From a virus (lineage: Duplodnaviria; Heunggongvirae; Uroviricota; Caudoviricetes), in the IMG/VR virus record IMGVR_UViG_3300046642_001000, positions 103,935 through 167,934 of that record: DNA of 64,000 bases. The stretch is one strand, 5' to 3'. Each line of letters begins with the position of its first letter. Within the stretch, counting starts at the first letter, position 1. Made by a program: the position numbers and the translations under genes. This document shows, piece after piece, positions 1-64,000 of the stretch. The notes beneath the pieces were generated by a model. It was not told where the DNA came from. It made no database searches and worked only from the letters and a program-made list of their open reading frames with translations.

Positions 1-3
1 CCG

Positions 4-1593
4 GTGGCGCTGGAGAGGGTGGTGGTCAAGCGGGCCCTGACGAAGACGGGTGCGATCCTCCACCGCTTCATCACGCTCACGTTCACCGTCTTCCAGCCCG
101 AACGGGTCTTCGACGAGTCCAACGAAGACTTTGACGAGTGGTGGGCGCTCGTCCGTCCCGGGACGTACTTCATCCTGCGCTACGGCTGGACCGGGCAGTC
201 CAGCAACGACCTGCTCAACGGCAACGGGATCGTCGACAAGAACAACTTCGTCGAGGGCCAGCACGACGTCCTCTTCCAGACCACCACCTGGAACTTCAGC
301 ATCAACCCGGACGGTTCTCTTTCCTTTGTCATCCAGGCGATCGACTCGGGAGACAACATCCTGGCCCAGGTCCACCTGTCGGACCTCGACTACTTCTCTT
401 CCCCCGCCCCGCAGGGACAGGAGAACAGCACTTCCTACACCGTCGGTACGAAGAACACCATCAAGGAGACCAGGTCTCCCGACGGCCAGGCGATCATCAA
501 GAAGCTCCAGAACACCATCCACGACCTGTACAATCCGTCCGGTGGAGGACAGGGAACCCCCGGCGGGAAGGGCGGACGTGCGGTCCCGTTCAGCGAGATC
601 CTGAACAAGGTCTTCGCCCCGCTGATGACGAGCGCCGTGAAGGCCGTCGGCTACGACGACGTGCAGCTCTTCCTCGGGATGTTCAACCACGACATCGGAG
701 CGGCTCGGAAGGACTGCGGCGGCGTGATGCAGGGCAAGAGCATCGGGGACTTCCTGGTCCCCGAGTCCTGGTTCAAGGACCTCCTCGGGTTCAAGCGGGC
801 CAGCGGCCAGCAGCTGAACCTCATGGCCGTCTTCAAGAACCTGCTCAACTACATCCAGCGCCAGGAGAACTGGGCCGGAGCTGGCCTGACGGACGCCGAG
901 AAGCAGCAGGCGGAGAAGGCGGCCACCGAGAACGGGCAGGTCAACAAGAAGCTCCAGGCGACGGAGGAGGCCAGGATCCTCAGGAAGCGCCAGAGCCCGC
1001 CGGAACTCATGGTGAAGACGGCCACCACCCGGGACAAGGGAAAGCTGGTCTACAGCCTGTACATCTACGACATGAAGCAGCTGTCGGCCAGCATCGACTT
1101 CGATGACCGGCTGGACCCGTCCGTCAAGGTCGACGAGATCCACAAGAAGCTCAAGAAGTACAACATCCCGTTGGTCAGCTTCAAGAACGGGCTCTCCTAC
1201 ATCCAGGAAGCCAACTTCAGCATGGAACAAGATGCGAACATGCAACACATCGCCATCGAACGTGCTGTCGATCCCAACCGCTACCAGACCGTCGGCGTGA
1301 CCCACGCCGCCCAGGCTGCCGACGGCATCGATCCCCGTAAGCTCTTCCTCTCGTCGAACATCACGGGCCGGATCACCATGATCGGGAACTTCGTGTGGGA
1401 CACGTTCCTCCGGATCTGGCTCGAGTTCGGAGTCAAGCGTTGGGACGGACCGTTCCACATGATGGAACGGGAAGACACCATCGACGCCTCCAACTTCATC
1501 ACGACCGTCTCTGTCCGCGCCACCGGCACGGATCCGCTCAACACCCAGGGTGTTCTCAAGGACACCCAGCATCGCAACACAAATCCAGTGTAA
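4..1593 (+). CDS. hypothetical protein, possibly truncated at the 5' edge of the window
   Basis: 529-aa ORF open from position 4 with a GTG first codon; GC-rich codon third positions; no motif recognised. Confidence 0.5.
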   Translation: MALERVVVKRALTKTGAILHRFITLTFTVFQPERVFDESNEDFDEWWALVRPGTYFILRYGWTGQSSNDLLNGNGIVDKNNFVEGQHDVLFQTTTWNFSINPDGSLSFVIQAIDSGDNILAQVHLSDLDYFSSPAPQGQENSTSYTVGTKNTIKETRSPDGQAIIKKLQNTIHDLYNPSGGGQGTPGGKGGRAVPFSEILNKVFAPLMTSAVKAVGYDDVQLFLGMFNHDIGAARKDCGGVMQGKSIGDFLVPESWFKDLLGFKRASGQQLNLMAVFKNLLNYIQRQENWAGAGLTDAEKQQAEKAATENGQVNKKLQATEEARILRKRQSPPELMVKTATTRDKGKLVYSLYIYDMKQLSASIDFDDRLDPSVKVDEIHKKLKKYNIPLVSFKNGLSYIQEANFSMEQDANMQHIAIERAVDPNRYQTVGVTHAAQAADGIDPRKLFLSSNITGRITMIGNFVWDTFLRIWLEFGVKRWDGPFHMMEREDTIDASNFITTVSVRATGTDPLNTQGVLKDTQHRNTNPV

Positions 1594-1620
1594 GTTTTCC
1601 TTCCCTTTTCCTCCTGCACA

Positions 1621-1629
1621 TGATATTAT
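1621..1629 (+). promoter_or_regulatory. candidate extended -10 (TGaTATTAT) just upstream of the polymerase start
   Basis: TG-n-TATTAT lies 5 nt before the ATG at 1635, the same pattern as other promoters in this window. Confidence 0.3.
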
Positions 1630-1634
1630 ATGCA

Positions 1635-3074
1635 ATGGAGGAACTCGACCTGAGCTCTGTTCTCGACGCGGTTCACGGGAAGCCGGTCGTCCTGGTTCCT
1701 TTCAAGGATCAGGCCGGAGGGCGCGCCGTGGCCATGTTGGCCGGCACGGTGTTCGAGTTCGTGTTGGATCCGGCAGTCGGCTTCGTGAACGAGGTCGCCC
1801 GGGAAGCCAGCCACGTCGTCTGCTTCGAGCACCGGAACCTCGAGGACATCTGCACCTCGGGCAAGACGGTCTATGACGTGAAGATCCTCTATGGCGGGGA
1901 GCGGAAGCTCTTCGACCTGGCCCGTGACTACCTCGACCCGGACATGGCCCGGAACGTCCTGGACCGGGAACAGAACTACACCGCCCACGTCAAGGCCTGC
2001 AAGACGGCGGGGATCGACGTCACCCGTCACTCCCTTCTCAAGCTGATGCCCGCCAGGGCTGTCCAGTCACTCCTCAAGGTCCGGGCCATAGCAACTATGG
2101 CGTTGTTTGAGAAGGCCCTCCGGGGTGAGTCCTGCGACCTCGGAGAGTATGAGAGGGACACCTGGCCGTTCGCCCTGGCTCTCCGGCAGATCGAGGTCGT
2201 CGGCATCAAGGTCGACGTGGGCTACGCGAAGGAGAAGCTCCGGGAAGACCTCCCGAAGCACGAGCACAAGTTCATCTCTCAGATGGCGCAGTCGGACGGT
2301 TACGTCCGTACCCTCTTCAACCCGGCAGGCGGGAAGACCGGCCGCATCAAGGTCGAAGAGGGGTTCAACTGCATGGGCATCCCGCACGGCACGGTCCGCA
2401 AGGGGATCGTCAGCCGGCACGAGGGCGGGGAGATCGTGGCCTTCGACTACAACGCCATCGACTACCGGAGCATCGTGGCCTCGCTCGACGACAAGGACTT
2501 CCGGAAGATCTACGACGGGGTGGACGACTTCCACGTGAAGACCTGCGAGATGATCCTCTCGGGTCCGCCCGAGAAGCTCCGTCGAGACATCATCAAGTAC
2601 TTCTCCTACGTGTACATCTATGGAGGGTCGGACGAGACCCTCGCTTCGAAGACCAGACTGAGCATGATGAAGGTCCAGCAGGTGAAGCAGGTGATGGACC
2701 GGAAGCTCCGTCCCATCGCGGACTTCCGCCGGAAGCTGGCCGTGCAGGCCCGGGTGGACGGGTTCGTCATGCTGCCGAGCGGTCGGAAGATCCCGGTGGC
2801 CGGGGACGACCACGACGGCAAGATCATCGGGCTCTACGCCCAGGGGTTCAGCTCCTGGGTCTTCGAGCAGGCGTTGGTCCGGGTGGTGGCCTACCTCCGC
2901 GAGAAGCGGAGCAAGGTCATCTTCACGGTCCACGACGAGCTGGACATCGACATGCACCCCGAAGAGGGGAAGGAGATGCTGGTCGTGAAGTCTCTCATGG
3001 AGGCGCCAGTAGAAGGATTCACGTTCAGGGCGAACCTGAAGAGAGGCAGGACGTATGGCGACGCGACCGACTGA
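1635..3074 (+). CDS. family A (PolA-like) DNA polymerase, polymerase domain only
   Basis: motif A FDYNAIDYRSIVASL (like DYSQIELR), motif B RRDIIKYFSYVYIYGGS, motif C TVHDEL; no exonuclease domain; an alternative start is at 1620. Confidence 0.8.
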   Translation: MEELDLSSVLDAVHGKPVVLVPFKDQAGGRAVAMLAGTVFEFVLDPAVGFVNEVAREASHVVCFEHRNLEDICTSGKTVYDVKILYGGERKLFDLARDYLDPDMARNVLDREQNYTAHVKACKTAGIDVTRHSLLKLMPARAVQSLLKVRAIATMALFEKALRGESCDLGEYERDTWPFALALRQIEVVGIKVDVGYAKEKLREDLPKHEHKFISQMAQSDGYVRTLFNPAGGKTGRIKVEEGFNCMGIPHGTVRKGIVSRHEGGEIVAFDYNAIDYRSIVASLDDKDFRKIYDGVDDFHVKTCEMILSGPPEKLRRDIIKYFSYVYIYGGSDETLASKTRLSMMKVQQVKQVMDRKLRPIADFRRKLAVQARVDGFVMLPSGRKIPVAGDDHDGKIIGLYAQGFSSWVFEQALVRVVAYLREKRSKVIFTVHDELDIDMHPEEGKEMLVVKSLMEAPVEGFTFRANLKRGRTYGDATD

Positions 3075-3654
3075 AGAGGAACTCCTCAAGAACCACGAGC
3101 GGGTAGAGAAGCTGATCGAGCTGATGCCGGACGACCGGCGAGACCAGGTCCTGAAGATGATGGACGGGCCGGTCGGACTGACCTACTTCACGGCTCCGGC
3201 CTCCAGCCACGAGGAGTACCACTCCTGCTACCCGGGCGGTCTCGCCCAACACTCTCTCAACGTGGTCCGGAACCTGAAGAAGGTCGCGGACGCCCTCTGC
3301 AAGGGAAGATACCCCGACCACCAGCTCGCCTTCGTCGGTCTCTTCCACGACCTCGGGAAGGTCGGGGACGGGGAAAAGGAATCTTACCTCCCGAACCAGG
3401 ACGCGTGGCAGCGGAACCGGGGCCGTCTCTACGAGATCAACAAGGCCTGCCCGTGGATGCCCACCTCCGAACGTGGCCTGTACATCCTCCAGGACCACGA
3501 AATCAAGGTAACCAGTGACGAATATTTGGCAATCCGTCTGAACGATGGCCAGTACGTAGACGAGAACAAGCCCTACAGGGGGCGAGAACCGGAACTGGCG
3601 TTCCTGCTCCACACGGCGGACTACTGGTCGGCACGTCAGGAAAAGCTCGATTAG
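3055..3654 (+). CDS. HD-domain phosphohydrolase
   Basis: H..H ... LFHDLGK HD signature; its start overlaps the polymerase end. Confidence 0.6.
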   Translation: MATRPTEEELLKNHERVEKLIELMPDDRRDQVLKMMDGPVGLTYFTAPASSHEEYHSCYPGGLAQHSLNVVRNLKKVADALCKGRYPDHQLAFVGLFHDLGKVGDGEKESYLPNQDAWQRNRGRLYEINKACPWMPTSERGLYILQDHEIKVTSDEYLAIRLNDGQYVDENKPYRGREPELAFLLHTADYWSARQEKLD

Positions 3655-3717
3655 GGTCCAAAGACGGAGAGTCTCCTTACTTAATCTGTAGATCTACGCT
3701 CAGATGGAGACGATCCA

Positions 3718-4236
3718 ATGAAGATGAAGAAGGCGCAGCTGGAAAAGATCATCCGCGAGGAGCTCGCTCGCCACGTCGGTGGTCTGCTTCGGGAGAAGGA
3801 AGGGGAGCATCCCGACCTGGAAGACGCCGAAGGTGGCACCGAAGACGACATGTCCTCGGCCTCCGAGAAGCAGCCCGACAACACCGCGGGAAAGCCGCAT
3901 GGCAAGCAGGACGCGGCCCCGGCGGGTGATGACGAAGAGAAGCCCATCGGCGACGAGCCGGCCGACAACGACCTGGAGAAGCAGGCCGTCGGCGACGAGG
4001 GCGCCCCGGACGAGGAAGAGGACGACGAGGCCGGTCCGGAAGACACCGAGAAGGTGTCCGACGAGCTGGTCGGCAAGACCATCCAGTCCATCTCGGCCAA
4101 CCCGAAGTCGAAGATGATGCCCGGCGCCATGGAGATCGTCATCCAGTTCGACCAGATGCCGGACCCCCTGAAGATCCTGGTCACGAAGAGTGGCCAGGTG
4201 AAGTACTATTTCAAGGGTCTGCACAACGAGATCTAG
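3718..4236 (+). CDS. acidic hypothetical protein
   Basis: 172-aa ORF with a Glu/Asp-rich centre; a GGAGA Shine-Dalgarno lies 7 nt upstream; the upstream block ATGGAGACGATCCAATG resembles the cassette at 52582 and 57594. Confidence 0.5.
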   Translation: MKMKKAQLEKIIREELARHVGGLLREKEGEHPDLEDAEGGTEDDMSSASEKQPDNTAGKPHGKQDAAPAGDDEEKPIGDEPADNDLEKQAVGDEGAPDEEEDDEAGPEDTEKVSDELVGKTIQSISANPKSKMMPGAMEIVIQFDQMPDPLKILVTKSGQVKYYFKGLHNEI

Positions 4237-4239
4237 CCG

Positions 4240-4845
4240 ATGCCGTTCAAGAGCCAGGCGCAGCGGCGCTTCATGTACTCCCAGCATCCGAAGATCGCGA
4301 AGCGCTGGGAGAAGGAAACGCCGAAGGGGAAGCTCCCCGACAAGAAGGAGTCAGAGAACATGCCCGAGATGAAGAAGGTCTTCGAGAAGAAGGGTGAGAA
4401 GCACGACGGGCCGGGGACTCCCTCCAAGGTCGACTGCGTTCCGAGCCCCTGCTGGAACGACGAGTACCAGGACAACAACGTCCACGACGACATGACCGAG
4501 ACGGTCGACATGGCCCTCCTCAGGGACCCGGCCAAGTTCGTCCAGGGCGTCGAGAAGTTCATCGGTGACGTGAAGAAGGACGCCGGTCAGATCCAGCACT
4601 TCGCCAGCACCTACAAGCAGTCCACCAAGCTCGACGACACACAGAAGGCGGCGTTCGGCAAGATGGACTTTCCCCTCAAGATGCTCAACAAGTTCGCCGA
4701 CGAGCTCAGCCGGGCAGCCGGAGAGGCGTCGCAACAGTCCGGCACTCAGGGCAAGGGACCGGAGGCCAACAGGCCGACGGCCCAGATGCCGGCACAGAAG
4801 AAGCCCGGGTTCCTGAACCGGGTCTTCGGGAAGAAGGCATCATGA
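4240..4845 (+). CDS. hypothetical protein
   Basis: 201-aa ORF, tightly packed with its neighbours. Confidence 0.5.
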   Translation: MPFKSQAQRRFMYSQHPKIAKRWEKETPKGKLPDKKESENMPEMKKVFEKKGEKHDGPGTPSKVDCVPSPCWNDEYQDNNVHDDMTETVDMALLRDPAKFVQGVEKFIGDVKKDAGQIQHFASTYKQSTKLDDTQKAAFGKMDFPLKMLNKFADELSRAAGEASQQSGTQGKGPEANRPTAQMPAQKKPGFLNRVFGKKAS

Positions 4846-5207
4846 GCTACGATCCGTTCAAGGCATGGCAGGACTTCCAGCTCGGTCAAGAGGAGCGCCT
4901 CAACGGCAAGCTCCTGAAGGAAGACCTGGACGTCGAGAAGATGCACGACCCCGAGGACTACCTCAAGGAAGTCGGGGAGTTCATCACGGAGACCTCGGCA
5001 CACGTCAAGGCGCTCCAGGACTTCTCGCACCACCACGAGGTGCCCCGTACGAACCCCCGGTTCGGCACGGCTCTCGACAAGGTGGCAGCCGCCGTCGAGC
5101 AGCTCAAGAGCGAGCTGGCGAAGGTCAAGCTTCCGCCCGCACCGATGGAGAAGGAGTCCGCGCCGGCCGGTGGTGGCTACGGCGGCGGCGCTCTCTTCAA
5201 GAAGTAG
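4842..5207 (+). CDS. hypothetical protein
   Basis: 121-aa ORF with an ATGA overlap to the upstream gene. Confidence 0.5.
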   Translation: MSYDPFKAWQDFQLGQEERLNGKLLKEDLDVEKMHDPEDYLKEVGEFITETSAHVKALQDFSHHHEVPRTNPRFGTALDKVAAAVEQLKSELAKVKLPPAPMEKESAPAGGGYGGGALFKK

Positions 5208-5603
5208 ATGGAGCCCGGATCCATGAACGCATCAGACCACGCGTTGTTTACGTCCGCCATGGCCATCGCCCTGGTCCTCGTCAAGGTCCTCGAGAAGTGC
5301 TTCGACTGGGTGACCAAGAGGGTCAGCGGCGGCAAGGACGGCGCGACAAAGGTGGAGCTCGGTGACGAGCCGTCGCGCATGATCCGGGAGACCTACGAGC
5401 AGTCCAAGCACACGGACGAGATCGTCAGCATCCGGGACAACGACGGCATCCCCATGGTCTACACACCCCGCTCCTCCCTGGAGAACCAGCTGAAGATGGC
5501 CGAGGCTCTCCGTGACATGAGCAAGGACAACGTCTCCAGCTCCGAAGAGCTCTCCAGGAAGATCGACGAGGTCCTCGCCGAAATCAAGAAGACGCGGGTC
5601 TAA
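5208..5603 (+). CDS. hypothetical protein with an N-terminal hydrophobic segment
   Basis: 131-aa ORF; TSAMAIALVLVKVL is a likely membrane anchor. Confidence 0.45.
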   Translation: MEPGSMNASDHALFTSAMAIALVLVKVLEKCFDWVTKRVSGGKDGATKVELGDEPSRMIRETYEQSKHTDEIVSIRDNDGIPMVYTPRSSLENQLKMAEALRDMSKDNVSSSEELSRKIDEVLAEIKKTRV

Positions 5604-5615
5604 GGAGGGTCTTCC

Positions 5616-8600
5616 TTGTCCCGGCTCGACGACATCATCCGAGAGTCGCTCCGATCAATCTACGGGGCGTCTCAACCAAACTACTCAGGGCGTGCAGCCG
5701 GCGGGACCGGCGACAACCGGCATGGCGGTGGTGCGGGCAAGCCCGGGTACCCGGTGCCGGACGGTCTCGAGGACGACGAAGAGCAGCGGTTCCCCTTCAT
5801 GAAGGAAGGCGAGGCACCCTTGGCCAAGTCCCCCATCCCCGACGATGCCGGCGCCGCACAGGAGCCGACCGTCACCTACTCCGACCAGAGCGATCTCACC
5901 GAAGGCGGCAACGCCATGGGGACCGACCGTGTCCCCCGTGAGAACGTCGGACCGACGATCGAGGCCTACAAGAAGCAGGTCCTCTCCAAGGTCAAGCACA
6001 AGTCCGTGAAGCCCGTGGGTTCCACCGGCAAGAAGGCGTCCAGCGGGGACATCGACCTCGGCCTGGACACCGAACTGTCCCTCGAAGAGATCTCGGCCAT
6101 CCTGAAGAAGCTGGGGATCGAGCACAAGGTCGCCAAGGGACTGGGCGAGATCAACTCCAAGTTCCCGCAGTACACCCCTGATGGCAAGCCCACCAAGCTC
6201 TCCGCCCAGGTCGACCTGATGGTCGGTCCGGAGGCGTGGACCCAGTTCTCCTATTATGGACCTGGCGAGAGCGAGTCTAAGTACAAGGCGCTTCCCCGCA
6301 CAGGTCTCGTCCTCGGTCTCCTCCGGTACGCCACCGAGGAACCGCAGCCGGACGGCTCGGTCAAGTTCTGGTCCATCAGCCCGGCCAAGGGAGTCTTCCA
6401 GAAGGTCGGTCGGAAGGTCAAGAACAAGAAGGGCGAGGAAGAGTTCAAGTCGGACCGTGTGGACGCCACCAGCATCAGTGATCCCGAGGAAGTGGCCAAG
6501 CTCATCTCCAAGGGCACCGGCACGCCGTGGTCCGTGAAGGACCTGGCTGCGCCGTTCGAGCAGGTGTGGGCCAAGGCCAAGTCCACCATGGATCCGAAGA
6601 AGCTGGAGAAGGTCAAGGGCTACCTGAAGGGCTTCCTCAAGGGAGCCAAGCACGACGAGCCGTCGGAGCTCGGTGAAGCGAACGAGCCCGAGGGCGTCGT
6701 CTTCCGCGGTCTCCGTGGTCTCACTCCCCAGGAGCTCGCCAAGCTCGGCGGCAATCCGTCCCAGCCGAACGGCTCGGCGGTGATCAGCAAGGTCGACAAG
6801 AAGGGCTACTGGTCCGCCAATCCGAAGCTGGCCATGGTCTATGCCACCACCGCGGCCACTGCGGAACGGAAGGGCAACATCATGGCGATCCTCCGCGGGC
6901 GTTCGGACGCCGCGACCAAGGGTTCGGCCAAGGCGCTCAACCCCGGCACCCACGAGACCCGGATCGACAAGATCTGGTGGTCGACGGATCCGGGCCAGCT
7001 GAAGGCGGCCAAGCTCGACGAGGGCGGCGGCATCTCTCACCTCGAGGACATGAAGCCCCAGGAGTTCCTGCAGTTCCTGGCGAAGTACAAGGACCTGCCG
7101 CTCAAGGGCGGGCTCGAGGTCTCCGAGAAGGTGGACGGCTCCGCCCGCATGGAGTTCGGTGCCGAGAACGGAAAGCTCTGGACCAAGAGCAAGAACGGGA
7201 CTCCGAAGAAGTCTTCGAAGGAGTGGCCGGACAAGCCGATGTTCGCGGCTCTCAAGAACGCCCACAAGGCGCTCGAGTCCAAGCCGGTGGGACAGAACAT
7301 CCCGCCGAACACCGTCTTCACGGCCGAGGTCCTGTACACCAAGATCCCGAACTCCATCGAGTACGGTCCGAACGTCATCATGATCCACGGCGTCCACAAG
7401 GGCGACGCGGTCCTGTCCGACGAGGCCTCCAAGAAGGTGGCCAACGACCTCATCAAGAAGTCGGGCGGCCAGCTCACGGACGGCAAGGACCCGTGGAAGT
7501 TCGAGTACAAGCGGGTCATCAGCCCGGAAGACGTGATGGTGGACGTCAAGGAGGAGTTCACCTCCCTCGGACAGATCTACCAGGAGCTGAAGAAGCTCGA
7601 GCCGGACAAGCTGAAGGCGGCGGGCAAGGGCCCGTACAAGGCGGCCATGGAGCGCTTCTCGGCGATCCAGAAGGCGGTCAAGGAGAAGCTGGTCGGACAG
7701 CTCCGGAAGCAGAAGTCCTCCTACGGTCCCGAAGGCGGGGACGTGGAAGGCATCGTCTTCCGTGACCTGGAGAACGGCGCGCTCACCAAGCTCGTCGACA
7801 AGGACCTCTTCACGAAGCTCAACCAGTTCAACTGGAAGTACCGCGGTCTCATCGGCAAGGGGACCAAGGTCGACAACATCTGGCGGAACGGCGTCATCTC
7901 CGACTTCAGGAAGCGGGTGGCCACCGACGTCATCGGGAAGCCTGAGGCGGCCAGCACCGCCTTCGGCCGGCAGCTCTCTTCCCTGAACTCCGAGACAGAG
8001 TACCCGAAGGAAGCCGACACCCCCGAGAAGAAGAACGACTACCTGCTCGGACAGTGGGTGAAGAAGAACAAGGCCTTCGGCGGAAAGGACCCGGTCGCGA
8101 CCTTCAAGGCCGAGATCACCAAGGCTCAGAACGAGATGAAGCAGCTCGAGGCCGAGTGGGCCGCCGAGAAGAAGAAGGGGCCGACCGTCCAGCTCAAGGG
8201 GCAGACCCGGAAGATGGACCCGCTCGTGATGCAGCGGACGGACACGGACTTCCAGCAGGCCCACCAGTCGCTGGACGAGCTCCAGAAGGCCGCCGAGGCG
8301 ATCGGTGGGCTCAAGGGCGACCTGACCAAGAAGGTAGCCATCATGAAGCTCTTCCTCGGCCAGCACCGTCTGGAGAGGCTCCAGGGCGGCGGCGAGGAAG
8401 AGGCCGAGGAATCCGTCATGCGTGAAGCACCCGGAGTGGATTCGTACGGGGCCACCCAGCCGCAGACCGGCCAGAAGCCGACCTCGGGGTTCGACAAGAC
8501 CAGCGTCGCCCAGACCAAGACCAAGGGCGCGCCCAAGGCCACCACCGGCGTCACGACCGAGATGGCCCAGCAGATCCTCAAGAAGAACATCCCCCAGCTG

Positions 8601-11600
8601 GCGAAGCGGGGGATCAACGTCCGTGGGGCCCACCCGCTCGGGAAGGGAACACGTGGAGTCGCGTTCGACGTCGGAGGGAAGGTCCTCAAGATCACCAACG
8701 ACGAGCAGGAGGCGGTCGCTTCCTACAAGCTGATGGACGTCAACCTGAAGCACGTCGCCCGCTTCTCGGACGTCTTCCGCTTCCGTGAGGACGAGGAACT
8801 GGTCGGCGCCGTTTACGGCATCCTCCAGGAGAAGCTCGCCCCGTTCCCGGGCATGGGCAAGGACCCCAGCGGTCTGGACGCCAGCGGAGAGGCGGCTGAT
8901 CTGAACCGCGCCATCCTCGCTTTCAACCTTCAGGAGACGATCTACCGTTCGGGCTACAACTGGGACAAGACCAAGGAAGCCTGCCAGGAGGGCGTTTTCA
9001 AGAAGATCGCCGAGAAGTACCCGACCTGGAAGACGGACGAGATCGACAACAAGTACGCCATCGCCTACGCCAAGAAGATGAACGTCCAGTGGGACATCAT
9101 CACGAAGAAGGTGCATATCGACGAGATGGTGCAGGAGCTGAACTCGAAGGGGATCAAGTTCCACGACTACCACGCGGGCAACATCATGGTCCGCCAGGGC
9201 GGGGTCTACGTTCTCATCGACATCGGCTACTCCAAGGTCGCCGGCGGGAAGGAACCGCCCGTCCTGGAGAACAAGGTCCCGTACCTCGACGAAGGTCCGC
9301 CGAACAGGCTGGCCGCCCTCAAGGCCGCTCAGGCCGGTAAGAAGGCCCAGAAGGACCGTCCCATGATGGACGTGGTCCGGGACGTGCTCCCTCTCCTCAA
9401 GAAGAAGGGGATCGTGAAGGGACCGCTCAAGCCGCTCGGACACGGGGCGCACGGCATCGCCTTCGACATCGGAGCAGGTCGGGTCCTGAAGGTGACGGAC
9501 GACATCCTTGAAGCCAAGTCCTCCAACCATCTGAAGGACAAGAAGCTCAAGCACGTGGTCCACATCTTCGACGTCTTCCAGCTCCCTGGGTCGGAGTTCT
9601 ATGGCATCGTCGAGGAAAAGCTCGCCCAGATGTCGGCCTACGACAAGAAGGAGTTCGAGCTGGTGACGGACCTGCTGCAGGCCTGCAAGGCTGGCGAGGC
9701 CATCCTCTCGGGCGACTACGGCAAGGTGATGGACCAGGTCCGGCTCCACATCAAGGACAAGGACGTCCAGAAGCTGATGGACTCCCAGATGAAGGAGTTC
9801 CAGCTTCCGGAGATCATCAAGGAGCTGGCGGGCCAGCGTATCGAGTTCCTCGACTACCACGAGGGGAACCTGATGATGCGGGGCAACGACTACGTCGTCA
9901 TCGACCTCGGTCTCAGCCAGAGCCCGGGCGCGGCTCCCCCTGTCCTCGAGCGGATCGTCCACACCCTGATGCGGGAGTTCTCCGGTACCCAGCGCCTCAA
10001 GGGCCAGGGTCCGGTGGGACGTGCCGACGACCTGGAAGAGCGGAGCAAGCCGGACTACACGGACGACAAGCAGGAGTACGTCGGCGTAGACGGCGGCCTC
10101 GTGAATCACACCGAGGACGGCACGGTCGACAAGTACGCTCGAAACATCGAGGAGGCCCAGGCTGACACGGTGGGCGTGACCATAGGACGTTACCAGCCGT
10201 TCCACCGGGGTCACGCCGAAGTGATTCGGAAGCTCGCCAATACCCACACCAAGACCATCGTCCTGGTGGCCGGCAACACGCCGGACAAGAAGAACCCGTT
10301 CTCCTACGAGACCCGGCTCAAGCTCATGAAGGCGTCCCTCCCGGACGTCTGGAGGAAGCTGGAGGTCTACAAGGCGACCTCGGGCGGCAAGAACAGCGGC
10401 TTCGTCCCGGGCATCCTCTCCGACGTGGCCGGGAAGGGCAGCGCCCTGAAGGGCGACACGGCCTGCGAGATCCTGGTCGGACCCGACCGTTTCGAGCAGA
10501 TGAAGCAGCAGATCGACCGGTCCAAGGAGTACAAGGCCCAGGGGAAGGCGGCAGACAGCAACTTCGATCCCGATCTGGCCGTCGTCAAGATGCTTCCGGG
10601 CGTCAAGAACGACGACGACACCGACCGGATCAGCGGCACCCGTCTACGTCAGGCTCTGGCCAAGGACGACCGGAACGCCGTCAAGAGCATGCTCGACCCG
10701 CATGTCACCTCGAACCAGGCGACCTTCGAGTCCATCTACAAGGATCTGAAGGACGAGCTGGCCAAGAACGAGGGTCCGCTCCGGGAAGACATCGCCGACT
10801 TCGGTGGCGAGAACGCCATCATGGCCGTCATCAAGAACAACGGGGAGAAGCTCCGTGCCAAGGGCATCAACGCCGACCAGCTCCATCGCCTCGGAGCGGG
10901 ACAGGTCGGCGTGGCCTACGACATGGGCAACAACAAGGTCTTCAAGGCGACGACCTCTCCCAACGAGGCGAAGTCCTGCCTCGCCCTCAAGGGAAAGACC
11001 CTTCCGCACGTCGTCAAGATCGATGACGTCTTCCGGATGATCGACCGTCGAAACCCCGACAAGCCCCTCTACGGAATCATCCGGGAGAAGCTACACCCCC
11101 TGTCTCCGGCCGAGAAGACCGAGGTCGATGACCTGGTCGATGACCTCCGCTCCTCCGAAGTCACGGGCGGGGCGCCCCACATCGTGGACTACGACACGGT
11201 CATGAAGAAGATCCGTGACGAGCTCTCTCGCGACCTGGTGTCTGCCGGCGCCAAGAACCGCGAGCGGATCCAGCGGATGATCGACCAGAAGATCGACTAC
11301 ATCGAGCGCGGTCTGAAGAAGTACCAGATCGACCAGATGATGGCGGAGCTCAAGCAGGCCAACATCATGTTCGCCGACTACAAGGGCGACAACATCATGA
11401 AGCGTGGCGGGGAGTACGTGCTCTCTGACCCGGGCGGCCGTACCAACGGCGGCGAACCGCCCGTGCTCGAGAAGATCATGGAGACCATCATCTCCGAGAT
11501 CGGCATCACCATGACCCCGGGAAGCGGCCCCGGCGGAACTCAGGCAGGTCTCAGGGCGGGAAGCTCCGGCTGGTCCAGCCCGCAGAACATGTTCACCGAC

Positions 11601-12521
11601 GAGGACGTCGCGGCCTACCAGGAAGCGCCGGAAGAGTTCGAGCTCTGGTCCGACAAGCTGAAGGGTGTCGACACGGCCAAGGCCATCGGGGAAGAGATCA
11701 TGCGGCTCCTTGAGAAGACTCAGGCCAAGACGTCTGACCGCGCCTCCAACCAGTTCGAGCACCTGGTGGCCAAGTCCCTCCAGAGCCAGGGCATCGACGC
11801 CAAGGCCGTCGGTGGCAACGATCCGAAGAAGGCGGACGTCGAGGTGACCATCGGCGGGAAGAGCGCCTACATCGAGGCCAAGTACACCGAGGCCGGCGGC
11901 GCCAACCTCGTCTCGGCCCGCATGAAGCTGGTGGACGGGAAGTGGCAGGGATCGGGCGAGCAGACCGGCTTCACGGCCGGGATCGCCAAGGACCTGGAGA
12001 CGAACCCCGACGCCCAGAAGTTCCTGAAGGAACTGCACGCCTTCGTGGCCAAGAGCCGCAAGGAGCAGGGTCTTCCGGTGCCCAAGGTCCTCTCCATGCC
12101 GTCGCAGGGGAAGCCCGCCGACATCATGAAGCGTAGTCCGAACGCCGTGACCCCGGACGAGATCAACGCCTTCATCGACAACAAGAAGTCGGCAGGCAAG
12201 GGCAACCGCTACATCTACCTGAACGTCGGGGCGGGGGACGTGCAGCAGCTGGTGGCCGCCCACTACAAGTACAAGAACGCCCCGTACATGCAGTTCGGCA
12301 ACGACTTCTATCTTCTTGGAGACGAGGACCCGTTCGGTCTCTCCAAGCTCAATCCGCCCGTCCCCCAGTTCGAAGTGACCTCGGGACGGAAGGGGGTACG
12401 TGTAGCATCCAGGACCGGTCGTTACGAGATCATCCCCGAGCTGAAGGCCCTGAAGGTCACTCCCTCTCCCTACAGCCTGGTCGATCCGAAGAAGAAGTTC
12501 CCATTCAAGAAGCAGAAGTAA
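5616..12521 (+). CDS. giant multidomain protein of 2301 aa carrying five enzyme-like domain types
   Basis: TTG start 5 nt after an AAGGAGGG Shine-Dalgarno; very high GC3; GS..G....SGDIDL near residue 135; KVDGSAR near residue 504; three G.G..G.A.D.G...K + HDYH.GN + IDIG modules each ending PPVLE; GRYQPFHRGH ... ISGTRLR. Confidence 0.85.
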   Translation: MSRLDDIIRESLRSIYGASQPNYSGRAAGGTGDNRHGGGAGKPGYPVPDGLEDDEEQRFPFMKEGEAPLAKSPIPDDAGAAQEPTVTYSDQSDLTEGGNAMGTDRVPRENVGPTIEAYKKQVLSKVKHKSVKPVGSTGKKASSGDIDLGLDTELSLEEISAILKKLGIEHKVAKGLGEINSKFPQYTPDGKPTKLSAQVDLMVGPEAWTQFSYYGPGESESKYKALPRTGLVLGLLRYATEEPQPDGSVKFWSISPAKGVFQKVGRKVKNKKGEEEFKSDRVDATSISDPEEVAKLISKGTGTPWSVKDLAAPFEQVWAKAKSTMDPKKLEKVKGYLKGFLKGAKHDEPSELGEANEPEGVVFRGLRGLTPQELAKLGGNPSQPNGSAVISKVDKKGYWSANPKLAMVYATTAATAERKGNIMAILRGRSDAATKGSAKALNPGTHETRIDKIWWSTDPGQLKAAKLDEGGGISHLEDMKPQEFLQFLAKYKDLPLKGGLEVSEKVDGSARMEFGAENGKLWTKSKNGTPKKSSKEWPDKPMFAALKNAHKALESKPVGQNIPPNTVFTAEVLYTKIPNSIEYGPNVIMIHGVHKGDAVLSDEASKKVANDLIKKSGGQLTDGKDPWKFEYKRVISPEDVMVDVKEEFTSLGQIYQELKKLEPDKLKAAGKGPYKAAMERFSAIQKAVKEKLVGQLRKQKSSYGPEGGDVEGIVFRDLENGALTKLVDKDLFTKLNQFNWKYRGLIGKGTKVDNIWRNGVISDFRKRVATDVIGKPEAASTAFGRQLSSLNSETEYPKEADTPEKKNDYLLGQWVKKNKAFGGKDPVATFKAEITKAQNEMKQLEAEWAAEKKKGPTVQLKGQTRKMDPLVMQRTDTDFQQAHQSLDELQKAAEAIGGLKGDLTKKVAIMKLFLGQHRLERLQGGGEEEAEESVMREAPGVDSYGATQPQTGQKPTSGFDKTSVAQTKTKGAPKATTGVTTEMAQQILKKNIPQLAKRGINVRGAHPLGKGTRGVAFDVGGKVLKITNDEQEAVASYKLMDVNLKHVARFSDVFRFREDEELVGAVYGILQEKLAPFPGMGKDPSGLDASGEAADLNRAILAFNLQETIYRSGYNWDKTKEACQEGVFKKIAEKYPTWKTDEIDNKYAIAYAKKMNVQWDIITKKVHIDEMVQELNSKGIKFHDYHAGNIMVRQGGVYVLIDIGYSKVAGGKEPPVLENKVPYLDEGPPNRLAALKAAQAGKKAQKDRPMMDVVRDVLPLLKKKGIVKGPLKPLGHGAHGIAFDIGAGRVLKVTDDILEAKSSNHLKDKKLKHVVHIFDVFQLPGSEFYGIVEEKLAQMSAYDKKEFELVTDLLQACKAGEAILSGDYGKVMDQVRLHIKDKDVQKLMDSQMKEFQLPEIIKELAGQRIEFLDYHEGNLMMRGNDYVVIDLGLSQSPGAAPPVLERIVHTLMREFSGTQRLKGQGPVGRADDLEERSKPDYTDDKQEYVGVDGGLVNHTEDGTVDKYARNIEEAQADTVGVTIGRYQPFHRGHAEVIRKLANTHTKTIVLVAGNTPDKKNPFSYETRLKLMKASLPDVWRKLEVYKATSGGKNSGFVPGILSDVAGKGSALKGDTACEILVGPDRFEQMKQQIDRSKEYKAQGKAADSNFDPDLAVVKMLPGVKNDDDTDRISGTRLRQALAKDDRNAVKSMLDPHVTSNQATFESIYKDLKDELAKNEGPLREDIADFGGENAIMAVIKNNGEKLRAKGINADQLHRLGAGQVGVAYDMGNNKVFKATTSPNEAKSCLALKGKTLPHVVKIDDVFRMIDRRNPDKPLYGIIREKLHPLSPAEKTEVDDLVDDLRSSEVTGGAPHIVDYDTVMKKIRDELSRDLVSAGAKNRERIQRMIDQKIDYIERGLKKYQIDQMMAELKQANIMFADYKGDNIMKRGGEYVLSDPGGRTNGGEPPVLEKIMETIISEIGITMTPGSGPGGTQAGLRAGSSGWSSPQNMFTDEDVAAYQEAPEEFELWSDKLKGVDTAKAIGEEIMRLLEKTQAKTSDRASNQFEHLVAKSLQSQGIDAKAVGGNDPKKADVEVTIGGKSAYIEAKYTEAGGANLVSARMKLVDGKWQGSGEQTGFTAGIAKDLETNPDAQKFLKELHAFVAKSRKEQGLPVPKVLSMPSQGKPADIMKRSPNAVTPDEINAFIDNKKSAGKGNRYIYLNVGAGDVQQLVAAHYKYKNAPYMQFGNDFYLLGDEDPFGLSKLNPPVPQFEVTSGRKGVRVASRTGRYEIIPELKALKVTPSPYSLVDPKKKFPFKKQK

Positions 12522-12543
12522 CCAGCAGGGAGGGACTCATGGC

Positions 12544-13068
12544 ATGGAGTCTTGGATCGCTGCCCGGTGCCCCACCGACGAGGGGGACTACATTCTCAAG
12601 AACGCTTCTCGCACCCTCATCAGGTTCAGTGAAAGGTGCCAGCCTGACATCGCCCAGCTCATGTCTGAGATGGAGGAGCTGAACGTCCCGTTCTCCTACG
12701 CCGACAAGGTCAAGGAGATCTACTTCACCCTGATGCCCGACCACGGAGACCACCTCAACGGTCTCATCCGCATCAGCTTCACGAACCAGTCCCGAGAGAT
12801 CCTCGCCCGCATCCTCATCCACGAGCTGGCCCACAACATCGACGATGAAGAAGGTCTGTCTGAACGAGACGACATCATCACCGAGAAGAAGAAGAAGGCC
12901 CGCTACCTCCCCGACACCTACGCCCGGAAGAACGTCGACGAGTACATCGCGATCGGATTCGAGACGTACTACTGCGGCACTCCCGAACAGAAGCGCAAGA
13001 TGAAGCGGTGCAACCCGCGGCTCTTTGGCGCAATTAGATACCTTCACCGAAAGTACCGAGCGCGTTGA
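12544..13068 (+). CDS. putative zinc metallopeptidase (HExxH)
   Basis: ILIHELAHNID motif; an AGGGAGGG Shine-Dalgarno lies upstream. Confidence 0.5.
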   Translation: MESWIAARCPTDEGDYILKNASRTLIRFSERCQPDIAQLMSEMEELNVPFSYADKVKEIYFTLMPDHGDHLNGLIRISFTNQSREILARILIHELAHNIDDEEGLSERDDIITEKKKKARYLPDTYARKNVDEYIAIGFETYYCGTPEQKRKMKRCNPRLFGAIRYLHRKYRAR

Positions 13069-13200
13069 GCTCCTTTTTAGGGTTGACAGCGTCCTGAGAC
13101 GCCTATGTATTAGGTGCACATTTAGAGACCGGTGCACACACGGCGCGCGAAAGGCGCCAACAACTTTAGAGTCTCACAACCGAAAGGAGCAACACCCGCC

Positions 13201-14103
13201 ATGGCATCACTCGCCGAAATGAGAGCCCGTCTCCAGCAACTGAATCAGCGCACGGGCAAGAAGCAAAACGACATCTGGAAGGCAAAGGACGAGCACGACG
13301 TTCGTCTTCTCCCCGATCCGCGTGGACCGGAGCACGACCCGTTCGTGATCCTCGTGTTCCACTACGAGCTCGGTGGGGCCAGCTGTCTCTGCCCGCTGAA
13401 GAACTTCGGCAAGCCCTGCAAGGTTTGCGACTTCTGCGAGAAGCTCCGCGCCTGGAAGGGCCCGGATGGCGAAGACAAGGCCGAGGGAGATCGCAAGGCC
13501 GACTTCGAGATCTTCAAGAAGATCCAGCCGACCGAGAAGGCGTTCGTCCGTCTGGTCGAGCGCATGAAGGACGGCACCCTCTCTCCGGACGGCCCCAAGT
13601 GGTGGTCGCCGGGCTTCACCAACAACAACAAGCTCATCGACCTGATGAGCAACACGGAGCGGATGGAGATGCTCGATCTCGATCCGACCGACGACGCGTC
13701 GGGGTTCAAGGTCCTGTTCGACATGAACAAGGCCTTCGACATCCACATCCGCTTCTCGGACGCCGCGGGCAAGCCGCTGGCGAAGGGCAACAAGAAGAAC
13801 CGCCCGATGACCGAGATCACCGAGGCCAGCATGAAGGGCCGTCCGGTCACGAAGGACAAGGAAGAGCTCAAGAAGCTCCTCACGTCCATCAAGCCGATCG
13901 GTGAGGTCTACCCGGAGCAGAGCTCCGAGGAAGTCGCCATCCTGCTCGACAAGTTCATCGGCGGTGGTTCGGCCGAGGCGAAGTCGGAGGGCGGCACCGA
14001 GAAGTACGAAGCGAACTCCGGCGAGGACACCGGCGGTCTCAAGGGTGGCAAGTCCATCGACGAGGCCTTCGGCGAAACCGTCGACGAGAACGCCGCCTCG
14101 TAA
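13201..14103 (+). CDS. single-strand DNA-binding protein, T4 gp32-like
   Basis: LPDPRGPEHDPFVILVFHYELGG ... C.C....C..C zinc ligands aligning with gp32; acidic Gly-rich C-terminus. Confidence 0.75.
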   Translation: MASLAEMRARLQQLNQRTGKKQNDIWKAKDEHDVRLLPDPRGPEHDPFVILVFHYELGGASCLCPLKNFGKPCKVCDFCEKLRAWKGPDGEDKAEGDRKADFEIFKKIQPTEKAFVRLVERMKDGTLSPDGPKWWSPGFTNNNKLIDLMSNTERMEMLDLDPTDDASGFKVLFDMNKAFDIHIRFSDAAGKPLAKGNKKNRPMTEITEASMKGRPVTKDKEELKKLLTSIKPIGEVYPEQSSEEVAILLDKFIGGGSAEAKSEGGTEKYEANSGEDTGGLKGGKSIDEAFGETVDENAAS

Positions 14104-14199
14104 TCCGACTCCCTAGTTAGCTTGTCCGTCGCTACCGGGTTTGGTCCGGTACGGTCTGTCAACTGTCAGGCCGATGGACTCTTTTTCTAAAGGAGTCAC

Positions 14200-14736
14200 A
14201 TGAGCTCTCTCTATCGTATCAAGGGAATGGGGCGTGGGTTCGATGGCCTCGTCATCGAGTCCAGCCACGTCATCACCAACGGCCTCCACGAGGTCGTCCG
14301 CATCATCAACCACAACGCCGTCTTCGGTGACCGGAATGTCTCGTTCCCGGTGCCGGAGCGCTGTCTCTTCATCAACGAAGAGTGCCTCGAGCCCTACGAC
14401 GAAGAGCTCCGCGAGTACGATTCCACGAACCCGAACGGCAAGTTCGTCTGCGAGAGTCGCCACCGGCGCCACGAGCTCGAAGTCGTGGTCGCAGAGTACG
14501 AGCGTTGCCTGACAGTCTCCGTGCTCGAACACTTGCACGAAGACGGAAAGTACAACGACACCCGCGGGCGGGACATCGTCCACACCCGCTACACCCAGAG
14601 TTTCAAGGATCGGCTCGACACGGTGAAGACCCTGATCGAGAACGAGATCCGCATGGGCGACCTCGACGACCTCATCTTCCATCTCAGGAAGCTGAAGGAG
14701 ATCGAGTTCGTCCCGGACGCTGGGGCAGAGGAATAG
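14200..14736 (+). CDS. hypothetical protein
   Basis: 178-aa ORF between the gp32-like and RecA-like genes; it sits where a recombination mediator would be expected, but this is untested. Confidence 0.5.
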   Translation: MSSLYRIKGMGRGFDGLVIESSHVITNGLHEVVRIINHNAVFGDRNVSFPVPERCLFINEECLEPYDEELREYDSTNPNGKFVCESRHRRHELEVVVAEYERCLTVSVLEHLHEDGKYNDTRGRDIVHTRYTQSFKDRLDTVKTLIENEIRMGDLDDLIFHLRKLKEIEFVPDAGAEE

Positions 14737-14739
14737 ACC

Positions 14740-16032
14740 ATGGCAAAGAAGGACAAGGACGAAGCCCCGTCGACCAAGGACGAGGCGGATTCCCTCAAGC
14801 TCAGCAAGCTCCTCGTCAAGCAGTTCAACGACGGGGAAGACAAGATCGCCTGGAACCTCGGGACCGATCATGACAACCCCACCGAGGTGAAGGAGTTCAT
14901 CTCCTTTGGTTCCACCCTCCTCAACTACATCTGCACCAACCGACGCAACGGGGGTGCACCCGTGGGCAAGATCACGGAGATCGTGGGTGAGGAAGCCTCG
15001 GGCAAGTCGCTCCTGGCGGCCCACCTGATCGCGGAATGCCAGAAGCGGGGCGGCATCGCGGTCTACATCGATACGGAGAACGCGGCCAGTCCGGAGTTCC
15101 TCGTGCAGCTCGGGGTGAACATCAACGAGCTCGTCTACCTCCAGCCCGGCTGCTGCGAGGCGGTGGGCGAGGCGATCGACAAGACCATCCTCACGGCTCG
15201 GGCCAAGGCGCCGAACAAGCTGGTCCTCATCGTCTGGGACTCCATCGCGAACTGCCCGACCAAGGCGGAGCTCGAGGGGAGCTACGACCTGAACATGAAC
15301 CTCCAGCTGGAGAAGTCCAAGGTCCTCAGCAAGATGATGAGGAAGCTGGTGGACACGCTCGGCAAGGAAAGGATCTGCGTCGTCTTCACGAACCAGCTGA
15401 AGACGAAGATCGGCGTCATGTACGGCGACCCGATGACGACCCCCGGAGGAAAGGCGGTCCCCTACGCGGCCAGCCTCCGCATCCGCCTCACTCGCTCCAC
15501 CCAGCTCGTCCAGGGCAAGCCGAAGAAGGGCGAGGAGAAGGAAGAGGGGACGGAGGGCGCGTCGGAGGGAGAAGGCAAGAAGGAGGCCAAGGGCGCGGTC
15601 TACGGCATCAACACAATCGCCAAGGTGATCAAGTGCCGCCTCGGTCCCCCGCTCCGCCAGTGCCGGTTCGACATCACGTTCTCCTCGGGCATCGACGACG
15701 AGGAGAGCTGGTTCACCCTGCTCCATGAGCGGGGCGAGATCGAAAAGCAGAAGGGGTGGTGCTACTACTCGAAGTACCCGTCGGGGAAGATGTCCCTCAA
15801 GGAAGACCCGACCAACCCGAAGAAGGAGGTCGAGTACGATCGCGGCCTCATGTTCCGGGAGAAGGAGTGGAAGAAGGCCCTCAAGGACTTCCCCGACTTC
15901 AAGACCCACGTCCAGAACGACCTCGAGAAGCACCTCATCGTGAAGTACGGCGAGACGCCGGCGGACTTCGGGGGAGACTCCGACAGCCTGCTGGACGTCG
16001 AGGCGGCGCTGGAAGTCGCCCAGGGTGGGTAA
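14740..16032 (+). CDS. recA: RecA/UvsX-like recombinase
   Basis: Walker A GEEASGKS, an IDTENA block, and NQLKTKIGVMYGDPMTTPGGKAVPYAASLRIRL aligning with the RecA core; plus a roughly 130-aa C-terminal extension. Confidence 0.9.
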   Translation: MAKKDKDEAPSTKDEADSLKLSKLLVKQFNDGEDKIAWNLGTDHDNPTEVKEFISFGSTLLNYICTNRRNGGAPVGKITEIVGEEASGKSLLAAHLIAECQKRGGIAVYIDTENAASPEFLVQLGVNINELVYLQPGCCEAVGEAIDKTILTARAKAPNKLVLIVWDSIANCPTKAELEGSYDLNMNLQLEKSKVLSKMMRKLVDTLGKERICVVFTNQLKTKIGVMYGDPMTTPGGKAVPYAASLRIRLTRSTQLVQGKPKKGEEKEEGTEGASEGEGKKEAKGAVYGINTIAKVIKCRLGPPLRQCRFDITFSSGIDDEESWFTLLHERGEIEKQKGWCYYSKYPSGKMSLKEDPTNPKKEVEYDRGLMFREKEWKKALKDFPDFKTHVQNDLEKHLIVKYGETPADFGGDSDSLLDVEAALEVAQGG

Positions 16033-16504
16033 GTACGTCGCAGGATCGAAGAACGCTCTCCTCGGAGACGGCTTCAAGGACCGGGTCCTCTCTCTCCTCC
16101 TAGAGGCGGGAGAGGACGCCCGGGACTTCCGGACGCACCTGCTCGACCGGGGCTACTCCGATCGGGACGCCAACGACATGGAGCAGCTGGAAGGAGACAT
16201 CTTCCTTCCGGCCTACCACGTCTTCCTGGAGTGCAAGACCTCGGACAAGTGGCGGGACAGCGTGGTCATCAAGCCGCGCCCTCTCGCCTGCTTCAGCGGA
16301 CCCCACAAGTTTTACGTGACCTCGTTCTGTGACAATTTCGAGGCCCGCTCCTACGTAGATATCAGGGTCCACACCTCCAAGACCGTGAAGAACGGGGCGG
16401 AGGCGAGGGACGGGGAGTTCGGTCCGTTCTGCACTTTCAGCACGGCGGTCCCCTGTCAGACCCTGGCAGGCTTCCTCGAATCCCTGCGGAGGGCTCCGAA
16501 GTGA
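16025..16504 (+). CDS. hypothetical protein
   Basis: 159-aa ORF with a GTG start overlapping the recA-like end. Confidence 0.4.
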   Translation: MGKYVAGSKNALLGDGFKDRVLSLLLEAGEDARDFRTHLLDRGYSDRDANDMEQLEGDIFLPAYHVFLECKTSDKWRDSVVIKPRPLACFSGPHKFYVTSFCDNFEARSYVDIRVHTSKTVKNGAEARDGEFGPFCTFSTAVPCQTLAGFLESLRRAPK

Positions 16505-17064
16505 TCAAGATCGATCCAGGTGAGATCATAAGGTTCACGTACCAGCACCCGCCAGAGGGAGTGGACGAGGACACGGGTGACCGCTACAAGGAAGTCCTGG
16601 TCCTCCACCCGCACTGGCACGGCCGTCTCCACGGGATCGACCTGAAGAGGCTGACCGAGGCGGAGCGGGACGTCCTCTACGCCATCCTGGACGAGAAGCA
16701 GGTCGCCGCCGCCAAGGCCGGCAAGAAGCCCCACAAGTTCCCGCTGGTGAACGACATCCTCCGGCGCATGGATCCTCTTCAGGAGATCAAGAACCCGGTC
16801 GGATTCTACACCCGGTTCGTGAAGGTCTTCCTCAAGAACAAGGACGCCTACCGGACCTACACGCCGGTCAAGATGTCCGCCGTCACGATCGTCAAGCAAT
16901 CCGACGTCCGTGGCCGGATCACCAACCCGAAGCCGCTCTTTCACGGCGTGGAGTCCAAGCCCTCGCCGCCCAAGCAGCCGACCGCTCCCACCCAGCCGAC
17001 CGCGCCGAAGCAGGGCCAGAGCCGACTGGACCTCATTCGTCAGCGCGCGCAAGCCAAGAAGTAA
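16501..17064 (+). CDS. hypothetical protein
   Basis: 187-aa ORF with a GTG start and a Pro/Gln-rich C-terminal tail. Confidence 0.45.
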   Translation: MIKIDPGEIIRFTYQHPPEGVDEDTGDRYKEVLVLHPHWHGRLHGIDLKRLTEAERDVLYAILDEKQVAAAKAGKKPHKFPLVNDILRRMDPLQEIKNPVGFYTRFVKVFLKNKDAYRTYTPVKMSAVTIVKQSDVRGRITNPKPLFHGVESKPSPPKQPTAPTQPTAPKQGQSRLDLIRQRAQAKK

Positions 17065-17281
17065 CCGTTGGGGATCTGACCCAAAGGATTGGGTACGTAT
17101 CCCACAATGGCTGACGACCGGCTCCACTCCTGCGGCGGAACATTCTCCCAGAGGATCAAGTCTCCTCCTCCGCCCGACCCAGAGAACTGGAGCTGGGGCT
17201 GTACTCCGACAGGCACGTTCAAGTGTGACTGGTGTGGGGTCATGAAGAAGTTCCGCTTGCGGGACGGAGAGAAGAAGGACA

Positions 17282-18274
17282 ATGCCCTCTAGGGTTCTCA
17301 TCATCGACGGGCTCAATACCTTCATCCGGAACTGGTGCGTCAATCCCACCATGGACGGGAACGGCGGTCACGTCGGCGGCATGATCGGCTGTCTGCGTTC
17401 CATCAAGAACCTCGTCAGAGACACCAAGTGCACCAGGGCGGTCATCGCCTGGGACGGCAAGGGCGGGTCCCGAAAGCGCCGTGGCATCTACAAGGAGTAC
17501 AAGGCGGGGCGCAAGCCTCGGGTGAACCGGCACCTCGACATGGACAACGTCGAGGAAAGCCAGAAGAATCTGTGGGAGCAGCACGCTCTTACCCGGAAGT
17601 ATCTCGAAATGCTGGGCGTCTGTCAGGTGGAGGTGGAGGACTGCGAGGCGGATGACGTCATCAGCTACCTCTGCTACAGCATGTACCACGACGTGCAGAA
17701 GGTCATCGTCTCGACGGATCGTGACTTCTGGCAGCTCGTCAACAAGAACACGATCGTGTACTCTCCCACCCGCAAGGTGTACTACAGTCCGGGCGAGATC
17801 AAGGAAGAGACGGGCGTCCTCCCCATCAACTACATCTATATCAAGGCGATCAGCGGCGACAAGTCGGACAACATCCAGGGTATCGCGAACCTGGGTCCCA
17901 AGACGGTCGTCAAATTCTTCCCGTTTTTGGCGGATCACGAGAGCAATCTCGAGGAAATCAAGGCGGCTGCGCAAGCCTTGGTACCGACAGGGAAGCGCGA
18001 GAAAGAGCTCCTGAAGGCGCTTTTGGAGCAGTGGGAGGTAATTATCACCAACGTTCGTCTCATGCAGCTCGCCAACCCGATCATCTCGCCGCAGTCCACG
18101 CACTCGATCCGCCACCAGGTGGGGAAAGACGTGGGGTCGGTGAACGTCAGTGCCATCAAGCTGGCGCTCCTTCGGGACAACATCCAGATACACGACCAAG
18201 ATTTCTTCATGGTCTTCAACGAGTACCGCGGTCGCTTCACGGCGGATACCAGAGAGGATTCCCAGAATGTCTGA
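17282..18274 (+). CDS. 5'-3' exonuclease / flap endonuclease (FEN, RNase H-like)
   Basis: VLIIDGLNTFIRNW, EADDVI and GDKSDNIQGI motifs of the 5'-nuclease family. Confidence 0.85.
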   Translation: MPSRVLIIDGLNTFIRNWCVNPTMDGNGGHVGGMIGCLRSIKNLVRDTKCTRAVIAWDGKGGSRKRRGIYKEYKAGRKPRVNRHLDMDNVEESQKNLWEQHALTRKYLEMLGVCQVEVEDCEADDVISYLCYSMYHDVQKVIVSTDRDFWQLVNKNTIVYSPTRKVYYSPGEIKEETGVLPINYIYIKAISGDKSDNIQGIANLGPKTVVKFFPFLADHESNLEEIKAAAQALVPTGKREKELLKALLEQWEVIITNVRLMQLANPIISPQSTHSIRHQVGKDVGSVNVSAIKLALLRDNIQIHDQDFFMVFNEYRGRFTADTREDSQNV

Positions 18275-19664
18275 CCAGCTACCGGCCAACGACACCTTCG
18301 GACCGATGGGGCGCTCCTATCAAGAGAAGGTGGTTCAGGCCGTCATCCAGGACCCGCTCTTCGCAGAGCAAGTGATCGACGTCCTGGACCCGAAGTTCTT
18401 CGATCTCAAGTACCTGGAAGAGATCGCCAAGCTGGTCTTCCGTCACCGCCTGGAGTTCAAGACCTTCCCGTCGCCGGACCTCATCGAGATCATGGTGCAG
18501 AAGGAGCTGGACAACGACCTGGTCGCCCAGCAGTGCAAGGAGTTCCTGAAGCGTGCCAAGGAGAACCCGCTCGGCGGGGACATCGGCTACGTCGAAGGAA
18601 CGTCCCTGGACTTCTGCCGTCGTCAGACGCTGAAGGAGGCGATGGTCTGTGCGATCGACAAGATCGAACAGAACGACTACGAGTCGATCTCCACCATCAT
18701 CAAGGACGCCCTCAACAAGGGCGCGACCCGTGACCTCGGCCACGAGTACATGGACGACTCGGGATTCGCGGCCCGCTCCAAGGCGAGCATCCGGAAGCCC
18801 ATCCCGACCGGCTGGCAGATCATCGACAAGGAGCTGAACGGCGGCTGGGAGCGCGGCATCCTGGTGACCTTCATCGCTCCCACCGGCGCCGGCAAGTCCA
18901 TGTTCCTGGTGAACTGCGGGGCGGCCGCGGTGGCGCAGGGGCTCAACGTCCTGTACGTCACCTGCGAAATGGCGGACTACAAGATCGGTCTCCGTTTCGA
19001 CTCCTACTACTCGGGCGTCGCCATCAATGACGTGCCCAACGAGCAGGAGAAGGTGCGGGCGGAAGTCAAGGACAAGGCGAAGGGAGGGCTCTTCATCAAG
19101 GAGTTCCCGACCAAGACGGCCACGGTCCAGACCATCAGGGCGTACATCCAGCGCCTGACGGCCACCAAGAACTTCATCCCGGACATGATCATCATCGACT
19201 ACGCCGACCTCCTCCGTTCGAGCCGCGGGTTCGAGCAGAAGCGGTTCGAGCTCGAGGGCGTGTACGAGGAGCTCCGGGCGATGGCCCAGGAGTTCAAGGT
19301 CGTCCTCATCACGGCGGACCAGACGAACCGCGCGGGTCTCGACATGGAGGTCGTCTCCATCGGTCAGATCGGCGAGGCCTACGCCAAGGCCACCGTGTGC
19401 GACGTCATCATGACGATCAGCCGGCGTACGGAGGACAAGCAGATGAACTGCGGACGCCTCTTCATCGCCAAGTCCCGACTCGGCCGTGACGGCGTGGTCT
19501 ATCCCTTCACGCTCAACACGGCGACGGTCAAGGTCTCGGTGCTCAACCAGGGCGAGGATCCGCTCGCGATCTTCCTGGAGAACAACGACAACCTGAAGAA
19601 GAAGACGGCCGAACGCTTCAAGAAGCTCGGCATGGTCGACAACAAGAAGCCCGACTCCAACTAG
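18267..19664 (+). CDS. dnaB: DnaB-family replicative helicase
   Basis: Walker A IAPTGAGKSMF in a RecA-like C-terminal domain and a DnaB-like N-terminal domain; ATGTCTGA overlap with the FEN stop. Confidence 0.8.
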   Translation: MSDQLPANDTFGPMGRSYQEKVVQAVIQDPLFAEQVIDVLDPKFFDLKYLEEIAKLVFRHRLEFKTFPSPDLIEIMVQKELDNDLVAQQCKEFLKRAKENPLGGDIGYVEGTSLDFCRRQTLKEAMVCAIDKIEQNDYESISTIIKDALNKGATRDLGHEYMDDSGFAARSKASIRKPIPTGWQIIDKELNGGWERGILVTFIAPTGAGKSMFLVNCGAAAVAQGLNVLYVTCEMADYKIGLRFDSYYSGVAINDVPNEQEKVRAEVKDKAKGGLFIKEFPTKTATVQTIRAYIQRLTATKNFIPDMIIIDYADLLRSSRGFEQKRFELEGVYEELRAMAQEFKVVLITADQTNRAGLDMEVVSIGQIGEAYAKATVCDVIMTISRRTEDKQMNCGRLFIAKSRLGRDGVVYPFTLNTATVKVSVLNQGEDPLAIFLENNDNLKKKTAERFKKLGMVDNKKPDSN

Positions 19665-19678
19665 GGAGATCCTCAGAC

Positions 19679-21433
19679 ATGAGCGCTTACTACGAGCCCC
19701 AAGGCTTTGCCTTGGAGATCTATAAGGATCGCTATGCCCTTCACGGGGAGGAGACCTTCCACGAGGGCTGCGACCGGCTCGCCACCGTGGTGGCCGGTGC
19801 CGAGACCAACGGCAACGTAGTCAAGTACCGGGCGGAGTTCTCGGAGCTCCTGAAGCACAACTACTTCATGCCGGGTGGCCGCATCTGGTACGGAGCGGGC
19901 CGTCCCAAGGGGCAGCTCCTCAACTGCTTCGTCATCCCCATCACCGACAGCTCGGAAGGCTGGGGCAAGAACGCCAACGACATGATCGTCATCTCCTCCA
20001 AGGGAGGTGGCATCGGGACGAACTTCTCCCCGGTCAGGCCGAACGGCGCCGACATCGCTGGCCACCGCGGTCAGGCCACGGGAGCCTGCAGCCCGATGGA
20101 AGGGCAGAACGCCTGGGGCAATGTCATCAAGGGCGGGGGCGGTCGACGGGTCGCCCTCATGTTCTGCCTCAACCTGAACCACCCGGACATCCTCGAGTTC
20201 CTCGACAAGAAGCTCGACCTCAAGCAGCTCAACAACGCCAACGTCTCGGTGAACTTTAACGAGGACCCGGAGCTCTTCTTCAAGAAGGTGAAGGCCAAGG
20301 AAGACGTCGAGCTCCGTCACGGCGGCAAGCTCTACGGAAAGATCCCGGCCGACAAGCTCTGGGAGCGCCTGATCTCCAACGCTCTCCACGGCGGTGAGCC
20401 CGGCATCCTCAACGGCTACCTCGCCAACAAGATGAGCAACATCGGCTACTACGCCGAGCTGCTCAGCACCAACCCCTGCGGCGAGATCTGGCTGACGGCC
20501 TACGACTGCTGCTGCCTCGGGTCGATGGTCCTCCCCCGGTTCGTGAAGGACGGGAAGGTGGACTGGGACCTGCTGAAGAAGTCGGTGGCCACCTCGGTCC
20601 GCTTCCTGGACAACGTCCTGACGGTGAACAACTACCCGCTCCAGGAGATCAAGGAGATGTGCTCGAACATCCGGCGCATCGGCCTGGGTGTGCTCGGTCT
20701 CCACGACATGCTCCTCCTCCTCGGGCTGAAGTACGCCTCGGCCCATGGGCTGGAGATGATCGACAAGGTCATGAACTTCATCAAGGTCTCCGCCTACGAG
20801 GCCTCGATCGAGCTGGCCAAGGAGAAGGGACCGTTCCCCGCCTTCGACGCGGAGAAGTACCTGAAGGGCGGCTTCGCCAAGACTCTGAAGCCGAGTCTCC
20901 GCGCTCTCATCCGGGAGCACGGGATCCGGAACTGCGCCCTCCTCACCATCCCGCCAACCGGGACCACGGCCCTGGTCTGCGACTGCTCCTCAGGGATCGA
21001 GCCGCTCTTTGCCCCGGCCCACATCCGGAAGTTCCGGAAGGGCGACCTGTTGGCCCAGGAGATCGTCATCCACCCGCTCTTCAAGCAGTTCGTCGAAGAG
21101 GGGAAGAGCACGAAGCACTTCCAAGGAGCGTATGACCTCAAGCTCCGGGACCACTTCGAGGTGCAGCGGGCCTGTCAGAAGCACATCGACAACGCGGTCA
21201 GCAAGACCATCAACGTCATGCCCGGGACCTCGGCAGAGGAGCTCAGTGACCTCTACATGGAGTACTTCCCGGAGCTCAAGGGCGTGACCATCTACCCCGA
21301 GGGGAGCCGAGAAGACCAGCCCCTCACCCCGCTCTCCATCGAGGAAGCCTTGGCGGCCCTCAAGGGGAAGGGGGACAAGATCCTCATGTCATATTCAAAG
21401 GACGCGTGCAAGGACGGTTCGTGTGACATCTAG
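19679..21433 (+). CDS. nrdJ: ribonucleotide reductase, class II (adenosylcobalamin type)
   Basis: active-site STNPCGEIWL; 584 aa, single chain. Confidence 0.8.
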   Translation: MSAYYEPQGFALEIYKDRYALHGEETFHEGCDRLATVVAGAETNGNVVKYRAEFSELLKHNYFMPGGRIWYGAGRPKGQLLNCFVIPITDSSEGWGKNANDMIVISSKGGGIGTNFSPVRPNGADIAGHRGQATGACSPMEGQNAWGNVIKGGGGRRVALMFCLNLNHPDILEFLDKKLDLKQLNNANVSVNFNEDPELFFKKVKAKEDVELRHGGKLYGKIPADKLWERLISNALHGGEPGILNGYLANKMSNIGYYAELLSTNPCGEIWLTAYDCCCLGSMVLPRFVKDGKVDWDLLKKSVATSVRFLDNVLTVNNYPLQEIKEMCSNIRRIGLGVLGLHDMLLLLGLKYASAHGLEMIDKVMNFIKVSAYEASIELAKEKGPFPAFDAEKYLKGGFAKTLKPSLRALIREHGIRNCALLTIPPTGTTALVCDCSSGIEPLFAPAHIRKFRKGDLLAQEIVIHPLFKQFVEEGKSTKHFQGAYDLKLRDHFEVQRACQKHIDNAVSKTINVMPGTSAEELSDLYMEYFPELKGVTIYPEGSREDQPLTPLSIEEALAALKGKGDKILMSYSKDACKDGSCDI

Positions 21434-21453
21434 CCTGTACTCAGGCAGAAAGT

Positions 21454-21464
21454 CGTGGTATAAT
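21454..21464 (+). promoter_or_regulatory. extended -10 promoter CGTGGTATAAT
   Basis: TGGTATAAT; the annotated ATG lies 10 nt after the hexamer, so the leader is near-absent. Confidence 0.45.
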
Positions 21465-21474
21465 GGATTTCACA

Positions 21475-22452
21475 ATGGCACTCCCGGTACCAGAGAATCT
21501 GGAAGACGCTGCCCTCGTGACCCACAAGGGTTGCATGGACGGCGCGGGATGCGCGATCATGTTCATGTTGGCGGGCGGGAAGCGTGAGAACATCCACTAC
21601 GTCGCCGCCGGCATGGTCGAGAGGTTCGTCAAGAAGGATCCCGTCTTCCAGTCGAACAAGTTCCTGATCTTCGCGGACGTCGGGCTCAACACCCCGAAGT
21701 ACGCCGAGGTCCTCGAGCGTCGTGGCAACCTGGTCCTCATCGACCACCACGACACGTCGCTCCACCTGCTGGGCCGTCACTGGGCGGAGATCGAAGAGAA
21801 GAACCAGCGCTGCGGCACGATGATGCTCAGGGACTACCTGATCAGGATCGACGACGAGAACAAGGTCGGATTCGGGCGGCGGCTCAAGAGCACGAGCTAC
21901 CGGATTTTCGCCGAGTCCATCGACGACCACGACCGCTGGCTACGCCAGAAGCTCCCGTTCTCGGAGGACCTGGCGACCTTCATGGTCTTCGTCGGCCAGC
22001 AGGACTTCATCACCCGCTTCGCCGACCCGAAGGACCGGATCTGTCAGAACATCGCGCTCGGTCGTGGCAAGGTCTACTTCACGCAGTTCGAGGACGACAT
22101 CATCAACATCCTCGACAGGCGTCGAGATGAGGCGATCGAGGAGGCCATGAAGAAGGTCACGGTGAAGGAGATCAAGCTCTCCGACGGGACCCAGGTGATC
22201 GGAGGGTTCGTCGTCACCAACGAGCCCAACATCTCTCTCCTCCTCAACCGGCTCCTGGAAGTCTACCCCCAGGTGCAGATGGCTGTCAGCGTCTGCATCG
22301 AGAAGGGGGCGGTCGGGATCCGCTCACGTGCCGGCGAGCTGGACGTTGGCCGGATAGCCGGCCTACTTGGTGGTGGCGGCCACAAAGGCGCCGCGGGGCA
22401 CAGGCTTCCGCAGGATCTGAGCGAAGTAATCCTGGAGCACATCTATGGCTGA
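21475..22452 (+). CDS. DHH-family phosphoesterase
   Basis: LIDHHDTS (DHH motif) and GGGGHKGAAG (DHHA1 GGGH motif); the ORF-table start at 21463 lies inside the -10, so the second ATG at 21475 is used. Confidence 0.7.
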   Translation: MALPVPENLEDAALVTHKGCMDGAGCAIMFMLAGGKRENIHYVAAGMVERFVKKDPVFQSNKFLIFADVGLNTPKYAEVLERRGNLVLIDHHDTSLHLLGRHWAEIEEKNQRCGTMMLRDYLIRIDDENKVGFGRRLKSTSYRIFAESIDDHDRWLRQKLPFSEDLATFMVFVGQQDFITRFADPKDRICQNIALGRGKVYFTQFEDDIINILDRRRDEAIEEAMKKVTVKEIKLSDGTQVIGGFVVTNEPNISLLLNRLLEVYPQVQMAVSVCIEKGAVGIRSRAGELDVGRIAGLLGGGGHKGAAGHRLPQDLSEVILEHIYG

Positions 22453-23398
22453 TATCCTCGGAGTCTCGTTCGACGACATCTTCGTCAAGCTCCTTCGGAA
22501 GCTGAGCCGGAACCCCGACTTCGTCTGCGCCCCGCGTGGACAGAAGATCAAGGAAGACCTGGCCCTCACGCTCGTCCTGACGGACCCGCGGTCCCGCTTC
22601 ATCCACAACCCGGCCCGGAAGTCGAACTACGGGTTCGCGGCCGGGGAGTTCCTCTGGTACTGGCAGGGTCGCCGGGATCTGGAGATGATGCTCTACTACA
22701 ACCGGCGGATGAAGGACTTCTCGGACGACGGCCACACGCTGAACTCGGCGTACGGCTACCGGCTCCGGGCGGGGTCCGACCTGCTGGACATGGACAGCCA
22801 GTGGAACAACTGCATCGCCACCCTGTCGGGGGACTCGGACAGTCGACGGGCGGTCATGACCATCTTCGCCCCGATCGACGCGGACGTGGCGGTGCACCAG
22901 GGATCGAAGGACGTGCCCTGCACCCTCTCGCTCCAGTTCTTCATCCGTGACGGCGCGCTCCACCTGCACGTCCACATGCGGTCCAACGACGCCATCTGGG
23001 GCCTGACGAATGACCTCTTCAGCTTCACGCTCTTCCAGGAGTGCATGTTCCTGGACCTGAAGCGGCAGAACCCGAAGTTCGCGGACCTGCGCCTCGGCCA
23101 GTACTACCACACGGCCGGCTCGCTCCACCTGTACGAGCGCCACTTCGAGATGGCCGAAGAGGTCATCAAGCTCTACGACGAGGGCTTCAGGTGCTACGAC
23201 GCCATGCCGGCCCTCACCAGCCTCGAGTCTCTGGACAAGCTGGGCTACGACGAGGAAGAGCTTCGCAAGCGTTACATCGACCAGATCCAGCTCTCCAAGT
23301 ACGAGGGCGGGGAGCTGTGGCTGGCCGACGAGTTGAATGTACACCGGCAAAAGAGGGACGCCGAAGAGTCCCTCAAGGGAGACAAGAAAGCAGGCTGA
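22445..23398 (+). CDS. thymidylate synthase (ThyA)-family protein, candidate pyrimidine hydroxymethylase
   Basis: VPCTLSLQFFIRDGALHLHVHMRSNDAIWGLTNDLFSFTLFQ aligns with the ThyA PCH..FQFYV...RS.D...G.PFNI core, but carries Thr where ThyA has His; RRAVMTIF matches the ThyA RR motif. Confidence 0.7.
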   Translation: MADILGVSFDDIFVKLLRKLSRNPDFVCAPRGQKIKEDLALTLVLTDPRSRFIHNPARKSNYGFAAGEFLWYWQGRRDLEMMLYYNRRMKDFSDDGHTLNSAYGYRLRAGSDLLDMDSQWNNCIATLSGDSDSRRAVMTIFAPIDADVAVHQGSKDVPCTLSLQFFIRDGALHLHVHMRSNDAIWGLTNDLFSFTLFQECMFLDLKRQNPKFADLRLGQYYHTAGSLHLYERHFEMAEEVIKLYDEGFRCYDAMPALTSLESLDKLGYDEEELRKRYIDQIQLSKYEGGELWLADELNVHRQKRDAEESLKGDKKAG

Positions 23399-23400
23399 AC

Positions 23401-23880
23401 ATGGGACAGAACATCCGCGATCAGATCAAGGACCTCGAGATCGAGGTCGCCCCGAGCTACCCGCCCAAGGAGTACTCGAGGTTCGACGACTTCACCCGGG
23501 TCACCGACCTGCGACGCGGTCAGGATCTGCTCTACATCGGGTCGAACGCGTACTTCCCCTCGGTGAAGCGCAACGTTCGCACCATCACGACCGTCAAGAA
23601 CAAGCGGGAGCTCGAGAAGCTCCTGTCGGCGGAGCGGGTCTTCGACCGCATCTTCATCGCCCGGGAGAACGTCCTGGACGAGCGGTTGGTCACGGCGGCG
23701 GTGCAGCTCACCGCGGCCAACGGACTGGTGTGCTTCTTCTCGGAAGACGAGGGGCTGCGCGCCGGGTTCCACGAGATCGTCGAGAAGAACTACCCGACGG
23801 CCCAGTCGTGGAACTGCAAGTCCAACGTCGGTCCGCTCGTCATGACCGACGCCAAGGGCAATCCGTCCTACCAGGATTGA
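23401..23880 (+). CDS. hypothetical protein
   Basis: 159-aa ORF immediately after the ThyA-like gene. Confidence 0.5.
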   Translation: MGQNIRDQIKDLEIEVAPSYPPKEYSRFDDFTRVTDLRRGQDLLYIGSNAYFPSVKRNVRTITTVKNKRELEKLLSAERVFDRIFIARENVLDERLVTAAVQLTAANGLVCFFSEDEGLRAGFHEIVEKNYPTAQSWNCKSNVGPLVMTDAKGNPSYQD

Positions 23881-23929
23881 TTGTCCCTGTGACCTCCGCT
23901 CCCATATTTAATCAGCGGAGGATCACAGA

Positions 23930-24307
23930 ATGAGCGCACTTCCCCCCGACATGTTGTACGACGTCTTCAAGCGTCAAGAGGAGTTCATGGAACTCCTGCG
24001 CGTGAACGACAAGCTTCCCGAGTGGCCGGTGGACCTCACCACCAAGCCCGGCCAACGCCTCATCAAGGAGACGGCCTTCAACCTCTCCGACGAACTCCAC
24101 GAGGCGATGGCCACCCTCAAGAACAAGATGCACCGGCTGACCGACGATCGCACCCTCGACTTCGGTCACTACAAGGAAGAGCTCGGGGACGCCTTCGCGT
24201 TCTTCCTCGAGATCTGTCTCCTCAGCGGGATCGGGGCGGACGACCTCTACGAGGAGTACTGCCGCAAGAACAAGACCGTCAAGGAAAGACTGGCCAAGGG
24301 CTACTGA
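23930..24307 (+). CDS. MazG-like nucleoside triphosphate pyrophosphohydrolase
   Basis: EELGDAFAFFLEICLL EExGD motif in an all-alpha context. Confidence 0.6.
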   Translation: MSALPPDMLYDVFKRQEEFMELLRVNDKLPEWPVDLTTKPGQRLIKETAFNLSDELHEAMATLKNKMHRLTDDRTLDFGHYKEELGDAFAFFLEICLLSGIGADDLYEEYCRKNKTVKERLAKGY

Positions 24308-24525
24308 TGGGCCGGTTGCCGGGAGACATCTGCGCCAGGTGCCTGACCCGTCAGGGGACGGAGATCTGGACGGAGGGTACGATGGCCTACATCCACGGCG
24401 CGTACCAGATGTACTGCAAGGTCTGCGTCCTGACCTGCCAGATCCAGCACGCCAAGGAACGGGCGGCGGCGATCCCGGAGATGGAGCGGGAACTGGAAGA
24501 GCTGAAGAAGGTGGTGGATGGATAG
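24307..24525 (+). CDS. small Cys-rich protein
   Basis: 72-aa ORF with CxxC ... C...C; ATGA overlap. Confidence 0.4.
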   Translation: MGRLPGDICARCLTRQGTEIWTEGTMAYIHGAYQMYCKVCVLTCQIQHAKERAAAIPEMERELEELKKVVDG

Positions 24526-24784
24526 AGGGTACGAGTGCCACCTGACGTTCGACGCTGAACAGGCGAAGCTCGCCGAGGCGTCGTGTCCCTACGGCTGGAA
24601 GTTCAGCCGGATCGAGGGCGATCCCGTCCTCGGCCAACGACTCTACTGCTACTGGACGGCGTGGCACGGGTCGCAGGGAGTGATCGAAGACGAGATGCGC
24701 GGCGCCATCAGACTGGCCAATCGCAACGGTCTCCCCCTGGTCAGGGCGAAGATCGAACACATCATCTACGACCAGAGGTACTAA
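24518..24784 (+). CDS. hypothetical protein
   Basis: 88-aa ORF. Confidence 0.4.
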   Translation: MDRGYECHLTFDAEQAKLAEASCPYGWKFSRIEGDPVLGQRLYCYWTAWHGSQGVIEDEMRGAIRLANRNGLPLVRAKIEHIIYDQRY

Positions 24785-25338
24785 TGAGCGTAGTCATCAA
24801 TCTCTACGGTGGACCGGGCACCGGCAAGTCCACCTCGGCGGCCTACCTCTTCTACCTGCTGAAGTCGCAGGGGAAGAACGCCGAGCTCGTGCGGGAGTAC
24901 GTCAAGGACTGGGCGTGGGAGGGTCGCACGATCTCCACCTACGACCAGATCTACCTGCTCGGCAAGCAGGTCCGTCGGGAGAGCTTCCTCTACGGGAAGG
25001 TGGACATGATCGTCACCGACGCCCCGATCATGCTGGGCATCTACTACGCCAGCAAGTTCTCTCCCCTCTCGGTCAGTGAGGGAGTCCGGGCCATGACCCT
25101 CGCCTACTACCGGCAGGCGGCCGAGGACGGCCACCAGCACCACCACGTCTTCCTGGAGCGCACCAAGCCGTACAAGCAGGAGGGTCGGTTCCAGAACGAG
25201 GAGCAGGCCAAGCAGATCGACAACGGCGTCTATGGGATGCTGTCCGACCTGCGGATCCCGCTTGTCCGATGCGGGACGCAAAGAGAAGATCTAGACGAGC
25301 TACTTACCACTCTGAAGGTAAACAACCCCAAGGCTTAG
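24784..25338 (+). CDS. P-loop nucleotide or nucleoside kinase-like protein
   Basis: Walker A YGGPGTGKST near the N-terminus; 184 aa. Confidence 0.6.
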   Translation: MSVVINLYGGPGTGKSTSAAYLFYLLKSQGKNAELVREYVKDWAWEGRTISTYDQIYLLGKQVRRESFLYGKVDMIVTDAPIMLGIYYASKFSPLSVSEGVRAMTLAYYRQAAEDGHQHHHVFLERTKPYKQEGRFQNEEQAKQIDNGVYGMLSDLRIPLVRCGTQREDLDELLTTLKVNNPKA

Positions 25339-25354
25339 CCTGGAGACTCTCGCG

Positions 25355-26419
25355 ATGAAGCGCACGACAAAGCTCAGGATCTTCTACAAGTCCAAGTCCT
25401 CAGGACAGGGTCACAATCCCTACCACACGGGCGGACTGGCGGCGAACGCGCTGCACACCGTCGGCGTCCTCCGTCGGGAGGGTGTAGACGTAGACCTCGT
25501 CGCCGTGTCCAGCTTCGACGAGCTGGCGGCCTACCTTCGGGCCAACCCGGACATCACCCACGCCGTCATCGAGGCGGTCTGGGTCAAGGCGTCCGAGGTC
25601 GTCCTCCTGTCCCACGCCCACCCCCACCTCAAGATCGTGGTGCGGGCGCACTCCAAGATCGGGTTCCTCCAGGTCGAGCCCGAGGCCATCCCGGTCATCC
25701 GGGCCCTCATCGACCTCGGGGAAGAGTACCCGAACATCTCTTTCTCCAGCAACAACCAGGAGTTCTGCAACTCTCTCGGGGAAGTCTACGGCGACGTGCT
25801 CTACCTGCCGAACCTCTTCGACTGGGACGGGTCTCCCCCGAAGAAGCACAGCCACGATCGCATCCTCAGGCTGGCTTCTTTCGGTGCCACCCGGCTCCTG
25901 AAGCTCCACTCTTCCGCGGCACTGGCGGCCCTTCAGGTCGCCGTCCGCCTCGACCGGCAGCTGGAGTTCTACGTCAATACCGACAATACCCCGGGAGGTC
26001 ACAGCGTCCGGAACACGATGCGGAACCTCTTCGCTGGTCTCCCCTGGGCGAAGCTGATCGAGGTGAGCTGGCAGGACGCGGCCACCTTCCGGGAGACCAT
26101 CGCTGAGATGGACCTGGTCTTCCAGCTGTCCGCCACCGAGACCTTCTGCCTGGTGGCCGCGGACGCCGTGTCCAGCGGGGTGCCAGTGATCGTCGGAGAG
26201 GCCGTCAGCTGGGTGCCGGAAAGGTACCAGTCCAACATCGACGACACCTCGGAGGCGGCAACCGAGGCCATCCGCGCACTGGAGAGCAGCCACAAGACGG
26301 TCAAGGTGCAGCAGGAAGCCCTGAACGACTTCGTGGAGTCTTCGACTCGGATCTGGCGCACGTTCCTCGGGATGCCGAGCGGACGGGAAAGCCGTAAGAA
26401 CCTCTGGTGGATTTTCTAA
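25355..26419 (+). CDS. GT-B fold glycosyltransferase (GT1/GT4-like)
   Basis: C-terminal SATETFCLVAADAVSSGVPVIVGE resembles the GT4 E..G..EAMA.G.PVI donor-binding block. Confidence 0.55.
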   Translation: MKRTTKLRIFYKSKSSGQGHNPYHTGGLAANALHTVGVLRREGVDVDLVAVSSFDELAAYLRANPDITHAVIEAVWVKASEVVLLSHAHPHLKIVVRAHSKIGFLQVEPEAIPVIRALIDLGEEYPNISFSSNNQEFCNSLGEVYGDVLYLPNLFDWDGSPPKKHSHDRILRLASFGATRLLKLHSSAALAALQVAVRLDRQLEFYVNTDNTPGGHSVRNTMRNLFAGLPWAKLIEVSWQDAATFRETIAEMDLVFQLSATETFCLVAADAVSSGVPVIVGEAVSWVPERYQSNIDDTSEAATEAIRALESSHKTVKVQQEALNDFVESSTRIWRTFLGMPSGRESRKNLWWIF

Positions 26420-26432
26420 AAAGGAGCAGCAC

Positions 26433-26738
26433 ATGGGATTCAATCTCGAACTGAACGGCAACCGCGTCGCCATCGACCTCGACGAGGTGGGTGACCAGAC
26501 GGAGAGCGGCCTCTACGTCCCGCAGACCGTCTCTCAGGAGGGCCCGAAGAAGGGCAAGGTGGTCGCGGTCAGCGAGACCTACCTCGTGAACGGGGCGACG
26601 GTGACCAGCAAGTTCAAGCCCGGAGACGCGGTCCTCATCGACGCCCTCGGCGGCATGAAGGCGACCATCAACCGTCGTGAGTACCTCGTCGTGCGGAACG
26701 AGGACATCCTCGGCCGCTACCTGCCGGAGGAAGCGTGA
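26433..26738 (+). CDS. groES: GroES-like co-chaperonin
   Basis: about 100 aa; the GKVVAVSE ... GDAVLIDALGG ... EYLVVRNEDILG pattern matches Cpn10. Confidence 0.65.
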   Translation: MGFNLELNGNRVAIDLDEVGDQTESGLYVPQTVSQEGPKKGKVVAVSETYLVNGATVTSKFKPGDAVLIDALGGMKATINRREYLVVRNEDILGRYLPEEA

Positions 26739-26935
26739 GCGCCTTCAAGCACCGCGGGGAAGACATCTCGGTCGACGAGGCTCCCCGCTTCAAGGAAGAA
26801 GGCTACACCGTCGACGGGAATGGCAAGGTGGTCTACAAGGCGAGCAGCCGGGTAGGCACGGCGTTCAACACGAGACCGGACAAGGCGGTCGACGACGTCA
26901 AGGAGATGATCGACAGAAACCTGGACGCGAAGTAG
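26735..26935 (+). CDS. small hypothetical protein
   Basis: 66-aa ORF. Confidence 0.4.
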   Translation: MSAFKHRGEDISVDEAPRFKEEGYTVDGNGKVVYKASSRVGTAFNTRPDKAVDDVKEMIDRNLDAK

Positions 26936-26939
26936 CAGC

Positions 26940-26950
26940 TGTGATATAAT
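26940..26950 (+). promoter_or_regulatory. extended -10 promoter TGTGATATAAT
   Basis: lies 6 nt upstream of the dnaE ATG, implying a leaderless transcript. Confidence 0.45.
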
Positions 26951-26956
26951 ACTCCT

Positions 26957-29900
26957 ATGCTCAAGGAGTTCGCCTCCTTTCACAACCATTCTCACTTCTC
27001 GGTCTTCGACGGCCTCTCCCTCCCGGAAGAGCTGCTGAAGGCCGCGAAGGAGAAGGGTCTCAAGTCCATCGCCCTCACCGATCACGGTGTGACACACGGT
27101 CACGCCGACTGGTACCTGATGGGGAAGAAGATGGGCGTGAAGACCGTCTTCGGCGTGGAAGCCTACGTCATCCACGACCTCAAGGAGTGGAAGGCGCTGA
27201 AGGGGGAGATCGACTCCCAGAAGCGGAAGGGCGCCAAGAAGGAAGACAACGAGTACACCGCCGACGGTGACGTCGTCGATCCCAAGGCCCTTCGACGCAA
27301 GGGCCACCTCGTCATCCTCGCCAGCAACCGGGAGGGTCTCAGCAACCTCTACCAGCTCACGTTCAAGGCCCACAAGTTTGGCTTCTACCAGAAGCCACGC
27401 ATGGATAAGGTGATGCTCCAGGAGCACGCCAAGGGCCTGATCGCGACCTCGGCCTGCATGGGCGGCGTCATCTCCAAGCGGCTGTGGGACCTGAAGGAAG
27501 GGTCCTGCACCTGGGAGGACGTCAAGAACGAGGTCCTCGACTACGACCGGATCTTCGGCCGTGGCCGGTTCTACCTCGAGCTCCAGTTCAACGAGATGGA
27601 CAAGGAGCAGAACTACATCAACACCTCCCTCGTCCAGCTCCACAAGGAGACGGGCGTCCCGCTGACGGTGACCACGGACTCACACTACGCCACCCAGGCG
27701 GAGTGGGAGCCACGAGAGCTTCTCCACCTCATGGGCTGGAGCAAGAAGACGGTCGCCGACCTGCCGGAACAGAAGCTCGACTCACAGGTCAAGCAGCTCT
27801 TTGTGAAGTCTCCCGAGGAGATGTGGCTCACCTACGAGAAGCTGGCCGGTCACTGCATCGATCCGAAGACCGCGATGGAGGCGTTCCAGGGGACGCTCCT
27901 CATCGACAGCCTCATCGAGGACTTCGAGCCCGACACTCACCAGCGCCTGCCCACCCTCCCCTTCGCCAATCCCTACAAGGAGATGGGCATGCGGGCCATC
28001 GCCGGCCTGAAGAAGCTGGGACTGGCGGAGAACGAGATCTACAAGGACCGCCTCCTCTTCGAGCTCGGGGTCATCAAGCAGAAGGGGATCTCGAACTACT
28101 TCCTCGTCTGCCAGCAGATCATCGAGGAAGCCAAGAAGTACATGCTTGTCGGTCCAGGCCGCGGCTCAGCCGCCGGCTCCCTCGTGTGCTGGTGCCTGGG
28201 CATCACGGACCTCGACCCGATCAAGAGAGACCTGCTCTTCGAACGCTTCCTCGACATCGACCGCGCCGAGCTCCCCGACATCGACACGGACTTCGAGGAT
28301 CCCAAGGCCGCCAAGCGGATGCTTCAGAAGATGTTCGGGGACGACAACGTCGCCTCCCTCAGCTCGTACGGCACGTTCCAGATCAAGGGACTGCTGAAGG
28401 ACCTGGGGCGTGTGTACGGCGTCGACCACAACCTCATCAACAAGCTCAACCGGCAGATCGACAAGGAGCTCAAGGTCCTCTACGTGGACCAGGACAAGAG
28501 CACCCTCGTGGTCAAGCTGGACGACATCATCCGGGTCAGCCCGTCGTTCAACACCTTCGTGGAAGAGAACCCCGACCTGGGCAGCAAGATCAAGACTCTC
28601 TACGGCCGGATCAGGCACGTCACCCGGCACGCGGCTGGTGTCATCATCGGCGACAACCTGCCGGCGGAGACCAGCTGCTTCGTCGCCAAGGCCAAGGGCA
28701 AGAAGACCAAGGACAACGAAGACGGGGAGGACGACACACTGGCCGAAGAAGGCGAGATGGTCGTCCAGTGCTCGTTCACCGAGGGCATCGTCAACAAGAA
28801 CCTCTCGGCCATGGGCTTCGTCAAGATGGACATCCTCGGGCTGGCCAACCTGCGCGTCATCCGGTGCGCCCTGGAACACATCAGCTCACGGACCGGCAAG
28901 AGCTTCGACGAACTCTACGAGGGACTGCGTTCGCACAACATGGACCTCGATGACATCAAGGTCATGAAGAACATCTTCTGGGACGGGAACTTCGGAGCCA
29001 TCTTCCAGTTCTCGAACCCGGGCATCCGGGCGCTGGCCAAGCGGGTCAAGCCGGACAGCTTCGTCGACGTCTCGGCCATCTGCTCTCTCTACCGCCCCGG
29101 CCCGCTCAAGGGTGGGTATGACAAGGTCTACGTCACGGCGAAGCACGGGGAGATCGCCTCCCTCGGTCACCCGGTGCTGGACGAGATCCTCGGTTCGACC
29201 AAGGGCTGCCTCGTCTTCCAGGAGCAGCTCATGAAGGTCTGCTCCGTCTTCGGCAAGATGACGGGCAAGGAAGTCAACCGCGTCCGCAAGGTCCTGCTGA
29301 AGAAGGACAAGAGCAAGACGGAAGAGTTCTTGAAGCAGGAGAACGACGTCCTCTACGCCAGCTTCCACAAGGGCTGCATGGAGCACGGCTTCCCCGAAGA
29401 CAAGACCCTGAAGCTCTGGGAAGACATCAAGGCCTTCGGCGGCTACGCCTTCAACAAGAGCCACTCGGATGCCTACTCCCTCACCACGATGCAGACGGCG
29501 CACCTGGCGACCTACTACCCGCTGGAGTTCTACACGGCGGCCCTGACGAAGGCGCAGGCCAACGCGATCCAGACTCTGGTGGCAGACATCCAGAAGACGG
29601 GGATCAAGATCCTCCCGGTGGACATCAACAAGAGCCGGGCGGCCAACATCATCGAGGGCCTGTGCATCCGGCTGGCCCTCGGACGTGTCCTCGGCGTGGG
29701 TCCGTCCGTGATCGAAAAGATCGTGGCCAACCAACCATACACCTCGTTCCAGGACTTCCTCGACAGGTCCAAGGCCAACAAGACGGCGGTCGAGGCGCTC
29801 ATCCAGGTGGGAGCCTTCGGGTCTCTCCCCGGCTGCGGCAACATCAAGCGGCTCTGGGAGGCATACCGGAAGTGGACCGACAACGTCCTCGTCACCCTCG

Positions 29901-30484
29901 ACGGGGAGCTGAAGATCGTCGACGAGAAGGTGTCAGGCGGTCCGAAGCTGGCCCGAGTCCAGTCGGTCAAGGGCCGTCCACGCTGGGACGAGCTCTACTC
30001 CCGGATCATGACGGATGAGAAGATCGAAGACTTCAAGCTCCACGAGAAGGTCTTCCTCGAGAACGAGCTCATGGAGTTCAGCCTCGCGGGTACTCCCTTC
30101 GAGATCCTCGACCGGAAGAAGAAGATCACCGCCATGTTCGATGGGGTGGTCTCCACGATGGAGGAGTTCCTCGGCGGCGAGGAAGAGATGACGATGCTCC
30201 CGGTCGTGGTGAAGGAGTGGAAGGAGAAGCCCCAGCGCAACGGGCAGATGTTCGCCTTCATCAAGTTCGCCACGGAAGACGGGGAGACGTTCGACGTCCC
30301 GGCCTTCGCGAACATGTGGAAGTGGATCTCACCCGTCATCCGCAAAGGCTCGGTCTACATCGCCACCTTCAACAGAGACATCGACGATGACCCCGAGCGC
30401 CTGAAGCTCGGCCGGCCGGGGTGGGCGCAGAGCCAGCATTCGACGATGCAGGCCTTCATCAATGTGGACGACATAAGTCTCTAG
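26957..30484 (+). CDS. dnaE: DNA polymerase III alpha subunit (DnaE-type)
   Basis: N-terminal PHP domain HNHSHFSVFDG ... ALTDHG; 1175 aa. Confidence 0.85.
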   Translation: MLKEFASFHNHSHFSVFDGLSLPEELLKAAKEKGLKSIALTDHGVTHGHADWYLMGKKMGVKTVFGVEAYVIHDLKEWKALKGEIDSQKRKGAKKEDNEYTADGDVVDPKALRRKGHLVILASNREGLSNLYQLTFKAHKFGFYQKPRMDKVMLQEHAKGLIATSACMGGVISKRLWDLKEGSCTWEDVKNEVLDYDRIFGRGRFYLELQFNEMDKEQNYINTSLVQLHKETGVPLTVTTDSHYATQAEWEPRELLHLMGWSKKTVADLPEQKLDSQVKQLFVKSPEEMWLTYEKLAGHCIDPKTAMEAFQGTLLIDSLIEDFEPDTHQRLPTLPFANPYKEMGMRAIAGLKKLGLAENEIYKDRLLFELGVIKQKGISNYFLVCQQIIEEAKKYMLVGPGRGSAAGSLVCWCLGITDLDPIKRDLLFERFLDIDRAELPDIDTDFEDPKAAKRMLQKMFGDDNVASLSSYGTFQIKGLLKDLGRVYGVDHNLINKLNRQIDKELKVLYVDQDKSTLVVKLDDIIRVSPSFNTFVEENPDLGSKIKTLYGRIRHVTRHAAGVIIGDNLPAETSCFVAKAKGKKTKDNEDGEDDTLAEEGEMVVQCSFTEGIVNKNLSAMGFVKMDILGLANLRVIRCALEHISSRTGKSFDELYEGLRSHNMDLDDIKVMKNIFWDGNFGAIFQFSNPGIRALAKRVKPDSFVDVSAICSLYRPGPLKGGYDKVYVTAKHGEIASLGHPVLDEILGSTKGCLVFQEQLMKVCSVFGKMTGKEVNRVRKVLLKKDKSKTEEFLKQENDVLYASFHKGCMEHGFPEDKTLKLWEDIKAFGGYAFNKSHSDAYSLTTMQTAHLATYYPLEFYTAALTKAQANAIQTLVADIQKTGIKILPVDINKSRAANIIEGLCIRLALGRVLGVGPSVIEKIVANQPYTSFQDFLDRSKANKTAVEALIQVGAFGSLPGCGNIKRLWEAYRKWTDNVLVTLDGELKIVDEKVSGGPKLARVQSVKGRPRWDELYSRIMTDEKIEDFKLHEKVFLENELMEFSLAGTPFEILDRKKKITAMFDGVVSTMEEFLGGEEEMTMLPVVVKEWKEKPQRNGQMFAFIKFATEDGETFDVPAFANMWKWISPVIRKGSVYIATFNRDIDDDPERLKLGRPGWAQSQHSTMQAFINVDDISL

Positions 30485-30496
30485 GGAGAAAACACC

Positions 30497-30793
30497 ATGA
30501 AGATCTTCATCGCACTCCTCGCCTCGATCCTCGCCGTGAGCGGCGTCACCCTCAAGCTCAAGCCGAAGGAAGAGCCGACGATCATCTCGGAGAAGCAGGT
30601 CGCCTCCTGCTCCCAGTTCGTGATCGAGAACCGCGTCCCGGCCAAGGTCACTCTCACCTTCAGCTGTGGTGCCGACGTCGATGCCCCCGAGCTGGACATG
30701 GACCCGCACACCCGCCTTCAGGTGGACATCTGCGACCCTCGGGAGTACGCCTCCGCGCCTCACTGTTTCATCATGACCTGGTCGAGGAAGTAG
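30497..30793 (+). CDS. small secreted protein
   Basis: signal peptide MKIFIALLASILAVSG; 98 aa with four Cys. Confidence 0.5.
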   Translation: MKIFIALLASILAVSGVTLKLKPKEEPTIISEKQVASCSQFVIENRVPAKVTLTFSCGADVDAPELDMDPHTRLQVDICDPREYASAPHCFIMTWSRK

Positions 30794-31096
30794 ATGACCA
30801 AGGACAACAACGGCCCGTACAGCATCGGGTCGACGTTCTGGCCTGGGCTCTCGAAGCTCGTCGAGGAGTGCGGCGAGGTCGTCCAGGTGGTGGGCAAGTT
30901 GCTTGGCACCGGGGGAGAGACCAAGCACTGGAACGTCCCCGACCTCAAACGCGCCCTAGAGGAGGAGATCGCCGACGTGATGGCGGCCTGCTCTTTCGTG
31001 ATCGAGGAGTGCCAGCTGGACGCGGGGTTCGTGTACACCCGCTACCAGATGAAGAAGGAACGCTTCAAAGAATGGCACAACGGCAGCAAACTGTGA
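30794..31096 (+). CDS. MazG-like NTP pyrophosphohydrolase, second paralogue
   Basis: LVEECGEVVQ and LEEEIADVMA motifs. Confidence 0.6.
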   Translation: MTKDNNGPYSIGSTFWPGLSKLVEECGEVVQVVGKLLGTGGETKHWNVPDLKRALEEEIADVMAACSFVIEECQLDAGFVYTRYQMKKERFKEWHNGSKL

Positions 31097-31102
31097 TACA
31101 AT
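31092..31102 (+). promoter_or_regulatory. extended -10 promoter TGTGATACAAT with the upstream gene's stop codon embedded
   Basis: the TGA of the MazG-like gene supplies the TG-n; a GGAGG Shine-Dalgarno-containing leader follows. Confidence 0.4.
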
Positions 31103-31121
31103 AACAATCCTGGAGGCAACA

Positions 31122-32951
31122 ATGACCATCGCAACCGTGCTCGCGTTCTGGTGGGTCGTACCCATCGTCCTGACCCTCGTGCTCTACAAGTTCGTGCTCC
31201 GGCTCTGCTTCGGGATGGTCTCCGTCTCGAAGGACGAGGTCGGCATCGTCGACAAGAAGTTCGCCCTCTTCGGCGCGAAGACCCTGCCCGACGGTGCCGT
31301 CATCGCCCTGAAGGGTGAGGCCGGCTTCCAGGCGGACACGCTGGCCCCTGGCGTCCACTTCGGCCTCTGGCCGTGGCAGTACGCGGTCACCCTCCAGAAG
31401 TTCGTGAACATCCCGGAGAACCACGTCGGGCTCATCGAGTCGCGAGGTGGCCAGGTTCCGGTGAACGGTCGAGTCCTCGCGCGAAAGGTCGAGTGTGACT
31501 CGTTCCAGAACGCCCGCGCCTTCCTCGAGGCAGGCGGAGAACGTGGTCCCCAGATCGCCATCATCACCCCCGGCACCTACCGCATCAACACGGTCCTCTT
31601 CTCCCTGAGGATCGTGGAGGCTCTCGAGATCCCCGACAACATGGTCGGCGTGGTCACCACCAAGGACGGCAAGCCCCTCTCGACCGGTGACATCGCCGGC
31701 GGAGAGTTCCCCGGCCACAACATGTACCAGGACGGCGAGGCCTTCATCACCGCCGGTGGCTACAAGGGCCTGCAGGAGCAGGTCATCCTGGCCGGCCTGT
31801 ACTACATCAACCCGCTCTTCGCCACCGTGGAAGTGAAGCCGATGACCGAGGTGCCCATCGCCAATGCTGGCGTGGTCATCGCCTACGTCGGTGGGGTCGG
31901 TGTGGACGTCACGGGTGAGTCCTTCAAGCACGGCAACCTCGTGGTCCGTGGGCAGAAGGGTGTGTGGGTCGAGCCGCTGGACCCGGGCAAGTACCCGATC
32001 AACCCGTACACCCACAAGGTCGAGGTCGTGCCGACGGCCAACGTCGTCCTCAACTGGGCGACCGGCAAGACCGAGGCGCACAAGCTGGACGCCAACCTGT
32101 CCACCATCACGGTGCGTAGCTCCGACGGCTTCAAGTTCAATCTGGACGTGAGCCAGATCATCCACATCCCCCGGACCGACGCCCCCAAGGTCATCGCCCG
32201 CTTTGGCAGCGTGGCCAACCTGGTCACCCAGGTCCTGGAGCCGACCATCGGCAACTACTTCAGGAACGCGGCCCAGGGCTCGGACGCCATCGCCTTCCTC
32301 AAGGAGCGCGAGAAGCGCCAGCAGGACGCCCGGGCTTCCATCAACAACGCCCTGAAGGAGTACAACGTCGGAGCGGTGGACACCCTCATCGGTGACATCA
32401 CCCCGCCGGACGCCCTCATGGAGACCCTGACGAAGCGGAAGATCGCCGAGCAGGAGAAGATCACGTTCGACACCCAGCGCATGGCCGAGGAGACCCGCAA
32501 GGAGTTCGAGCAGGCCAAGGCGATGGCGGCCACCCAGGCCAACGTCGTCGAGTCCCAGCGGAAGGTCCAGATCGCCGAGTTCGACGCCCAGTCGGCGGTC
32601 AAGAAGGCGGAAGGCGACGCCCAGTCCAAGACCATCAACGCCAAGGCGGATGCCGAGGTGCTCGTGGCCATCGGTGACGCCGAGGGCAAGAAGATCACGG
32701 CGGTCGGCACGGCCGAGGCCGAGGTCATCCAGAAGAAGACCGACGCGAACGGCAAGGCCAACTACGCCCTCATCGAGGTGGCACGCGCCCTCTCCTCGTC
32801 CGGTCACGCCCTGGTCCCGGAGATCATGGCCGGTGGCGGTCTCGACGGCAACAACCAGGGCGGCCTGGTGAACGTCCTCCTGGCCGGCCTCATCAAGGAC
32901 GGCCTCTCGAAGAACGGCAGCAACGGCGGCGGCACTCCCGAGTCCCACTAA
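31122..32951 (+). CDS. flotillin/SPFH (band 7) family membrane protein
   Basis: N-terminal transmembrane segment, an SPFH-like domain, and a long Ala/Glu-rich coiled coil (EAEVIQKKTDANGKANYALIEVARAL). Confidence 0.65.
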   Translation: MTIATVLAFWWVVPIVLTLVLYKFVLRLCFGMVSVSKDEVGIVDKKFALFGAKTLPDGAVIALKGEAGFQADTLAPGVHFGLWPWQYAVTLQKFVNIPENHVGLIESRGGQVPVNGRVLARKVECDSFQNARAFLEAGGERGPQIAIITPGTYRINTVLFSLRIVEALEIPDNMVGVVTTKDGKPLSTGDIAGGEFPGHNMYQDGEAFITAGGYKGLQEQVILAGLYYINPLFATVEVKPMTEVPIANAGVVIAYVGGVGVDVTGESFKHGNLVVRGQKGVWVEPLDPGKYPINPYTHKVEVVPTANVVLNWATGKTEAHKLDANLSTITVRSSDGFKFNLDVSQIIHIPRTDAPKVIARFGSVANLVTQVLEPTIGNYFRNAAQGSDAIAFLKEREKRQQDARASINNALKEYNVGAVDTLIGDITPPDALMETLTKRKIAEQEKITFDTQRMAEETRKEFEQAKAMAATQANVVESQRKVQIAEFDAQSAVKKAEGDAQSKTINAKADAEVLVAIGDAEGKKITAVGTAEAEVIQKKTDANGKANYALIEVARALSSSGHALVPEIMAGGGLDGNNQGGLVNVLLAGLIKDGLSKNGSNGGGTPESH

Positions 32952-32960
32952 GGAGCCAAC

Positions 32961-33185
32961 ATGGCCAAGATCAAGATCACCTGGATGAGTGACGGAGCAG
33001 GCGTCGATAGCATCCACGAGAACGGTCCCAAGATGGCCAAGGACAGTTATCTTGGCCACATCACCCGCATCGAGGACGAGTGGTTCTTCGTCCAGGCGGG
33101 AGTCCAGAAGCCGCACGGTCCCTACGGTTCGATGGCGGAAGTTCGCCGAGCAGCTCTCAAGATCGTCGATGGGGAGTACATCTAG
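32961..33185 (+). CDS. small hypothetical protein
   Basis: 74-aa ORF. Confidence 0.45.
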   Translation: MAKIKITWMSDGAGVDSIHENGPKMAKDSYLGHITRIEDEWFFVQAGVQKPHGPYGSMAEVRRAALKIVDGEYI

Positions 33186-33187
33186 GT

Positions 33188-34321
33188 ATGTCCATGCGCG
33201 TCGCTCTCGTCATTCCGACCATCCGGGAGAACTCCTTCAAGGACTTCATCTCCCGGTGGGAAGCCCTCGGTCTCTATCAGGCAGTCGACCTGATCGTGAT
33301 GGAGGACAACCCGAAGAAGACCTTCGACGTTTCCAGCGTCGACAAGCGGTGGGGAGCGGTCCACCTCTGCTGGGAAGACATCGAGGCTGACCTCGGGAAA
33401 GACAGCTGGATCATCCCCCGGCGTTCGGACACGGTCAGGAGCTACGCGTACTACTACGCCTGGAAGATGGGTTACGATTTCATCCTCACCCTCGACGACG
33501 ACTGCTACCCGCCGTCGAGGGATGTGGATGGACTTCAGTACGAGGACGGGGAGTCGTTCGTCGCCTCCCACCTCCAGTACCTGGAGAAGCGGACCCGGTG
33601 GTTCAACACCCTGAACAAGGTGAAGCCACGTGGCATCCCGTTCTACAACCTCGGTCGCAACGACAAGGTGATCGTCAATCACGGGCTCTGGACCAACGTG
33701 CTGGACTACGACGCCCCGTTCCAGCTGGCCAACCCGATCCCCGAGGAGTTCAGCTTCGACAACCGGATCGTGCCCAACGGCTCGTACTTCCCGATGTGCG
33801 GCATGAACGTCATGTGGCGCCGGGACGCGACGGTCCTCATGTACCACCTGCTCATGGGCCAGGTCCTCCACTCCAGAGAGAACAGCAAGATCTACACCCC
33901 GCCCCTGGGGACTCTCCTCACGGTCCCGGACTCTCCGGGCCTGGCGCTGGAGAAGTTGGCCTTCGACAGGTTCGGCGACATCTGGTGCGGCATCCTGATG
34001 AAGAAGATCGCGGACGTGAAGCGTCTTCAGGTCTCGACAGGCATGCCCTACATCCGGCACGAACGGGCCAGCAACCCGTTCGCCAACCTGAAGAAGGAAG
34101 CGAACGGCATCGAGGTCAACGAGAAGTTCTGGGAGCACGTCGACAAGGCTCAGATCTCTCCGGGGCTCGACCTGGATGGCTGCTATGGCGAGATGGGGCA
34201 ACACATCGGAGCCTATTCGGAGTACCCAGAACACGCCCAGTACTTCAGGCGGCTGGGGGAAGCGATGGTCATCTGGTCCAAGCTCTTCCGGCGCCACGGC
34301 GGCGGAACTTCGGGAGTCTGA
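33188..34321 (+). CDS. GT75-like glycosyltransferase (reversibly glycosylated polypeptide / UDP-arabinopyranose mutase family)
   Basis: IPTIR, TLDDDCYP (DxD), HGLWTNVLDYDAPFQL, PMCGMN, and STGMPYIRHERASNPFANLKKE aligning with plant RGP blocks. Confidence 0.7.
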   Translation: MSMRVALVIPTIRENSFKDFISRWEALGLYQAVDLIVMEDNPKKTFDVSSVDKRWGAVHLCWEDIEADLGKDSWIIPRRSDTVRSYAYYYAWKMGYDFILTLDDDCYPPSRDVDGLQYEDGESFVASHLQYLEKRTRWFNTLNKVKPRGIPFYNLGRNDKVIVNHGLWTNVLDYDAPFQLANPIPEEFSFDNRIVPNGSYFPMCGMNVMWRRDATVLMYHLLMGQVLHSRENSKIYTPPLGTLLTVPDSPGLALEKLAFDRFGDIWCGILMKKIADVKRLQVSTGMPYIRHERASNPFANLKKEANGIEVNEKFWEHVDKAQISPGLDLDGCYGEMGQHIGAYSEYPEHAQYFRRLGEAMVIWSKLFRRHGGGTSGV

Positions 34322-34322
34322 C

Positions 34323-34841
34323 ATGAAGCAAGACATCATCCTCTTCGAAGGACCGGACGGCGTGGGGAAGACCACCATCGCCAAGGCTCTCTCCAAAGAG
34401 ATCGGCGTCCCGTACTTCAAGATGAACTCGGAGCACGACAACTGGCGCAAGGGGAAGTTCAAGGAGGCGCTGGAGTTCGACCAGACGTACCTCACCCAAT
34501 TCCTCAAGCAGACCGGGTGCTCGGTCATCATCGACCGCGCCTGGCCGAGCGAGTGGGTATACTCCATGGTCTTCAAGAGGGAGACGAACTTCTCGGTCCT
34601 CTCTCAGCTGGACCGGGAGTGGAGTGAGCTCGGCGCCCGCATCATCATCCCGTGGCGTGAAGACTACACGAAGAACCGGGAGGACGAGCTGGTCCCGAAG
34701 AACAAGCTCAAAGAGATCCACGACGCCTACTTCGACTTCATGGAGTGGACGAACTGCGACGTCGTTCCAGTGAACGTGGACTACTACAAGAACGACACCA
34801 AGTCGGAGCTGGACTACATCATCCCGCTCCTCATGAGATAG
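34323..34841 (+). CDS. thymidylate/nucleotide-monophosphate kinase-like protein
   Basis: P-loop FEGPDGVGKTT typical of dTMP kinases. Confidence 0.65.
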   Translation: MKQDIILFEGPDGVGKTTIAKALSKEIGVPYFKMNSEHDNWRKGKFKEALEFDQTYLTQFLKQTGCSVIIDRAWPSEWVYSMVFKRETNFSVLSQLDREWSELGARIIIPWREDYTKNREDELVPKNKLKEIHDAYFDFMEWTNCDVVPVNVDYYKNDTKSELDYIIPLLMR

Positions 34842-34846
34842 GAGAC

Positions 34847-35326
34847 ATGATGAAGCGTCTAAGACTGGTCATCGTCGAGTCACCGTTCGCGGCCCGCAAG
34901 CCGGACGGCAGCTGGGATCCCGAGGGGGTGGAGGAGAACCTCCGCTACCTGCGGGCTGCCATGCACGACTGCCTGATCAAGGGAGAAGCGCCGTACGCCA
35001 GCCACGCCCTCTACACCCAGCCCGGCGTCCTCGACGACCAGGTCCCCGCGGAGCGGACCCTCGGCATCGAGGCAGGGTTCGCCTGGAACACCCAGGCCTC
35101 GGCTTCGATCTTCTTCGTCGACAAGGGCATCTCGTCAGGCATGAAGCTCGGGATCAAGAACGCCGTCGTCGACGGGCGGCCCATCGAGGTTCGCTCTCTC
35201 GCGGACTTCCGCACGGAAAGGTCGGAGGAAAATGAGGAAGAACTCAAGCGGCTCATCGGTGAGGCAGCGCTTGCGTACGCTCTTGAACGACGCAAAGCAG
35301 AAGAGGAGTGGCAAAATGACTTCTAG
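34847..35326 (+). CDS. hypothetical protein
   Basis: 159-aa ORF. Confidence 0.5.
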   Translation: MMKRLRLVIVESPFAARKPDGSWDPEGVEENLRYLRAAMHDCLIKGEAPYASHALYTQPGVLDDQVPAERTLGIEAGFAWNTQASASIFFVDKGISSGMKLGIKNAVVDGRPIEVRSLADFRTERSEENEEELKRLIGEAALAYALERRKAEEEWQNDF

Positions 35327-35528
35327 GGATTTCTGTTTCTGGCTGCAGGGGTTCTTCGAGATCCAGGATCCCAAGACCCTGGACGAGAAGCAGCTCGAGG
35401 CCGTGAAGAAGCATCTCTCTCTCGTGTTCATCCACGAGATCGACCCGTCCATGGGCGGCAAGAAGGAGCAGGACAAGCTCAACCAGGCGCACCACGGTCC
35501 TGGCAAAGACCTTCTCATGCGCTGCTAA
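35316..35528 (+). CDS. small hypothetical protein
   Basis: 70-aa ORF; GAGGAG Shine-Dalgarno 7 nt upstream. Confidence 0.4.
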   Translation: MTSRDFCFWLQGFFEIQDPKTLDEKQLEAVKKHLSLVFIHEIDPSMGGKKEQDKLNQAHHGPGKDLLMRC

Positions 35529-35540
35529 CTGTGGTATAAT
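35508..35540 (+). promoter_or_regulatory. promoter with a GACCTTCTC upstream element at the fixed 27-nt spacing to GTGGTATAAT
   Basis: same architecture as the GTCCTT-type promoters further downstream; the ATG follows 6 nt after the hexamer. Confidence 0.4.
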
Positions 35541-35546
35541 AGGTCT

Positions 35547-36758
35547 ATGCGAATCGGATATTCCTACTGGGGCTTCCTCGGAGATCACAAACGCGAGGGC
35601 GGTGAGGCCGTCTCCACACCGGACGGGAACGCCGCATACTCCTGGAGCATCATCTGGGAGCTTCTGCAACGGGACTACACGGTCTACACGATGCAGAAGG
35701 ATCGCGACCGCGAGGGCTGGATGAAGTATGGCCGGGACCTCTTCGCCTCGTTCAGTGAGGAGAAGCGGACCGAGGCCTACCTCGGCATCGAGCGGACCAA
35801 CGGGGTGGACCTCCCCGAGCTGGACGTCCTGCTGGTCGAGTGGAGGTTCCCGATCTTCGGACGGAACTGCTGCTCGTGGGAGGGCGCGCCCTGCTTCCCC
35901 AGCGACGCGAAGAGCGGCCAGCCCATGATGGCCTCGGGGTACGCCGACAAGAAGATCGAGCTCCAGCCCGACCTCTTCAGGCAGTACGAGATCCTGCGGT
36001 ACTATAAGGAGCGGGGCACCAAGCTCATCTTCTGGGACCTGGACCACAAGCTCCTGGGCCACGACGAGATCACCTGGTCTCCAGACGCGGTCTTCGAGAC
36101 TTCGAAGAAGCCGCTGCACCTGGTCACCAGGCGGACCAGCGTGGAGTTCCCCACCATCGTGGCGGACCTCATGCAGCACCCGACCCTCGAGGCGGACGAG
36201 AACCGGAAGCTGGTCTACATCGGCAGCCGGTACGAGCGGGACGACGTCATCACCAAGTGGCTGAAGCCCGTCTCGGACTCTTTCCCGGGGCAGGTGGAGT
36301 TCTGGGGCAACTGGATGCGGACGGTCGAAGAGTGCAAGAAGCTCTGGCCGAACGTGAGCTACAACGACCGGATCACCATGGCGGACTTCCGCCGGGTCTA
36401 CGGGTCGGCGGTGGCCTGTCCGATCCTGGCGAAGCAGAGCTACCTCGAGACAGGGTTCATCACCCCGCGTCCGTGGGAGGCGCTCATGTTCGGTACGATC
36501 CCGGTGGGGCTCGGCTCTCACCTCGGCATCTCTTCCTACGTCCAGCCGGGCCTCATCGCCGGCGACGGGTGGGACATGATCGAGGTGGTGAAGACCCTGA
36601 CCGGACTTCCCCTCAAGGAGCGGGACCGCATCCGCAGAGAGAACGTCGAACAGATCGAGCACATGGACGCCCGGTACTTCGTCGACAGAATCGAGGACGT
36701 GGCCAATGATGTGGTGGACATGGGTGAAGACCTACTTATCGAGAAAGAAGGAGCCTGA
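35547..36758 (+). CDS. putative glycosyltransferase
   Basis: 403 aa; position and size fit a nucleic-acid sugar transferase; no decisive motif, so the fold assignment is tentative. Confidence 0.4.
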   Translation: MRIGYSYWGFLGDHKREGGEAVSTPDGNAAYSWSIIWELLQRDYTVYTMQKDRDREGWMKYGRDLFASFSEEKRTEAYLGIERTNGVDLPELDVLLVEWRFPIFGRNCCSWEGAPCFPSDAKSGQPMMASGYADKKIELQPDLFRQYEILRYYKERGTKLIFWDLDHKLLGHDEITWSPDAVFETSKKPLHLVTRRTSVEFPTIVADLMQHPTLEADENRKLVYIGSRYERDDVITKWLKPVSDSFPGQVEFWGNWMRTVEECKKLWPNVSYNDRITMADFRRVYGSAVACPILAKQSYLETGFITPRPWEALMFGTIPVGLGSHLGISSYVQPGLIAGDGWDMIEVVKTLTGLPLKERDRIRRENVEQIEHMDARYFVDRIEDVANDVVDMGEDLLIEKEGA

Positions 36759-36759
36759 C

Positions 36760-37116
36760 ATGGCACGTAAGAAAGAATCCGTTCGCTTCCTCGTCACCGA
36801 CGGTGTGAAGCCGAACCGCGTAGGACCCGCCCGCGTCTTCAATCTGAAGGCGCCCATCGTCCTGAACATCCCTGCGGGGGCGTCGGTGAGGGTCCCTCTC
36901 GGGGTAAGCTGCAACTACCCCCTCCAGGTCTTCGGGACCCGTGGGTGTCTGCAGAGGGGTCTGACGGTGCTGGAGCCGAACGGTCCGACGTTGGACGCCG
37001 ACACGGACCTGGTCCTCATCGTGAAGAACACGGGCAAGGAGACCCAGCTCATCGAGCAGAGCGACGTCCTGGCCCGCGCCTTCGTGCTGGACAACAACGA
37101 CCTCGAGCTGGAGTGA
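36760..37116 (+). CDS. dUTPase/dCTP-deaminase-fold protein (tentative)
   Basis: PTLDADTDLVLIVKNTG resembles the dUTPase G.IDADYRGE..V.L.N motif; short at 118 aa. Confidence 0.4.
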   Translation: MARKKESVRFLVTDGVKPNRVGPARVFNLKAPIVLNIPAGASVRVPLGVSCNYPLQVFGTRGCLQRGLTVLEPNGPTLDADTDLVLIVKNTGKETQLIEQSDVLARAFVLDNNDLELE

Positions 37117-37280
37117 TGCCGACCTGGGCAGTCGTCGTGCTGCTGATCGTCTGGCTACTGGCGATCAACTACAGACAGTGGAGACCCTGATGGAGTTCTT
37201 CGTGATCATGGCCCTCATCGCCCTGCCCATCGCCGGTACCTTCTACGTTCGTAGACGGACCCGGAGACAGGTTCGCTTCT

Positions 37281-37700
37281 ATGAGTCCAACTGATCGGCC
37301 CACCTGGGACGACGTCTGGATGGGGCTGGCTCTCACGCTGTCCCAGCGGTCCACCTGCTCCCGGCTTCAGGTCGGCTGCGTGATCGTCACCGAGGACAAC
37401 CAGCAGGTCCTCGGGGTCGGCTACAACGGAGGTCCCAAGGGGATCTCCAACGACTGCCTCAGCCTGGAACCCGGCCTCTGTGGCCATCTCCACGCCGAGG
37501 TGAACGCCCTCATCAAGGCCAACTACACCAGCGTCGCGAAGAAGAAGATGTACGTGACCACCCAGCCCTGCTACCAGTGCGCCGTGGCCATCGTCAACGC
37601 GAACATCTCCGAGGTCGTCTACCAGAAGCCGTACCGGCTGACGGACGGTCTGGAACTGCTTGCCACAGCAGGTATCAAAATCCGTAAGCTGGACGGGTAA
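37281..37700 (+). CDS. dCMP deaminase
   Basis: zinc ligands HAEVNAL ... PCYQCA of the cytidine/dCMP deaminase family. Confidence 0.8.
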   Translation: MSPTDRPTWDDVWMGLALTLSQRSTCSRLQVGCVIVTEDNQQVLGVGYNGGPKGISNDCLSLEPGLCGHLHAEVNALIKANYTSVAKKKMYVTTQPCYQCAVAIVNANISEVVYQKPYRLTDGLELLATAGIKIRKLDG

Positions 37701-37745
37701 AACCGGCTGCAGCTTCCTATTTAGACCTGAGGAGCATCGCAAGCC

Positions 37746-38222
37746 ATGAAGAAGACAATCACTCTCCCCGACGGATCCGTAGAGGTAGTCGAGGGAACCG
37801 CCGAAGAGATCGCCAGCTACGAGAAGGCCAGGAAGCACGACACGGCCAACGAGTCCCCGGCCCCGAAGTCCAAGAGGAAGATCCTCCTGACCGAGGAGCA
37901 GAAGGAGCAGTTCCGCCAGCTGATGCGGGACGAGATCCAGAAGCAGCCGGTCCGGTACGAGTTCCACAGCATGTGCGTGGGATGCGCCGTCTGCCAGCCG
38001 TGGCGCTACACCCACCCGATCTGGATCGCCCCGGTCCAGCCGTGGATCGATCCCATCCTGCCGTACGTCGGTGACCCGCTCCCCGGCCAGCACACCATCA
38101 GCTGGACCTCGGACAAGGTCGACCTGCAGCCCATGCTCGACGCCGGCATCAAGCCGTCGGTCGTGGCGGGCGGCGGCATCGGGAACCTTCCCTTCCTCGG
38201 AACCTACTCAAGCCAGGCGTAA
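37746..38222 (+). CDS. hypothetical protein
   Basis: 158-aa ORF. Confidence 0.45.
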   Translation: MKKTITLPDGSVEVVEGTAEEIASYEKARKHDTANESPAPKSKRKILLTEEQKEQFRQLMRDEIQKQPVRYEFHSMCVGCAVCQPWRYTHPIWIAPVQPWIDPILPYVGDPLPGQHTISWTSDKVDLQPMLDAGIKPSVVAGGGIGNLPFLGTYSSQA

Positions 38223-38231
38223 GAGGGATCC

Positions 38232-38570
38232 GTGGACGACAAGAACAAGGATCTCGAACGCCTCAAGAACCCGGTGGCCCTCTCCGAGAAGGAGAAGAAC
38301 ATCCAGCAGGTCCCGTTCCGGATCCATAGGAACGACTACCAGGCGCTGAAGAAGCTGTTGAAGGGGGACAACTGGAAGCTCCAGACCCTGTTCACCGCGG
38401 TGGTCGACGCCTACATGAACCGGGACCCGCTGCTCATCAAGATCCTCGCCGACTGGAAGGAAGAGAACTCCATCCCCAAGCGGGCCAAGGAGAACTACAA
38501 CCTCTCCACCAGAGAGCGCAAGGGAATCCTCGACGAGCTCGAGGACATGGGTGATCTGGAGCACGAGTGA
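38232..38570 (+). CDS. hypothetical protein
   Basis: 112-aa ORF with a GTG start. Confidence 0.45.
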   Translation: MDDKNKDLERLKNPVALSEKEKNIQQVPFRIHRNDYQALKKLLKGDNWKLQTLFTAVVDAYMNRDPLLIKILADWKEENSIPKRAKENYNLSTRERKGILDELEDMGDLEHE

Positions 38571-39154
38571 AGCTGCTAGCTCTCACCTTCTCTCTCCTCC
38601 TCGTCCTGGGATCCTGCGCCTGGGCCGAAGGCACCACCCTTCGGAAGAACAAGTTCGGTCACGATCAAGTCTTCGTCTCTTTCCCCGTCAAGTGGAACTT
38701 CACCTGCGACTTCCCTGAGAAGTTCAAGGCCGACGTCCGCGACGGGTTCCGCTACTGGGACGACATGACGAAGAAGGATCTCTTTCAGGAGGTCCCCTGC
38801 GGCACGATCAAGAAGCCAGACCAGGGGATCGCGGTCGGTTGGTCCATGAAAGAGTACCTCGAAGATGGGGAGAAGGAGAAGGTCGCCGGGACCGCCTACA
38901 TCTTCCCCGGACTCGAGGTCCCCACCGGCGGGGCGATCATGTTCTGGAAGGACTGGCTCACGGAGCGGAACGGGAACATCCGGCGCTCCGTGTCCCGTCA
39001 CGAGGTAGGTCACCTGCTCGGGTTCGAACACAACACCCGCTGGGACTCGTGCCTGATGTACCCGTACGTCAGCACCGATCGCGTCAGCTACGAGGGACAC
39101 GAGAAGCAAGCCTGCTGGTCGGAGTACCGCGCATTCATTCGCAACTATCGCTAA
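38567..39154 (+). CDS. secreted metzincin-type zinc metalloprotease
   Basis: signal peptide / lipobox LLVLGSC; HEVGHLLGFEH (HExxHxxGxxH). Confidence 0.7.
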   Translation: MKLLALTFSLLLVLGSCAWAEGTTLRKNKFGHDQVFVSFPVKWNFTCDFPEKFKADVRDGFRYWDDMTKKDLFQEVPCGTIKKPDQGIAVGWSMKEYLEDGEKEKVAGTAYIFPGLEVPTGGAIMFWKDWLTERNGNIRRSVSRHEVGHLLGFEHNTRWDSCLMYPYVSTDRVSYEGHEKQACWSEYRAFIRNYR

Positions 39155-39170
39155 CACCTGGAACCACTAT

Positions 39171-39181
39171 TTTGGTATAAT
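39171..39181 (+). promoter_or_regulatory. extended -10 promoter TTGGTATAAT
   Basis: 13-nt leader to the ATG at 39195. Confidence 0.4.
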
Positions 39182-39194
39182 AGGACAGGTGAGC

Positions 39195-40019
39195 ATGGAC
39201 ATCAACATCGAAATCTTGGCGCAGCTGAAGCTGTTCAACGAGAACCTGGCGAAGCTGACCGAGGCGTTCAACAAGCACTGCAACCAGACCCACTACGGCC
39301 CGACGTCTCCGCCGCCGGCGAATGTGAAGCCGGTCGCCCAGTTCAAGGAGAAGAAGTACTCCGAGCTAACCGACCAGTTCTCCGAGGCGCTGAACAAGGT
39401 CTATCGGGACAAGTACCTGGTGGACGACAACGCTTTCTTCTCGGCGCTCGGGTTCCCGATGATGGGAGACCAGCTCGACCAGACCCGGATGCAGAAGCTC
39501 GCGGGCATCAAGCCCAGGAAGCCGATGGACATCGACGGAGTCATCCTCGAGTACAAGTACACACCGCCCAAGAACCTCGACCACGTTCCGCTCGATGCTC
39601 AGTTCGGCTACCAAGCGAAGGGCTACGGCTGCAAGGACGCGAAGCAGTGCATGAAGCCGCACCCCCACTACGAGCAGGACTGCGAGTTCCGCTTGCCCTA
39701 CGGCTCCTTCAGCTACGGAGCGGCCATGGAGATCTACCAGTCCAAGGGGATGGAGGGCCTGAAGAAGTACGCCCCGGCCGGTCTCGACGTGGAAGGCTAC
39801 GTCAAGAAGTACGGCACTCACTGGATCGCCCCGTCGATGCCGTACGTCGATCCCGGCGAGTTCGACGACGAAGAGAAGACGGACCCGATGATCAAGCCGG
39901 CCACCACGGACCTCAAGCTCCAGCGGAAGAAGGACGGACTCTGCCCCGAGTGCGGAAAGGCCGGCGAGTGGAAGGCGATGGCGTGTGTCTGCCCCGAGCA
40001 CGGCCGGTACATGGGATGA
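39195..40019 (+). CDS. hypothetical protein
   Basis: 275-aa ORF; an alternative GTG start at 39189. Confidence 0.5.
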   Translation: MDINIEILAQLKLFNENLAKLTEAFNKHCNQTHYGPTSPPPANVKPVAQFKEKKYSELTDQFSEALNKVYRDKYLVDDNAFFSALGFPMMGDQLDQTRMQKLAGIKPRKPMDIDGVILEYKYTPPKNLDHVPLDAQFGYQAKGYGCKDAKQCMKPHPHYEQDCEFRLPYGSFSYGAAMEIYQSKGMEGLKKYAPAGLDVEGYVKKYGTHWIAPSMPYVDPGEFDDEEKTDPMIKPATTDLKLQRKKDGLCPECGKAGEWKAMACVCPEHGRYMG

Positions 40020-40186
40020 GCTGGATCGGCGACTGTTGGTGCTGTCCCGCTCCTCCGCGGGACGAGGGACCTCAAGAGAACGGATCGAACGTCGTGAAGC
40101 ACCGGACCCGCGGTGGTCGTGGGGTGGTCGCTCAGGCGAACTCCAAGGGGAAGCGAGAGCTTCCGAAGAAGAAGAGGAAGCGATGA
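40016..40186 (+). CDS. small basic protein
   Basis: 56-aa Arg/Lys-rich ORF with an ATGA overlap on both sides. Confidence 0.35.
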   Translation: MSWIGDCWCCPAPPRDEGPQENGSNVVKHRTRGGRGVVAQANSKGKRELPKKKRKR

Positions 40187-40494
40187 GAAGCCTGCAGCGG
40201 AACCAGCAGAAGCTGGCCTACGAGAAGTTCAAGAAGCTCTGGCGTGCCGAGAAGCGCTACCAGGCAGGCATCATCGCGAAGCAGGGGAAGCTGCCCGAGG
40301 GAGTCACTCCTCTCAAGCGGCGCCCCACGTTCAAGATGTGGGTCGACATCACCAAGACCTACAAGGCTCAGCAGACGGCAGAGCCGATCGAGGTTCAGGA
40401 GTTCGTCGATGAGACGAGCCTGGAATGGGACGAAGAGGAGGCGTTGCCTCCGGGAGATCCGCCGAGTGATAAAGAGGCCGAGGTTCAAGAGTAG
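40183..40494 (+). CDS. hypothetical protein
   Basis: 103-aa ORF. Confidence 0.45.
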   Translation: MRSLQRNQQKLAYEKFKKLWRAEKRYQAGIIAKQGKLPEGVTPLKRRPTFKMWVDITKTYKAQQTAEPIEVQEFVDETSLEWDEEEALPPGDPPSDKEAEVQE

Positions 40495-40653
40495 CCACAG
40501 CACAAGAAGGATCAAGCTGCGGGCGAGCTGTTCAAGTCGCCAGGACGAAGCGGTAAGCAATGAGGACCGCGACGGACACTACCAGATACCGGGCAAGAAG
40601 TCGAAGAAGGAGCGCAGGCGGATCAGGCGCCGCTTCGAGGGAACGGGGGATGA

Positions 40654-41442
40654 ATGAGAGTATGTCACTTCAGCGACTGGCACAGCGACCGGAACAAGCT
40701 TCCGGCGGCTGACCTGTACGTCTGCACAGGGGACATGTTCCCGAACTTCCCTCTCCTGCAGCTGGAGAACAAGTGGGGGCGTGACAAGAAGCTGTGGCGC
40801 GCCAACATGCACCTCTTCAAAGAGGGGGATGTCGCTCCTCCGGGATGGCCCGTCGGTCGGGAGTTCGATCCCGAGTTCGAGGCGGTGCACCAGAAGCGGT
40901 GGGTCAAGGAGGTTCTCAATTCCTACCGTGACCTCATGCCGGCGGAAAGCCGGGACAACCCGGTCATCTGCGTCCGTGGCAACCACGACTTCGCAGACCT
41001 CTCTGATGCGTTCGGAGGGGACGTGTGGGAGGTCAACCTAGATCCATCCCGGACCACCGTTGTTCACGGCCTGAAGGTCGGTGGGTGCCGTGGCATACCT
41101 CAGATCGTTGGGGAGTGGAGCGACGAGTTCGAGGAGAGCGGGAAGCCGCCGGAGGGTCTCATGATCCGTCCGAACCAGGGGAACTTCGATGAGGTGGTCA
41201 CTCACCTGCCCACCGACATCGAGCTCCTCCTGACCCATGCGCCGCCGTACGGGATGCTGGATGCTGAGGGAAACCACTACGGTTCCCGCGCCGTCCGGAG
41301 CTACATCAACGAGCGGCTCTACGTCTGGGGCAAGGTGCGTGCCCACTTCTTCGGACACGTTCACATGTCCCGAGGGAACCGGAGCGAGGCAGGGATCCTC
41401 TTCAGCAATGCAGCTCGTGGACACTTTGTGTACGAGTTGTGA
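40654..41442 (+). CDS. calcineurin-like metallophosphoesterase
   Basis: GDMF, GNHD and GHVH motifs. Confidence 0.7.
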   Translation: MRVCHFSDWHSDRNKLPAADLYVCTGDMFPNFPLLQLENKWGRDKKLWRANMHLFKEGDVAPPGWPVGREFDPEFEAVHQKRWVKEVLNSYRDLMPAESRDNPVICVRGNHDFADLSDAFGGDVWEVNLDPSRTTVVHGLKVGGCRGIPQIVGEWSDEFEESGKPPEGLMIRPNQGNFDEVVTHLPTDIELLLTHAPPYGMLDAEGNHYGSRAVRSYINERLYVWGKVRAHFFGHVHMSRGNRSEAGILFSNAARGHFVYEL

Positions 41443-41448
41443 TAGAAT
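41438..41448 (+). promoter_or_regulatory. extended -10 promoter TGTGATAGAAT with an embedded stop codon
   Basis: the TGA stop of the phosphoesterase gene forms the TG-n of the motif. Confidence 0.4.
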
Positions 41449-41502
41449 GGTATGTATAGGCACATCTGTTTCCCGGACTCCGGGAAGAAAGGACTGAAGT
41501 AC

Positions 41503-42063
41503 ATGAGAACGATTCTGGCACTGGGGGTCGCCATGCTGATGCTGGCCGGCTGCCCGAACTACGGGGAGGTCAGCTGGGAGCACTGGCCGCCGACTCAGTC
41601 GGAGCCCACTCCGACCGCGACGGTCGCCGATATGTCCACCCCGCAAGCGCCGGGACCGGACATGACGACAGCCCCGACTCCTCCGGACATGGCCGTGGCT
41701 TCGAGCCCCGACATGTCCACCGCACCCGCCGACATGGCCACCACTCCGCCGGACATGACGACCGGTGGGCAGTGCGACCTCGGCCACGCCCCGCCGCCCG
41801 ACATGGCGAAGCGTGACTGCGACGGCGACTGCGACGACTGCAAGCTGAAGTGTCACAAGGATCACGACGACCGAGACAAGGACAACGACGACCACCACAA
41901 GCAGTGCATCGACGGCACCCCCAAGCTCCACGATCCGAACAAGGGGCGGGACTTCTGTGACAGAGAAGACCACGACCGGCGCAAGCACTGCCAGGACCAG
42001 GACAACGACTGCGTCCTGAAGTGCAAGAAGGACAAGGACGACTGCCACAAGGGGGGCAACTAA
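41503..42063 (+). CDS. lipoprotein with PDM repeats and a Cys/His/Asp-rich C-terminus
   Basis: lipobox LAGC; PDMTTAPTP-PDMAVASS-PDMSTAPA-DMATTP-PDMTT repeats; the C-terminal 90 aa is rich in Cys, Asp, His and Lys. Confidence 0.55.
   Translation: MRTILALGVAMLMLAGCPNYGEVSWEHWPPTQSEPTPTATVADMSTPQAPGPDMTTAPTPPDMAVASSPDMSTAPADMATTPPDMTTGGQCDLGHAPPPDMAKRDCDGDCDDCKLKCHKDHDDRDKDNDDHHKQCIDGTPKLHDPNKGRDFCDREDHDRRKHCQDQDNDCVLKCKKDKDDCHKGGN
41645..41765 (+). repeat. imperfect tandem repeat encoding PDM(S/T)TAP units
   Basis: CCGGACATG / CCCGACATG recurs five times at a 21-27 nt period. Confidence 0.45.
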
Positions 42064-42064
42064 C

Positions 42065-42871
42065 ATGATCCGCCATATCCTCATCGCAGCACTGCTGGTG
42101 TGCGTGCCCACCCTCGGCCTGACCGCGGAGCACAAGCCCGGCGAGTGCTACCAGAAGACCATCACGGTCTGCGTCCCGAAGAAGAAGAAGGTCATCAAGG
42201 CCCCCGAGGTCGTGGTCACCCCCACGCCCGAGACGGTCATCGTCGCCCCGGCCCCTGAGCCGGTGGTCGTGGAGCGGACCGTCATCAAAACCGTCCCCGG
42301 CCCGACCAAGGTCGTCGAGAAGCCCTGCACCCGGCCCCACGTGACCGAGTGCGAAGCCAAGGACAGCGACCCCCGTTTCGGCATCTACGGCGCCGCAGGC
42401 GTCGGGGTACGTGACCAGTACTACTCGGTGAACCTCGGCATCCAGGTCCGCGTCCCGAAGGCTCACCTCGGCTTCCGGATCTTCAGCGCGATCGATCGTG
42501 GCATCGGGGCCCAGGGCCTGATCTATGTCTACCAGGGCAAGAGGGTCCTGGTCCACGTCGTCGACCCCGGCATCCAGGCGACGGGCACGGTGTTCAGCTA
42601 CAACAACAACACCGACGTCCCCCGCAGCCTGGACATGATCCTCGGCGCCGGTGTGCAGGTCAAGCTCAAGTGCGACCTGGCCCTGCTCATCGACTGGCGT
42701 GTGAACCTCGCCGACCCGGTCTACCTGGCCCAGAACAACGGGGTCCTGGTGTCCACCGGCCCGAACAGCGCCAGGTACCTCGACGCCCCGCACGTGGTCG
42801 GGAACTCGTTCTCCAGCTCCCAGCTGATGCTCGGTCTGCTCTGGGACCTGCCCGTCGGCAAGGGACGGTAG
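42065..42871 (+). CDS. secreted protein, possibly beta-rich
   Basis: signal peptide MIRHILIAALLVCVPTLGLTA; Pro/Val/Thr-rich linker, then alternating hydrophobic pattern. Confidence 0.5.
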   Translation: MIRHILIAALLVCVPTLGLTAEHKPGECYQKTITVCVPKKKKVIKAPEVVVTPTPETVIVAPAPEPVVVERTVIKTVPGPTKVVEKPCTRPHVTECEAKDSDPRFGIYGAAGVGVRDQYYSVNLGIQVRVPKAHLGFRIFSAIDRGIGAQGLIYVYQGKRVLVHVVDPGIQATGTVFSYNNNTDVPRSLDMILGAGVQVKLKCDLALLIDWRVNLADPVYLAQNNGVLVSTGPNSARYLDAPHVVGNSFSSSQLMLGLLWDLPVGKGR

Positions 42872-42875
42872 AGCC

Positions 42876-43139
42876 ATGATGCGCCTACTGGCACTGGTCG
42901 TTCTTCTCGTTGGCTGTGGTGACATGCAGGCGGCACCCCAAGGTGTGGACCTGGCTCGGACGGCTGACCTCTCGGAGCCCTACTCGGGTGACGACTGGCA
43001 GCCGGACGGTGGAGATGTTCCGCAGGGCGGTGGGTATGACCCGTGCCAGTACGCCATCTGCAACAACCCCGACGACCGGGTGAAGTACTCCGACCCGGCT
43101 CCCTTCGTTCCTTCCCTCCCGCTCCCCTTCACTCCTTAG
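42876..43139 (+). CDS. small lipoprotein
   Basis: lipobox LVGC after MMRLLALVVLL. Confidence 0.5.
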   Translation: MMRLLALVVLLVGCGDMQAAPQGVDLARTADLSEPYSGDDWQPDGGDVPQGGGYDPCQYAICNNPDDRVKYSDPAPFVPSLPLPFTP

Positions 43140-43161
43140 CTCCCGACATCAGGAGTTTTCC

Positions 43162-44028
43162 ATGGATCGCGTCGATGACATCTACGGCGACGGTATCGGA
43201 TACGTGCACCTTCTGGACAGCATGGGGGACGAGTTCACTCCCGCCGAGGACGCCCGCACCAGCACCAACAAGGGGCGCCTCGGTCCGGAGAAGGACGCGG
43301 CTCTCCAGGAACGTCTGACCAAGGACGCTCACACCTCCCCGTTCGAGGGGGTGGTGGTCAAGGTGGAGATCATGACCCCGCTCTTCGTCCTCAGGGAGCT
43401 GGACCGCCACCGCACGGTATCGAAGGTCGCCGACGAAGATGTGGAGATCATCACCCCTGAGGAGTCTGGCCGGAAGTGGTTCGCTCGCAACGAGATGAGC
43501 GGCCGCTACGTCCAAATGCCGAACCTCTACTACCACCCGGTCCAGGTTCGCGCCCAGAGCAAGACGAACATGCAGGGCGGCGGACCGATCCAACTGGTGG
43601 ACGACGCGGTGGCTCGGGAGTTCAAGGAGTCTGGCCAGGTTCTCTGTATGATGGCCCGGGACCTCTATGACCGGGCAGTCGCTGCCGGAGTCGAGAAGGG
43701 GATCGCCCGCATCTACAACACCCAGAACCAGTACACCAAGATCAGACTCACAGGAAGCCTCAAGAACTTCTGTGACTTCCTGTACCTCCGGCTACCAGGG
43801 GTGGTGCTGTGGGAGTGTCGGAGAGTCGCCGAGGCGCTCGAGGAGCTGCTGAAGGAAGCTTTCCCCTCTCCCATGGAGCAGTGGCGCAGGAACATCTACG
43901 AAACTGTCCGACTGACCAAGGCCGATCGAGCGGCGCTGGTCGAGATGATGGACGCCTTGGGAGAGTTCGGAGACGAGTCACTGCTTCCGGCAGAGTGGCA
44001 GTCGGCCCTAGCAAAGGTGAGGGGATAG
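43162..44028 (+). CDS. thyX: flavin-dependent thymidylate synthase (ThyX)
   Basis: ThyX signature LDRHRTVSKVADEDVE ... SGRY (RHR-x7-8-S ... SxRY). Confidence 0.75.
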   Translation: MDRVDDIYGDGIGYVHLLDSMGDEFTPAEDARTSTNKGRLGPEKDAALQERLTKDAHTSPFEGVVVKVEIMTPLFVLRELDRHRTVSKVADEDVEIITPEESGRKWFARNEMSGRYVQMPNLYYHPVQVRAQSKTNMQGGGPIQLVDDAVAREFKESGQVLCMMARDLYDRAVAAGVEKGIARIYNTQNQYTKIRLTGSLKNFCDFLYLRLPGVVLWECRRVAEALEELLKEAFPSPMEQWRRNIYETVRLTKADRAALVEMMDALGEFGDESLLPAEWQSALAKVRG

Positions 44029-44036
44029 GTATCGCC

Positions 44037-44696
44037 ATGAATGACAACCTGAACGGCAGTCACCGCAACGGTCCGCAGAACGCTGAGGATGGAGACATCC
44101 TCCCCGAGATCCGGCCCGAGCTGGTGGAAGCTGCCACACAAGCACCGCAGTTCGACAGCACGAACTACATGGCCGAGAACAAGTCTCGGTTCCCGCCGGC
44201 CCCGGGCAAGATCCCGAAGGACGCCCGGCCGGAGGAGCGGATGGCGATGATCGCCACCGGCGCCCCGATCGAACGGGTACGAGAGCTCCAGAGCCTGCCC
44301 AATCCTGGTCTGATCCAGGAGTCGATCGAGAAGCTGGGCACCGCCTTCCTGACGGGGGATCCGGAGATCGACCAGCTCTACGCGGAGTGCATCAAGTGCT
44401 TCGCCGAGAAGGGCGCCGAGTACACGGTCGGTAGCAAGGATCGCCTCGCCAACTTCAGGGGTGTCGCCCAGGACGTGGACGTCCCGATGGAGAAGGTCTG
44501 GTACACCTTCTTCAACAAGCACCTTCGCGCCCTCCAGTCGTACATCAAGAACGGCTGCACCGTGAAGAGCAACGAGCCGATCCGGAGCCGCATCATGGAC
44601 CTGATCGTCTACCTCACCCTCTTCCACAAGATGAGCCTCGAGATCGAGCGGAAGCGCGAAGAGGCGCTCCGGGCAGAACACGGTGTCATCTCGTAG
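44037..44696 (+). CDS. hypothetical protein
   Basis: 219-aa ORF. Confidence 0.5.
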   Translation: MNDNLNGSHRNGPQNAEDGDILPEIRPELVEAATQAPQFDSTNYMAENKSRFPPAPGKIPKDARPEERMAMIATGAPIERVRELQSLPNPGLIQESIEKLGTAFLTGDPEIDQLYAECIKCFAEKGAEYTVGSKDRLANFRGVAQDVDVPMEKVWYTFFNKHLRALQSYIKNGCTVKSNEPIRSRIMDLIVYLTLFHKMSLEIERKREEALRAEHGVIS

Positions 44697-44712
44697 GATC
44701 CTGTAGTATAAT
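44680..44712 (+). promoter_or_regulatory. promoter: TCTCGTAGG element then TGTAGTATAAT
   Basis: shares the TCTCGTAG core with the promoter at 60159; ATG follows 8 nt after the hexamer. Confidence 0.4.
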
Positions 44713-44720
44713 AGGATCAG

Positions 44721-45242
44721 ATGGCACACGCTTGCATGGAGGGTTCGATGGAAGAGACCGAGAAGAAGTGGGAACGACAGCACCGGGAGCAGACCGAGTT
44801 CCTGGCGTCCATCGGGCAGAAGTACCCGCCCTGTGGCTTCTCCATCGGTGACGGCTGGAAAGAGCCGGTCTTCGAAGCCCTACGGAAGGTGGCTGCGATC
44901 GCCAAGGAAGCCGGGCTGGAATGGGAGCTCGCCCAGGTGAAGCAGAAGTTCTGCCAGCTCCGCATCTACATCGACGTGGAGACCCCGGGCGTCACCCGTG
45001 AGAACCACAACTCGGAGACCAATCCCTGGCTCTTCGAGGAGAACCATCCCCTCCACGCCAAGTACGACGAGATCCACGCGGCCATCGGCGTGGCCGAGAG
45101 CGCCTGCAACGTCCGCTGCGAATCATGCGGTGGAGACACCAAGGGCGGCGCGGCCTCGGGCTGGAAGGGCTGCACGGCCTGCAAGGCGGCGGAGAAGCGG
45201 GAGTACGAGAAGAAGTACCCCGGCGAGAAGTGGGAGGACTAG
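44721..45242 (+). CDS. hypothetical protein
   Basis: 173-aa ORF, leaderless-type start. Confidence 0.5.
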   Translation: MAHACMEGSMEETEKKWERQHREQTEFLASIGQKYPPCGFSIGDGWKEPVFEALRKVAAIAKEAGLEWELAQVKQKFCQLRIYIDVETPGVTRENHNSETNPWLFEENHPLHAKYDEIHAAIGVAESACNVRCESCGGDTKGGAASGWKGCTACKAAEKREYEKKYPGEKWED

Positions 45243-45668
45243 ATGCCCTGTCGTGACGACTGGCCTTCGCCCACCGGGGCACAGGCACGCAGCCAAAGAG
45301 CGGCCCAGCTCCTCGTCTCTCTCTACGAGAAGATGGGGAAGCCGGTCACCAGCTCCCTGAAGAACGACGCCAAGGACTGCTACTGCAACACGGACCACGT
45401 GAAGGTCCTGTGCGCGATCCTGAAGGCGATGAGTGAAGGGGAGCGGGACGTCTACCTCTACGATCCACGGGACCGCAAGGCCCGGGCGTTGGCCGACTGG
45501 TGGGAGGACCACCTGGAGTCCGACCGGCAGCGGGAACAGGCGGAGAAGAAGAAGACCCAGCTCAAGAAGCTCCGCCTCAGCGCCTTGAAGAAGCTGACCA
45601 AGGCCGAGATCGTGGCACTGGACATCTCGGAGTACAAGATCATCCAGTGGGAGAAAGAAGAGGAGTAA
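45243..45668 (+). CDS. hypothetical protein
   Basis: 141-aa ORF with a Lys/Glu-rich C-terminus. Confidence 0.5.
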   Translation: MPCRDDWPSPTGAQARSQRAAQLLVSLYEKMGKPVTSSLKNDAKDCYCNTDHVKVLCAILKAMSEGERDVYLYDPRDRKARALADWWEDHLESDRQREQAEKKKTQLKKLRLSALKKLTKAEIVALDISEYKIIQWEKEEE

Positions 45669-45669
45669 C

Positions 45670-46155
45670 ATGGACCCGCTCCGTTGGGCAAAGTTCTTCG
45701 CCGTAGTGAAGCACGGCAACCAGACGTACTCAGGTTGTCTCCCCTACAGCCACCACCTGGCCGCCGTGGAAGCGGTGCTCCGCCGCTTCGGAGTGGACAT
45801 GCAGTACTTCTTGGAAGCCGCCTGGCTCCACGACGTGGTGGAAGACACCAACACGAAGCTCAAGGAGATCTACGAGTTCTTCGGCCCCGAGGTTGCAGAC
45901 TTGGTCGGAGCCGTGACCAACGAGCCCGGGGCAAACAGGAAGATCAGAGGGATGCTGACGTACCCGAAGATCCGTGCCGTGAAGGGCGCCACTCGGCTGA
46001 AGCTGGCGGACCGCATCGCCAACGTCGAGCAGGGCGGGAAGCTCGTCGACATGTACCGCAAGGAGTACGAGGACTTCAAGAGGAACCTCTTCGTCGCCGG
46101 CGAGAACGAGGACATGTGGAACCACCTCGACGGGATTATGAAGGAGGAAGCATGA
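45670..46155 (+). CDS. RelA/SpoT-type HD-domain hydrolase (small alarmone hydrolase-like)
   Basis: HH ... AAWLHDVVEDT, matching the (p)ppGpp hydrolase signature AALLHDVIEDT. Confidence 0.6.
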   Translation: MDPLRWAKFFAVVKHGNQTYSGCLPYSHHLAAVEAVLRRFGVDMQYFLEAAWLHDVVEDTNTKLKEIYEFFGPEVADLVGAVTNEPGANRKIRGMLTYPKIRAVKGATRLKLADRIANVEQGGKLVDMYRKEYEDFKRNLFVAGENEDMWNHLDGIMKEEA

Positions 46156-46751
46156 AGATTCTCGTCGACCAGGACGAGGTGCTCGCCGAGTGGGGCAAGC
46201 GCATCCTCGAGTGGTACAACCTCGACAAGGCCATTGAAGCCAGGGAACAGAACCTCCCAGCCCCGCGGGTCTTCACCCTCGAGGACATGAAGCACTGGGA
46301 GCTGAAGATGAACCTCGGCCCCGGCAGTGAGGTCTACCTCAGGAACTACATGAGGTACCCGAACTTCTACCAGGACCTGGAGCCCGTCGAGGGAGCCATC
46401 GAAGGGATGAAGGCCCTCATCGACGCTGGCCACGAGGTCAAGATCGTGACCTCCATTCCCAAGTGCGCCGGCCTGGCGTACGAGGGGAAGCTGCAGTGGC
46501 TGCGTGAGTACATGCCCTTCTTCCCCCTGAAGAAGTTCTACGCCGTCAGTGAGAAGTATGAGGTGAAGGGCGACCTCCTTCTCGACGACGGTCTCCACAA
46601 CCTCACTCCTTTCCAAAGTGTGGGTGTCGCCGTCGCCTTCGACCGGCCGTGGAACCAGAGCTGGACCGGACCGCGCGTCAAGAGCTGGCCGGAGTTCGTT
46701 AAGTTCGTAGAGTTTGCCAAGAGCATCCGCTCTCACGGTGAACCTACTTAA
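46152..46751 (+). CDS. 5'(3')-deoxyribonucleotidase, HAD superfamily
   Basis: N-terminal ILVDQDEV (DxDxV) motif. Confidence 0.6.
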   Translation: MKILVDQDEVLAEWGKRILEWYNLDKAIEAREQNLPAPRVFTLEDMKHWELKMNLGPGSEVYLRNYMRYPNFYQDLEPVEGAIEGMKALIDAGHEVKIVTSIPKCAGLAYEGKLQWLREYMPFFPLKKFYAVSEKYEVKGDLLLDDGLHNLTPFQSVGVAVAFDRPWNQSWTGPRVKSWPEFVKFVEFAKSIRSHGEPT

Positions 46752-46784
46752 ATCTCCAACGCCACAACATTCCAGGAGGAAACC

Positions 46785-47117
46785 ATGGCGAAGCGCCGCA
46801 CGACCAAGACCGAGAAGCTGCTCCGAGAGATCCAGAAGGCCGGCAAGACCGGGCTCTCCCACAAGGAGATCGTCAAGTTCCTGCTTCGTGGCACCGGCCG
46901 CAAGTACGGCCCCGAGACGCGTCGGCTCTTCGACTCGCGCCTCTACGGCACGAACAGCCGCAGCGGCGTCCTCGAGCGTTGCGACCGCAACTTCAAGAAC
47001 GGCAACTACACCCTCTCGAAGAAGGCCACGACCGAGGGTCCCTTCACCGAGTCGCTGGCCCAGCCGGTGTTCTCCGCCTACGAGCCGTCCTACACGGACG
47101 AGGACTACACCTACTAG
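46785..47117 (+). CDS. hypothetical protein
   Basis: 110-aa ORF; AGGAGGA Shine-Dalgarno upstream. Confidence 0.5.
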   Translation: MAKRRTTKTEKLLREIQKAGKTGLSHKEIVKFLLRGTGRKYGPETRRLFDSRLYGTNSRSGVLERCDRNFKNGNYTLSKKATTEGPFTESLAQPVFSAYEPSYTDEDYTY

Positions 47118-47149
47118 TCCTTCCCAAGGAGGAGGTTCCGTGGTATAAT
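47117..47149 (+). promoter_or_regulatory. class A promoter: GTCCTTCCC then 21 nt then GTGGTATAAT
   Basis: the upstream element starts at the G of the preceding TAG stop; fixed 27-nt spacing; ATG follows 6 nt after the hexamer. Confidence 0.5.
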
Positions 47150-47155
47150 GTAACC

Positions 47156-47833
47156 ATGGGCCTCCAACCTTCCCAGCTCAGAGCTTATCACAAGCTCTCC
47201 TCTCACCACCGAGCGGACGTCCTCCGGGTCGCCTACGTCTCGTGCTTCTACTGCCTCCGCCACTTCTCCCCCAAGAAGAAGAAGATCAAGGAATGGTGTG
47301 ACGATGACCAGACGGCGATCTGCCCGTACTGTGGCATCGACGCCATCCTACCAACCCACATGGGAACGGAAGCGCTGCAGGACATGCACGACTACTGGTT
47401 CTCTGTCGTGACAGGAAAGGGCTACCAGATGAGAAAAGGAAGAGCACTGGCCAAGATCAAGGCCGTCATCCTCGAAGAGGACAAGATCGACATCAACGAC
47501 CTCGCCTACAAGGCGCACAACATGGCCTGTGAGAAGGGCTTCTGGGACGACCTGAAGGAGGAGCCGGGCAGGCTTACCAGCATCGGGGCCAAGATCGCCC
47601 TGATCCACTCCGAGGTCTCCGAGGCGATCGAGGAGTACCGCAACGGTCATCCCCTGGACGAGACCAGGATCGAGGACGGGAAGCCGGAGGGCTTCGGTGT
47701 GGAGCTCGCCGACGTGATCATCAGGGTGTGCGATCTCGCCGCCCGAGCGGGCGTCAATCTCGGCGCCTGCATCAACCTCAAGATGAGGTACAACGAGACC
47801 CGACCCACGAGGCACGGGGGAAAGCTGATCTGA
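47156..47833 (+). CDS. zinc-ribbon + MazG-like NTP pyrophosphohydrolase fusion
   Basis: N-terminal CFYC ... CPYC; C-terminal LIHSEVSEAIEEYR ... ELADVIIRV MazG motifs. Confidence 0.55.
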   Translation: MGLQPSQLRAYHKLSSHHRADVLRVAYVSCFYCLRHFSPKKKKIKEWCDDDQTAICPYCGIDAILPTHMGTEALQDMHDYWFSVVTGKGYQMRKGRALAKIKAVILEEDKIDINDLAYKAHNMACEKGFWDDLKEEPGRLTSIGAKIALIHSEVSEAIEEYRNGHPLDETRIEDGKPEGFGVELADVIIRVCDLAARAGVNLGACINLKMRYNETRPTRHGGKLI

Positions 47834-48075
47834 TGGCCAAGAAGAGCTACAAGACCAGACCCTTCAAGGGACCAAGCGACTTCATCTGCCCGATCCACAA
47901 GGAGACGGTCACGATGAAGAACCGGACCAGGATCGACGAGGACACAGGCAGGGCGAAGAGCGCCGGCTCCTACCTCTCATGCCCCAAGTATGGCGAGTGC
48001 CACTACTGGGTCTCTCCCTTCAACAGCCAGGGAGCCATGGTCGCCGTGATCGAAGAACAAGGAGAAGGACGATGA
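47833..48075 (+). CDS. hypothetical protein
   Basis: 80-aa ORF. Confidence 0.45.
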   Translation: MAKKSYKTRPFKGPSDFICPIHKETVTMKNRTRIDEDTGRAKSAGSYLSCPKYGECHYWVSPFNSQGAMVAVIEEQGEGR

Positions 48076-48647
48076 AGAAGCTCTTGCTCATGCTCTGTGC
48101 CCTGCTCGCCCTGTCGGGCGTGGCCGAGGCGAAGAAGAAGAACTGGCTCTTCAGGGGCTACAACAAGCTGGGTGCCCAGCTGAACGTGGGGGCGCCTGAC
48201 GGGGCGGGCGTGGACGCCGTCATCCGTCCGCTGAAGTTCCTCCGGTTCAACGTCGGCGGGACCACGGACATCGCCAGCGGCGGCATCCGGGCCGGGGTGA
48301 CCGTCGCCCCTTTCTACTACGTGTCGCCCTCGGCGACGATCGAGGGTGGCTACCAGTTCCCGGGGAACTTCAACCGGGTGGTGGCGATGTTCGCCTCGGA
48401 CCCGAAGAACCCGCTGCTGAACTCGGTGGGCTACGGCTACGTGAACTTCCACGGTGGGCTGGAGTTCGGCCACCCGAACTGGTTCATGTTCGGGATCAGG
48501 GCGGGATACAGCTACATCGGGACGCAGACCTCGGGGCTGCAGACGTACATCAACCAGAACTCCAAGGGAGTGGACCTGAAGGTGCAGGAGGTCGGACTGG
48601 GCGTCTGGACCCCCAGCGCGAAGATCAACTTCCTTGTGTGGTTCTAA
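48072..48647 (+). CDS. outer-membrane beta-barrel-like protein
   Basis: signal peptide MKKLLLMLCALLALSGVAEA; alternating strand pattern; C-terminal ...NFLVWF with a terminal Phe. Confidence 0.5.
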   Translation: MKKLLLMLCALLALSGVAEAKKKNWLFRGYNKLGAQLNVGAPDGAGVDAVIRPLKFLRFNVGGTTDIASGGIRAGVTVAPFYYVSPSATIEGGYQFPGNFNRVVAMFASDPKNPLLNSVGYGYVNFHGGLEFGHPNWFMFGIRAGYSYIGTQTSGLQTYINQNSKGVDLKVQEVGLGVWTPSAKINFLVWF

Positions 48648-48659
48648 AGGAGTGGAGTC

Positions 48660-49166
48660 ATGAAAACAATCCTTTCGACGATCCTCGTTCTTTCGACGTG
48701 CTTTGCGGTGGGTGGATGCGTGGTAATCCAGGCGACGGAGCCGAGCGCCTGCCTGAGCCAGAGCGTCAGCATCCCCGGAGCTCCAAGCCAGGTCGGCAAC
48801 GCGGTCGGCACCGTCAGTGAAAGCAAGACCTTCGAGCAGGACCTGAGCGGGGCACCGACGGACCTGGTCACCAGCCTGAAGCTGACGGGCGGCCAGATCT
48901 CCCTCCAGGGCTCCAGCCTGGACTTCCTCGACGAGGTCAAGGTCACTCTCCTCGGTGACAACCCGGTGGTCCTGGTGGACGTGAAGCCGGCGCCTGGAGC
49001 CACCTCGGTCGCCATCCCCGCCCTTCAGGAGAACATCGTGAAGTACCTCCAGGGGGGCAAGGTGGAGCTGCAGTTGGACGTCACCGGACGTCTGCCGACG
49101 CAGGACTTCGATCTGGAAGTGGGCCTGTGCGTTTCGGCCGAGGTCGACAAACAGATCGGTCTCTGA
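48660..49166 (+). CDS. lipoprotein
   Basis: lipobox AVGGC after the signal peptide. Confidence 0.5.
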   Translation: MKTILSTILVLSTCFAVGGCVVIQATEPSACLSQSVSIPGAPSQVGNAVGTVSESKTFEQDLSGAPTDLVTSLKLTGGQISLQGSSLDFLDEVKVTLLGDNPVVLVDVKPAPGATSVAIPALQENIVKYLQGGKVELQLDVTGRLPTQDFDLEVGLCVSAEVDKQIGL

Positions 49167-49182
49167 TCCGCTATTTACCTTC

Positions 49183-49551
49183 ATGCCCTCGAAGTACACC
49201 CGCCCCACGCCGGCAGACATCGCCCGTCGGATCTACGGGACCTTCACCTCCATTCTCCATACCGATCACGGGATAGACGAAGAGGAATGGGACCACATGC
49301 CCGATGAGCTCAGGTCGGCCTTCATCGAGGCGGTGGACATGGTGGTCAAGGAAGAGCTGGAGACCATCGCCAACGTGTTCGACCGAGAGGTCAACGAGGT
49401 AGCAGGACGGAAGGCGCAGGCCATCGCCGACGAGATCGTGGCCTCCACGCCCCCGCCCCAGCCATCAAACGCCCCGCCCATCCCATGCTACTACTGCGGG
49501 AAGAGGCGGGCGATCAAGTGGAACGCCTGCGCGGAGTGTCTAAGACCATGA
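49183..49551 (+). CDS. hypothetical protein
   Basis: 122-aa ORF. Confidence 0.45.
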   Translation: MPSKYTRPTPADIARRIYGTFTSILHTDHGIDEEEWDHMPDELRSAFIEAVDMVVKEELETIANVFDREVNEVAGRKAQAIADEIVASTPPPQPSNAPPIPCYYCGKRRAIKWNACAECLRP

Positions 49552-49889
49552 GCGAAGAGACGAAAGTCCCTACCCAGTACATCCTGATCCGGAAGGACCT
49601 GCCCATCGAGAAGCAGATGGTGAACGTGGGGCACGCCGCCGGAGAGTCCATCCTGAAGGCTCCCATCGACAAGAGGACCCGCATCCGGCTCCTGTGGGTG
49701 GAGAACGAAGAGGAGCTGATCTCCTACTTCAACAAGCTGAAGGAGAAGGGCTTCCCTGTGGACATCGTCTACGAGCCAGACCCGCCCTACAACGGGGCGG
49801 CTATGGCGGTCGGCACCGATCCCATGCTCGAACGGGTCAGCGCCCTCTCCAAGGTCGTCTACCACCTGAAGTCTGTGAGGTTCGAATGA
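49548..49889 (+). CDS. PTH2-like peptidyl-tRNA hydrolase (tentative)
   Basis: YILIRKDLPIEKQMVNVGHAAGE resembles the PTH2 N-terminal block. Confidence 0.35.
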   Translation: MSEETKVPTQYILIRKDLPIEKQMVNVGHAAGESILKAPIDKRTRIRLLWVENEEELISYFNKLKEKGFPVDIVYEPDPPYNGAAMAVGTDPMLERVSALSKVVYHLKSVRFE

Positions 49890-50179
49890 GCGAAGACACC
49901 AAGACTCCCGAAGAAGAGAAGCCGCTGGACATTGACGGCTTCAGGTACTTCTACTCCCGTGCCTATCTGCTCCCGATCGACAAGGAGCTCTTCGGTCTCT
50001 ACCGCAGCATGATCGCCGAAGAGGTGGCGACCGGCAAGCGGGAGAAGACCGGGAAGCCCGTCGGTCCGATCAAGATCCTCAGGAAGAAGCTGCCCTCGGA
50101 CAAAGAGGAAGCGGTCCGCGTCCGGACGGTACACCCGAAGACGGGCGAGAGTCTGGAGCTGGTGGAGTGGGAAGGATAG
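49886..50179 (+). CDS. hypothetical protein
   Basis: 97-aa ORF. Confidence 0.45.
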   Translation: MSEDTKTPEEEKPLDIDGFRYFYSRAYLLPIDKELFGLYRSMIAEEVATGKREKTGKPVGPIKILRKKLPSDKEEAVRVRTVHPKTGESLELVEWEG

Positions 50180-50393
50180 AGGAAGCCGAGAGGGTCCTCG
50201 AAGAGTGTGAATGTCGTCAGCCACCCTACCTCGACTGCTGCGAGGGGGAGGGCCCGACGACCACGCAGCTCTGCCACTGTCTTCCGCTTAGACGGGCAGT
50301 CCTAGAACATAGATGGGAGGAGCGGTATGGGTCTCATAGTCTTCGCCGTGATGGCGTTCGTCTGGCTGGTCTGCGTCCCGAAGGGAGGCGACC

Positions 50394-50699
50394 ATGAGTA
50401 AGAAGGTCCACGAGGTCAAGGTCTACTCCGAGAGCGGGGACGACATCCCTCCCCAGGAGCTCGCCAGGCTCCTCGGAGACCTCCGGTACGACGCCATGGC
50501 CGAATACCTGGACGCCCTGGCAAAGAAGCTCTCAGACGACTCCAGGAGCGACGGCGGCCGTGGCAGAGGCCAACTGGCAGAGAGGCTGCAAAGAGCGGCA
50601 TTCGCGCTCGATGAGGCACGTCTGGAAATCAAAGAGGCATGGGCGATCTGCGCTCCCTACATGGTATCAAAAGTGCCGGATGAAAAGGAGAAGAAGTAG
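50394..50699 (+). CDS. hypothetical protein
   Basis: 101-aa ORF. Confidence 0.5.
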   Translation: MSKKVHEVKVYSESGDDIPPQELARLLGDLRYDAMAEYLDALAKKLSDDSRSDGGRGRGQLAERLQRAAFALDEARLEIKEAWAICAPYMVSKVPDEKEKK

Positions 50700-50753
50700 A
50701 TTCCTTTTCTCGTCTAGACTTTCTATTTGATACCACACACGAAAGGAACTCCA

Positions 50754-51095
50754 ATGAATACAAGGGCTAGGGACAGGCGCGGGGGCCAAGGTATCGCTCT
50801 CGCGCAGGAGTATTTCCGCGCCATCGAGAACACCAACCGGCTGGAAGAGCTGCTGTCTGAGCGGGTCGTGGAGCTCGTGGGGGCCATCGACGTGCACAAC
50901 GTAGACTTCGCCCCGTACGACGACGCGGTCCTCATCCAGTTCGCGCCGAACAGCCTGGCGGTCACGGAGACGGGGCAGCAGGAGATCTACGCCCTCGGCT
51001 TCAAGCGGATCCTCGTGCACCACCAGAACGGGCTGGAGACCGTGTACTACACCGGCGGTCCGACCAAGGGGCGCACCGGGCCCCGCACCAAGTAG
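50754..51095 (+). CDS. hypothetical protein
   Basis: 113-aa ORF; AAAGGA Shine-Dalgarno 7 nt upstream. Confidence 0.45.
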   Translation: MNTRARDRRGGQGIALAQEYFRAIENTNRLEELLSERVVELVGAIDVHNVDFAPYDDAVLIQFAPNSLAVTETGQQEIYALGFKRILVHHQNGLETVYYTGGPTKGRTGPRTK

Positions 51096-51217
51096 AAGCA
51101 TCTCAGCTTAGACTGTCCCGTCACCTCATTTTCCTTCCTATAATAAAGGAAAAAAAGAGGTCCCCAGAGTGAAAAAAGACTACGTCTTAGCATTTTTTGT
51201 TTCACTTTGGTGGAGAC

Positions 51218-51228
51218 TGTGATATAAT
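51218..51228 (+). promoter_or_regulatory. extended -10 promoter TGTGATATAAT in an AT-rich intergenic island
   Basis: followed by a 58-nt leader with an AAAGGA Shine-Dalgarno; preceded by a hairpin and a T-run. Confidence 0.45.
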
Positions 51229-51286
51229 CTTCTTATTGGTTGACAACGGATCGGCAGGGAAGCCGACCACTGAAAGGACAACGAAC

Positions 51287-51748
51287 ATGGCGAACGAGAA
51301 CGAGACGATCGAGACCGCGACCGAAGGCACCGAGGACATGGGCCAGAAGCTCAAGAAGGCGGGCAAGAAGGCCGAGGCGCAGAAGGCGGCCCGCCGGGAG
51401 CGCACCGTCAAGGGCAGCCACCTCCTGCCGCAGCTGACCTCCGCGGAGCGCATCAACGGCCTCGCCACCGAGGACAAGAGCGGCTTCACCAAGATCGTCG
51501 GCAAGATCAAGGGCCGCGCGATCTACGTGGCCAAGAAGGGCGGCCGCGTGGACCTCTCGGGGTTCACGGTCGAGTCCCCGGCGGTCGCGCAGATCACCGA
51601 GGAAGAGGCTCGCCAGAAGCACCTCGGCAAGGTGCGCGGTCAGCTGGACTTCAACGCGGCGGACGACGCGGTCCTCGCGGCCTACGACTCGGCCCTGGCG
51701 GTCCTCGCCGAGGAGCCGGCCCCGGCCCCCGAGGCGGAGAGCAAGTAG
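51287..51748 (+). CDS. hypothetical protein, paralogue of the gene at 56041..56427
   Basis: GRAIYVAKKGGRVDLSGFT...QITEEEARQKHLGKVRGQLDF matches GKIVYIAKSADVRRIDISGFT...QISDEDAKARKLGKVRAQVDF. Confidence 0.55.
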   Translation: MANENETIETATEGTEDMGQKLKKAGKKAEAQKAARRERTVKGSHLLPQLTSAERINGLATEDKSGFTKIVGKIKGRAIYVAKKGGRVDLSGFTVESPAVAQITEEEARQKHLGKVRGQLDFNAADDAVLAAYDSALAVLAEEPAPAPEAESK

Positions 51749-51814
51749 TCCTGGCGGCTTCCCGAGGGGGGAGGGGGTCACGGCTCCCTCCCCCACCGCA
51801 GCCTACCTATCCCC

Positions 51815-52081
51815 ATGAACTGGGACAAAGCAAATCTCTACACCAAGGTCGGCGCCCTCTTTCTCCTGCAGGGGCTCTTGCTCTTCGGGATCTGCGCGGC
51901 CGCGCTCTCCGTGGGCGCCCTCACCCTCATGCTCCTGAAGATGGGGCAGAGCCGGTTGGCTGGCATCGCAGCCCTCCTCTCCGGAGTGTCCACCTATCTC
52001 GGGCTCCTTCCCGGCCGGACCAACGCCATGGCTCGGCTCACCATCTGGCTCTTCTCCGCGCCCGCCGAACCGCCCAAGTAA
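51815..52081 (+). CDS. small membrane protein
   Basis: 88 aa with two or three predicted transmembrane helices. Confidence 0.5.
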   Translation: MNWDKANLYTKVGALFLLQGLLLFGICAAALSVGALTLMLLKMGQSRLAGIAALLSGVSTYLGLLPGRTNAMARLTIWLFSAPAEPPK

Positions 52082-52114
52082 CCTCACTCTTTTTCCTTTC
52101 TTCTTCATTCTCTC

Positions 52115-52125
52115 TGTGGTATGAT
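52115..52125 (+). promoter_or_regulatory. extended -10 promoter TGTGGTATGAT
   Basis: ATG at 52133 lies 7 nt after the hexamer (leaderless); the ORF-table start at 52121 falls inside the hexamer. Confidence 0.4.
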
Positions 52126-52132
52126 TGTACCT

Positions 52133-52387
52133 ATGAGAGACCCCAATAGGATTCCGCGCATCATCGCCCTCCTCACGGAGTACTGGCAGCGAGCGCCAGA
52201 CCTCAGGCTCGGGCAGATCATCATGAACTTCACCCCGTCCCGTGGGGTGTGCGACTGCCCCACGTTCTCGAAGCGGGGCTTCCACGACATCGAGTGCTCC
52301 ACCTTCGACCGAGACCCCTACAACTGGGAGGACGACCACTGGGAAAAAGCGCTGCAGCAGGCATTGGCCGAGATCGGCCACCCGTGA
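52133..52387 (+). CDS. hypothetical protein
   Basis: 84-aa ORF. Confidence 0.45.
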   Translation: MRDPNRIPRIIALLTEYWQRAPDLRLGQIIMNFTPSRGVCDCPTFSKRGFHDIECSTFDRDPYNWEDDHWEKALQQALAEIGHP

Positions 52388-52535
52388 GGACGGAGCCGTG
52401 GTGGGTGTGCAGATGTGGAGTCGCGGTGGCGAAGGTGGGCAAGAGCATCCGCTCTGCCCACGTGACGCATGCCAAGACCTGCTCGCAGCCTGGCTACGCG
52501 ATCAAGCAGCTGCCCCAGAAACGTAGAACAAAGTA

Positions 52536-52596
52536 GTGTACACCTGAAGGATCTTGGGATAGAATGTAATTTCAATTGGATATGGAGAACCCAATG
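52536..52596 (+). promoter_or_regulatory. class B promoter (GTGTACACC, then 15 nt, then TAGAAT) plus a conserved leader/ribosome-binding cassette
   Basis: 24-nt fixed spacing from GTGTAC to the hexamer; CAATTGGATATGGAGAACCCAATG is 22/24 identical to 57585..57608. Confidence 0.5.
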
Positions 52597-53571
52597 ACAC
52601 TGTCACTGGTCAAGCCCGACGAGAAGACGGAACTCCTCTCCTCGGTCCGCGTCCCCGAGAAGTTCTACACTCGGCTCAAGTCCGGCAACGACATCATCGA
52701 TGCCATGTTCGGCGGGGACGACATGCCCGGAGTTCTGCCTGGGGCCTGCGTCATGTGCACGGGCACCCCGGGAGCCGGCAAGACCACGTTCATGCTCCAG
52801 CTGGCGGACTCCCTCTCCATCCACGAGGGGCGGGTGTTGCTCTACAACGCCAACGAAGAGAGCAAGCCGATGGTCAAGCTGGCCGCGGACCGCATCAAGA
52901 TCAAGGGGGCGTTCCAGATCAAGCAGCTCCACGACGTGGACCAGCTGGTCAAGTATGTCCTGGACGAGGGCATCGAGGTGCTGGTCCAGGACTCGCTCCA
53001 GACCCTCTCGGACGGCCAGCTCTCGGGGCAGCGGCTCCTGAAGTCCGTCTGCCGCAAGCTGGTCCGGCTCTCGAAGGACCACGATGTGACCGTCTTCGTG
53101 GTCGGCCAGGTCACCAAGTCCGGCCACGCGGCCGGCCCGATGGCGCTGGTCCACGAGGTGGACGTCCACATGCACCTGAGCCGGGACAAGGAGAGCGGCA
53201 ACCGGGTGCTCTCCCTCGAGAAGAACCGCTTCGGTCCGGCCGGCATCCCGTACGAGTTCATGCTCTCGGCCCACGGTCTGGACTTCAAGCCGGCGGAGAA
53301 CCCGACCGCGGGTCAGTCCAGCTCAGAGCCGACGGTCAGCCGGCAGGTGGAGCGGAAGCAGGAGGTCATGAAGATCATCCGCTCGAAGCTCGAGGCCGGA
53401 GAGATGCTGTCGGGCTACTGCTTCGAGAGGCTCGGGGTGGACTGCTCGGGCGGCTACTGGAGGGGGATGCTCCGTCTGGTGGTCGAGCAGATGAAGAAGG
53501 AAGGACGCGCGGTGGGCGAGGCCCGCGTGGACGGACGGCTGCACAACTTCCTCGAGAAGGCGGTGGCCTGA
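52594..53571 (+). CDS. RecA-superfamily ATPase (RadA/Sms- or KaiC-like)
   Basis: Walker A CTGTPGAGKTTFMLQLA; Walker B-like VLVQDSLQ; alternative in-frame starts at 52576 (TTG) and 52582. Confidence 0.65.
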   Translation: MTLSLVKPDEKTELLSSVRVPEKFYTRLKSGNDIIDAMFGGDDMPGVLPGACVMCTGTPGAGKTTFMLQLADSLSIHEGRVLLYNANEESKPMVKLAADRIKIKGAFQIKQLHDVDQLVKYVLDEGIEVLVQDSLQTLSDGQLSGQRLLKSVCRKLVRLSKDHDVTVFVVGQVTKSGHAAGPMALVHEVDVHMHLSRDKESGNRVLSLEKNRFGPAGIPYEFMLSAHGLDFKPAENPTAGQSSSEPTVSRQVERKQEVMKIIRSKLEAGEMLSGYCFERLGVDCSGGYWRGMLRLVVEQMKKEGRAVGEARVDGRLHNFLEKAVA

Positions 53572-53780
53572 TGTTCAATCTCATCCTGCTCGGAGTGTTC
53601 GTCTGGGGAGTCGTGGAGGTCCTGACGGGGCTCCGCATCCTGATGTACGTCCCCCTCATCCTGCTGGCCAAGTGCTTCGCCAAGCCCATCCAGATCGGGT
53701 ACACGCCCGAGGTCCTGAAGCGGATGGACCGGGAGGCCAAGCGGCGGGACAAGGACGAACACGGCATCCCCTACCTCTAG
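53571..53780 (+). CDS. small membrane protein
   Basis: 69 aa with two hydrophobic helices; TGATG overlap. Confidence 0.45.
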   Translation: MFNLILLGVFVWGVVEVLTGLRILMYVPLILLAKCFAKPIQIGYTPEVLKRMDREAKRRDKDEHGIPYL

Positions 53781-54130
53781 ATCACCCGCCGTCCCTTGCC
53801 GTCATACACGAGCACCAACATGGTGTAGCCACTCATCCGCGCCCAGGACCACTTGGCGGTGTTCTTGCGCTTGTTCCGGGCCATGGTGTAGGGGGACTTG
53901 ATCTCGACCATCGTGTTGGTCTTCGGGATGTAGAAGTCGGGGTAGTACGTGTGCCAGCGCTTGCCGATCTTGTACCTGATGGGCGGGGCGGGGACCACCA
54001 CGTCGTGGACCGTCAGCCCGAAGCGTTCCAGGTCCTTCAGGAAGAAGGGTTCGTAGCCCTGTACCCGGAACTTCTTGCCTTCGACGACGACGTTCTTGAA
54101 CCTATACTTGTAGCGGCGCTTCTTCTTCAC
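53777..54130 (-). CDS. PD-(D/E)xK-type nuclease-like protein
   Basis: a reverse-strand gene with native GC3 codon bias; GTG start; the E..ER ... YYPDFYIP ... VEIKSPY pattern fits a restriction-endonuclease-fold catalytic core. Confidence 0.55.
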   Translation of the reverse strand: MKKKRRYKYRFKNVVVEGKKFRVQGYEPFFLKDLERFGLTVHDVVVPAPPIRYKIGKRWHTYYPDFYIPKTNTMVEIKSPYTMARNKRKNTAKWSWARMSGYTMLVLVYDGKGRRVI

Positions 54131-54141
54131 AGCAATAAGTA

Positions 54142-54171
54142 GTGTACTTCAGGTAGACTCCGTGATAGATT
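54142..54171 (+). promoter_or_regulatory. class B promoter: GTGTACTTC, then 15 nt, then TAGATT
   Basis: 24-nt spacing; ATG at 54178 lies 6 nt after the hexamer; diverges from the reverse-strand nuclease gene. Confidence 0.45.
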
Positions 54172-54177
54172 AGAACC

Positions 54178-54489
54178 ATGGAAAAAAAGGAAGTGGTGAT
54201 CGAGGTTGGAATGGGCGCGACGCTGTGCGGCTGGACGGACAAGACTCCGGCCACGGTGATCGAGGTCCATGACACCTGGTTCAGGGTGCGTGAGGACAGC
54301 TACAAGCGCATCGACAAGAACGGGATGAGCGAGTCCCAGGAGTACGAGTACTCGCCGAACCCGGAGGGGGCGACGTACACCTTCACCAAGCGCAAGAACG
54401 GGCGCTGGGTCCAGAAGGGGTGCGCCATGGGCAAGGGCACGAAGGTCTCCGTCGGAGTCCGTCGGGCCTGGTACGACTTCAGCTTCTAA
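54178..54489 (+). CDS. hypothetical protein
   Basis: 103-aa ORF. Confidence 0.5.
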   Translation: MEKKEVVIEVGMGATLCGWTDKTPATVIEVHDTWFRVREDSYKRIDKNGMSESQEYEYSPNPEGATYTFTKRKNGRWVQKGCAMGKGTKVSVGVRRAWYDFSF

Positions 54490-54499
54490 AGGAGACCAC

Positions 54500-54709
54500 A
54501 TGGCGAAGCTCTGGATGGGGACGCGTCCCTGCACCTGCGACATCTGCGGGGGACGGATCACGAAGACGTTCATCGACGGCAAGACCAAGATGGGTCCCTG
54601 GGGGATCATGTGCAAGGCCTGCCACAAGTCCAAGGGCGTCGGCCTGGGGACTGGCCTGGGCCAACGGTACGAGCTCAAGGAAGCCGAGTTCGTCAAGGTG
54701 GAGGGCTAG
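54500..54709 (+). CDS. zinc-ribbon protein
   Basis: CTCDICGG ... CKACHK. Confidence 0.45.
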   Translation: MAKLWMGTRPCTCDICGGRITKTFIDGKTKMGPWGIMCKACHKSKGVGLGTGLGQRYELKEAEFVKVEG

Positions 54710-55300
54710 ATGGAACGCAAGGTCCCGAAGGGTGAGGTGCCCGCCGTGGTCCTCATCAACCCGAACTTCAGCCACAACGTGGGTGCCGCCCTCCGTGGCT
54801 GCTCCTGCTTCGACGCCAAGCAGCTCTGGTGGACGGGGAAGCGGGTCCAGATCGACCTGAACTCGGGCGAGCGCCTGAAGCGGGAAGAGCGGATGAAGGG
54901 CTACAAGAACGTGGTCTGGACGAACCACGACCGTCCGCTGGACCAGTTCCCGGCGGGTGTGGTACCGGTGGTCGTGGAGCTCCTGGCCACCAGCGAGCCG
55001 CTGACCACGTTCGTCCACCCTGAGAACGCAGTCTACATCTTCGGGCCCGAGGACGGGGACGTGCCGGTCTCTATCCGGACGCTGGCCCACCGCTTCGTCT
55101 TCATCCCCAGCCGCCACTGCCTGAACCTCTCGGCGGCGGTGAACGTGGTGCTGGCCGACCGCATGATGAAGCGGCAGCTGGCCGGGCTGGAGCCCATCGT
55201 CCCGGTCGGGGAGATGCTGTGGGAGGACCGGGACCAGGCGCGGCCGCCCCGTGGCTTCTTCTCTCCGGAGCTGGACAAGTTCGGCCTGGACGGGAGGTAG
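54710..55300 (+). CDS. SpoU/TrmH-family (SPOUT) RNA 2'-O-methyltransferase
   Basis: NVGAALR, YIFGPEDGDVP, and IP....CLNLSAAVNVVL motifs. Confidence 0.6.
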   Translation: MERKVPKGEVPAVVLINPNFSHNVGAALRGCSCFDAKQLWWTGKRVQIDLNSGERLKREERMKGYKNVVWTNHDRPLDQFPAGVVPVVVELLATSEPLTTFVHPENAVYIFGPEDGDVPVSIRTLAHRFVFIPSRHCLNLSAAVNVVLADRMMKRQLAGLEPIVPVGEMLWEDRDQARPPRGFFSPELDKFGLDGR

Positions 55301-55303
55301 ACC

Positions 55304-55603
55304 ATGCAGACCAGAAAGCGTGGCAAGAGCGGGACCAGGATCCCGGTCAGCTCCCTCTCCAGCATGCTCCTCGCCTCGGTGCGGGCCTACGCCGCGTTGG
55401 CCAAGTGGATCAACCGGCGCCCGAACCTCGGCAAGTACAAGGACCACTACATGGCTCAGACCGAGGTGAGCCGGGAAGTCCTCGAGCACCTGCAGCGGGA
55501 CCTCGACGGGGTGTGCCGACCTGAGGACATGCAGGCGGTGGCGGACGCGATCCACCGACTCTGCGCCCACTCGGTCTGGGCCAACGAACCCATCGACAAA
55601 TAG
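55304..55603 (+). CDS. hypothetical protein
   Basis: 99-aa ORF. Confidence 0.45.
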   Translation: MQTRKRGKSGTRIPVSSLSSMLLASVRAYAALAKWINRRPNLGKYKDHYMAQTEVSREVLEHLQRDLDGVCRPEDMQAVADAIHRLCAHSVWANEPIDK

Positions 55604-55635
55604 TCCTTTACATCTCGTTCGTCTTGTAGTAAAGT
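55603..55635 (+). promoter_or_regulatory. class A-like promoter: GTCCTTTAC then 18 nt then TAGTAAAGT
   Basis: same 27-nt spacing from GTCCTT, with a weaker -10. Confidence 0.35.
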
Positions 55636-55644
55636 GGTTCTATC

Positions 55645-55821
55645 ATGGCCAAGGGGAAGGTGATAGACACGATCAAGATCCCCAGGGACAAGGCCAAGGA
55701 GTGCCGGACCCGCTCACGTGCCACGTTCGGCAAGCCTGGTCTCGGCCGGAAGACGAGCTTCAAGGACCGGAAGAAGGACGGCAACCGCAAGGCCTGCCGT
55801 CAACCACCAGAGGAGGAGTGA
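55645..55821 (+). CDS. small basic protein
   Basis: 58 aa, Lys/Arg-rich. Confidence 0.4.
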   Translation: MAKGKVIDTIKIPRDKAKECRTRSRATFGKPGLGRKTSFKDRKKDGNRKACRQPPEEE

Positions 55822-56027
55822 TGCCCAAGGTAAGCTTCAGGGAATGGAAGGACCAGCTGCGCGCCATCATGCGGGAGGAGGGGGACGACGAGACGGACTT
55901 CGACGCCGCTCTCTCCAGCAACTACTGGCGCGAGGGGTACTCGCCCCGAGCTTTCTACAAGGAGATCCTGGCGGGCGACGCGGCCGACCGTCAGACCGAA
56001 GACTTCGACATCCGCTACGACCTCTAA
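55821..56027 (+). CDS. hypothetical protein
   Basis: 68-aa ORF with a TGATG overlap. Confidence 0.45.
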   Translation: MPKVSFREWKDQLRAIMREEGDDETDFDAALSSNYWREGYSPRAFYKEILAGDAADRQTEDFDIRYDL

Positions 56028-56040
56028 CCAAGGAGACCAC

Positions 56041-56427
56041 GTGAAGAAGGAAATCGTACTGGGGATCGTCAAGGAGCTCGGGCTGGAGATCAAGGAGCAG
56101 GCGGCCTTCTACAAGATCCAGGGCGGGGGCAAGATCGTCTACATCGCCAAGTCCGCCGACGTCCGACGCATCGACATCTCGGGATTCACCCCGACGGAGA
56201 ACCACCCGGGCATCCTGCAGATCTCGGACGAGGACGCCAAGGCGCGGAAGCTCGGCAAGGTCCGGGCGCAGGTGGACTTCTCGGCGCCCGAGGAGCACAT
56301 CATCTACGCCATCCGGCTCGTGCTGACGGAGGTGCGGGTCGAGGTCGTCCGCAAGGACCGCCTCCCTTTGCTCATCCGCCGGGCGAAGGCGCTGAAGGCG
56401 CAGAAGTCCACCATCGCCACCGCCTAG
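56041..56427 (+). CDS. hypothetical protein, paralogue of the gene at 51287..51748
   Basis: GTG start 7 nt after AAGGAGA; shared GKVRAQVDF / ISGFT blocks. Confidence 0.5.
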   Translation: MKKEIVLGIVKELGLEIKEQAAFYKIQGGGKIVYIAKSADVRRIDISGFTPTENHPGILQISDEDAKARKLGKVRAQVDFSAPEEHIIYAIRLVLTEVRVEVVRKDRLPLLIRRAKALKAQKSTIATA

Positions 56428-56438
56428 CTACTTACCCC

Positions 56439-56747
56439 ATGAGCGCAATCGACTGCATCAAGGGGCGGGAGTTCAAGAAGTACCGCTTCCACGATGCGAC
56501 ATGGAACGTCTCGGGATCCACGGTCACCATGAACGGGCAGCAGGAGTCTGGCTCCCTGGACTGGGGAAAGAGCCGCTACCTGAAGACGGGGAAGAACAAC
56601 GAGTTCTGGGCCTTCCTCTCAGGGTCGGGGGTGACGCCCCACTACAAGGTCTTCCTCGACGAGAAGCGGGAGGGCTACGTGCCGCCCAAGGACTTCAAGT
56701 GGGTGCTCCCCATCTCGAGCGGGGAAGACGACGAGGACGACGAATGA
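56439..56747 (+). CDS. hypothetical protein
   Basis: 102-aa ORF with an acidic tail. Confidence 0.45.
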   Translation: MSAIDCIKGREFKKYRFHDATWNVSGSTVTMNGQQESGSLDWGKSRYLKTGKNNEFWAFLSGSGVTPHYKVFLDEKREGYVPPKDFKWVLPISSGEDDEDDE

Positions 56748-56950
56748 GCCATCGGTGGAGCGGCTGGCCTGGCGCCTGGTGCCTGGACTGCGGGATGGAA
56801 GACCCGAACGAGATCTGTCTGGCGGACCACGACCACGACACGTCTCCGACGACCTGTCCCGTGGACTGGAGCAAGGTGCCGGCCGACTGTCCGGAGCCCG
56901 GGTCCAAGCGGTGTGACCCGTACGAAAGGCAAAGAGAGAAAGCCAAATGA
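56744..56950 (+). CDS. small Cys-rich protein
   Basis: 68-aa ORF. Confidence 0.4.
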   Translation: MSHRWSGWPGAWCLDCGMEDPNEICLADHDHDTSPTTCPVDWSKVPADCPEPGSKRCDPYERQREKAK

Positions 56951-57531
56951 TCTGGTTCACGAGCGACATGCACTACGGGCACACCAACATCATCAAGTAC
57001 GCCAACCGTCCCTTCAAGCACGTGGACGAGATGGACCAGACGATGGAGGACAGCTGGCGCGCCTGTGTCCGACCCGCCGACACGGTCTATGTGCTGGGCG
57101 ACTGCGCCTTCTACAAGGACCAGACCAAGACCATCAGGCTCTTCAGCCGGCTGCCCGGCACCAAGTACCTGGTCTGGGGCAACCACGACAAACACATCCG
57201 GAAGAACGCCGAGTTCCGGAAGCTCTTCGTGAAGACCGAGGACCTGCTCGACATCAAGGTTCCTGACCAGACGGCCGACGGCGGGGAGCGGAGGATCGTG
57301 CTCTGCCACTACGCCATGCGGGTCTGGAACAAGTCGCACTTCGGGTCCTACCAGCTGTACGGACACAGCCACGGATCCCTGCCCGATGACCCGCACTCCC
57401 TCTCCCTGGACGTAGGGGTAGACTGCTGGGGCTTTCAGCCCGTCACTTTCGAGCAGGTCCGGGAGCGGATGGCGAGGAAGACCTTCAAGCCGATCGACCA
57501 CCACGACCGGGACCGCTACGGAAAGCAGTAG
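56947..57531 (+). CDS. calcineurin-like metallophosphoesterase
   Basis: SDMHYGH, GNHD and GHSHG motifs. Confidence 0.65.
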   Translation: MIWFTSDMHYGHTNIIKYANRPFKHVDEMDQTMEDSWRACVRPADTVYVLGDCAFYKDQTKTIRLFSRLPGTKYLVWGNHDKHIRKNAEFRKLFVKTEDLLDIKVPDQTADGGERRIVLCHYAMRVWNKSHFGSYQLYGHSHGSLPDDPHSLSLDVGVDCWGFQPVTFEQVRERMARKTFKPIDHHDRDRYGKQ

Positions 57532-57546
57532 TCTTCGCTCAAAGTT

Positions 57547-57608
57547 GTGTACTCCAGATAGATCTGGTGTTAGAATGGATCTATCAATTGGATATGGAGA
57601 CCACAATG
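57547..57608 (+). promoter_or_regulatory. class B promoter (GTGTACTCC, then 15 nt, then TAGAAT) plus the second copy of the conserved leader cassette
   Basis: CAATTGGATATGGAGACCACAATG carries a GGAGA Shine-Dalgarno 5 nt before the ATG at 57606. Confidence 0.5.
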
Positions 57609-58409
57609 TCGACCCTCTTTCTCCGGAACATCGAGCAGGTCGCCCTCTTCAAGATGGAGCTCTCGGGCCAGATCAGCGACGGTCACTGGGAGAACTCGCG
57701 CCCGCACGATCACTGGCAGGTCTGGTGCCGGGCGAAGGTCGTGGTCGCCCCCAAGGGCACCGCGCCGGGTCGGAACTTCTGGGCCAAGCGTGACCGCTAC
57801 GGCCTGACCAGCTCCATGCTGCTCTCGATCGTCGGTGGCCGCATGCTCGGCCAGGTCCGCCTCGCCCAGCAGTTCGGGCTGGCCGGAGCCGAGGAGCTGG
57901 AAAGCTGCCTGGGCTGCGGGGAGGAAGGCGCGTTCACCCCGACCTTCGACGACCCGGCCAAGTACGCGGCGGACGGGAACGAGTACTGGGCCGAGAAGGT
58001 CTGGCGCCTCAAGAAGTTCGACCTGAAGGTCGCCGAGACCCACGCCCTCCACGGGAACTACGGGAAGCGTGAGCTCCTGAAGGACCTGCGGGAGATCGCG
58101 GAGGCGATGCGGACCTGGTCGGACGCGAAGGACCTGCCCGAGGAGCCCGAGGCCAAGGAGAAGCCCCGGTTCTTCGGACACCGCGGCCTGGCCAACGCCG
58201 TCGCCACGCTGACCGGCCTGAAGGTCGAGGCGTGTGATCCTCCGGCGACTCCCCGGAACGCCTGGTACGAGCTCAAGACCTCGACGGGCATGGTGGTCAC
58301 GAACTTCCAGACCCAGCCCGGGTCGGACGGCGGGTGGGTGGTCATGGGCAAGAGCCTGCCCTTCCCCGACTCGGAGATGTGGGAAAAGGTCCAGCGGCTG
58401 GGGGCGTAA
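57606..58409 (+). CDS. hypothetical protein
   Basis: 267 aa; the ORF-table start at 57567 lies inside the -10, so the conserved cassette ATG is used. Confidence 0.5.
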   Translation: MSTLFLRNIEQVALFKMELSGQISDGHWENSRPHDHWQVWCRAKVVVAPKGTAPGRNFWAKRDRYGLTSSMLLSIVGGRMLGQVRLAQQFGLAGAEELESCLGCGEEGAFTPTFDDPAKYAADGNEYWAEKVWRLKKFDLKVAETHALHGNYGKRELLKDLREIAEAMRTWSDAKDLPEEPEAKEKPRFFGHRGLANAVATLTGLKVEACDPPATPRNAWYELKTSTGMVVTNFQTQPGSDGGWVVMGKSLPFPDSEMWEKVQRLGA

Positions 58410-58526
58410 TCCAATCATGTTCGCTAGCTATCTCATGGGGGCGCAGTTGTATCACTCGTTCATGTTCCACTTCATCCGCTGGTGGCCCCTCATCCAGCGC
58501 TTCCTGCCGGGCGCCTGAAACTTTCC

Positions 58527-58556
58527 TGTGTACTCCTGGTTTTCTTTGTAGTATAA
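58527..58556 (+). promoter_or_regulatory. class B promoter: GTGTACTCC, then 15 nt, then TATAAT
   Basis: 24-nt spacing; followed by the GGATCTATAAG initial transcribed sequence. Confidence 0.45.
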
Positions 58557-58586
58557 TGGATCTATAAGTTGCCAAGGAGTGCCAAA

Positions 58587-58847
58587 GTGGCCCTGTCCTG
58601 CACCGACTGTGGACTGGAACATGACTTCGACGACGCCCCGGACATCGGGGAATGCATCGCTTGCGGCGGGGAGCTGGTGGAAGACGACCAGCCTCCCGTG
58701 GACCGGGCGGCCCGTTGCCGGGAGATCATGAGCCGAACCATCGACAATCTCGCCTCAGCCCGAGGCACCACCCGGGAGGCCGTCTTGGCCACCATGGCAG
58801 CGAGGGGATACACCCAGCCCCGCAAGCCGACGGGTGGAGCCAACTAG
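58587..58847 (+). CDS. zinc-ribbon protein
   Basis: GTG start 8 nt after AAGGAG; CTDCG ... CIACGG. Confidence 0.45.
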   Translation: MALSCTDCGLEHDFDDAPDIGECIACGGELVEDDQPPVDRAARCREIMSRTIDNLASARGTTREAVLATMAARGYTQPRKPTGGAN

Positions 58848-59009
58848 CTACATCACCGCCCTCTGCGCCTGCTGTCAGCCGGTGCAGTTTGCCATCCCGC
58901 AGGGGATGCACCACAAGATCGTGGCGAAGGTTCGCTGCGGCTGTGGGAAGACGGTGACCTACACTTTCCCTGCAAAGCTGAGCAGGTTCTTCCTGCTGGA
59001 GGTGGACTG

Positions 59010-59384
59010 ATGGGGTACTACACGCGCTTCGAGCTCGAGGTCAAGCTGCCGGACGGGAAGAAGGCCCAGAAAAAGCAGCCGCCCTGCGTGACCTGCAAGC
59101 GGCCGTTCGAGTTCGACAAGACGATGGACCTGATCCGCGCCACTGATACCACCTACGGCAACCTGGGCGAGCTGATGGACCAGCGGTGGGACAGCGTCAA
59201 GTGGTACGACCACGAGACGGAGATGAAGGCCATCTCGCTGACCTACCCCGGCGTGCTCTTCACCATGAAGGGCGAGGGCGAGGAAGCCGGCGACATCTGG
59301 ACGAAGTACTTCATCGACGGGAAGATGCAGGTCTCCCGCGCCGAGATCAAGATCGACGGGTTCGATCCCGGGAAGCTCAAGTAA
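59010..59384 (+). CDS. hypothetical protein
   Basis: 124-aa ORF. Confidence 0.5.
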   Translation: MGYYTRFELEVKLPDGKKAQKKQPPCVTCKRPFEFDKTMDLIRATDTTYGNLGELMDQRWDSVKWYDHETEMKAISLTYPGVLFTMKGEGEEAGDIWTKYFIDGKMQVSRAEIKIDGFDPGKLK

Positions 59385-59397
59385 CCAAGGAGAGATC

Positions 59398-59739
59398 ATG
59401 TCCACCGAGAAGAAGGAACGCAAGGTCATCAAGATCGGCACCCACGGGCGTACGAACACGAACACGTACAACCGTGCCCCGCTGGCCTATGCCGAGGGGT
59501 CGGGGGAGAAGCCGAAGGAGACCCTCCAGCAGAAGGACAAGCAGGAGTGGAAGGCGCGCAAGGTCAAGCGTCAGGCCCGCAAGGACCGCGCCCGTGCGGC
59601 GGGCAAGCGTGCCGGTGTGAAGATCGGCCGGTGGCAGGGCTCGGTGGCCTACGCCAAGGACGGCAGCAAGAACTGCATCACGGTCGGCAGCCCGGAGATC
59701 GCCAATGGCTACCAGGTCGTCAGCGGAGGTGACCAGTGA
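59398..59739 (+). CDS. hypothetical basic protein
   Basis: 113-aa ORF; AAGGAGAG upstream. Confidence 0.5.
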   Translation: MSTEKKERKVIKIGTHGRTNTNTYNRAPLAYAEGSGEKPKETLQQKDKQEWKARKVKRQARKDRARAAGKRAGVKIGRWQGSVAYAKDGSKNCITVGSPEIANGYQVVSGGDQ

Positions 59740-60152
59740 ACCGCAAGAAGAACTACCGCCAGCAGGCGGCCGAGGGTCCGGCGCCGAAGGAAGCGCGTCC
59801 GGCCCGGATCGTGCAGACGCGGGGCAGCCTCACCTTCGACAGCTACTTGTGCTGCGGGCACAAGTGGATCTCGGTGAAGGCGGCGCAGGAGGACGAGCGC
59901 TCGCTCATCAACAAGGTCATCCTGAAGCCCGGCGTGAAGTTCGAGTTCGAGTTCGTCTGCGCCGACTGCGGTGCCGGCTCGACCTTCGGTGAGGTCTACG
60001 GGCGCCGCAAGATCGTGTCCTACGACCGCGACTGGAACTTCGGCATCGCTCCCCCTCCTCCCTCCCGGGACGAGCGTGACGAACGTGAGGGTGCCAAGAA
60101 AGTCGGGCAGACCAACGCGCCGGTCACCTGGGAAGATGGCCTTCAGTCGTAG
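59736..60152 (+). CDS. hypothetical protein
   Basis: 138-aa ORF with a GTG start overlapping the upstream stop. Confidence 0.45.
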   Translation: MNRKKNYRQQAAEGPAPKEARPARIVQTRGSLTFDSYLCCGHKWISVKAAQEDERSLINKVILKPGVKFEFEFVCADCGAGSTFGEVYGRRKIVSYDRDWNFGIAPPPPSRDERDEREGAKKVGQTNAPVTWEDGLQS

Positions 60153-60158
60153 CATTTA

Positions 60159-60191
60159 GTCCTTCCCCTCTCGTAGGTTCCGTGGTATAAT
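60159..60191 (+). promoter_or_regulatory. class A promoter: GTCCTTCCCC TCTCGTAG GTTCC GTGGTATAAT
   Basis: 27-nt spacing; ATG at 60199 lies 7 nt after the hexamer. Confidence 0.5.
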
Positions 60192-60198
60192 CTTCTTA

Positions 60199-60372
60199 AT
60201 GATGAAGATGATATACGACCGTCCGTCTCCCCGGCTTCGGAAGGAGCTGGGCACGGACACCCCATCCCTCGTCATCCGCAAGAAGTACATCCCGCAGGAG
60301 GGCCGGCGTCCGTACCGGCTCCTCCTGAAGGTGATCTGCACCAGCGGGCAGGTCGGCTGGATCGACCCATGA
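60199..60372 (+). CDS. small hypothetical protein
   Basis: 57 aa, leaderless-type start, with an ATGA overlap to the next gene. Confidence 0.4.
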   Translation: MMKMIYDRPSPRLRKELGTDTPSLVIRKKYIPQEGRRPYRLLLKVICTSGQVGWIDP

Positions 60373-60575
60373 CGCCCCTCACCCGTTTCCACCTGGAGGC
60401 CGTGGCCGAGATCATCGGCCCGAACTCCGCCTCTCAGAAGGCGCTGGACGAAGCGGACGCGTTCCTCGCTCTCTACAAGATGGACGGCCGCTACCGCCAC
60501 GTGAACTTCTACAAGGACGGAGCCGACATCGTGATCGAGAAGATCGACCTCGGTCCCGAGGGGATGGGGAGCTGA
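60369..60575 (+). CDS. hypothetical protein
   Basis: 68-aa ORF. Confidence 0.45.
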   Translation: MTPLTRFHLEAVAEIIGPNSASQKALDEADAFLALYKMDGRYRHVNFYKDGADIVIEKIDLGPEGMGS

Positions 60576-60696
60576 TGCACTTCTGCGGCGGGTTGGACGA
60601 CCTAATTTATCTGTTGATGTTCATCCCCGGACTGAGCTTTGCGATCGCTTGGTTGCGTGCGAAGCTCCACCACAAGCACGACCACAAGGACTGCAA

Positions 60697-60897
60697 ATGA
60701 GCAAGGTCAACGTTTCCGTCAATCTCGCGCCCCCGATGTTCCTCCTCTTCCTGGTGTTCCTCGTCCTCAAGTTGACGGGCAACATCGCCTGGAGCTGGCT
60801 CTGGGTGACCGCCCCGCTCTGGGGTGGCCTGGCGATCTGGGCCATCTTCTTCGTCTTCATCCTCATCATCGCGGCAATCGCAGCCATCTTCGGCTGA
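60697..60897 (+). CDS. small membrane protein
   Basis: 66 aa with two strongly hydrophobic helices. Confidence 0.5.
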   Translation: MSKVNVSVNLAPPMFLLFLVFLVLKLTGNIAWSWLWVTAPLWGGLAIWAIFFVFILIIAAIAAIFG

Positions 60898-60904
60898 GCC
60901 TATT

Positions 60905-60937
60905 GTCCTTCCCTTCTTGGGAGGGAGAGGGTATAAT
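60905..60937 (+). promoter_or_regulatory. class A promoter: GTCCTTCCC, then 18 nt, then GGGTATAAT
   Basis: 27-nt spacing; ATG at 60944 lies 6 nt after the hexamer. Confidence 0.45.
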
Positions 60938-60943
60938 ACCTAT

Positions 60944-62116
60944 ATGACGACCACCAATGACCTCCAGTTGCCTCGGCCCAACACGGGCGCACGGGCTGTC
61001 ATCGACCAGCTGCGTCAGCGCCCGTTGACGTACTCCGACGCGGTAGGCATCTACCGCATTGCCCGACGGAACCTCTCCGGCGTCTATCCGAGCCTGAGCC
61101 ACGTCGGCCTGACCCTCACCCGCATCCTCAAGAAGTACGGCTACAAGGGCGGGAAGCCCGGCAGCCGCGCGCCCTGGCATTTCCGCCCGCAGTCGGTCAG
61201 CGGGATCATCTCGGGCGTCCCCCTCCCGGACATCGACACGGACCTGGACGAGGGGACCGAGGTGGCCGACTTCGTCAGCGACCGCTTCAGCCTGCCCGAG
61301 GACGAGGCTCCGAAGACCAAGACCTACGAGGTGGCCAGCTACAAGGTCGACGGCCTCGTGAAGTACTCGGGCCCCCTGGAGCAGGACCGCAACATCCTGG
61401 GCCGCATCATGGGGGTCGACCTCATGGCCGAGACCTGCGACGTCATGTGGGCCACGACCACGGAGCGGGAGTACAACGTCCCGATGGAGGACCTGACGGT
61501 CTACAAGGACTCCATCTCCCGCAAGTCCTCCGGCTCCGACGACGTCGGCGGCGCCTACACTCGCCAGATCGTTCCCGGCTTCGAGATCGGGGACGAGGTC
61601 ACCTACGACGGGTCGGAGTACGGCATCAAGGGAAAGCGCGGCAAGGTGGTCGGCATCTACCGCTCGCGCCGCCAGGTGCAGTGGGAGGGGAACCACGGCC
61701 AGTCGTCCGAGATCCTCGCCGACCTGAAGGCGGTTCCCAAGGCGCCCGAGCCGGAGCCCCTGAAGGTCGGACAGTACGTCGAGTGCAAGAAGGACCGCCT
61801 CACCTTCCCGGCGAAGGTCCTGCTCGGTCCCATGAGCAACGGGCTCTACAAGGTCGTCTGCCCGAACGGCACGTTCGAGTGGGTCGGTCGTGACCAGATG
61901 ACCCCGAAGGAGGAACGCGAAGTGTATCAAGCCACCCCCGAGAAGCCCCAGTACGAGGGCCAGCCCGAGGAATCGGAGCGCACCCGCTCCCTCCGCGCCC
62001 AGCTCGCCGCCAGCCAGCACCGCGACCAGCTGACCCACTGGGCCCGCTTGGCCGTCCGGGCCATGAGCCCCGAACAGAAGGACGTGCTCCTCGAAGTCCT
62101 GAAGCAGGAGGTCTAA
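60944..62116 (+). CDS. hypothetical protein
   Basis: 390 aa; the longer ORF-table start at 60824 would precede the promoter. Confidence 0.5.
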   Translation: MTTTNDLQLPRPNTGARAVIDQLRQRPLTYSDAVGIYRIARRNLSGVYPSLSHVGLTLTRILKKYGYKGGKPGSRAPWHFRPQSVSGIISGVPLPDIDTDLDEGTEVADFVSDRFSLPEDEAPKTKTYEVASYKVDGLVKYSGPLEQDRNILGRIMGVDLMAETCDVMWATTTEREYNVPMEDLTVYKDSISRKSSGSDDVGGAYTRQIVPGFEIGDEVTYDGSEYGIKGKRGKVVGIYRSRRQVQWEGNHGQSSEILADLKAVPKAPEPEPLKVGQYVECKKDRLTFPAKVLLGPMSNGLYKVVCPNGTFEWVGRDQMTPKEEREVYQATPEKPQYEGQPEESERTRSLRAQLAASQHRDQLTHWARLAVRAMSPEQKDVLLEVLKQEV

Positions 62117-62117
62117 G

Positions 62118-62711
62118 ATGCCCACCGGCTACACGTGCAACGTGCAGGACGGCAAGATCACGGAGTTCCGTGACTACGCCAAGGCATGCGCCCGGGCCTT
62201 CGGCGCGAACATCCTGATGCGGGACGACCCGGCGGACGCTCCCATCGAGGAGTACAAGCCCGCCTCGTACCACTTCGAGTGGCTGGAGTCGGCCAAGGAG
62301 AAGCTGGAGACCGCCCGCAAGATGACGGTCGCCGAGGCCAAGACCGAGATCGCCCGGCGGAACCGTGACACGGCGTCCAGCCTCCTGAAGAGCCAGGAAG
62401 AGAACCGCGTGACCCGGGAGCGCTACGAGACCATGCTCAGCAAGGTCCGGGCGTGGAGCCCGCCGACTCCGGACCACACCGAGTTCAAGAACTTCATGAT
62501 CAGCCAGCTCGAGGACTCGCTCCGCCACGACTGCCACGACATGACGAGCTACTACTGCCCCATCACGGAGACCCCCGAGGAGTTCATCGCCTCAGAGATC
62601 CTGGACGGGATCGAGGAAGTGCTGCGGTACGAGCAGTCCCTGGCCGAGGAGATCGATCGGACCAAGGGCCGGAACAGCTGGAACCAGGCGCTGTTCCAAA
62701 GCCTGAAGTAA
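62118..62711 (+). CDS. hypothetical protein
   Basis: 197-aa ORF. Confidence 0.5.
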   Translation: MPTGYTCNVQDGKITEFRDYAKACARAFGANILMRDDPADAPIEEYKPASYHFEWLESAKEKLETARKMTVAEAKTEIARRNRDTASSLLKSQEENRVTRERYETMLSKVRAWSPPTPDHTEFKNFMISQLEDSLRHDCHDMTSYYCPITETPEEFIASEILDGIEEVLRYEQSLAEEIDRTKGRNSWNQALFQSLK

Positions 62712-62712
62712 A

Positions 62713-62745
62713 GTCCTTCTCTTCTCGTAGAAATTGTGGTATGAT
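62713..62745 (+). promoter_or_regulatory. class A promoter: GTCCTTCTC TTCTCGTAG AAATT GTGGTATGAT
   Basis: 27-nt spacing. Confidence 0.45.
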
Positions 62746-62754
62746 TATTCTATC

Positions 62755-63003
62755 ATGCCATACAGATCCCTCCCCTCAGTCCCCAAAGGCGCACCCTGCC
62801 GTTGCACCCACTGGCTGAGATTCACTCAGACGGAGTCTGGTCGCATCTGGCGGTGCTGCTCCTGCCGGTCAGACAACCACTTCCCCGTCCAGTTCTGCCA
62901 GGCCTGCGGTCATGCACGGGACCTCACCAGCGGGGAGACGGACGTGTGCCTGGTGGATCTAGGCCTGGCGCAGTTCGGCACCCACTCGAAGGGGCCGAGG
63001 TGA
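62755..63003 (+). CDS. Cys-rich zinc-finger protein
   Basis: CRC ... CCSC ... CQAC. Confidence 0.45.
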   Translation: MPYRSLPSVPKGAPCRCTHWLRFTQTESGRIWRCCSCRSDNHFPVQFCQACGHARDLTSGETDVCLVDLGLAQFGTHSKGPR

Positions 63004-63015
63004 TCGGAGCATTTT

Positions 63016-63048
63016 GTCCTTTCTATCTTGTAGATTCCGTGGTAGAAT
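63016..63048 (+). promoter_or_regulatory. class A promoter: GTCCTTTCT ATCTTGTAG ATTCC GTGGTAGAAT
   Basis: 27-nt spacing; the GGATCTATAAG initial sequence and a GGTGGAGGG Shine-Dalgarno precede the ATG at 63071. Confidence 0.5.
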
Positions 63049-63070
63049 GGATCTATAAGGTGGAGGGAAG

Positions 63071-63346
63071 ATGATCACGACGCTGAAGATCAAGGACGAG
63101 CCGGACGTTCTCATCGGGAGCAAGGTAGTCTGGTCCGAGGGCTGCAAGCCGTACCGGGTCGTCCTGCGGAAGCTGGAGCCCGGGCAGTACGTCACCCACA
63201 AGGAGACGCTGGGCATCGAGGGCGACACCTTCATGCACGACAGCTGGTTCTCGGGGAACTACTTCTCGGAGTTCCCGACCAAGGACGACGCGAAGTCCTA
63301 CGAGAAGGCGCTGGACGACTACCGCACTCGCGTGGAGAAACTCTAA
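63071..63346 (+). CDS. hypothetical protein
   Basis: 91-aa ORF. Confidence 0.5.
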   Translation: MITTLKIKDEPDVLIGSKVVWSEGCKPYRVVLRKLEPGQYVTHKETLGIEGDTFMHDSWFSGNYFSEFPTKDDAKSYEKALDDYRTRVEKL

Positions 63347-63918
63347 TGGACGTGACCAAGTTCCTGAATGATCTCGCCACCCCCGAAGGCTTCGTCAAGA
63401 CGTTCGGCACGGAAGACTACTCGTGGGGCAAGGAGAAGATCCTGCATCCCTCGGTGATCTTCACGAAGGGCACGGACATCGAGATCAAGATCGTCATCTC
63501 CAGCCCCACCGACAAGTACATGGCGGGCTCCGGCCACACCAGCTTCGCCACCAAGCTCGGGCGTCGGACGTTCGACCGCCGCGGGGTCGAGGACAGCTTC
63601 TACGTGGAGCCGGGTCTGGACGTGGAGAAGACGAACGCGCAGGTCCTCCGCCAGATCGAGAAGGTGGCCGAGTCCGTGGCGCGGATGGAACGTTCCGTGG
63701 CCGTCCCCATCTGGGGCTTCACCGTCACCCCCGAGACCCTCGAGGAGATCAAGGGGAAGCTGACCAAGGGCAAGACCCACACGTTCACGCCGGCAGGCTT
63801 CGGCACCGGCTACGTCCTCAGCAAGAAGCGCAGCCGCTGGAGCCGCCTGGCGGACCCGAAGATCAACGCGTTCTTCGGAGTCGGGGCGCTCTATTTCGAC
63901 ACCCTGGACTGCGACTAA
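63346..63918 (+). CDS. hypothetical protein
   Basis: 190-aa ORF with an ATGA overlap to the upstream gene. Confidence 0.5.
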   Translation: MDVTKFLNDLATPEGFVKTFGTEDYSWGKEKILHPSVIFTKGTDIEIKIVISSPTDKYMAGSGHTSFATKLGRRTFDRRGVEDSFYVEPGLDVEKTNAQVLRQIEKVAESVARMERSVAVPIWGFTVTPETLEEIKGKLTKGKTHTFTPAGFGTGYVLSKKRSRWSRLADPKINAFFGVGALYFDTLDCD

Positions 63919-63954
63919 AAAAGAAAAAAGTACTTCCACCTTCGGGCGTCTTGT

Positions 63955-63965
63955 GGTAGTATAAA
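63955..63965 (+). promoter_or_regulatory. candidate extended -10 (GTGGTAGTATAAA)
   Basis: similar GTGGTA core; a strong AGGAGGAG Shine-Dalgarno follows. Confidence 0.3.
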
Positions 63966-63979
63966 AATAGGAGGAGAAA

Positions 63980-64000
63980 ATGAAGCCGAACGAGATCGTG
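63980..64000 (+). CDS. hypothetical protein, 3'-truncated at the window edge
   Basis: ATG 7 nt after AGGAGGAGAAA; the ORF runs off the window. Confidence 0.4.

Follow-up and report, generated by a model that had tools for sequence, protein, structure and literature searches.

Phages are usually described with one replicative DNA polymerase. The locus analyzed here encodes two polymerases, a compact family A enzyme (PolA) and a DnaE-type polymerase III alpha subunit (DnaE), and raises the question of which of them replicates the phage genome and what the other one is for. The analyzed stretch of 64,000 nucleotides (hereafter, the window) is phage DNA: relatives of its phage are present in IMG/VR, and a T4-type baseplate gene lies less than 10 kb upstream of the window. 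The phage genome is at least 205 kb in size, the longest contig with these identical proteins having 204,762 bp. The initial annotation considered the possession of both polymerases uncommon, which is plausible; we found no description of a PolA and DnaE pairing in the literature, and none of 76 unrelated DnaE-bearing viral contigs carries a PolA within 10 kb of DnaE.

Pfam matches placed PolA, a separate 5'-3' exonuclease (FEN), and the PHP-domain DnaE exactly where they had been annotated, all on the plus strand (Table 1). In each of the three intervals, a coding GC3 of about 0.9 is reached by the PolA, FEN or DnaE reading frame alone, and an independent gene caller made the same choice of the PolA start at position 1635 on 18 public contigs. 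DnaE belongs to a FEN-DnaB-RNR...DnaE block, and PolA lies approximately 24 kb off, at the edge of the structural genes.

Table 1. Replication-related genes and predicted functional sites in the window
Feature	Coordinates	Strand	Basis
Compact family A DNA polymerase (PolA), 479 aa	1635..3074	+	PF00476, PDB phmmer alignments to Pol I enzymes, AlphaFold2/Foldseek
Predicted vestigial DnaQ-like exonuclease fold, PolA N-terminus, residues 1 to ~130	1635..2024	+	AlphaFold2 model and 23-sequence alignment
PolA motif A, VAFDYNAIDYRSI: catalytic D271; D276 at the steric-gate Glu position (Klenow E710)	2436..2474	+	Alignment to Pol I
PolA motif B (O-helix), RRDIIKYFSYVYIYGGS: R317, K321, Y325 (Klenow F762 position), Y329	2577..2633	+	
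PolA motif C, FTVHDE: H433, D434, E435	2916..2954	+	Aligned to VHDEL of Taq
HD-type metal-dependent phosphohydrolase, 199 aa	3055..3654	+	phrog_5889 9e-21; phrog_28876 'metal-dependent phosphohydrolase'
RecA/UvsX-like recombinase	14740..16032	+	PF00154 6e-50; phrog_97 UvsX-like 7e-71
Stand-alone 5'-3' exonuclease / flap endonuclease (FEN), 330 aa	17282..18274	+	PF02739 99.8 bits
DnaB-type replicative helicase, 465 aa	18267..19664	+	PF03796; phrog_19 2e-75
DnaE1-like C-family DNA polymerase III alpha (DnaE), 1175 aa	26957..30484	+	Four Pfam domains, TIGR00594, phrog_405 1e-241
DnaE PHP metal ligands H11, H13, D18, H43, E68, H117, C167, D241, H243	26978..27694	+	
DnaE catalytic aspartates D441, D443 (PDIDTDF), D625 (KMDILGL)	28265..28843	+	Invariant in 16 sequences

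Neither polymerase is degraded, a doubt that had accompanied the initial annotation: the frames are open, no catalytic residue is missing and none varies among the relatives, and purifying selection is evident (PolA dN/dS of 0.13 against its closest relative, L007). An identical PolA was found on 18-21 and an identical DnaE on 12 independent contigs from several samples. At least nine divergent relatives from metagenomes carry both genes on one contig, and 16 IMG/VR contigs conserve the gene order PolA-HD...RecA-FEN-DnaB-RNR...DnaE. These data practically eliminate the proposal that one of the genes is a decaying pseudogene or that the pairing is an assembly chimera, in favor of which nothing was found. 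Given the dN/dS ratio, the shared contigs and the conserved synteny, both polymerases appear to be real and required.

By its profile matches, DnaE is assigned to the DnaE1-like and not to the error-prone DnaE2 type. Its PHP (PF02811), DNA_pol3_alpha (PF07733), DNA_pol3_finger (PF17657) and HHH_6 (PF14579) domains all score above the Pfam cut-offs, and the architecture comprises PHP, palm/thumb, fingers, HhH and a C-terminal OB-like region, the latter being conserved in the clade without a Pfam OB match. The protein exceeds the cut-off of TIGR00594 (631.8 bits against 434.35) and aligns to the Thermus aquaticus Pol III alpha structure 2hpi (1.6e-110). With the DnaE1 equivalog model NF004226 it scores 630.7 bits, under the cut-off of 1002, and matches the profile only up to position 1055 of 1146, and thus lacks the tau-binding end. 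The error-prone DnaE2/ImuC assignment (NF004225) was rejected at 338 bits versus a cut-off of 939, far under the DnaE1-type models. The catalytic aspartate motifs align to PDIDTDF and KMDFLGL of the T. aquaticus alpha subunit (E. coli D401, D403 and D555).

The PHP domain of DnaE has kept all nine metal ligands. Seven of them (D18, H43, E68, H117, C167, D241 and H243) are invariant in a 16-sequence clade alignment, and H11 and H13 occur in every clade sequence that has a complete N-terminus. Proofreading by the PHP domain is known in DnaE1 of Mycobacterium tuberculosis and in Thermus, and at the sequence level the phage enzyme shares their complete nine-residue metal-binding set. Searches of the window with Pfam and PHROGs found no separate DnaQ/epsilon-like exonuclease gene. 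Thus, intrinsic proofreading is the economical reading of the retained ligands, and the PHP domain of DnaE probably provides the 3'-5' exonuclease activity.

A different origin and role for DnaE, namely a recent capture from a host for the purposes of host takeover or repair and not of phage replication, is very improbable in view of its relationships. Among 185,579 GTDB species genomes, the best-matching DnaE reaches only 33% identity, and among the INPHARED phages only about 30%, versus 45-78% identity and conserved synteny within the phage clade. Any such capture must therefore lie far back, and DnaE is by now one of the core phage genes, within the replication module.

The second polymerase is predicted to have a thumb/palm/fingers fold of the Pol I type. 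PolA matches PF00476 with 78.8 bits (cut-off 34.3) over residues 213-458 of 479; the thumb, palm and fingers are present, and the 5' nuclease domain is absent. Its AlphaFold2 model (pLDDT 92) superposes over the full length on Pol I large fragments with TM scores of 0.70-0.75 in Foldseek; the match to 6vdd has an E-value of 8e-20 and a TM score of 0.72, and Klenow, Bst and Taq match similarly. As an equivalog of bacterial DNA polymerase I, PolA was rejected (NF004397, 70.3 bits versus a cut-off of 720; TIGR00593, 46.2 versus 600): in these comparisons it matches the polymerase domain alone and does not have the three-domain architecture.

The statement of the initial annotation that PolA lacks exonuclease domains holds for the 5'-3' nuclease and has to be amended for the 3'-5' one. 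Residues 1 to approximately 130 are modelled with the beta1-beta2-beta3-alphaA-beta4 order of a DnaQ-like fold. In the 23-sequence family alignment, D81 is the sole invariant residue in this region, D25 is variable, and neither the Exo I Glu nor a conserved DEDD set is found; Pfam likewise gives no match to the DEDD 3'-5' exonuclease family PF01612. Judging from model and alignment, the exonuclease domain is vestigial and catalytically dead, rather than absent. In contrast to the DEDD residues, polymerase motifs A, B and C are kept, and thus PolA is predicted to be a non-proofreading enzyme, like the large fragments of Taq and Bst Pol I. Motif A aligns to DYSQIE(M/L)R of M. smegmatis Pol1 and Taq, with D271 and D276 invariant; D271, R317, K321, Y329, H433 and D434 are invariant in the 23 PolA sequences, and E435 is at least 90% conserved.

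The 5' nuclease activity is encoded separately, as the initial annotation proposed, and FEN looks active by its sequence. It exceeds the PF02739 cut-off of 34.3, and its C-terminal H3TH domain (PF01367) scores 34.3 bits, just under the cut-off of 40. All acidic clusters of the Taq 5' nuclease (IIDG, WDGK, EADD, TDRD and GDKSDN) are kept, the aligned residues being D9, D58, E122, D124, D125, D146, D148, D193 and D196. FEN also matches the structures of T5 exonuclease and Xni; compared with the flap nucleases that phages (T5 D15 exonuclease, T4 RNase H) and bacteria (Xni/ExoIX) encode as stand-alone proteins, it is closer to the 5' nuclease domain of Pol I (NF004397 positions 2-251, 1.5e-38). 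This closeness is consistent with a Pol I whose parts were separated or had never been joined, the two now being encoded approximately 14 kb apart.

Comparison of the replication module across the relatives revealed unequal conservation of its genes: identity is 33-40% for PolA, the lowest in the module, 39-46% for FEN, 47-59% for RecA, 59-66% for DnaB, mostly 58-67% for RNR (27% in one relative) and 53-70% for DnaE. On matched contigs or loci, DnaE and PolA are 68 versus 45%, 66 versus 36%, 55 versus 40%, 57 versus 35%, 53 versus 39%, and 49 versus 33% identical, respectively. PolA is thus the fastest-evolving gene of the module. Lower conservation by itself is no proof of an auxiliary role, and PolA is no dispensable accessory, being found in every relative checked.

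The explanation that we favor, with moderate confidence, is that DnaE is a self-proofreading replicase and that PolA and FEN constitute a Pol I in two pieces, serving lagging-strand maturation as well as repair. According to this scheme, (i) DnaE would replicate the phage DNA together with the phage DnaB helicase, with proofreading by its own PHP domain; (ii) FEN would strip RNA primers and flaps; and (iii) the compact, exonuclease-dead PolA would fill the resulting gaps. PolA and FEN would thereby accomplish Okazaki-fragment maturation and probably also act in repair and recombination-associated synthesis beside the RecA/UvsX-like recombinase. Of the initial description of the locus as having two replicative polymerases, the part that stands is that both enzymes are intact and kept together across the lineage; the evidence favors one replicase, DnaE, and one auxiliary enzyme. 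The label "replicative" is not supported for PolA, since it is small, evolves fastest in the module and is predicted to lack proofreading.

Other components of a replisome were sought with Pfam and PHROGs in the window and with precomputed Pfam matches in 10 kb on each side of it, that is, in approximately 84 kb of the genome of at least 205 kb. Neither a sliding clamp or clamp loader nor a primase or ligase turned up in these 84 kb, and the clade alignment of DnaE shows no conserved clamp motif of the QxxLF type in the stretch from HhH to the OB-like region; both observations were counted against DnaE as the replicase. Two further observations, the presence of PolA in every relative checked and the Tyr at the Klenow F762 position, were counted against an auxiliary role of PolA.

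The universal retention of both genes in the lineage would also fit a fork served by two polymerases, for example one per strand or with PolA extending primers and then handing off to DnaE, in the manner of PolC and DnaE in Firmicutes, or even PolA as the main replicase. Fast phage replicases such as that of T7 typically have a Tyr at the F762 position, and in this respect PolA resembles phage replicative enzymes of its family. Arrangements with two polymerases have been proposed for other jumbo phages (PMC7824862). SPP1 replicates with the PolC and DnaE of its host and requires the two enzymes for synthesis of the leading and lagging strands (PMC5737612). We nevertheless consider such a fork quite unlikely here. 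PolA has no functional proofreading domain by its predicted residues and no separate DnaQ-like exonuclease in the window to assist it, no thioredoxin-binding or UDG-like processivity insertion is visible in its compact AlphaFold2 model, and it evolves much faster than DnaE. In addition, DnaE1-type enzymes themselves extend RNA primers.

The active site of PolA has two family-wide substitutions. Glu710 is regarded as Pol I's canonical steric gate (PMC13369328); the corresponding position is Asp in 60/60 members of the PolA family, whereas it is Glu in 41/41 outgroup Pol I sequences. The Klenow F762 position is Tyr in 59 of 61 family members. The family shares the motif A signature D(Y/F)NAIDYR; it has very few members and sharp boundaries. 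The modified-nucleotide context suggested by the initial annotation is real as well: the window encodes a CMP/dCMP 5-hydroxymethylase-like enzyme (MilA 1e-41, T4 gp42 7e-15), two or three glycosyltransferase-like genes, P-loop kinases and MazG-like enzymes. Finally, the HD phosphohydrolase gene shares 20 nt with the end of PolA, stop included, and lies directly downstream of PolA in 12 IMG/VR relatives, with 46-63% identity.

These features would fit a PolA specialized for the modified DNA of the phage or for unusual substrates, with an altered active site that relaxes sugar or base selectivity. It would carry out gap filling, bypass of lesions or modifications, or recombination-dependent synthesis on templates of the hydroxymethyl-cytosine type, possibly glycosylated, and the neighboring HD phosphohydrolase would shape its supply of nucleotides. 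The Asp at the gate retains the carboxylate, however, and both polymerases would have to copy the same modified template, so modification alone calls for no second enzyme. We rate such specialization as unlikely; it overlaps the split Pol I explanation. As an aminoadenine-incorporating DpoZ (NF038380), PolA was rejected, with a partial match of 31.5 bits against a cut-off of 500. A bolder proposal combines the specialization with a role at the fork: PolA not as a plain gap filler but as a dedicated second replisome polymerase, without proofreading, its pocket tuned to modified nucleotides or to ribo-containing primers, and acting with the co-translated HD phosphohydrolase. We regard this as likewise unlikely; if true, it would represent an obligatory two-polymerase replication system, new to phages.

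Thus, a deep uncultivated jumbo-phage lineage keeps a full DnaE1-like enzyme, a minimal and apparently exonuclease-dead PolA and a separate FEN together. If the division of labor that we infer is true, the lineage possesses a phage version of the bacterial Pol III/Pol I partnership and provides a compact system to study PHP proofreading and Okazaki-fragment maturation. The natural Glu-to-Asp change at the steric gate and the Phe-to-Tyr change in the pocket make PolA a candidate for the incorporation of modified or sugar-altered nucleotides, and its family offers a handle on how phages with hmC-type DNA organize their synthesis.

Comparison with bacterial replication systems revealed the same three activities and folds as in Pol III alpha (DnaE1) and Pol I, along with homologs of DnaB and RecA. 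The differences are that (i) the phage version of Pol I is distributed over two genes, (ii) its 3'-5' exonuclease is reduced to an apparently dead fold of approximately 130 aa, and (iii) no beta clamp, tau/gamma complex or epsilon subunit was seen in the 84 kb. The large fragments of Taq and Bst Pol I are among the best full-length structural matches of PolA (TM scores of approximately 0.64-0.73), and their exonuclease fold is likewise without catalytic residues. Compared with them, PolA is approximately 100 residues shorter, 15-18% identical and unfused from the 5' nuclease, and has Asp instead of Glu at the steric gate and Tyr instead of Phe in the O-helix.

Among the cultured phages, DnaE has no relative at the sequence level (at most 30% identity). 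In the record of Rhodothermus phage RM378, short genes are annotated as "DNA polymerase" and one of 318 aa as "similar to DNA polymerase I"; FEN matches the latter weakly; this phage is not a relative, as weak tblastn matches were obtained for FEN, DnaB and one small ORF only and none for DnaE. The jumbo phages of group 3.2 (phage G of Bacillus and phage c-st of Clostridium) have a PHP-Pol III alpha as their defining feature (Iyer et al. 2021, PMC7824862). The present clade resembles them in genome size (at least 205 kb here) and in having, as the presumed main polymerase, a Pol III alpha of full length with a PHP domain at its N-terminus. It differs from them in its T4-type baseplate and UvsX-like genes and in a conserved lineage-specific PolA, of which the passages of PMC7824862 consulted make no mention for group 3.2. 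Jumbo phages with a different pair of polymerases are already known: according to that paper, group 2.2 phages combine a main family B polymerase with an extra, minimal split Pol III alpha, and the authors propose strand-specific or repair roles. This group is a precedent for two unrelated polymerases in one jumbo phage; in the lineage described here, the main polymerase would be a full Pol III alpha and the extra one a family A enzyme.

The window (62% G+C, with third-position G+C of ~0.9) carries ~96 genes, nearly all on the plus strand. The compact family A polymerase (PolA), the stand-alone flap nuclease (FEN) and the C-family polymerase of the Pol III alpha type (DnaE) were all found exactly where the initial annotation had placed them (Table). 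Identical PolA and DnaE proteins are present on many independent metagenome contigs, on which the 479-aa PolA gene is called identically. The longest of these contigs has 204,762 bp and a T4-type baseplate gene lies within 10 kb upstream of PolA; thus, the source is a phage whose genome spans at least 205 kb. The same upstream flank contains large ORFs without Pfam matches, which are probably structural, and the flank downstream of the window contains small ORFs with no assigned function. Neither polymerase gene gave a megablast match in INPHARED, and tblastn against 50,697 phage records reached at best ~30% identity with DnaE and still lower values with PolA, so these collections hold no cultured relative. 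A promoter and terminator scan of positions 1-20000 yielded matches at chance level only; an AT-rich stretch precedes the PolA start, but the search revealed no repeated motif.

Table. Replication, modification and neighboring features in the window, with the identity of relatives to the window protein by local tblastn
Feature	Position	Size, match or remark	Identity
PolA	1635-3074 (+)	479 aa; PF00476 match	33-40%
PolA signature sites	2436-2474 and 2577-2633	Asp at steric gate; Tyr at F762 position
HD phosphohydrolase	3055-3654		46-63%
Giant ORF	5616-12521	2301 aa
Cys-rich ORF	13201-14103	300 aa
RecA/UvsX-like recombinase			47-59%
FEN	17282-18274 (+)	330 aa; 5'-3' exonuclease N-terminal domain match; C-terminal domain 34.3 bits, below the cut-off of 40	39-46%
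DnaB helicase			59-66%
RNR			mostly 58-67%, 27% in one relative
DHH/DHHA1 phosphoesterase	21517-22452	RecJ- or NrnA-like
GroES-like Cpn10	26433-26738
DnaE	26957-30484 (+)	1175 aa; PHP, DNA_pol3_alpha, finger domain and HHH_6 matches	53-70%
DnaE C-terminal motif	30380-30484	(F/M)I(N/D)VD(D/E)(I/L)x(L/V)
SPFH/Band-7 protein	31122-32951	609 aa
RadA/Sms-like ATPase	52576-53571	TIGR00416, 1.5e-31
Glycosyltransferase-like genes	25355-26419, 33188-34321	Pfam support
Possible third glycosyltransferase	35547-36758	recognized by eye only
Other modification-pathway genes	22445-23398, 23930-24307, 24784-25338, 30794-31096, 34323-34841, 37281-37700, 43162-44028, 46152-46751

DnaE aligns to the Pol III alpha of T. 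aquaticus (1.6e-110), and its catalytic aspartates (D441, D443 and D625), as well as all nine metal ligands of the PHP domain (H11, H13, D18, H43, E68, H117, C167, D241 and H243), are present and conserved in an alignment of 16 clade members. By profile score the protein is of the DnaE1 type rather than DnaE2 or PolC, with 632 bits for TIGR00594, above the cut-off, and 338 bits for the DnaE2 model. The profile match passes the HhH region into the OB-like C-terminal region and ends at position 1055 of 1146; thus, the tau-binding end is absent. In the clade alignment, the stretch from the HhH to the OB-like region is devoid of any conserved clamp motif of the QxxLF type. Members of the clade share 45-78% identity, whereas the best DnaE from a GTDB genome reaches 33%, which marks an old phage lineage of DnaE and contradicts recent capture of the gene from a host, a very improbable reading.

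The extreme C-terminus of the clade carries a conserved motif that could be a partner-binding peptide. In some relatives the gene is interrupted: in IMG/VR contig 3300027811_000003 the DnaE match stretches over 5 kb (fetched locus L034, 10001-14994), and three homologs of ~1400 aa (P0152, P0169 and P0171) contain the intein-splicing domain PF14890. The window copy has no interruption. It is preceded at ~220 nt by a GroES-like co-chaperonin gene, with one 66-aa ORF in between, and an SPFH/Band-7 protein is encoded just downstream.

In PolA, motif A (FDYNAIDYR, with D271), motif B (R317, K321, Y325 and Y329) and motif C (H433-D434-E435) align in register with solved Pol I structures. Residues D271, R317, K321, Y329, H433 and D434 are invariant among 23 sequences with identity down to 30%, and Y325 and E435 are kept in at least 90% of them. 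An AlphaFold2 model built from this alignment (pLDDT 92) can be superposed along the entire chain on large fragments of Pol I with TM 0.70-0.75 at just 15-18% identity; the nearest viral models are generic PolA enzymes. Assignment as DpoZ was ruled out by comparison of family models. The dN/dS ratio is 0.13 relative to the PolA of a metagenomic locus (L007) that is 89% identical. The reading that one of the polymerase genes is a pseudogene, or that their pairing is an assembly chimera, is contradicted by the data and has a negligible probability.

Residues 1 to ~130 of PolA form a small DnaQ-like fold, in which D81 is the sole invariant residue. The acidic residues of Exo I, II and III are not conserved, which makes the 3'-5' exonuclease vestigial; a 5' nuclease domain is absent from the protein. 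The initial statement that PolA lacks exonuclease domains is thus correct for the 5' nuclease and needs amendment for the 3'-5' exonuclease, whose vestigial fold is still there. The missing proofreading also speaks against PolA acting as the replicase, or as the second polymerase of a two-polymerase fork, and we consider both arrangements quite unlikely.

The PolA family has sharp limits: 56 proteins exceed 400 bits with its profile, the next match is a 564-aa PolA-type protein at 92 bits, followed by bacterial Pol I, and no members were found in 185,579 GTDB genomes. The canonical steric gate of Pol I is Glu710 (PMC13369328). At this position (Klenow E710), Asp occurs in all 60 family members and Glu in all 41 outgroup Pol I proteins; in 59 of 61 members, Tyr is found where Klenow has F762. 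The signature of the family reads D(Y/F)NAIDYR, compared with DYSQIELR and Phe in the bacterial outgroups. The family is amenable to bench tests.

This unusual Asp/Tyr pocket favors the main alternative for PolA, its specialization for modified phage DNA, and so do two features of the genomic context: (i) the predicted translational coupling of PolA to the HD phosphohydrolase gene and (ii) a set of nucleotide-modification genes. The HD gene, which encodes a metal-dependent enzyme better conserved than PolA, overlaps the PolA stop codon by 20 nt and adjoins PolA on the downstream side in all 12 IMG/VR relatives. The modification set includes a cytosine-nucleotide (CMP/dCMP) 5-hydroxymethylase-like enzyme (PDB MilA, 1e-41; T4 gp42, 7e-15; ThyA, weaker), the glycosyltransferase-like genes, two P-loop kinases, two MazG-like pyrophosphohydrolases, dCMP deaminase, ThyX and an NT5C 5'-nucleotidase. 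These genes are mostly syntenic in relatives; they likely constitute a cytosine-modification pathway and suggest that the phage DNA is of the hmC type, possibly glycosylated. Even so, we regard a specialized PolA as a rather unlikely explanation.

The two polymerases co-occur in relatives. PolA-family and DnaE-clade protein clusters have longest contigs of equal size in seven cases (204,762, 202,787, 198,604, 152,619, 103,960, 86,475 and 73,011 bp), the pairing being read from these sizes. Both genes were seen directly on IMG/VR contig 3300027811_000003 (113,289 bp), with matches ~25 kb apart. On a 196,492-bp JGI contig, PolA was detected by a DNA-level scan, and DnaE (cluster P0132) was paired by equal contig size. 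The protein search had missed this PolA, and the impression from its tables that many relatives of ~200 kb lack PolA was dropped. An HMM search with 10-kb flanks found no PolA in 80 DnaE loci and no DnaE in 21 PolA loci; this is expected and says little, since the genes are ~24 kb apart.

When every window protein was compared with the fetched loci by local tblastn, a conserved gene order emerged, shared by 12 loci of PolA and 4 of DnaE: g1-PolA-HD-g4...giant ORF-g9-g10-g11-RecA-g14-FEN-DnaB-RNR-DHH-hydroxymethylase...DnaE-glycosyltransferase-kinase-glycosyltransferase-dCMP deaminase. PolA is the least conserved member of this module. The giant ORF, located between PolA and the recombination genes, has a cytidylyltransferase-like domain (residues 1522-1679) as well as weak kinase-like matches; it is matched only in part by relatives and not at all by locus L014. 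The Cys-rich ORF of the module is conserved and has an acidic C-terminal tail; by eye it resembles a gp32-type SSB, but searches of Pfam, PHROG, NCBIfam and PDB sequences gave no support, and no weight is placed on this assignment. The RadA/Sms-like ATPase and the DHH/DHHA1 phosphoesterase may be additional factors of recombination or repair.

We lean, by a modest balance, toward the most economical reading, a division of labor of the bacterial style. The intact PHP domain, high conservation and location inside the helicase-RNR block argue for DnaE as the replicase, and the small, fast-evolving PolA without proofreading would be auxiliary. FEN carries every acidic cluster of the Taq 5' nuclease, and the family model that it matches best is that of bacterial Pol I, over the N-terminal 250 positions, which argues for PolA and FEN as a split Pol I. 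The DnaE1-like enzyme would copy the genome together with the phage DnaB, proofreading by its own PHP domain, whereas the polymerase core and FEN would mature Okazaki fragments and also serve repair and recombination-linked synthesis. Of the original proposal of two replicative polymerases, the functionality of both genes, as judged from sequence, and the modified-DNA context are retained; calling both replicative was an overstatement. Pfam and PHROGs searches of every window protein, with precomputed Pfam matches for 10 kb on each side, identified no beta or gp45-type clamp, clamp loader, DnaQ, primase or ligase in ~84 kb of the genome of at least 205 kb.

No description of a PolA and DnaE pairing in phages was found, and the conserved set of DnaE, exonuclease-dead PolA and FEN, like this PolA family, is undescribed in the literature searched, the coverage of which is incomplete. 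RM378 was rejected as a relative, since tblastn of all 96 window proteins against its whole genome gave three weak matches, none to DnaE. Bixzunavirus was rejected as a precedent: in Mycobacterium phage Colt, the 50 kb around DnaE contain no annotated Pol I or clamp. Iyer et al. (PMC7824862) define group 3.2 of the jumbo phages by a PHP-Pol III alpha and report for group 2.2 that a family B polymerase occurs alongside a minimal split Pol III, suggesting strand-specific or repair roles; thus, two polymerases in a jumbo phage are not a new idea. The replication module described here is solid, well conserved and slightly unusual, but does not amount to a new type of system. According to surveys of viral replicases, C-family polymerases are rare among phages and in most cases are conserved no further than the fingers; the exception is phage 0305phi8-36, which also encodes a beta clamp (PMC3201878). 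In contrast to the usual phage C-family enzymes, the window DnaE belongs to the rarer full-length kind.

What the first reader, a model, noticed from the sequence alone, without database searches (positions are those of the whole stretch)
5616..12521. A 2301-residue protein fusing five enzyme-like domain types, possibly a phage-encoded nucleotide/NAD or RNA-processing hub
One open reading frame, with a TTG start after a strong Shine-Dalgarno and uniformly high GC3, carries in order: a pol-beta-type nucleotidyltransferase motif (GS..G....SGDIDL); a covalent nucleotidyltransferase/ligase-like motif I (KVDGSAR) with a downstream EGIVFRDLENGALTKLVDKD motif IV/V-like block; three protein-kinase-like modules; and an HxGH/ISxTxxR nucleotidyltransferase domain. 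I know of no single protein with this combination. It could be an ejected anti-defence or host-takeover enzyme, for example for NAD+ reconstitution or RNA repair or modification.
Basis: partly seen in the sequence, partly recalled or inferred. Interest (0 to 1): 0.9.

Follow-up and report, generated by a model that had tools for sequence, protein, structure and literature searches.

The report
Giant multi-enzyme phage effector protein
One real 2301-residue phage gene strings together at least eight enzyme modules (a DNA-polymerase-beta-like nucleotidyltransferase, an ADP-ribosyltransferase-like fold, an RNA-ligase-like module, three stripped-down kinases, an NAD-synthesis-like adenylyltransferase and a nuclease). 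It is always followed by a small protease gene, which makes it look like a new variant of the "polyvalent" proteins that phages are thought to use against host defences.

Summary
The ORF at 5616-12521 (+) is intact, starts at TTG after a GGAGG, and has uniform GC3 of about 0.90. It recurs almost identically in two independent assemblies and as 19 or more diverged relatives in the same gene order.

- Three minimal kinase modules with every catalytic residue kept.
- A HIGH-superfamily nucleotidyltransferase nearest NadM-type NMN adenylyltransferases.

Two modules were missed: a mobile ADP-ribosyltransferase-fold domain (355-471) and a C-terminal PD-(D/E)xK nuclease.

An anthrax-lethal-factor-like zincin gene (12544-13068) directly follows the giant gene in all five loci read. 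Relatives swap in 2H phosphoesterase, inorganic pyrophosphatase and lytic transglycosylase modules.

Best reading: a new variant of a phage polyvalent effector polyprotein. It would combine RNA end-healing and sealing, NAD-linked chemistry, kinases of unknown target and a nuclease, and is probably cut up by the neighbouring protease. Function, processing and virion packaging are all inferred. A DNA-repair role is the main rival.

The parts
5616..12521 (+). Whole gene: 2301-aa multi-module protein (TTG start, stop included)
   Evidence: Identical gene call in two Logan assemblies. Relatives P0001-P0022.
5616..5894 (+). N-terminal region (aa 1-93), predicted disordered. It has a conserved start (RLDDII..LRSIYGASQPNYS) and a conserved short motif G.G.PGYPVP (aa 43-48, nt 5742-5759).
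   Evidence: Alignment of N-termini. The motif is kept in 12 of 15 relatives, whatever domain follows it. Its function is unknown.
5895..6674 (+). Module A (aa 94-353): Pol-beta superfamily nucleotidyltransferase, palm plus thumb, PolX/TENT-like. Catalytic G135-S136, D145, D147, D200.
6678..7028 (+). Module B (aa 355-471): small mobile domain with an ADP-ribosyltransferase-like fold. The invariant residues include R364 (FRG), W (YWS) and A..YA, but no invariant acidic residue.
7029..8384 (+). Module C (aa 472-923): covalent nucleotidyltransferase (ligase) domain with an all-alpha C-terminal extension, RNA-ligase type. Motif I K505-x-D-G; motif IV at 711-717; motif V K725/K729.
8580..9320 (+). 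Kinase module K1 (aa 989-1235): minimal protein-kinase-like fold. G-loop at 1008, D1184, N1189, D1202.
9348..9989 (+). Kinase module K2 (aa 1245-1458). G-loop at 1274, D1413, N1418, D1430.
   Evidence: PHROG T7-type protein kinase at E 4e-4. NCBIfam Bud32 at E 5.9e-6, below its cut-off.
10113..10805 (+). Module F (aa 1500-1730): HIGH-superfamily nucleotidyltransferase, NadM-NMNAT-like. GRYQPFHRGH (H1530, H1533), NPFSYETR, ISGTRLR at 1672.
   Evidence: Pfam CTP_transf_like at 2.8e-8, above its cut-off. PHROG cytidyltransferase at 2e-18. TIGR00125 above its cut-off; NMNAT equivalogs far below theirs. Profile against PDB: NadM NMNAT 2qjt 8e-12, MJ0541 2.4e-11, PPAT about 1e-7.
10833..11510 (+). 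Kinase module K3 (aa 1740-1965). G-loop at 1759, D1921, N1926, D1938.
11583..12518 (+). Module G (aa 1990-2301): PD-(D/E)xK (Mrr/Hjc-like) nuclease core (E2048, D2074, E2087-x-K2089) plus an uncharacterised C-terminal part. It is preceded by a conserved AGSSxWSS linker motif.
   Evidence: Pfam Mrr_cat at E 0.0015, 19.0 bits against a cut-off of 21; also E 0.0014 in P0004. The profile against PDB aligns the E..D..ExK motif to Hjc resolvase 7bgs at E 0.1. Alignment of 4 relatives. The fold was not modelled.
12544..13068 (+). Neighbouring gene: 174-aa zincin metallopeptidase (HELAH at 93-97 plus a downstream Glu), anthrax-lethal-factor / Pro-Pro-endopeptidase-like. Proposed processing protease of the giant protein.
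   Evidence: Directly downstream of the giant gene in all five loci read. HExxH and E invariant. Pfam ATLF at 2e-5, 24.9 against a cut-off of 27.4. PDB profile: lethal factor 3e-4, PPEP 0.028.

Best explanation
The gene encodes a phage polyvalent multi-enzyme polyprotein. It is the conserved signature of a clade of uncultivated large phages with about 62% GC.

Shown here:
- One polypeptide carries eight catalytic-looking modules in this order: PolX-like nucleotidyltransferase, ART-fold domain, RNA-ligase-type module, two minimal kinases, NadM-like HIGH nucleotidyltransferase, a third kinase, PD-(D/E)xK nuclease.
- The catalytic residues of the nucleotidyltransferase, ligase, kinase and HIGH modules are invariant across relatives.
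- Modules are shuffled and swapped between relatives. 2H phosphoesterase replaces the NTase. Inorganic pyrophosphatase and SLT transglycosylase are inserted. There are two alternative C-termini.
- A lethal-factor-like zincin gene always follows.

Inferred:
1. The NTase-ligase pair, or the 2H-ligase pair in relatives, heals and reseals RNA, most likely tRNA cut by host anticodon nucleases. The NTase would restore lost 3' nucleotides and the ligase would seal the break.
2. The NadM-like module makes NAD+ or a related dinucleotide. This would offset host NADase defences and/or feed the ART-fold module.
3. The three kinases phosphorylate host proteins, as the T7 gp0.7 kinase does. One of them may instead supply the 5'-kinase step of RNA repair.
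4. The nuclease attacks host or competitor nucleic acid.
5. The neighbouring zincin cuts the polyprotein into its working parts.
6. The protein acts at the very start of infection. It may be carried in the virion and ejected with the DNA, because two relatives carry a lytic transglycosylase inside the same polypeptide.
For: Real gene:
- Intact ORF with uniform GC3, found in two independent assemblies.
- 19 or more relatives and 8 IMG/VR viral contigs.

Domain identities.

RNA rather than DNA ligase:
- The C-terminal extension is all-alpha with no OB fold.
- In P0002 and P0012 the NTase is replaced by a 2H/LigT cyclic phosphodiesterase just upstream of the ligase (Pfam 4.9e-12).
- A Pol-beta NTase next to an RNA ligase is the described RlaP-Rnl arrangement of phage RNA repair (PMC7824862).

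Polyvalent character:
- Modules move and are exchanged between relatives.
- P0021 carries the InPase domain (PF18823, 1.7e-34), which Iyer et al. 2017 describe as a component of polyvalent proteins.
- P0004 and P0014 carry SLT (4.6e-27).
- The kinases lack the C-lobe. The same is described for kinases of polyvalent proteins.
- The neighbour is a lethal-factor-like zincin. That fold is the hub peptidase proposed to process polyvalent proteins.
- Gene order is strictly conserved in five loci.
Against: - No activity, cleavage or packaging has been shown.
- The gene lies between PolA/HD and SSB/UvsX/DnaB, in the replication module. Phage polyvalent proteins are typically next to late virion genes or fused to MuF/portal. 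Tail-like genes do lie about 6 kb upstream on the same strand.
- The kinases do not match Pfam Kinase-PolyVal.
- No module except the HIGH NTase passes a curated Pfam or NCBIfam cut-off.
- The NadM-like match covers only the N-terminal 60 residues.
- No Nampt, PNK or tRNA genes were found in the window.
- The ART, 2H and SLT modules each occur in only a few relatives.
- The AF2 models come from shallow alignments of 7-15 sequences.
Confidence: 0.55

Rival explanations
1. DNA-repair or replication accessory hub. The PolX-like module fills gaps, the ligase seals DNA nicks, a kinase phosphorylates 5' ends and the PD-(D/E)xK nuclease processes ends. This would resemble the ASFV PolX-ligase base-excision system or bacterial LigD, and would be expressed with the replication genes.
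For: - The gene lies among PolA, HD, SSB, UvsX, FEN-like exonuclease, DnaB and DnaE.
- Module A aligns best in rmsd to the minimal ASFV PolX (2.8 A over 139 of 176 residues) and to Pol beta/lambda/mu.
- tblastn finds no T4-like DNA ligase elsewhere in the window.
- The standalone homologue of module A in Atu_ph07 lies a few genes from a primase/helicase gene.
Against: - The ligase module has no OB domain, which all known DNA ligases have. Its C-terminal part is helical, as in T4 Rnl1 and Rnl2.
- The best structural matches are RNA ligases.
- Relatives replace the NTase with a 2H phosphoesterase, an RNA 2',3'-cyclic-phosphate enzyme.
- The NadM-like module, the ART-like module, SLT, InPase and three kinases have no obvious place in DNA repair.
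- RNA terminal transferases (GLD2, TUT4, CutA) match module A about as well as PolX enzymes do.
Confidence: 0.15
2. The same multi-enzyme protein, used mainly against competing phages or mobile elements (superinfection exclusion) rather than against host defences.
For: - Iyer et al. note that polyvalent domains may prevent superinfection.
- The C-terminal nuclease is the most variable part, with two unrelated-looking alternative C-termini. That pattern is typical of arms-race effectors.
Against: - Nothing specific points to phage-phage conflict.
- The RNA-repair-type and NAD-type modules are defensive and restorative rather than offensive.
Confidence: 0.1
3. A dedicated NAD+ reconstitution or nucleotide-metabolism enzyme (one of the first reader's examples), with the other modules accessory.
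For: - NadM-type motifs GRYQPFHxGH, NPFSxxxR and ISxTxxR are invariant or nearly invariant in the 14 aligned relatives.
- The module is present in nearly all full-size relatives (14 of 15).
Against: - No Nampt-like or ADPR-PP-type partner among the ORFs scanned against PHROGs.
- NMNAT equivalog models are missed by a wide margin.
- This module is about 10% of the protein.
Confidence: 0.05
4. Artefact or non-enzymatic structural protein: an assembly chimera or frameshift fusion of ordinary genes, or a tape-measure or internal scaffold protein with decayed enzyme-like motifs.
For: High-GC DNA gives long spurious ORFs; the antisense strand has one of 1520 aa.
Against: - Coding-type GC3 of 0.90 throughout, while the antisense ORF is a shadow.
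- Two independent assemblies differ by 2 residues.
- Relatives of 36-67% identity keep one ORF of about 1300-2400 aa (most about 2200), in the same gene order wherever the locus was read (five loci).
- Catalytic residues are invariant.
- No structural-protein family hit.
Confidence: 0.02

Closest known systems
Phage-type polyvalent proteins (Iyer, Burroughs, Anand, de Souza, Aravind 2017, J Bacteriol; PMC5512222)
   Same: - Very large phage protein joining enzymatic domains with unrelated chemistries.
- Modules are shuffled between relatives.
- Shared repertoire: ART fold, Pol-beta NTase, C-lobe-less kinases, 2H, InPase (PF18823 in relative P0021) and peptidoglycan hydrolase (SLT in P0004 and P0014).
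- Association with a lethal-factor-like zincin metallopeptidase, the proposed processing enzyme.
   Different: - The core here is an RNA-ligase-type module plus a NadM-like HIGH NTase plus tandem kinases. In the 2017 paper the word 'adenylyltransferase' never occurs, and its authors state they never saw polyvalent 2H domains together with RNA ligases.
- The kinases do not match Pfam Kinase-PolyVal.
- The zincin is a separate neighbouring gene.
- The gene sits in the replication module, not next to head genes, and has no MuF or portal fusion.
Phage and cellular RNA heal-and-seal systems: T4 Pnkp + Rnl1/Rnl2, RlaP (Pol-beta NTase)-Rnl pairs of jumbo phages, fungal/plant Trl1, and the 'Swiss-army-knife' repair proteins of Burroughs & Aravind 2016
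   Same: - Ligase of the covalent nucleotidyltransferase fold, closest to Rnl2/Rnl5/Trl1/REL1.
- A Pol-beta NTase is fused directly upstream, as RlaP is associated with Rnl.
- 2H phosphoesterase sits in the same position in relatives.
- Kinases are in the same polypeptide, as in Trl1.
- A nuclease is fused to the ligase-bearing protein, as in the HNH-Rnl2 fusions.
   Different: - No P-loop polynucleotide kinase and no HAD or calcineurin 3'-phosphatase. The kinases have the protein-kinase-like fold.
- No Pfam RlaP, Rnl1 or Rnl2 match at curated thresholds.
- Far larger, with NAD-linked and other modules.
- The 2016 paper could not be read here, so comparison with its SAK family rests on Pfam names only.
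NadM-type NMN adenylyltransferase (archaeal NMNAT MJ0541, Francisella/Synechocystis NadM-Nudix; phage NAD+ salvage)
   Same: GRFQPFHxGH, NPF[ST]xxxR and SxTxxR motifs. Best PDB profile hits at 8e-12 and 2.4e-11.
   Different: - Only the first 60 or so residues align.
- Fails the NMNAT equivalog cut-offs.
- No Nudix or kinase partner domain, and no Nampt-like partner among the scanned ORFs.
Phage T7 gp0.7 and bacterial effector kinases (YopO/YpkA, SteC), and minimal kinases of the Bud32/RIO type
   Same: G-loop, beta3 Lys, catalytic D..N and the DxG Asp are all conserved. Profile hits to YopO (6e-4), MSK1, S6K and SteC. PHROG T7 kinase family at 4e-4. Bud32 at 5.9e-6.
   Different: - Only about 205-245 residues, with nothing after the DxG motif (no activation segment or C-lobe helices).
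- Three tandem paralogues at about 30-35% identity.
- No curated family threshold is met.
- Substrates are unknown.
ASFV PolX + ASFV DNA ligase (minimal base-excision repair pair)
   Different: The ligase here lacks the OB and DNA-binding domains. RNA ligases score higher. Relatives use 2H in place of the NTase.

Membership tests
Polyvalent proteins (Iyer et al. 2017) | Two or more domains of disparate biochemical activity in one polypeptide of a phage or conjugative element | tested here: met
   Eight modules of six or seven fold types in one ORF of a phage contig.
Polyvalent proteins (Iyer et al. 2017) | Draws on the shared domain network (zincin MPTase hub, ART, kinase, Pol-beta NTase, 2H, InPase, lysozyme/SLT) | tested here: inconclusive
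   For: InPase PF18823 at 1.7e-34 in relative P0021; SLT and 2H in relatives; LF-like zincin next door. Against: kinases give 0 of 28 matches to PF18762 Kinase-PolyVal; the NTase here is PolX-like, not the minimal NTox45-like version described.
Polyvalent proteins (Iyer et al. 2017) | Phage versions lie next to late or virion genes, or are fused to MuF/portal | tested here: not met
   Immediate neighbours are PolA, HD, small ORFs, zincin, SSB and UvsX. A baseplate-wedge-like gene and large tail-like genes lie about 6 kb upstream. No MuF or portal domain.
Polyvalent proteins (Iyer et al. 2017) | Packaged in the virion and delivered with the DNA | not testable with these tools
ATP-dependent RNA ligases (covalent nucleotidyltransferase superfamily; Rnl1/Rnl2/Rnl5/Trl1) | Motif I KxDG lysine nucleophile plus motifs III, IIIa, IV and V | tested here: met
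   K505-V-D-G. E (AEVLY), M.HG, EG.VFRD and K..VDK are invariant or nearly so in 14 relatives.
ATP-dependent RNA ligases (covalent nucleotidyltransferase superfamily; Rnl1/Rnl2/Rnl5/Trl1) | Adenylyltransferase fold. RNA-type accessory domain rather than the OB fold of DNA ligases and capping enzymes | tested here: met
ATP-dependent RNA ligases (covalent nucleotidyltransferase superfamily; Rnl1/Rnl2/Rnl5/Trl1) | Sequence membership in a curated family (Pfam RNA_lig_T4_1, RNA_ligase) | tested here: not met
   Only sub-threshold hits at motif I in relatives (E 1e-4 to 0.04). No PDB sequence hit. hhalign to T4 Rnl1, Rnl2 and gp30 not significant.
Pol-beta superfamily nucleotidyltransferases / family X polymerases / RlaP | hG[GS] ... 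DxD ... D catalytic signature on the Pol-beta palm | tested here: met
   G135-S136, D145, D147 and D200 are invariant in 12 relatives. Fold matches.
Pol-beta superfamily nucleotidyltransferases / family X polymerases / RlaP | Family X extras: 8-kDa lyase and helix-hairpin-helix fingers domains | tested here: not met
   The modelled domain starts at the palm. Residues 1-93 were not modelled and read as low-complexity, probably disordered sequence. This resembles the minimal ASFV PolX.
Pol-beta superfamily nucleotidyltransferases / family X polymerases / RlaP | Sequence membership in the RlaP (RNA-ligase-associated Pol-beta) family | tested here: not met
   The Pfam scan of the whole protein at E up to 1 lists no RlaP hit. 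Only the architectural association with an RNA ligase is shared.
NadM-type NMN adenylyltransferase (HIGH superfamily) | (H/T)xGH, NPF[ST]xxxR and SxTxxR motifs. Pfam CTP_transf_like. | tested here: met
   GRYQPFHRGH, NPFSYETR and ISGTRLR; invariant columns. Pfam 34.5 bits against a cut-off of 21. TIGR00125 36.7 against 27.7.
NadM-type NMN adenylyltransferase (HIGH superfamily) | Full-length equivalence to NMNAT (NCBIfam equivalog cut-offs) | tested here: not met
   About 31-33 bits against cut-offs of 127-409. Only about 60 N-terminal residues align.
Protein-kinase-like fold kinases | Gly-rich loop, beta3 Lys, catalytic Asp and Asn, metal-binding Asp | tested here: met
   Invariant G, G, K, D, N and D in 28 kinase modules of the family. 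156 PDB sequences match the profile at E up to 1; the 60 listed are almost all protein kinases, best YopO at 6e-4.
Protein-kinase-like fold kinases | Complete C-lobe (activation segment, APE, helices F-I). Curated family thresholds. | tested here: not met
   Only about 20-30 residues follow DxG before the next linker. APE/C-lobe absence was read from the sequence, not modelled. APE, ABC1, Pkinase and Bud32 hits are all below cut-off.
ADP-ribosyltransferase superfamily | Split beta-sheet ART fold | tested here: inconclusive
ADP-ribosyltransferase superfamily | R-S-E or H-Y-E catalytic triad | tested here: not met
   R (FRG) and the W[ST] position are conserved, but there is no invariant Glu or Asp in 7 relatives.
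PD-(D/E)xK nucleases (Mrr/Hjc-like) | E ... D ... (D/E)xK motif on the restriction-endonuclease core | tested here: inconclusive
   FE2048, D2074-V-E, E2087-A-K2089. E, E and K are invariant in 4 relatives, and the D is shifted in one. Mrr_cat 19.0 bits against 21. Hjc 7bgs at E 0.1, aligned on the motif. Fold not modelled.
Zincin metallopeptidases of the anthrax-LF / PPEP type (neighbouring gene) | HExxH plus a downstream Glu ligand. LF-like catalytic core. | tested here: met
   H93-E-L-x-H97, E133 and E140 are invariant in 4 orthologues. PDB profile: LF 3e-4, PPEP 0.028. Pfam ATLF 24.9 bits, just under the cut-off of 27.4.
'Swiss-army-knife' RNA repair proteins (Burroughs & Aravind 2016) | SAK-type HAD phosphatase and 2H domains with an RNA ligase | not testable with these tools
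   The paper is not held. The only evidence is a sub-threshold 2H-SAK hit in relative P0002 (E 4e-4). No HAD hit in the window protein.

The most novel reading that the evidence does not exclude
The protein could be a pre-made 'first-responder' polyprotein that travels with the genome and is cut by its co-encoded lethal-factor-like protease into about eight enzymes. Together these would form a self-contained, NAD+-coupled RNA restoration and modification machine. On this reading:
- A kinase of the protein-kinase fold acts as the RNA 5'-kinase, which would be a new activity for that fold.
- The Glu-less ART-fold domain acts on RNA 2'-phosphate, as Tpt1 does, or attaches RNA or ADP-ribose to host targets.
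- The NadM-like module supplies the NAD+, or caps RNA with it.
- All of this happens before any phage gene has been expressed.
Probability: 0.1. Interest if true: 0.85.

Novelty: new variant of a known kind. Interest (0 to 1): 0.62.

Why it matters
If this reading is right, the family extends the polyvalent-protein idea in three ways:
- It adds RNA repair and NAD+ chemistry to the repertoire. The original survey did not find polyvalent 2H domains linked with RNA ligases.
- It provides a conserved, testable protease-substrate gene pair for the long-proposed processing step.
- It supplies three new-looking enzyme families: a minimal kinase present in two to five copies per protein, a Glu-less ART-fold domain that also exists as a 135-aa standalone protein, and an OB-less ligase found as a standalone gene in jumbo phage RsoM2USA.

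Each module is small enough to express and assay. The variable positions (NTase or 2H; with or without ART, InPase or SLT; two nuclease types) give a natural experiment on which host defences are being countered.

Tried and rejected
- Near-identical DNA in the INPHARED phage collection: none. tblastn gave only piecewise hits at 27-35% identity to jumbo phages.
- Profile searches against PDB sequences for modules A and C: nothing significant.
- hhalign of the ligase profile against T4 Rnl1, Rnl2 and DNA ligase: not significant, although the Rnl2 alignment falls on motif I.
- First AF2 run: failed on module B (pLDDT about 30, 2 informative sequences). The word-indexed homologue search for B found nothing. 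The exhaustive HMMER search rescued it.
- My idea that module B is a classical R-S-E ART: the fold is supported but there is no conserved Glu.
- Idea that 'PP' dipeptides at the end of each kinase (EPPVLE) are Pro-Pro-endopeptidase cleavage sites. Three of the 6 PP dipeptides in the protein sit there, but relatives P0003 and P0008 have no PP at all. The site hypothesis is therefore weak.
- Idea that the HExxH region inside P0014 is the same zincin fused in: BLASTP matches the motif only (E 0.27) and Pfam finds nothing.
- A ParB-like reading of the P0004 N-terminus: no Pfam support.
- The Burroughs & Aravind 2016 paper (RlaP and SAK definitions) could not be retrieved.
- The supplements of the jumbo-phage paper are not held.
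- tRNA scan of the window: none.


Full report
**1. The observation**

The window carries one ORF at 5616..12521 on the + strand. It starts at TTG and encodes 2301 aa. A GGAGG lies 8 nt upstream, directly after the stop codon of the preceding gene.

GC by codon position is 0.61/0.38/0.90. GC3 stays at 0.84-0.95 in every 900-nt block and matches the neighbouring genes. The 1520-aa ORF on the opposite strand (5685..10247) has GC1 of 0.90 and is a shadow of this frame.

The exact protein is called in two independent Logan assemblies, SRR26075503 (a 76-kb contig) and SRR26077543. It differs from the window copy by two conservative substitutions. This rules out a frameshift or a chimera.

**2. Relatives and context**

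A search of 5.8 billion proteins returned 15 proteins of 1313-2382 aa at 36-67% identity, all from metagenomes and none with an informative name. Further searches added fragments and more distant members. Eight IMG/VR viral contigs also carry relatives. No cultured phage in INPHARED has the gene. Only standalone homologues of single modules appear there: RsoM2USA_438 for the ligase module and Atu_ph07 AUZ94877 for the NTase module.

The same gene order holds in the five loci read (the window's own contig in two assemblies, plus three diverged relatives) (PHROG annotations):
- large tail-like genes;
- a 104-aa baseplate-wedge-like gene;
- a gene of about 600 aa;
- PolA;
- an HD phosphohydrolase;
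- three or four small ORFs;
- the giant gene;
- a zincin of about 170 aa;
- an SSB-like gene, UvsX, a FEN-like exonuclease, DnaB and RNR.

The window is therefore part of a large lytic-type phage genome of about 62% GC. The gene sits at the head of the replication module.

**3. Anatomy, module by module**

- **Module A (aa 94-353).**
  - AF2 gives pLDDT of about 90.
  - Foldseek finds the Pol beta/lambda palm-thumb (E of 7e-5 and above).
  - G135-S136, D145, D147 and D200 are invariant in 12 relatives.
- **Module B (aa 355-471).**
  - It occurs in only a few relatives. In P0006 it sits after the ligase instead.
  - An exhaustive HMMER search found it in other giants and as standalone proteins of about 135 aa.
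  - With those sequences AF2 reached pLDDT 78 and pTM 0.74.
  - An Arg (FRG) and a W[ST] position are invariant, but no acidic residue is.
- **Module C (aa 472-923).**
  - Motifs I (K505xDG), III, IIIa, IV and V are invariant in 14 relatives.
  - The region after motif V is helical, with no OB barrel.
  - Sequence-only methods give just sub-threshold RNA-ligase hits at motif I.
- **Kinases K1 (989-1235), K2 (1245-1458) and K3 (1740-1965).**
  - They are paralogues at about 30-35% identity.
  - Across 28 such modules from the family the Gly-loop glycines, the beta3 Lys, the catalytic Asp and Asn, and the DxG Asp are invariant.
  - The profile hits protein kinases in the PDB, best YopO at 6e-4.
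  - Pfam and NCBIfam give only sub-threshold APH, ABC1 and Bud32 hits, and none to Kinase-PolyVal.
  - Nothing resembling a C-lobe follows the DxG motif.
- **Module F (aa 1500-1730).**
  - It is the only module above curated thresholds: Pfam CTP_transf_like and TIGR00125.
  - Its nearest solved relatives are NadM-type NMN adenylyltransferases (8e-12 and 2.4e-11) ahead of PPAT (about 1e-7).
  - The NadM motifs are conserved.
  - Only about 60 residues align, and the NMNAT equivalog cut-offs are missed by far.
- **Module G (aa 1990-2301).**
  - It carries an E..D..ExK motif.
  - That motif aligns with Mrr_cat (19.0 bits against a cut-off of 21) and with an Hjc resolvase (E 0.1).
  - Other relatives have a different C-terminus with a GRGE...YDL...WEVKE pattern that also looks restriction-endonuclease-like by eye. 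I did not test that.

**4. Module exchange**

- P0002 and P0012 have a 2H/LigT phosphoesterase in place of module A.
- P0021 has B, then InPase, then kinases, then the HIGH NTase.
- P0004 and P0014 have an SLT transglycosylase inserted.
- Kinase copy number varies from two to five.
- A short motif, G.G.PGYPVP, is kept near the N-terminus whatever follows it.
- An AGSSxWSS motif precedes the C-terminal nuclease.

**5. The neighbouring gene**

The gene at 12544-13068 encodes a 174-aa protein with HELAH and downstream Glu residues, invariant in four orthologues. It matches the anthrax lethal factor catalytic core (PDB profile 3e-4) and Pro-Pro endopeptidases (0.028). Pfam ATLF scores just under its threshold.

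**6. Interpretation**

The architecture fits the polyvalent proteins of Iyer et al. 2017:
- disparate enzymes in one phage polypeptide;
- modular exchange between relatives;
- ART, Pol-beta NTase, truncated kinases, 2H, InPase and peptidoglycan hydrolases;
- a lethal-factor-like zincin proposed to release the domains.

Within that frame, several features follow the syntax of phage RNA repair described for jumbo phages: RlaP NTase with RNA ligase, 2H, and NAD+-dependent KptA. These features are the NTase-ligase pair, its 2H-ligase alternative, the RNA-ligase-type structure, and the presence of ART-fold and NAD-synthesis-like modules.

I therefore favour a counter-defence effector polyprotein. 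It would reseal cleaved RNA, sustain or use NAD+, phosphorylate targets and carry a nuclease, and the neighbouring zincin would cut it up. The SLT-bearing relatives suggest passage through the cell envelope, meaning virion delivery, but the gene's position argues otherwise. I leave that point open.

**7. Rivals**

- **DNA repair.** This is the serious alternative. It rests on the replication context, the PolX-like module A, the small gap between DNA- and RNA-ligase scores, and the lack of another detectable ATP-dependent ligase in the window. Against it stand the missing OB domain, the 2H substitution and the many modules with no DNA-repair logic.
- **Pure NAD+ reconstitution.** This is unlikely without partner enzymes.
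- **Artefact or structural protein.** Both are excluded.

**8. Novelty and limits**

I found no description of this architecture in the searchable literature. The 2017 survey states that polyvalent 2H domains were never seen with RNA ligases. The key 2016 RNA-repair paper could not be read.

Noticed in passing
window 5685-10247 (- strand): A 1520-aa ORF lies antisense to the giant gene. Its GC1 is 0.90 and its GC3 is 0.62, so it is a shadow of the high-GC3 sense frame and not a gene.
   Followed up: yes
window 5742-5759 (aa 43-48) and relatives: The short motif G.G.PGYPVP is conserved near the N-terminus of 12 of 15 relatives, whatever domain follows it. In P0004 it lies after an extra N-terminal domain of about 130 aa. 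It could be a cleavage, packaging or docking signal. It remains unexplained.
   Followed up: partly
window aa 1214, 1441, 1948 (nt about 9255, 9936, 11457) and aa 2246-2251: Each kinase module ends with EPPVLE. LNPPVPQ near the C-terminus resembles, from memory, the VNP|PVP site of Pro-Pro endopeptidases, to which the neighbouring zincin is weakly similar. The PP is not conserved in relatives P0003 and P0008.
   Followed up: partly
window 1395-3074 and 26957-30484: The window holds two different DNA polymerase genes. One is family A (PolA-like, with an HD phosphohydrolase right after it). The other is a 1175-aa DnaE-type Pol III alpha at only about 29% identity to any phage in INPHARED.
   Followed up: no
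window 22445-23398, 43162-44028, 34745-35326, 46979-47833, 25355-26419, 21463-22452, 40654-41442: There is a dense set of nucleotide-metabolism genes: two thymidylate-synthase-like genes of different PHROG families, a nucleoside 2-deoxyribosyltransferase, a MazG-like pyrophosphatase, a weak glycosyltransferase hit, a DHH phosphoesterase and a metallophosphoesterase. Together they hint at a modified base in the phage DNA.
   Followed up: no
window 52576-53571: A second RecA/DnaB-like ATPase (331 aa, phrog_26214 / DnaB-like C-terminal domain) is present in addition to DnaB (18150-19664) and UvsX (14740-16032).
   Followed up: no
relative P0014 aa about 255-595; relative P0004 aa 1-130: P0014 has an internal HExxH stretch (FAFAHELGHAMD) between its NTase and ligase modules. 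P0004 has an extra N-terminal domain with a ParB-like-looking DG...GNTR motif. Neither is recognised by Pfam, and the P0014 region is not detectably related to the neighbouring zincin.
   Followed up: partly
relatives P0005, P0007, P0009-P0011, P0014, P0015, P0002 (C-termini): Most relatives end in a different domain of about 400 aa with a GRGE...YDL.V.G..WEVKE pattern. By eye this is another restriction-endonuclease-like core, so the C-terminal nuclease may have been displaced by an analogue. Pfam finds nothing.
   Followed up: partly
L004 (Ralstonia phage RsoM2USA 309479-311161) and L005 (Agrobacterium phage Atu_ph07 51340-52173): Cultured jumbo phages encode standalone homologues of the ligase module (RsoM2USA_438, 560 aa) and of the NTase module (AUZ94877.1, 277 aa). 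Both are annotated as hypothetical. They would be convenient for biochemistry.
   Followed up: partly
window 1-64000: There are no tRNA or tmRNA genes in 64 kb of a large phage genome that appears to carry RNA-repair-type modules.
   Followed up: yes

Follow-up and report, generated by a model that had tools for sequence, protein, structure and literature searches.

Three kinase-fold modules within a giant multi-enzyme phage protein, apparently remote relatives of the T7 kinase

Phage T7 kinase and other described systems

The kinase of phage T7 (T7K, gp0.7) is a hyperpromiscuous Ser/Thr/Tyr kinase that disarms defences; the missing phenylalanine of its DFG motif has been proposed to keep it constitutively active, its inhibitory autophosphorylation site, Ser216, lies at D+3, and its family-level profile cut-off is E ≤1e-10 (PMC13645617). 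In sequence comparisons, T7K appears to be the closest characterised relative, though a remote one, of three modules (K1, K2 and K3) that we describe here in a giant protein encoded in a 64,000-nucleotide stretch of phage DNA (hereafter, the window). T7K and the modules are alike in being phage-encoded minimal kinase-like domains of ~200–240 aa that end soon past the metal-binding motif, and in the order of their motifs: LG.G...A...V(I/L)K(V), ...DV..., F-D-x-H-x-G-N-I-M and Y(V/I)..D-(P/L)-x. The T7K signature FDMHSGNIM...YITDPVS corresponds to F.DYH.GNIM...YV..D(L/P)G in the modules, and in a profile alignment the two lobes match up in the same order. The phenylalanine of DFG is missing from both (D-P is common to T7K and K3), a GG...P..L helix stands at the C-terminal end of both, and T7K shares with K1 and K2 a serine just past the metal-binding motif. 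By contrast, the helical insert is longer and more variable in the modules, DPV in T7K stands against the commonest DLG or DIG, and the serine is found at D+3 in T7K but at D+4 in the modules. T7K is the product of a single early gene, whereas the modules occur in one to five copies within multi-enzyme proteins. T7K carries a shut-off/DNA-binding C-terminal domain; in a PHROG search with the whole giant protein (E ≤0.01) no shut-off-type domain was detected, the only matches being to cytidyltransferase, NMNAT and kinase families and one unannotated family.

Profile and structure searches support a relation to T7K, if only a remote one. Comparison of the modules with T7K by hhalign gives a probability of 87.7% over the N-lobe span only. 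PHROG 15752 (T7 kinase) is matched by 9 of 41 related modules at E ≤0.01 (best 9.3e-8; 3.9e-4 for K2), PHROG 18305 ('kinase') by 14 of the 41, and a faint match to the Pfam model PF27024 (Phage_T7_kinase) is recorded for the homologue P0012. In BFVD, the best structural matches belong to small proteins of phages, among them T7-like kinases and A0A7L7SMK1, listed as a T7K homologue (PMC13645617). Membership of the T7 kinase family at the family level is rejected, the best module E-value of 9.3e-8 falling short of the 1e-10 cut-off.

Kinase domains of polyvalent proteins, mostly found in prophages of Verrucomicrobia-Chlamydia and Bacteroidetes, carry an insertion that separates the catalytic His from the Asp, and 2H domains in such proteins are reported never to occur together with RNA ligases (Iyer et al. 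2017, PMC5512222). Like our modules, these kinases are members of the Ser/Thr/Tyr-kinase superfamily that have lost the C-terminal subdomain and kept the residues of ATP binding and phosphotransfer. The giant protein is likewise a very large phage protein joining many unrelated catalytic domains, and its family shares nucleotidyltransferase, 2H and SLT domains with polyvalent proteins; 2H domains are swapped into the homologues P0002 and P0012, and SLT domains into P0004 and P0014. Nevertheless, the His-Asp insert is absent from the modules, where D-Y-H-x-G-N is contiguous, and in P0002 a ligase-like domain is joined to the 2H domain. Neither MuF nor portal nor any other packaging-associated domain was detected in the giant protein, whose gene sits in the replication module, and no 2H domain is found in the window, although P0002 and P0012 have one.

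In RIO1/RIO2, the archaeal tRNA 2'-kinase ArkI (7vnx) and APH, helices past the DFG-equivalent motif build the substrate site. The modules stop at the DFG-equivalent without these helices, and do not belong to any of these families at the sequence level. NadR and NadM, known from bacteria and phages, are fusions of an NMN adenylyltransferase with a P-loop ribosylnicotinamide kinase or a Nudix domain, and NAD+ salvage enzymes are carried by phages to counter NAD+-depleting defences. The giant protein resembles them in the fusion of an NMNAT-type HIGH-motif nucleotidyltransferase (GRYQPFHRGH, ISGT..R) to kinase domains, but it has several kinases that flank the NMNAT-like domain on both sides, and just ~57 residues of this domain are alignable with NadM. 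The fused kinases are protein-kinase-like, unlike the P-loop kinase of NadR, and a NadR-type bifunctional NMNAT/kinase is rejected despite the NMNAT-like motifs. No NadV gene was found among the proteins scanned in the window. RNA repair systems combine an ATP-grasp/KxDG ligase, an end-healing kinase and a phosphoesterase; by comparison, the ligase-like domain in the window is recognised only below threshold, and the kinase does not belong to the P-loop polynucleotide kinases.

The giant gene and its non-kinase domains

The giant gene (5616–12521, plus strand, as are all features below unless stated) is a single ORF encoding a multi-enzyme protein of 2301 aa, and an identical gene is predicted by a public gene caller in the public assembly. 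It belongs to the replication module, lying between the PolA and UvsX/DnaB genes in a synteny that is conserved in related phage contigs. Directly downstream is a gene for a zincin-like metallopeptidase (HELAH; 12544–13068; Pfam ATLF 2e-5, under the cut-off); this neighbour recurs downstream of the giant-gene orthologues of L006 and L007, the products of which share 41% and 36% identity, respectively, with the 2301-aa protein. Fourteen homologues of the giant protein range from 1313 to 2382 aa in length.

At least seven recognisable segments are joined in this polypeptide, in the order leader, A, B, C, K1, K2, D, K3, tail and E. The N-terminal leader of ~64 aa (5616–5807) is conserved even where the following domain differs: residues 1–64 show 67% identity to P0002 and 57% to P0012, in which a 2H phosphoesterase replaces domain A. 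Domain A (5895–6746) resembles Pol-beta-type nucleotidyltransferases by motif alone, with invariant G42 S43 ... S50 G51 D52 x D54 and a later D107 in alignment A3; the motif in the window is GSTGKKASSGDIDLGLD at aa 135. Sequence searches with this domain gave no Pfam or PDB match, and weak tblastn matches were to hypothetical proteins of Agrobacterium phage Atu_ph07 and Sinorhizobium phage Phosso. Region B, an insert of ~95 aa (6747–7028), is shared by few homologues, being alignable only to P0006 and in part to P0013, and is without a match in a PDB sequence search. Domain C (7029–8495) is an RNA-ligase-like nucleotidyltransferase with an invariant KxDG motif (SEKVDGSA, Lys505); both SEKVDGSA and EGxVFRD are invariant in its alignment. 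Eleven of 12 orthologous segments match Pfam RNA_lig_T4_1, all under the family cut-off (best 1.9e-5), and one of the 12 matches RNA_ligase; a tblastn match is to a hypothetical protein of Ralstonia phage RsoM2USA, while a PDB profile search and hhalign comparisons with T4 Rnl1 and T7 ligase were negative.

Domain D (10143–10790), located between K2 and K3, is an NMNAT-like nucleotidyltransferase of the HIGH-motif (HxGH) superfamily, with GRYQPFHRGH at aa 1524 and ISGTRLR at aa 1672. It matches Pfam CTP_transf_like over the cut-off (2.8e-8) and PHROG cytidyltransferase families (~3e-18); its best PDB sequence matches, NadM (2qjt, 1.5e-7) and the archaeal NMNAT MJ0541 (1.5e-6), span the N-terminal ~57 residues only. 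The conserved Ser-rich, acidic tail (11487–11675) contains ...GLRAGSSGWSS... at aa 1980, followed by an acidic segment and ELWSDKL. Of the fetched proteins, 44 carry this tail behind their last kinase, and many of these stop 20–30 aa further on; the tail consensus is E.G..GpG....G.rAGSS.WSs.....d.d.ee....Wq.qL. The C-terminal domain E (11676–12518), complete in just five of the fetched proteins, has a candidate motif ADVEV...IEAK at aa 2073 and is possibly a PD-(D/E)xK (Mrr_cat-like) nuclease: the Pfam Mrr_cat match has an E-value of 0.054 in this protein and of 0.0014 in P0004, in each case under the cut-off, and a PDB sequence search returned no match.

Triplication, fold and family of the kinase modules

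Modules K1 (8541–9281; aa 976–1222, 247 aa), K2 (9348–9965; aa 1245–1450, 206 aa) and K3 (10809–11486; aa 1732–1957, 226 aa) align along their entire length in pairwise BLASTP, with identities of 34% for K1/K2 (E 1e-29), 33% for K1/K3 (1e-24) and 36% for K2/K3 (8e-35), a similarity well past chance. A profile built from the 41 related modules yields three matches in a six-frame scan of the window, K1, K2 and K3, and no others. The initial annotation, made from the sequence alone, had proposed an internal triplication of this kind, and its description holds: the first two copies are contiguous (22-aa linker), the NMNAT-like domain lies between the second and third, each copy ends in PPVLE (aa 1214, 1441 and 1948), and every motif it quoted is found in place inside the ORF at 5616–12521. 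Likeness between the copies at the DNA level is limited to short stretches at conserved motifs (60–78%), and kinases that follow domain D cluster apart from those that precede it; both observations indicate that the duplication is old. The three modules are evidently paralogues derived from an old intragenic duplication.

Each module consists of a complete N-lobe, a variable helical bundle (longest in K1), a D-x-(H/K)-x-x-N catalytic loop and a D-x-G metal-binding motif, and terminates ~18 residues past DxG in one short helix that starts at PPVLE. Structure prediction, from which the initial annotation would have taken a non-kinase fold as refutation, returned the bilobal fold of the PKL superfamily: an N-lobe beta-sheet with alphaC, a hinge and a core of catalytic and metal loops. 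The AF2 model of K3 (pLDDT 89.5, pTM 0.85) has its secondary-structure elements in the same order as K2. The Gly-rich loop, beta3 Lys, alphaC Glu, catalytic Asp...Asn and metal-binding Asp are present in K1 (GKGTRG at 1009, nt 8640; Lys1025; Glu1032; Asp1184 of DYHAGN; Asn1189; Asp1202 of DIGYS), in K2 (GHGAHG at 1275, nt 9438; Lys1292; Glu1299; Asp1413 of DYHEGN; Asn1418; Asp1430 of DLGLS) and in K3 (GAGQVG at 1760, nt 10893; Lys1777; Glu1784; Asp1921 of DYKGDN; Asn1926; Asp1938 of DPGGR). Across the 41 modules, G33, K48, D169, N174, D186 and G188 (K2 numbering) are invariant and E55 is conserved in at least 90%. Neither the activation segment (DFG...APE) nor the alphaF–alphaI C-lobe was found in the modules, and Pfam Pkinase gave no match; canonical Pkinase membership is rejected on these grounds. 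Aminoglycoside/choline kinase (APH) and ABC1/UbiB membership is also rejected, with the Pfam scores of the giant protein below the gathering cut-offs (21.9 bits against 23.2 for APH, 18.3 against 22.9 for ABC1) and matches at E ≤0.01 in 2 and 5 of the 41 modules, respectively.

At E ≤1e-30 the family numbers 289 cluster representatives, a figure that rises to 3655 at E ≤0.001; it appears to be a large, unnamed, metagenome-only group of phage kinases distantly related to T7K. Among 198 fetched proteins, 103 have a single kinase copy, 36 have two, 40 three, 15 four and 3 five. The dominant layout is K-D-K, and the recurrent core consists of one to four kinases, the NMNAT-like domain, another kinase and the conserved Ser-rich tail, which stand-alone family members lack. 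Sequence clustering places K3 in the post-D group, and the copies seem to have been maintained as separate paralogues according to their position on one or the other side of the NMNAT-like domain. Catalytic motifs are at least 90% conserved in 124 pre-D modules and equally in 88 post-D modules (212 in total).

Competing readings and probable function

High-GC genomes yield long spurious ORFs, and the ORF list includes one of this type, 1520 aa on the opposite strand at 5685–10247. The notion that the repeat merely reflects composition or chance, or that the ORF is no real gene, is nevertheless refuted by the present results, and its probability is negligible: the module E-values were obtained with composition-based statistics, the giant gene has a GC3 of 0.90, matching its neighbours, and conserved synteny, homologues number in the hundreds and the folds are confidently predicted. 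It is also very improbable that the third copy, or more than one, is a pseudokinase acting as a scaffold or decoy. K3 has DPG where K1 has DIG and K2 DLG, a lysine in place of histidine in the catalytic loop, and no serine after DxG, and the initial annotation had read its DFG as degraded; however, all its catalytic residues are kept, its post-D class conserves them at ≥90%, its confident model has the same fold, and DP(V) is the motif of the highly active T7K (PMC13645617). The kinase-like reading of that annotation stands, and its pseudokinase proposal is not supported. K1, K2 and K3 are almost certainly three paralogous kinase-fold domains, apparently active ones.

What the modules phosphorylate is a separate matter. 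According to the main rival, which we consider unlikely though deserving of weight, the kinases act on non-protein substrates, nucleotides or RNA, and feed the neighbouring domains. This estimate covers two versions jointly. Either a kinase phosphorylates nicotinamide riboside, some other nucleoside or a sugar, whose phosphorylated form the NMNAT-like domain then adenylylates, as in a NadR-like NAD+ salvage enzyme with a protein-kinase-fold kinase replacing the P-loop kinase; or 5'-OH or 2'-OH ends of RNA are phosphorylated for the RNA-ligase-like domain, as in a tRNA-ligase-like heal-and-seal enzyme countering host anticodon nucleases or NAD+ depletion. Less probable still is a mainly cis-acting role, in which the kinases autophosphorylate the giant protein and switch its other domains, or their own activity, on or off, resembling the self-inactivation of T7K. 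Candidate sites would be the Ser-rich tail (RAGSSxWSS), which has an upstream basic residue and stands behind the last kinase in the 44 proteins mentioned above, or the serine following DxG, present at D+4 in at least 70% of pre-D modules (family consensus DLG.S) and in both K1 and K2, compared with Ser216 of T7K at D+3 (PMC13645617). The Ser/Thr/Tyr content is 7.8–11.3% in the kinase modules against 12.3–15.5% in other domains, but this gap may merely reflect helical composition, K3 lacks the serine after DxG, the stand-alone members lack the tail, and the argument is purely inferential and leaves room for trans substrates.

We consider it slightly more probable than not, the inferred role included, that the modules are three active T7K-like protein kinases with protein substrates, serving host takeover or anti-defence. 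By analogy with T7K, each module would transfer the gamma-phosphate of ATP onto protein hydroxyls, and all of them lack the DFG phenylalanine, the absence of which has been proposed to keep T7K constitutively active. Tethering to the RNA-ligase-like, two nucleotidyltransferase-like and possible nuclease domains could concentrate the kinases on RNA- or DNA-associated host proteins, with defence or translation factors as candidate targets, much as T7K is targeted by its DNA-binding C-terminal domain. The divergent helical inserts might give the three copies differing target ranges. The layout of kinases around an NMNAT-like domain recurs in many unnamed metagenome proteins.

Three homologous kinase modules in one reading frame

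The interval 8600-11490, in which the initial annotation proposed an internal triplication of a kinase-like module, lies inside a single plus-strand ORF (5616-12521) encoding a giant protein of 2301 aa. The GC3 of this gene (0.90) is like that of the window's other predicted genes, which lie almost exclusively on the plus strand, and an identical gene is called in the public assembly. An opposite-strand ORF of 1520 aa (5685-10247) was rejected as a shadow ORF typical of high-GC DNA. All of the motifs quoted in the annotation are found where it placed them, and the triplication itself is confirmed: the three segments are clearly homologous, with end-to-end pairwise alignments between K1 (aa 976-1222) and K2 (aa 1245-1450; 34% identity, E = 1e-29), K1 and K3 (aa 1732-1957; 33%, E = 1e-24), and K2 and K3 (36%, E = 8e-35). 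A six-frame scan of the window with a profile of related modules detects exactly three sites, corresponding to K1, K2 and K3. At the DNA level the likeness of the modules is confined to short stretches at conserved motifs (60-78%), which indicates that the duplication is old.

Structure prediction, on which the kinase assignment had been staked, did not yield a non-kinase fold. The AlphaFold2 model of K2, built on an alignment of 41 modules drawn from 14 proteins (that of the window and 13 homologues), has a pLDDT of 95.5 and a pTM of 0.90; the model of K3, built on a smaller alignment (pLDDT 89.5, pTM 0.85), displays the same succession of elements, which starts with an N-terminal helix and three strands, continues through alphaC, two more strands and a helical bundle, and closes with two short strands and one terminal helix. 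The 50 Foldseek matches listed from the PDB are without exception protein kinases (MAP kinases among them) or APH enzymes, and a profile search of PDB sequences returned 108 matches, the 60 listed all being protein kinases (best match YopO, 9e-4). The second Gly of the Gly-rich loop, the VLK Lys, the catalytic Asp and Asn (D-x-x-x-x-N), and the Asp and Gly of the metal-binding DxG motif, equivalent to DFG, are invariant in the 41-module alignment, and the Glu in the helix after VLK is conserved in at least 90%. ATP-dependent phosphotransfer by three competent active sites is a well-supported prediction. The modules are truncated, ending about 18 residues past DxG, and their models contain neither an activation loop nor the alphaF-alphaI helices. 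PPVLE forms the start of the single terminal helix in the models, and PP.LE is kept in at least half of the modules both before and after the NMNAT-like domain (D) that separates K2 from K3; we suspect that it is the counterpart of the APE/alphaEF element of canonical kinases.

The suggestion that the third copy is degraded and possibly a pseudokinase is not supported. K3 retains the Gly-rich loop (residues 1760-1765), Lys1777, Glu1784, Asp1921, Asn1926, Asp1938 and Gly1940, and the same is true of its positional class as a whole: across 212 modules whose proteins also have the NMNAT-like domain, G.G..G, K, T.D..EA, D....N and D.G are conserved in at least 90% of both the 124 located before D and the 88 located after it. 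The DYKGDN loop of K3 is nearer to the canonical D-x-K-x-x-N than are the His-containing loops of K1 and K2, and the sole real difference is the absence of the Ser that follows DxG in most modules. Average-linkage clustering places most after-D kinases apart from the before-D kinases, and every one of the 39 modules in the largest cluster at 38% identity is located after D. The kinase paralogues are therefore old and positionally conserved.

A metagenomic family and its relation to the T7 kinase

An exhaustive profile search covering 1.84 billion cluster representatives gave 289 proteins at E ≤ 1e-30; the count rises to 1476 at ≤ 1e-10 and to 3655 at ≤ 0.001. Ten family proteins that we looked up are all single-member metagenome clusters, with no name beyond 'cytidyltransferase-like protein'. 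Across 50,697 deposited phage genomes, megablast of the giant gene gave no match, a tblastn search with the whole protein matched nothing in its kinase part (E ≤ 1e-5), and those with K1 and K3 had no match at E ≤ 1; at that sensitivity, therefore, the kinase family is absent from cultured or deposited phages.

Profiles of the regions of the window protein, mapped onto 198 family proteins, reveal one kinase copy in 103 proteins, two in 36, three in 40, four in 15 and five in 3. The layout that predominates is (A)-(C)-K(1-4)-D-K-tail, where A and C are the nucleotidyltransferase-like and RNA-ligase-like regions; alongside short D-K-tail and K-K proteins, there are also about 100 kinases that stand alone (220-320 aa). 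Two stand-alone members, in L001 and L002, sit on phage contigs with terminase or sheath genes, and their neighbours include no informative linked genes. The stand-alone member P0016 (458 aa; L002 2247-3623) also contains another kinase-like half that is more divergent (…DTGSSRAVFKIDNDKVLKVA…, ending …IVIVDYGLD…), which means that tandem kinases exist outside the giant proteins as well.

The closest characterized system is the phage T7 gp0.7 kinase (T7K), a hyperpromiscuous Ser/Thr/Tyr kinase that inactivates many bacterial defence systems via mass phosphorylation (PMC13645617). In T7K the DFG motif is replaced by DPV, probably locking a DFG-in-like state; Ser216, just past DPV, is an inhibitory autophosphorylation site, and a C-terminal domain that binds DNA directs the kinase towards nucleic-acid-binding proteins (PMC13645617). 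The T7K motifs (MLGNGHFSAAY, NRVIKV, NVYDV, a stretch of 25 letters and then GGAFSIDPEELIKEV) occur in the order of the family consensus, LG.G..G.AF...VLKVT.D..EA...DVF.F...F.DYH.GNIMKRG..YV.IDLG.S...G..PPVLE. Both T7K and the modules are truncated and lack the DFG phenylalanine, and DPG of K3 resembles DPV. Alignment of the 41-module profile with T7K (hhalign) reaches a probability of 87.7% in the N-lobe, and a profile search aligns both lobes weakly in the same order. PHROG 15752 (T7 kinase) is matched by residues 27-189 of K2 (E = 3.9e-4) and by 9 of the 41 modules (best 9.3e-8), PHROG 18305 ('kinase') by 14 of the 41, and the homologue P0012 carries a faint match to Pfam PF27024 (Phage_T7_kinase) in its public annotation. 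The best structural neighbours among the viral models of BFVD are small phage proteins, including several annotated T7-like kinases and A0A7L7SMK1, which is treated as a T7K homologue in the 2026 T7K paper (PMC13645617). The modules are nevertheless too distant to belong to the T7K family under the E ≤ 1e-10 criterion of that study (PMC13645617).

Minimal phage kinases such as T7K are already known, as are truncated kinases in polyvalent proteins (PMC5512222), and T7K relatives have been reported almost only from T7-like phages and a few jumbo phages (PMC13645617). In the papers that we consulted, we found no description of a large metagenome-only kinase branch, of the multi-copy kinase arrangement, or of a fixed association of the kinases with an NMNAT-like domain and a conserved tail. 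The present finding points to a far larger, unnamed, metagenome-only branch of minimal kinases than the T7K relatives reported so far, with giant multi-enzyme proteins that typically carry 2-5 diverged kinases around the NMNAT-like domain, often with an RNA-ligase-like domain.

Domains accompanying the kinases

The NMNAT-like domain matches Pfam CTP_transf_like above the cut-off (2.8e-8) and is closest in the PDB to NadM (1.5e-7) and an archaeal NMNAT (1.5e-6), over the N-terminal ~57 residues only; it contains the motifs GRYQPFHRGH and ISGTRLR. In region C, SEKVDGSA is invariant, and RNA_lig_T4_1 is matched below threshold by 11 of 12 orthologues. Profile and sequence searches of this region against the PDB gave no usable match, and hhalign found no similarity between its profile and T4 Rnl1 or T7 DNA ligase, each taken as a single sequence; from the sub-threshold Pfam matches and the invariant KxDG, we regard C as a putative ligase. 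The sole clue to region A is a Pol-beta-nucleotidyltransferase-like motif, and profile or sequence searches of A, region B and the C-terminal domain E against the PDB returned no usable match. Some homologues have a 2H phosphoesterase in place of A, or an added SLT domain. The leader (5616-5807, aa 1-64) is 57-67% identical in P0002 and P0012, where the next domain is the 2H phosphoesterase and not A, which suggests a shared targeting or interaction signal. Region B (6747-7028, aa 378-471), an insert between A and C with …VVFRGLRGL…YWSANP…HETRI…, occurs in no more than one or two homologues and matches nothing in the databases; its R…S…E spacing faintly recalls ADP-ribosyltransferases.

The profile of E detects in most proteins only a tail of ~60 aa after the last kinase (11487-11675, aa 1958-2020 in the window protein). 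This tail is present in 44 family proteins, many of which end just beyond it, and has the consensus E.G..GpG....G.rAGSS.WSs, an acidic run and Wq.qL; it may serve for autophosphorylation, act as a pseudosubstrate or docking motif, or be a site of cleavage. Only five proteins have the Mrr_cat-like domain with which the window protein ends.

Candidate substrates and genomic context

We favour proteins as the substrates of the kinase modules, since the only characterized relative, itself a protein kinase, is truncated in the same way, the structural and profile matches lean to protein kinases, and the T7K precedent explains tethering to nucleic-acid-binding or -processing domains. If the modules are active protein kinases, each giant protein would be an anti-defence or takeover factor that combines several kinases with its own targeting domains. 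The main competing explanation, a relay from kinase to nucleotidyltransferase or ligase acting on nucleosides or RNA ends, would constitute a new kinase-nucleotidyltransferase pathway where the kinases feed the nucleotidyltransferase. The strikingly conserved K-D-K arrangement and the chemistry of HIGH-motif nucleotidyltransferases agree with such a relay, yet many of the kinases stand alone, their copies outnumber the needs of a two-step pathway, and the window has a separate NadR-type P-loop kinase-like gene (24583-25338; Pfam AAA_28, 2.1e-9); we consider the relay rather unlikely. The AAA_28 family includes the NadR ribosylnicotinamide kinase domain, and this gene and the NMNAT-like domain could represent a split NadR-like NAD+ salvage pair. 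Whether they act on proteins or feed the nucleotidyltransferase, the compact kinase domains (about 200 aa, confidently modelled) can serve for probing the minimal fold required for activity and substrate choice.

A cis-regulatory role via the Ser-rich tail is possible and compatible with the other explanations. K1-K3 (8541-11486) contain 11.3%, 7.8% and 10.2% Ser+Thr+Tyr, against 12.3-15.5% in the other domains, which could reflect avoidance of self-phosphorylation or simply composition. The proteome-wide depletion of these residues that marks promiscuous T7K-like kinases is not seen in this phage (13.5% in the other genes). More far-reaching, and in our estimation improbable, is the proposal that the K(n)-NMNAT-like-K-tail core is a single new enzymatic unit directed against host immunity, and not a string of independent effectors. 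A kinase of the protein kinase fold would create a phosphate monoester on Ser/Thr of a protein, at an RNA end or on a nucleoside, to which the HIGH-motif nucleotidyltransferase would then attach a nucleotide; the several diverged kinases would provide differing substrates. The outcome would be an undescribed nucleotide-linked modification or a route to NAD+ or NAD-cap synthesis, used against host immunity by a widespread uncultured phage lineage.

The giant gene sits between the PolA gene and the UvsX, 5'-3' exonuclease and DnaB genes, and is directly followed by a gene for a zincin-like metallopeptidase (12544-13068) with a HELAH motif and a match to Pfam ATLF (anthrax lethal-factor-like; 2e-5, below cut-off). 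The order is kept in contigs L006 and L007 (peptidase at 11640-12143 and 11732-12256), where the giant proteins share only 41% and 36% identity with that of the window. Processing of the giant protein is one conceivable role of the peptidase; a separate effector function is another. The replication genes are at most ~30% identical to any deposited phage, indicating an uncultured lineage. Across the window (1-64000), 72 of the 76 ORFs passing the GC3 filter are on the plus strand, with GC3 of about 0.9, and there are no tRNA genes. ThyA-like (22445-23398) and ThyX (43162-44028) genes, together with two glycosyltransferase genes (GT4-conflict, 25355-26419; RGP family, 33080-34321), hint at DNA bases that are modified or glycosylated. 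The same phage has other genes for processing RNA or nucleotides, which encode a SpoU-type RNA 2'-O-methyltransferase (54710-55300), two calcineurin-like phosphoesterases (40654-41442 and 56947-57531) and a DHH/DHHA1 phosphoesterase (21463-22452).
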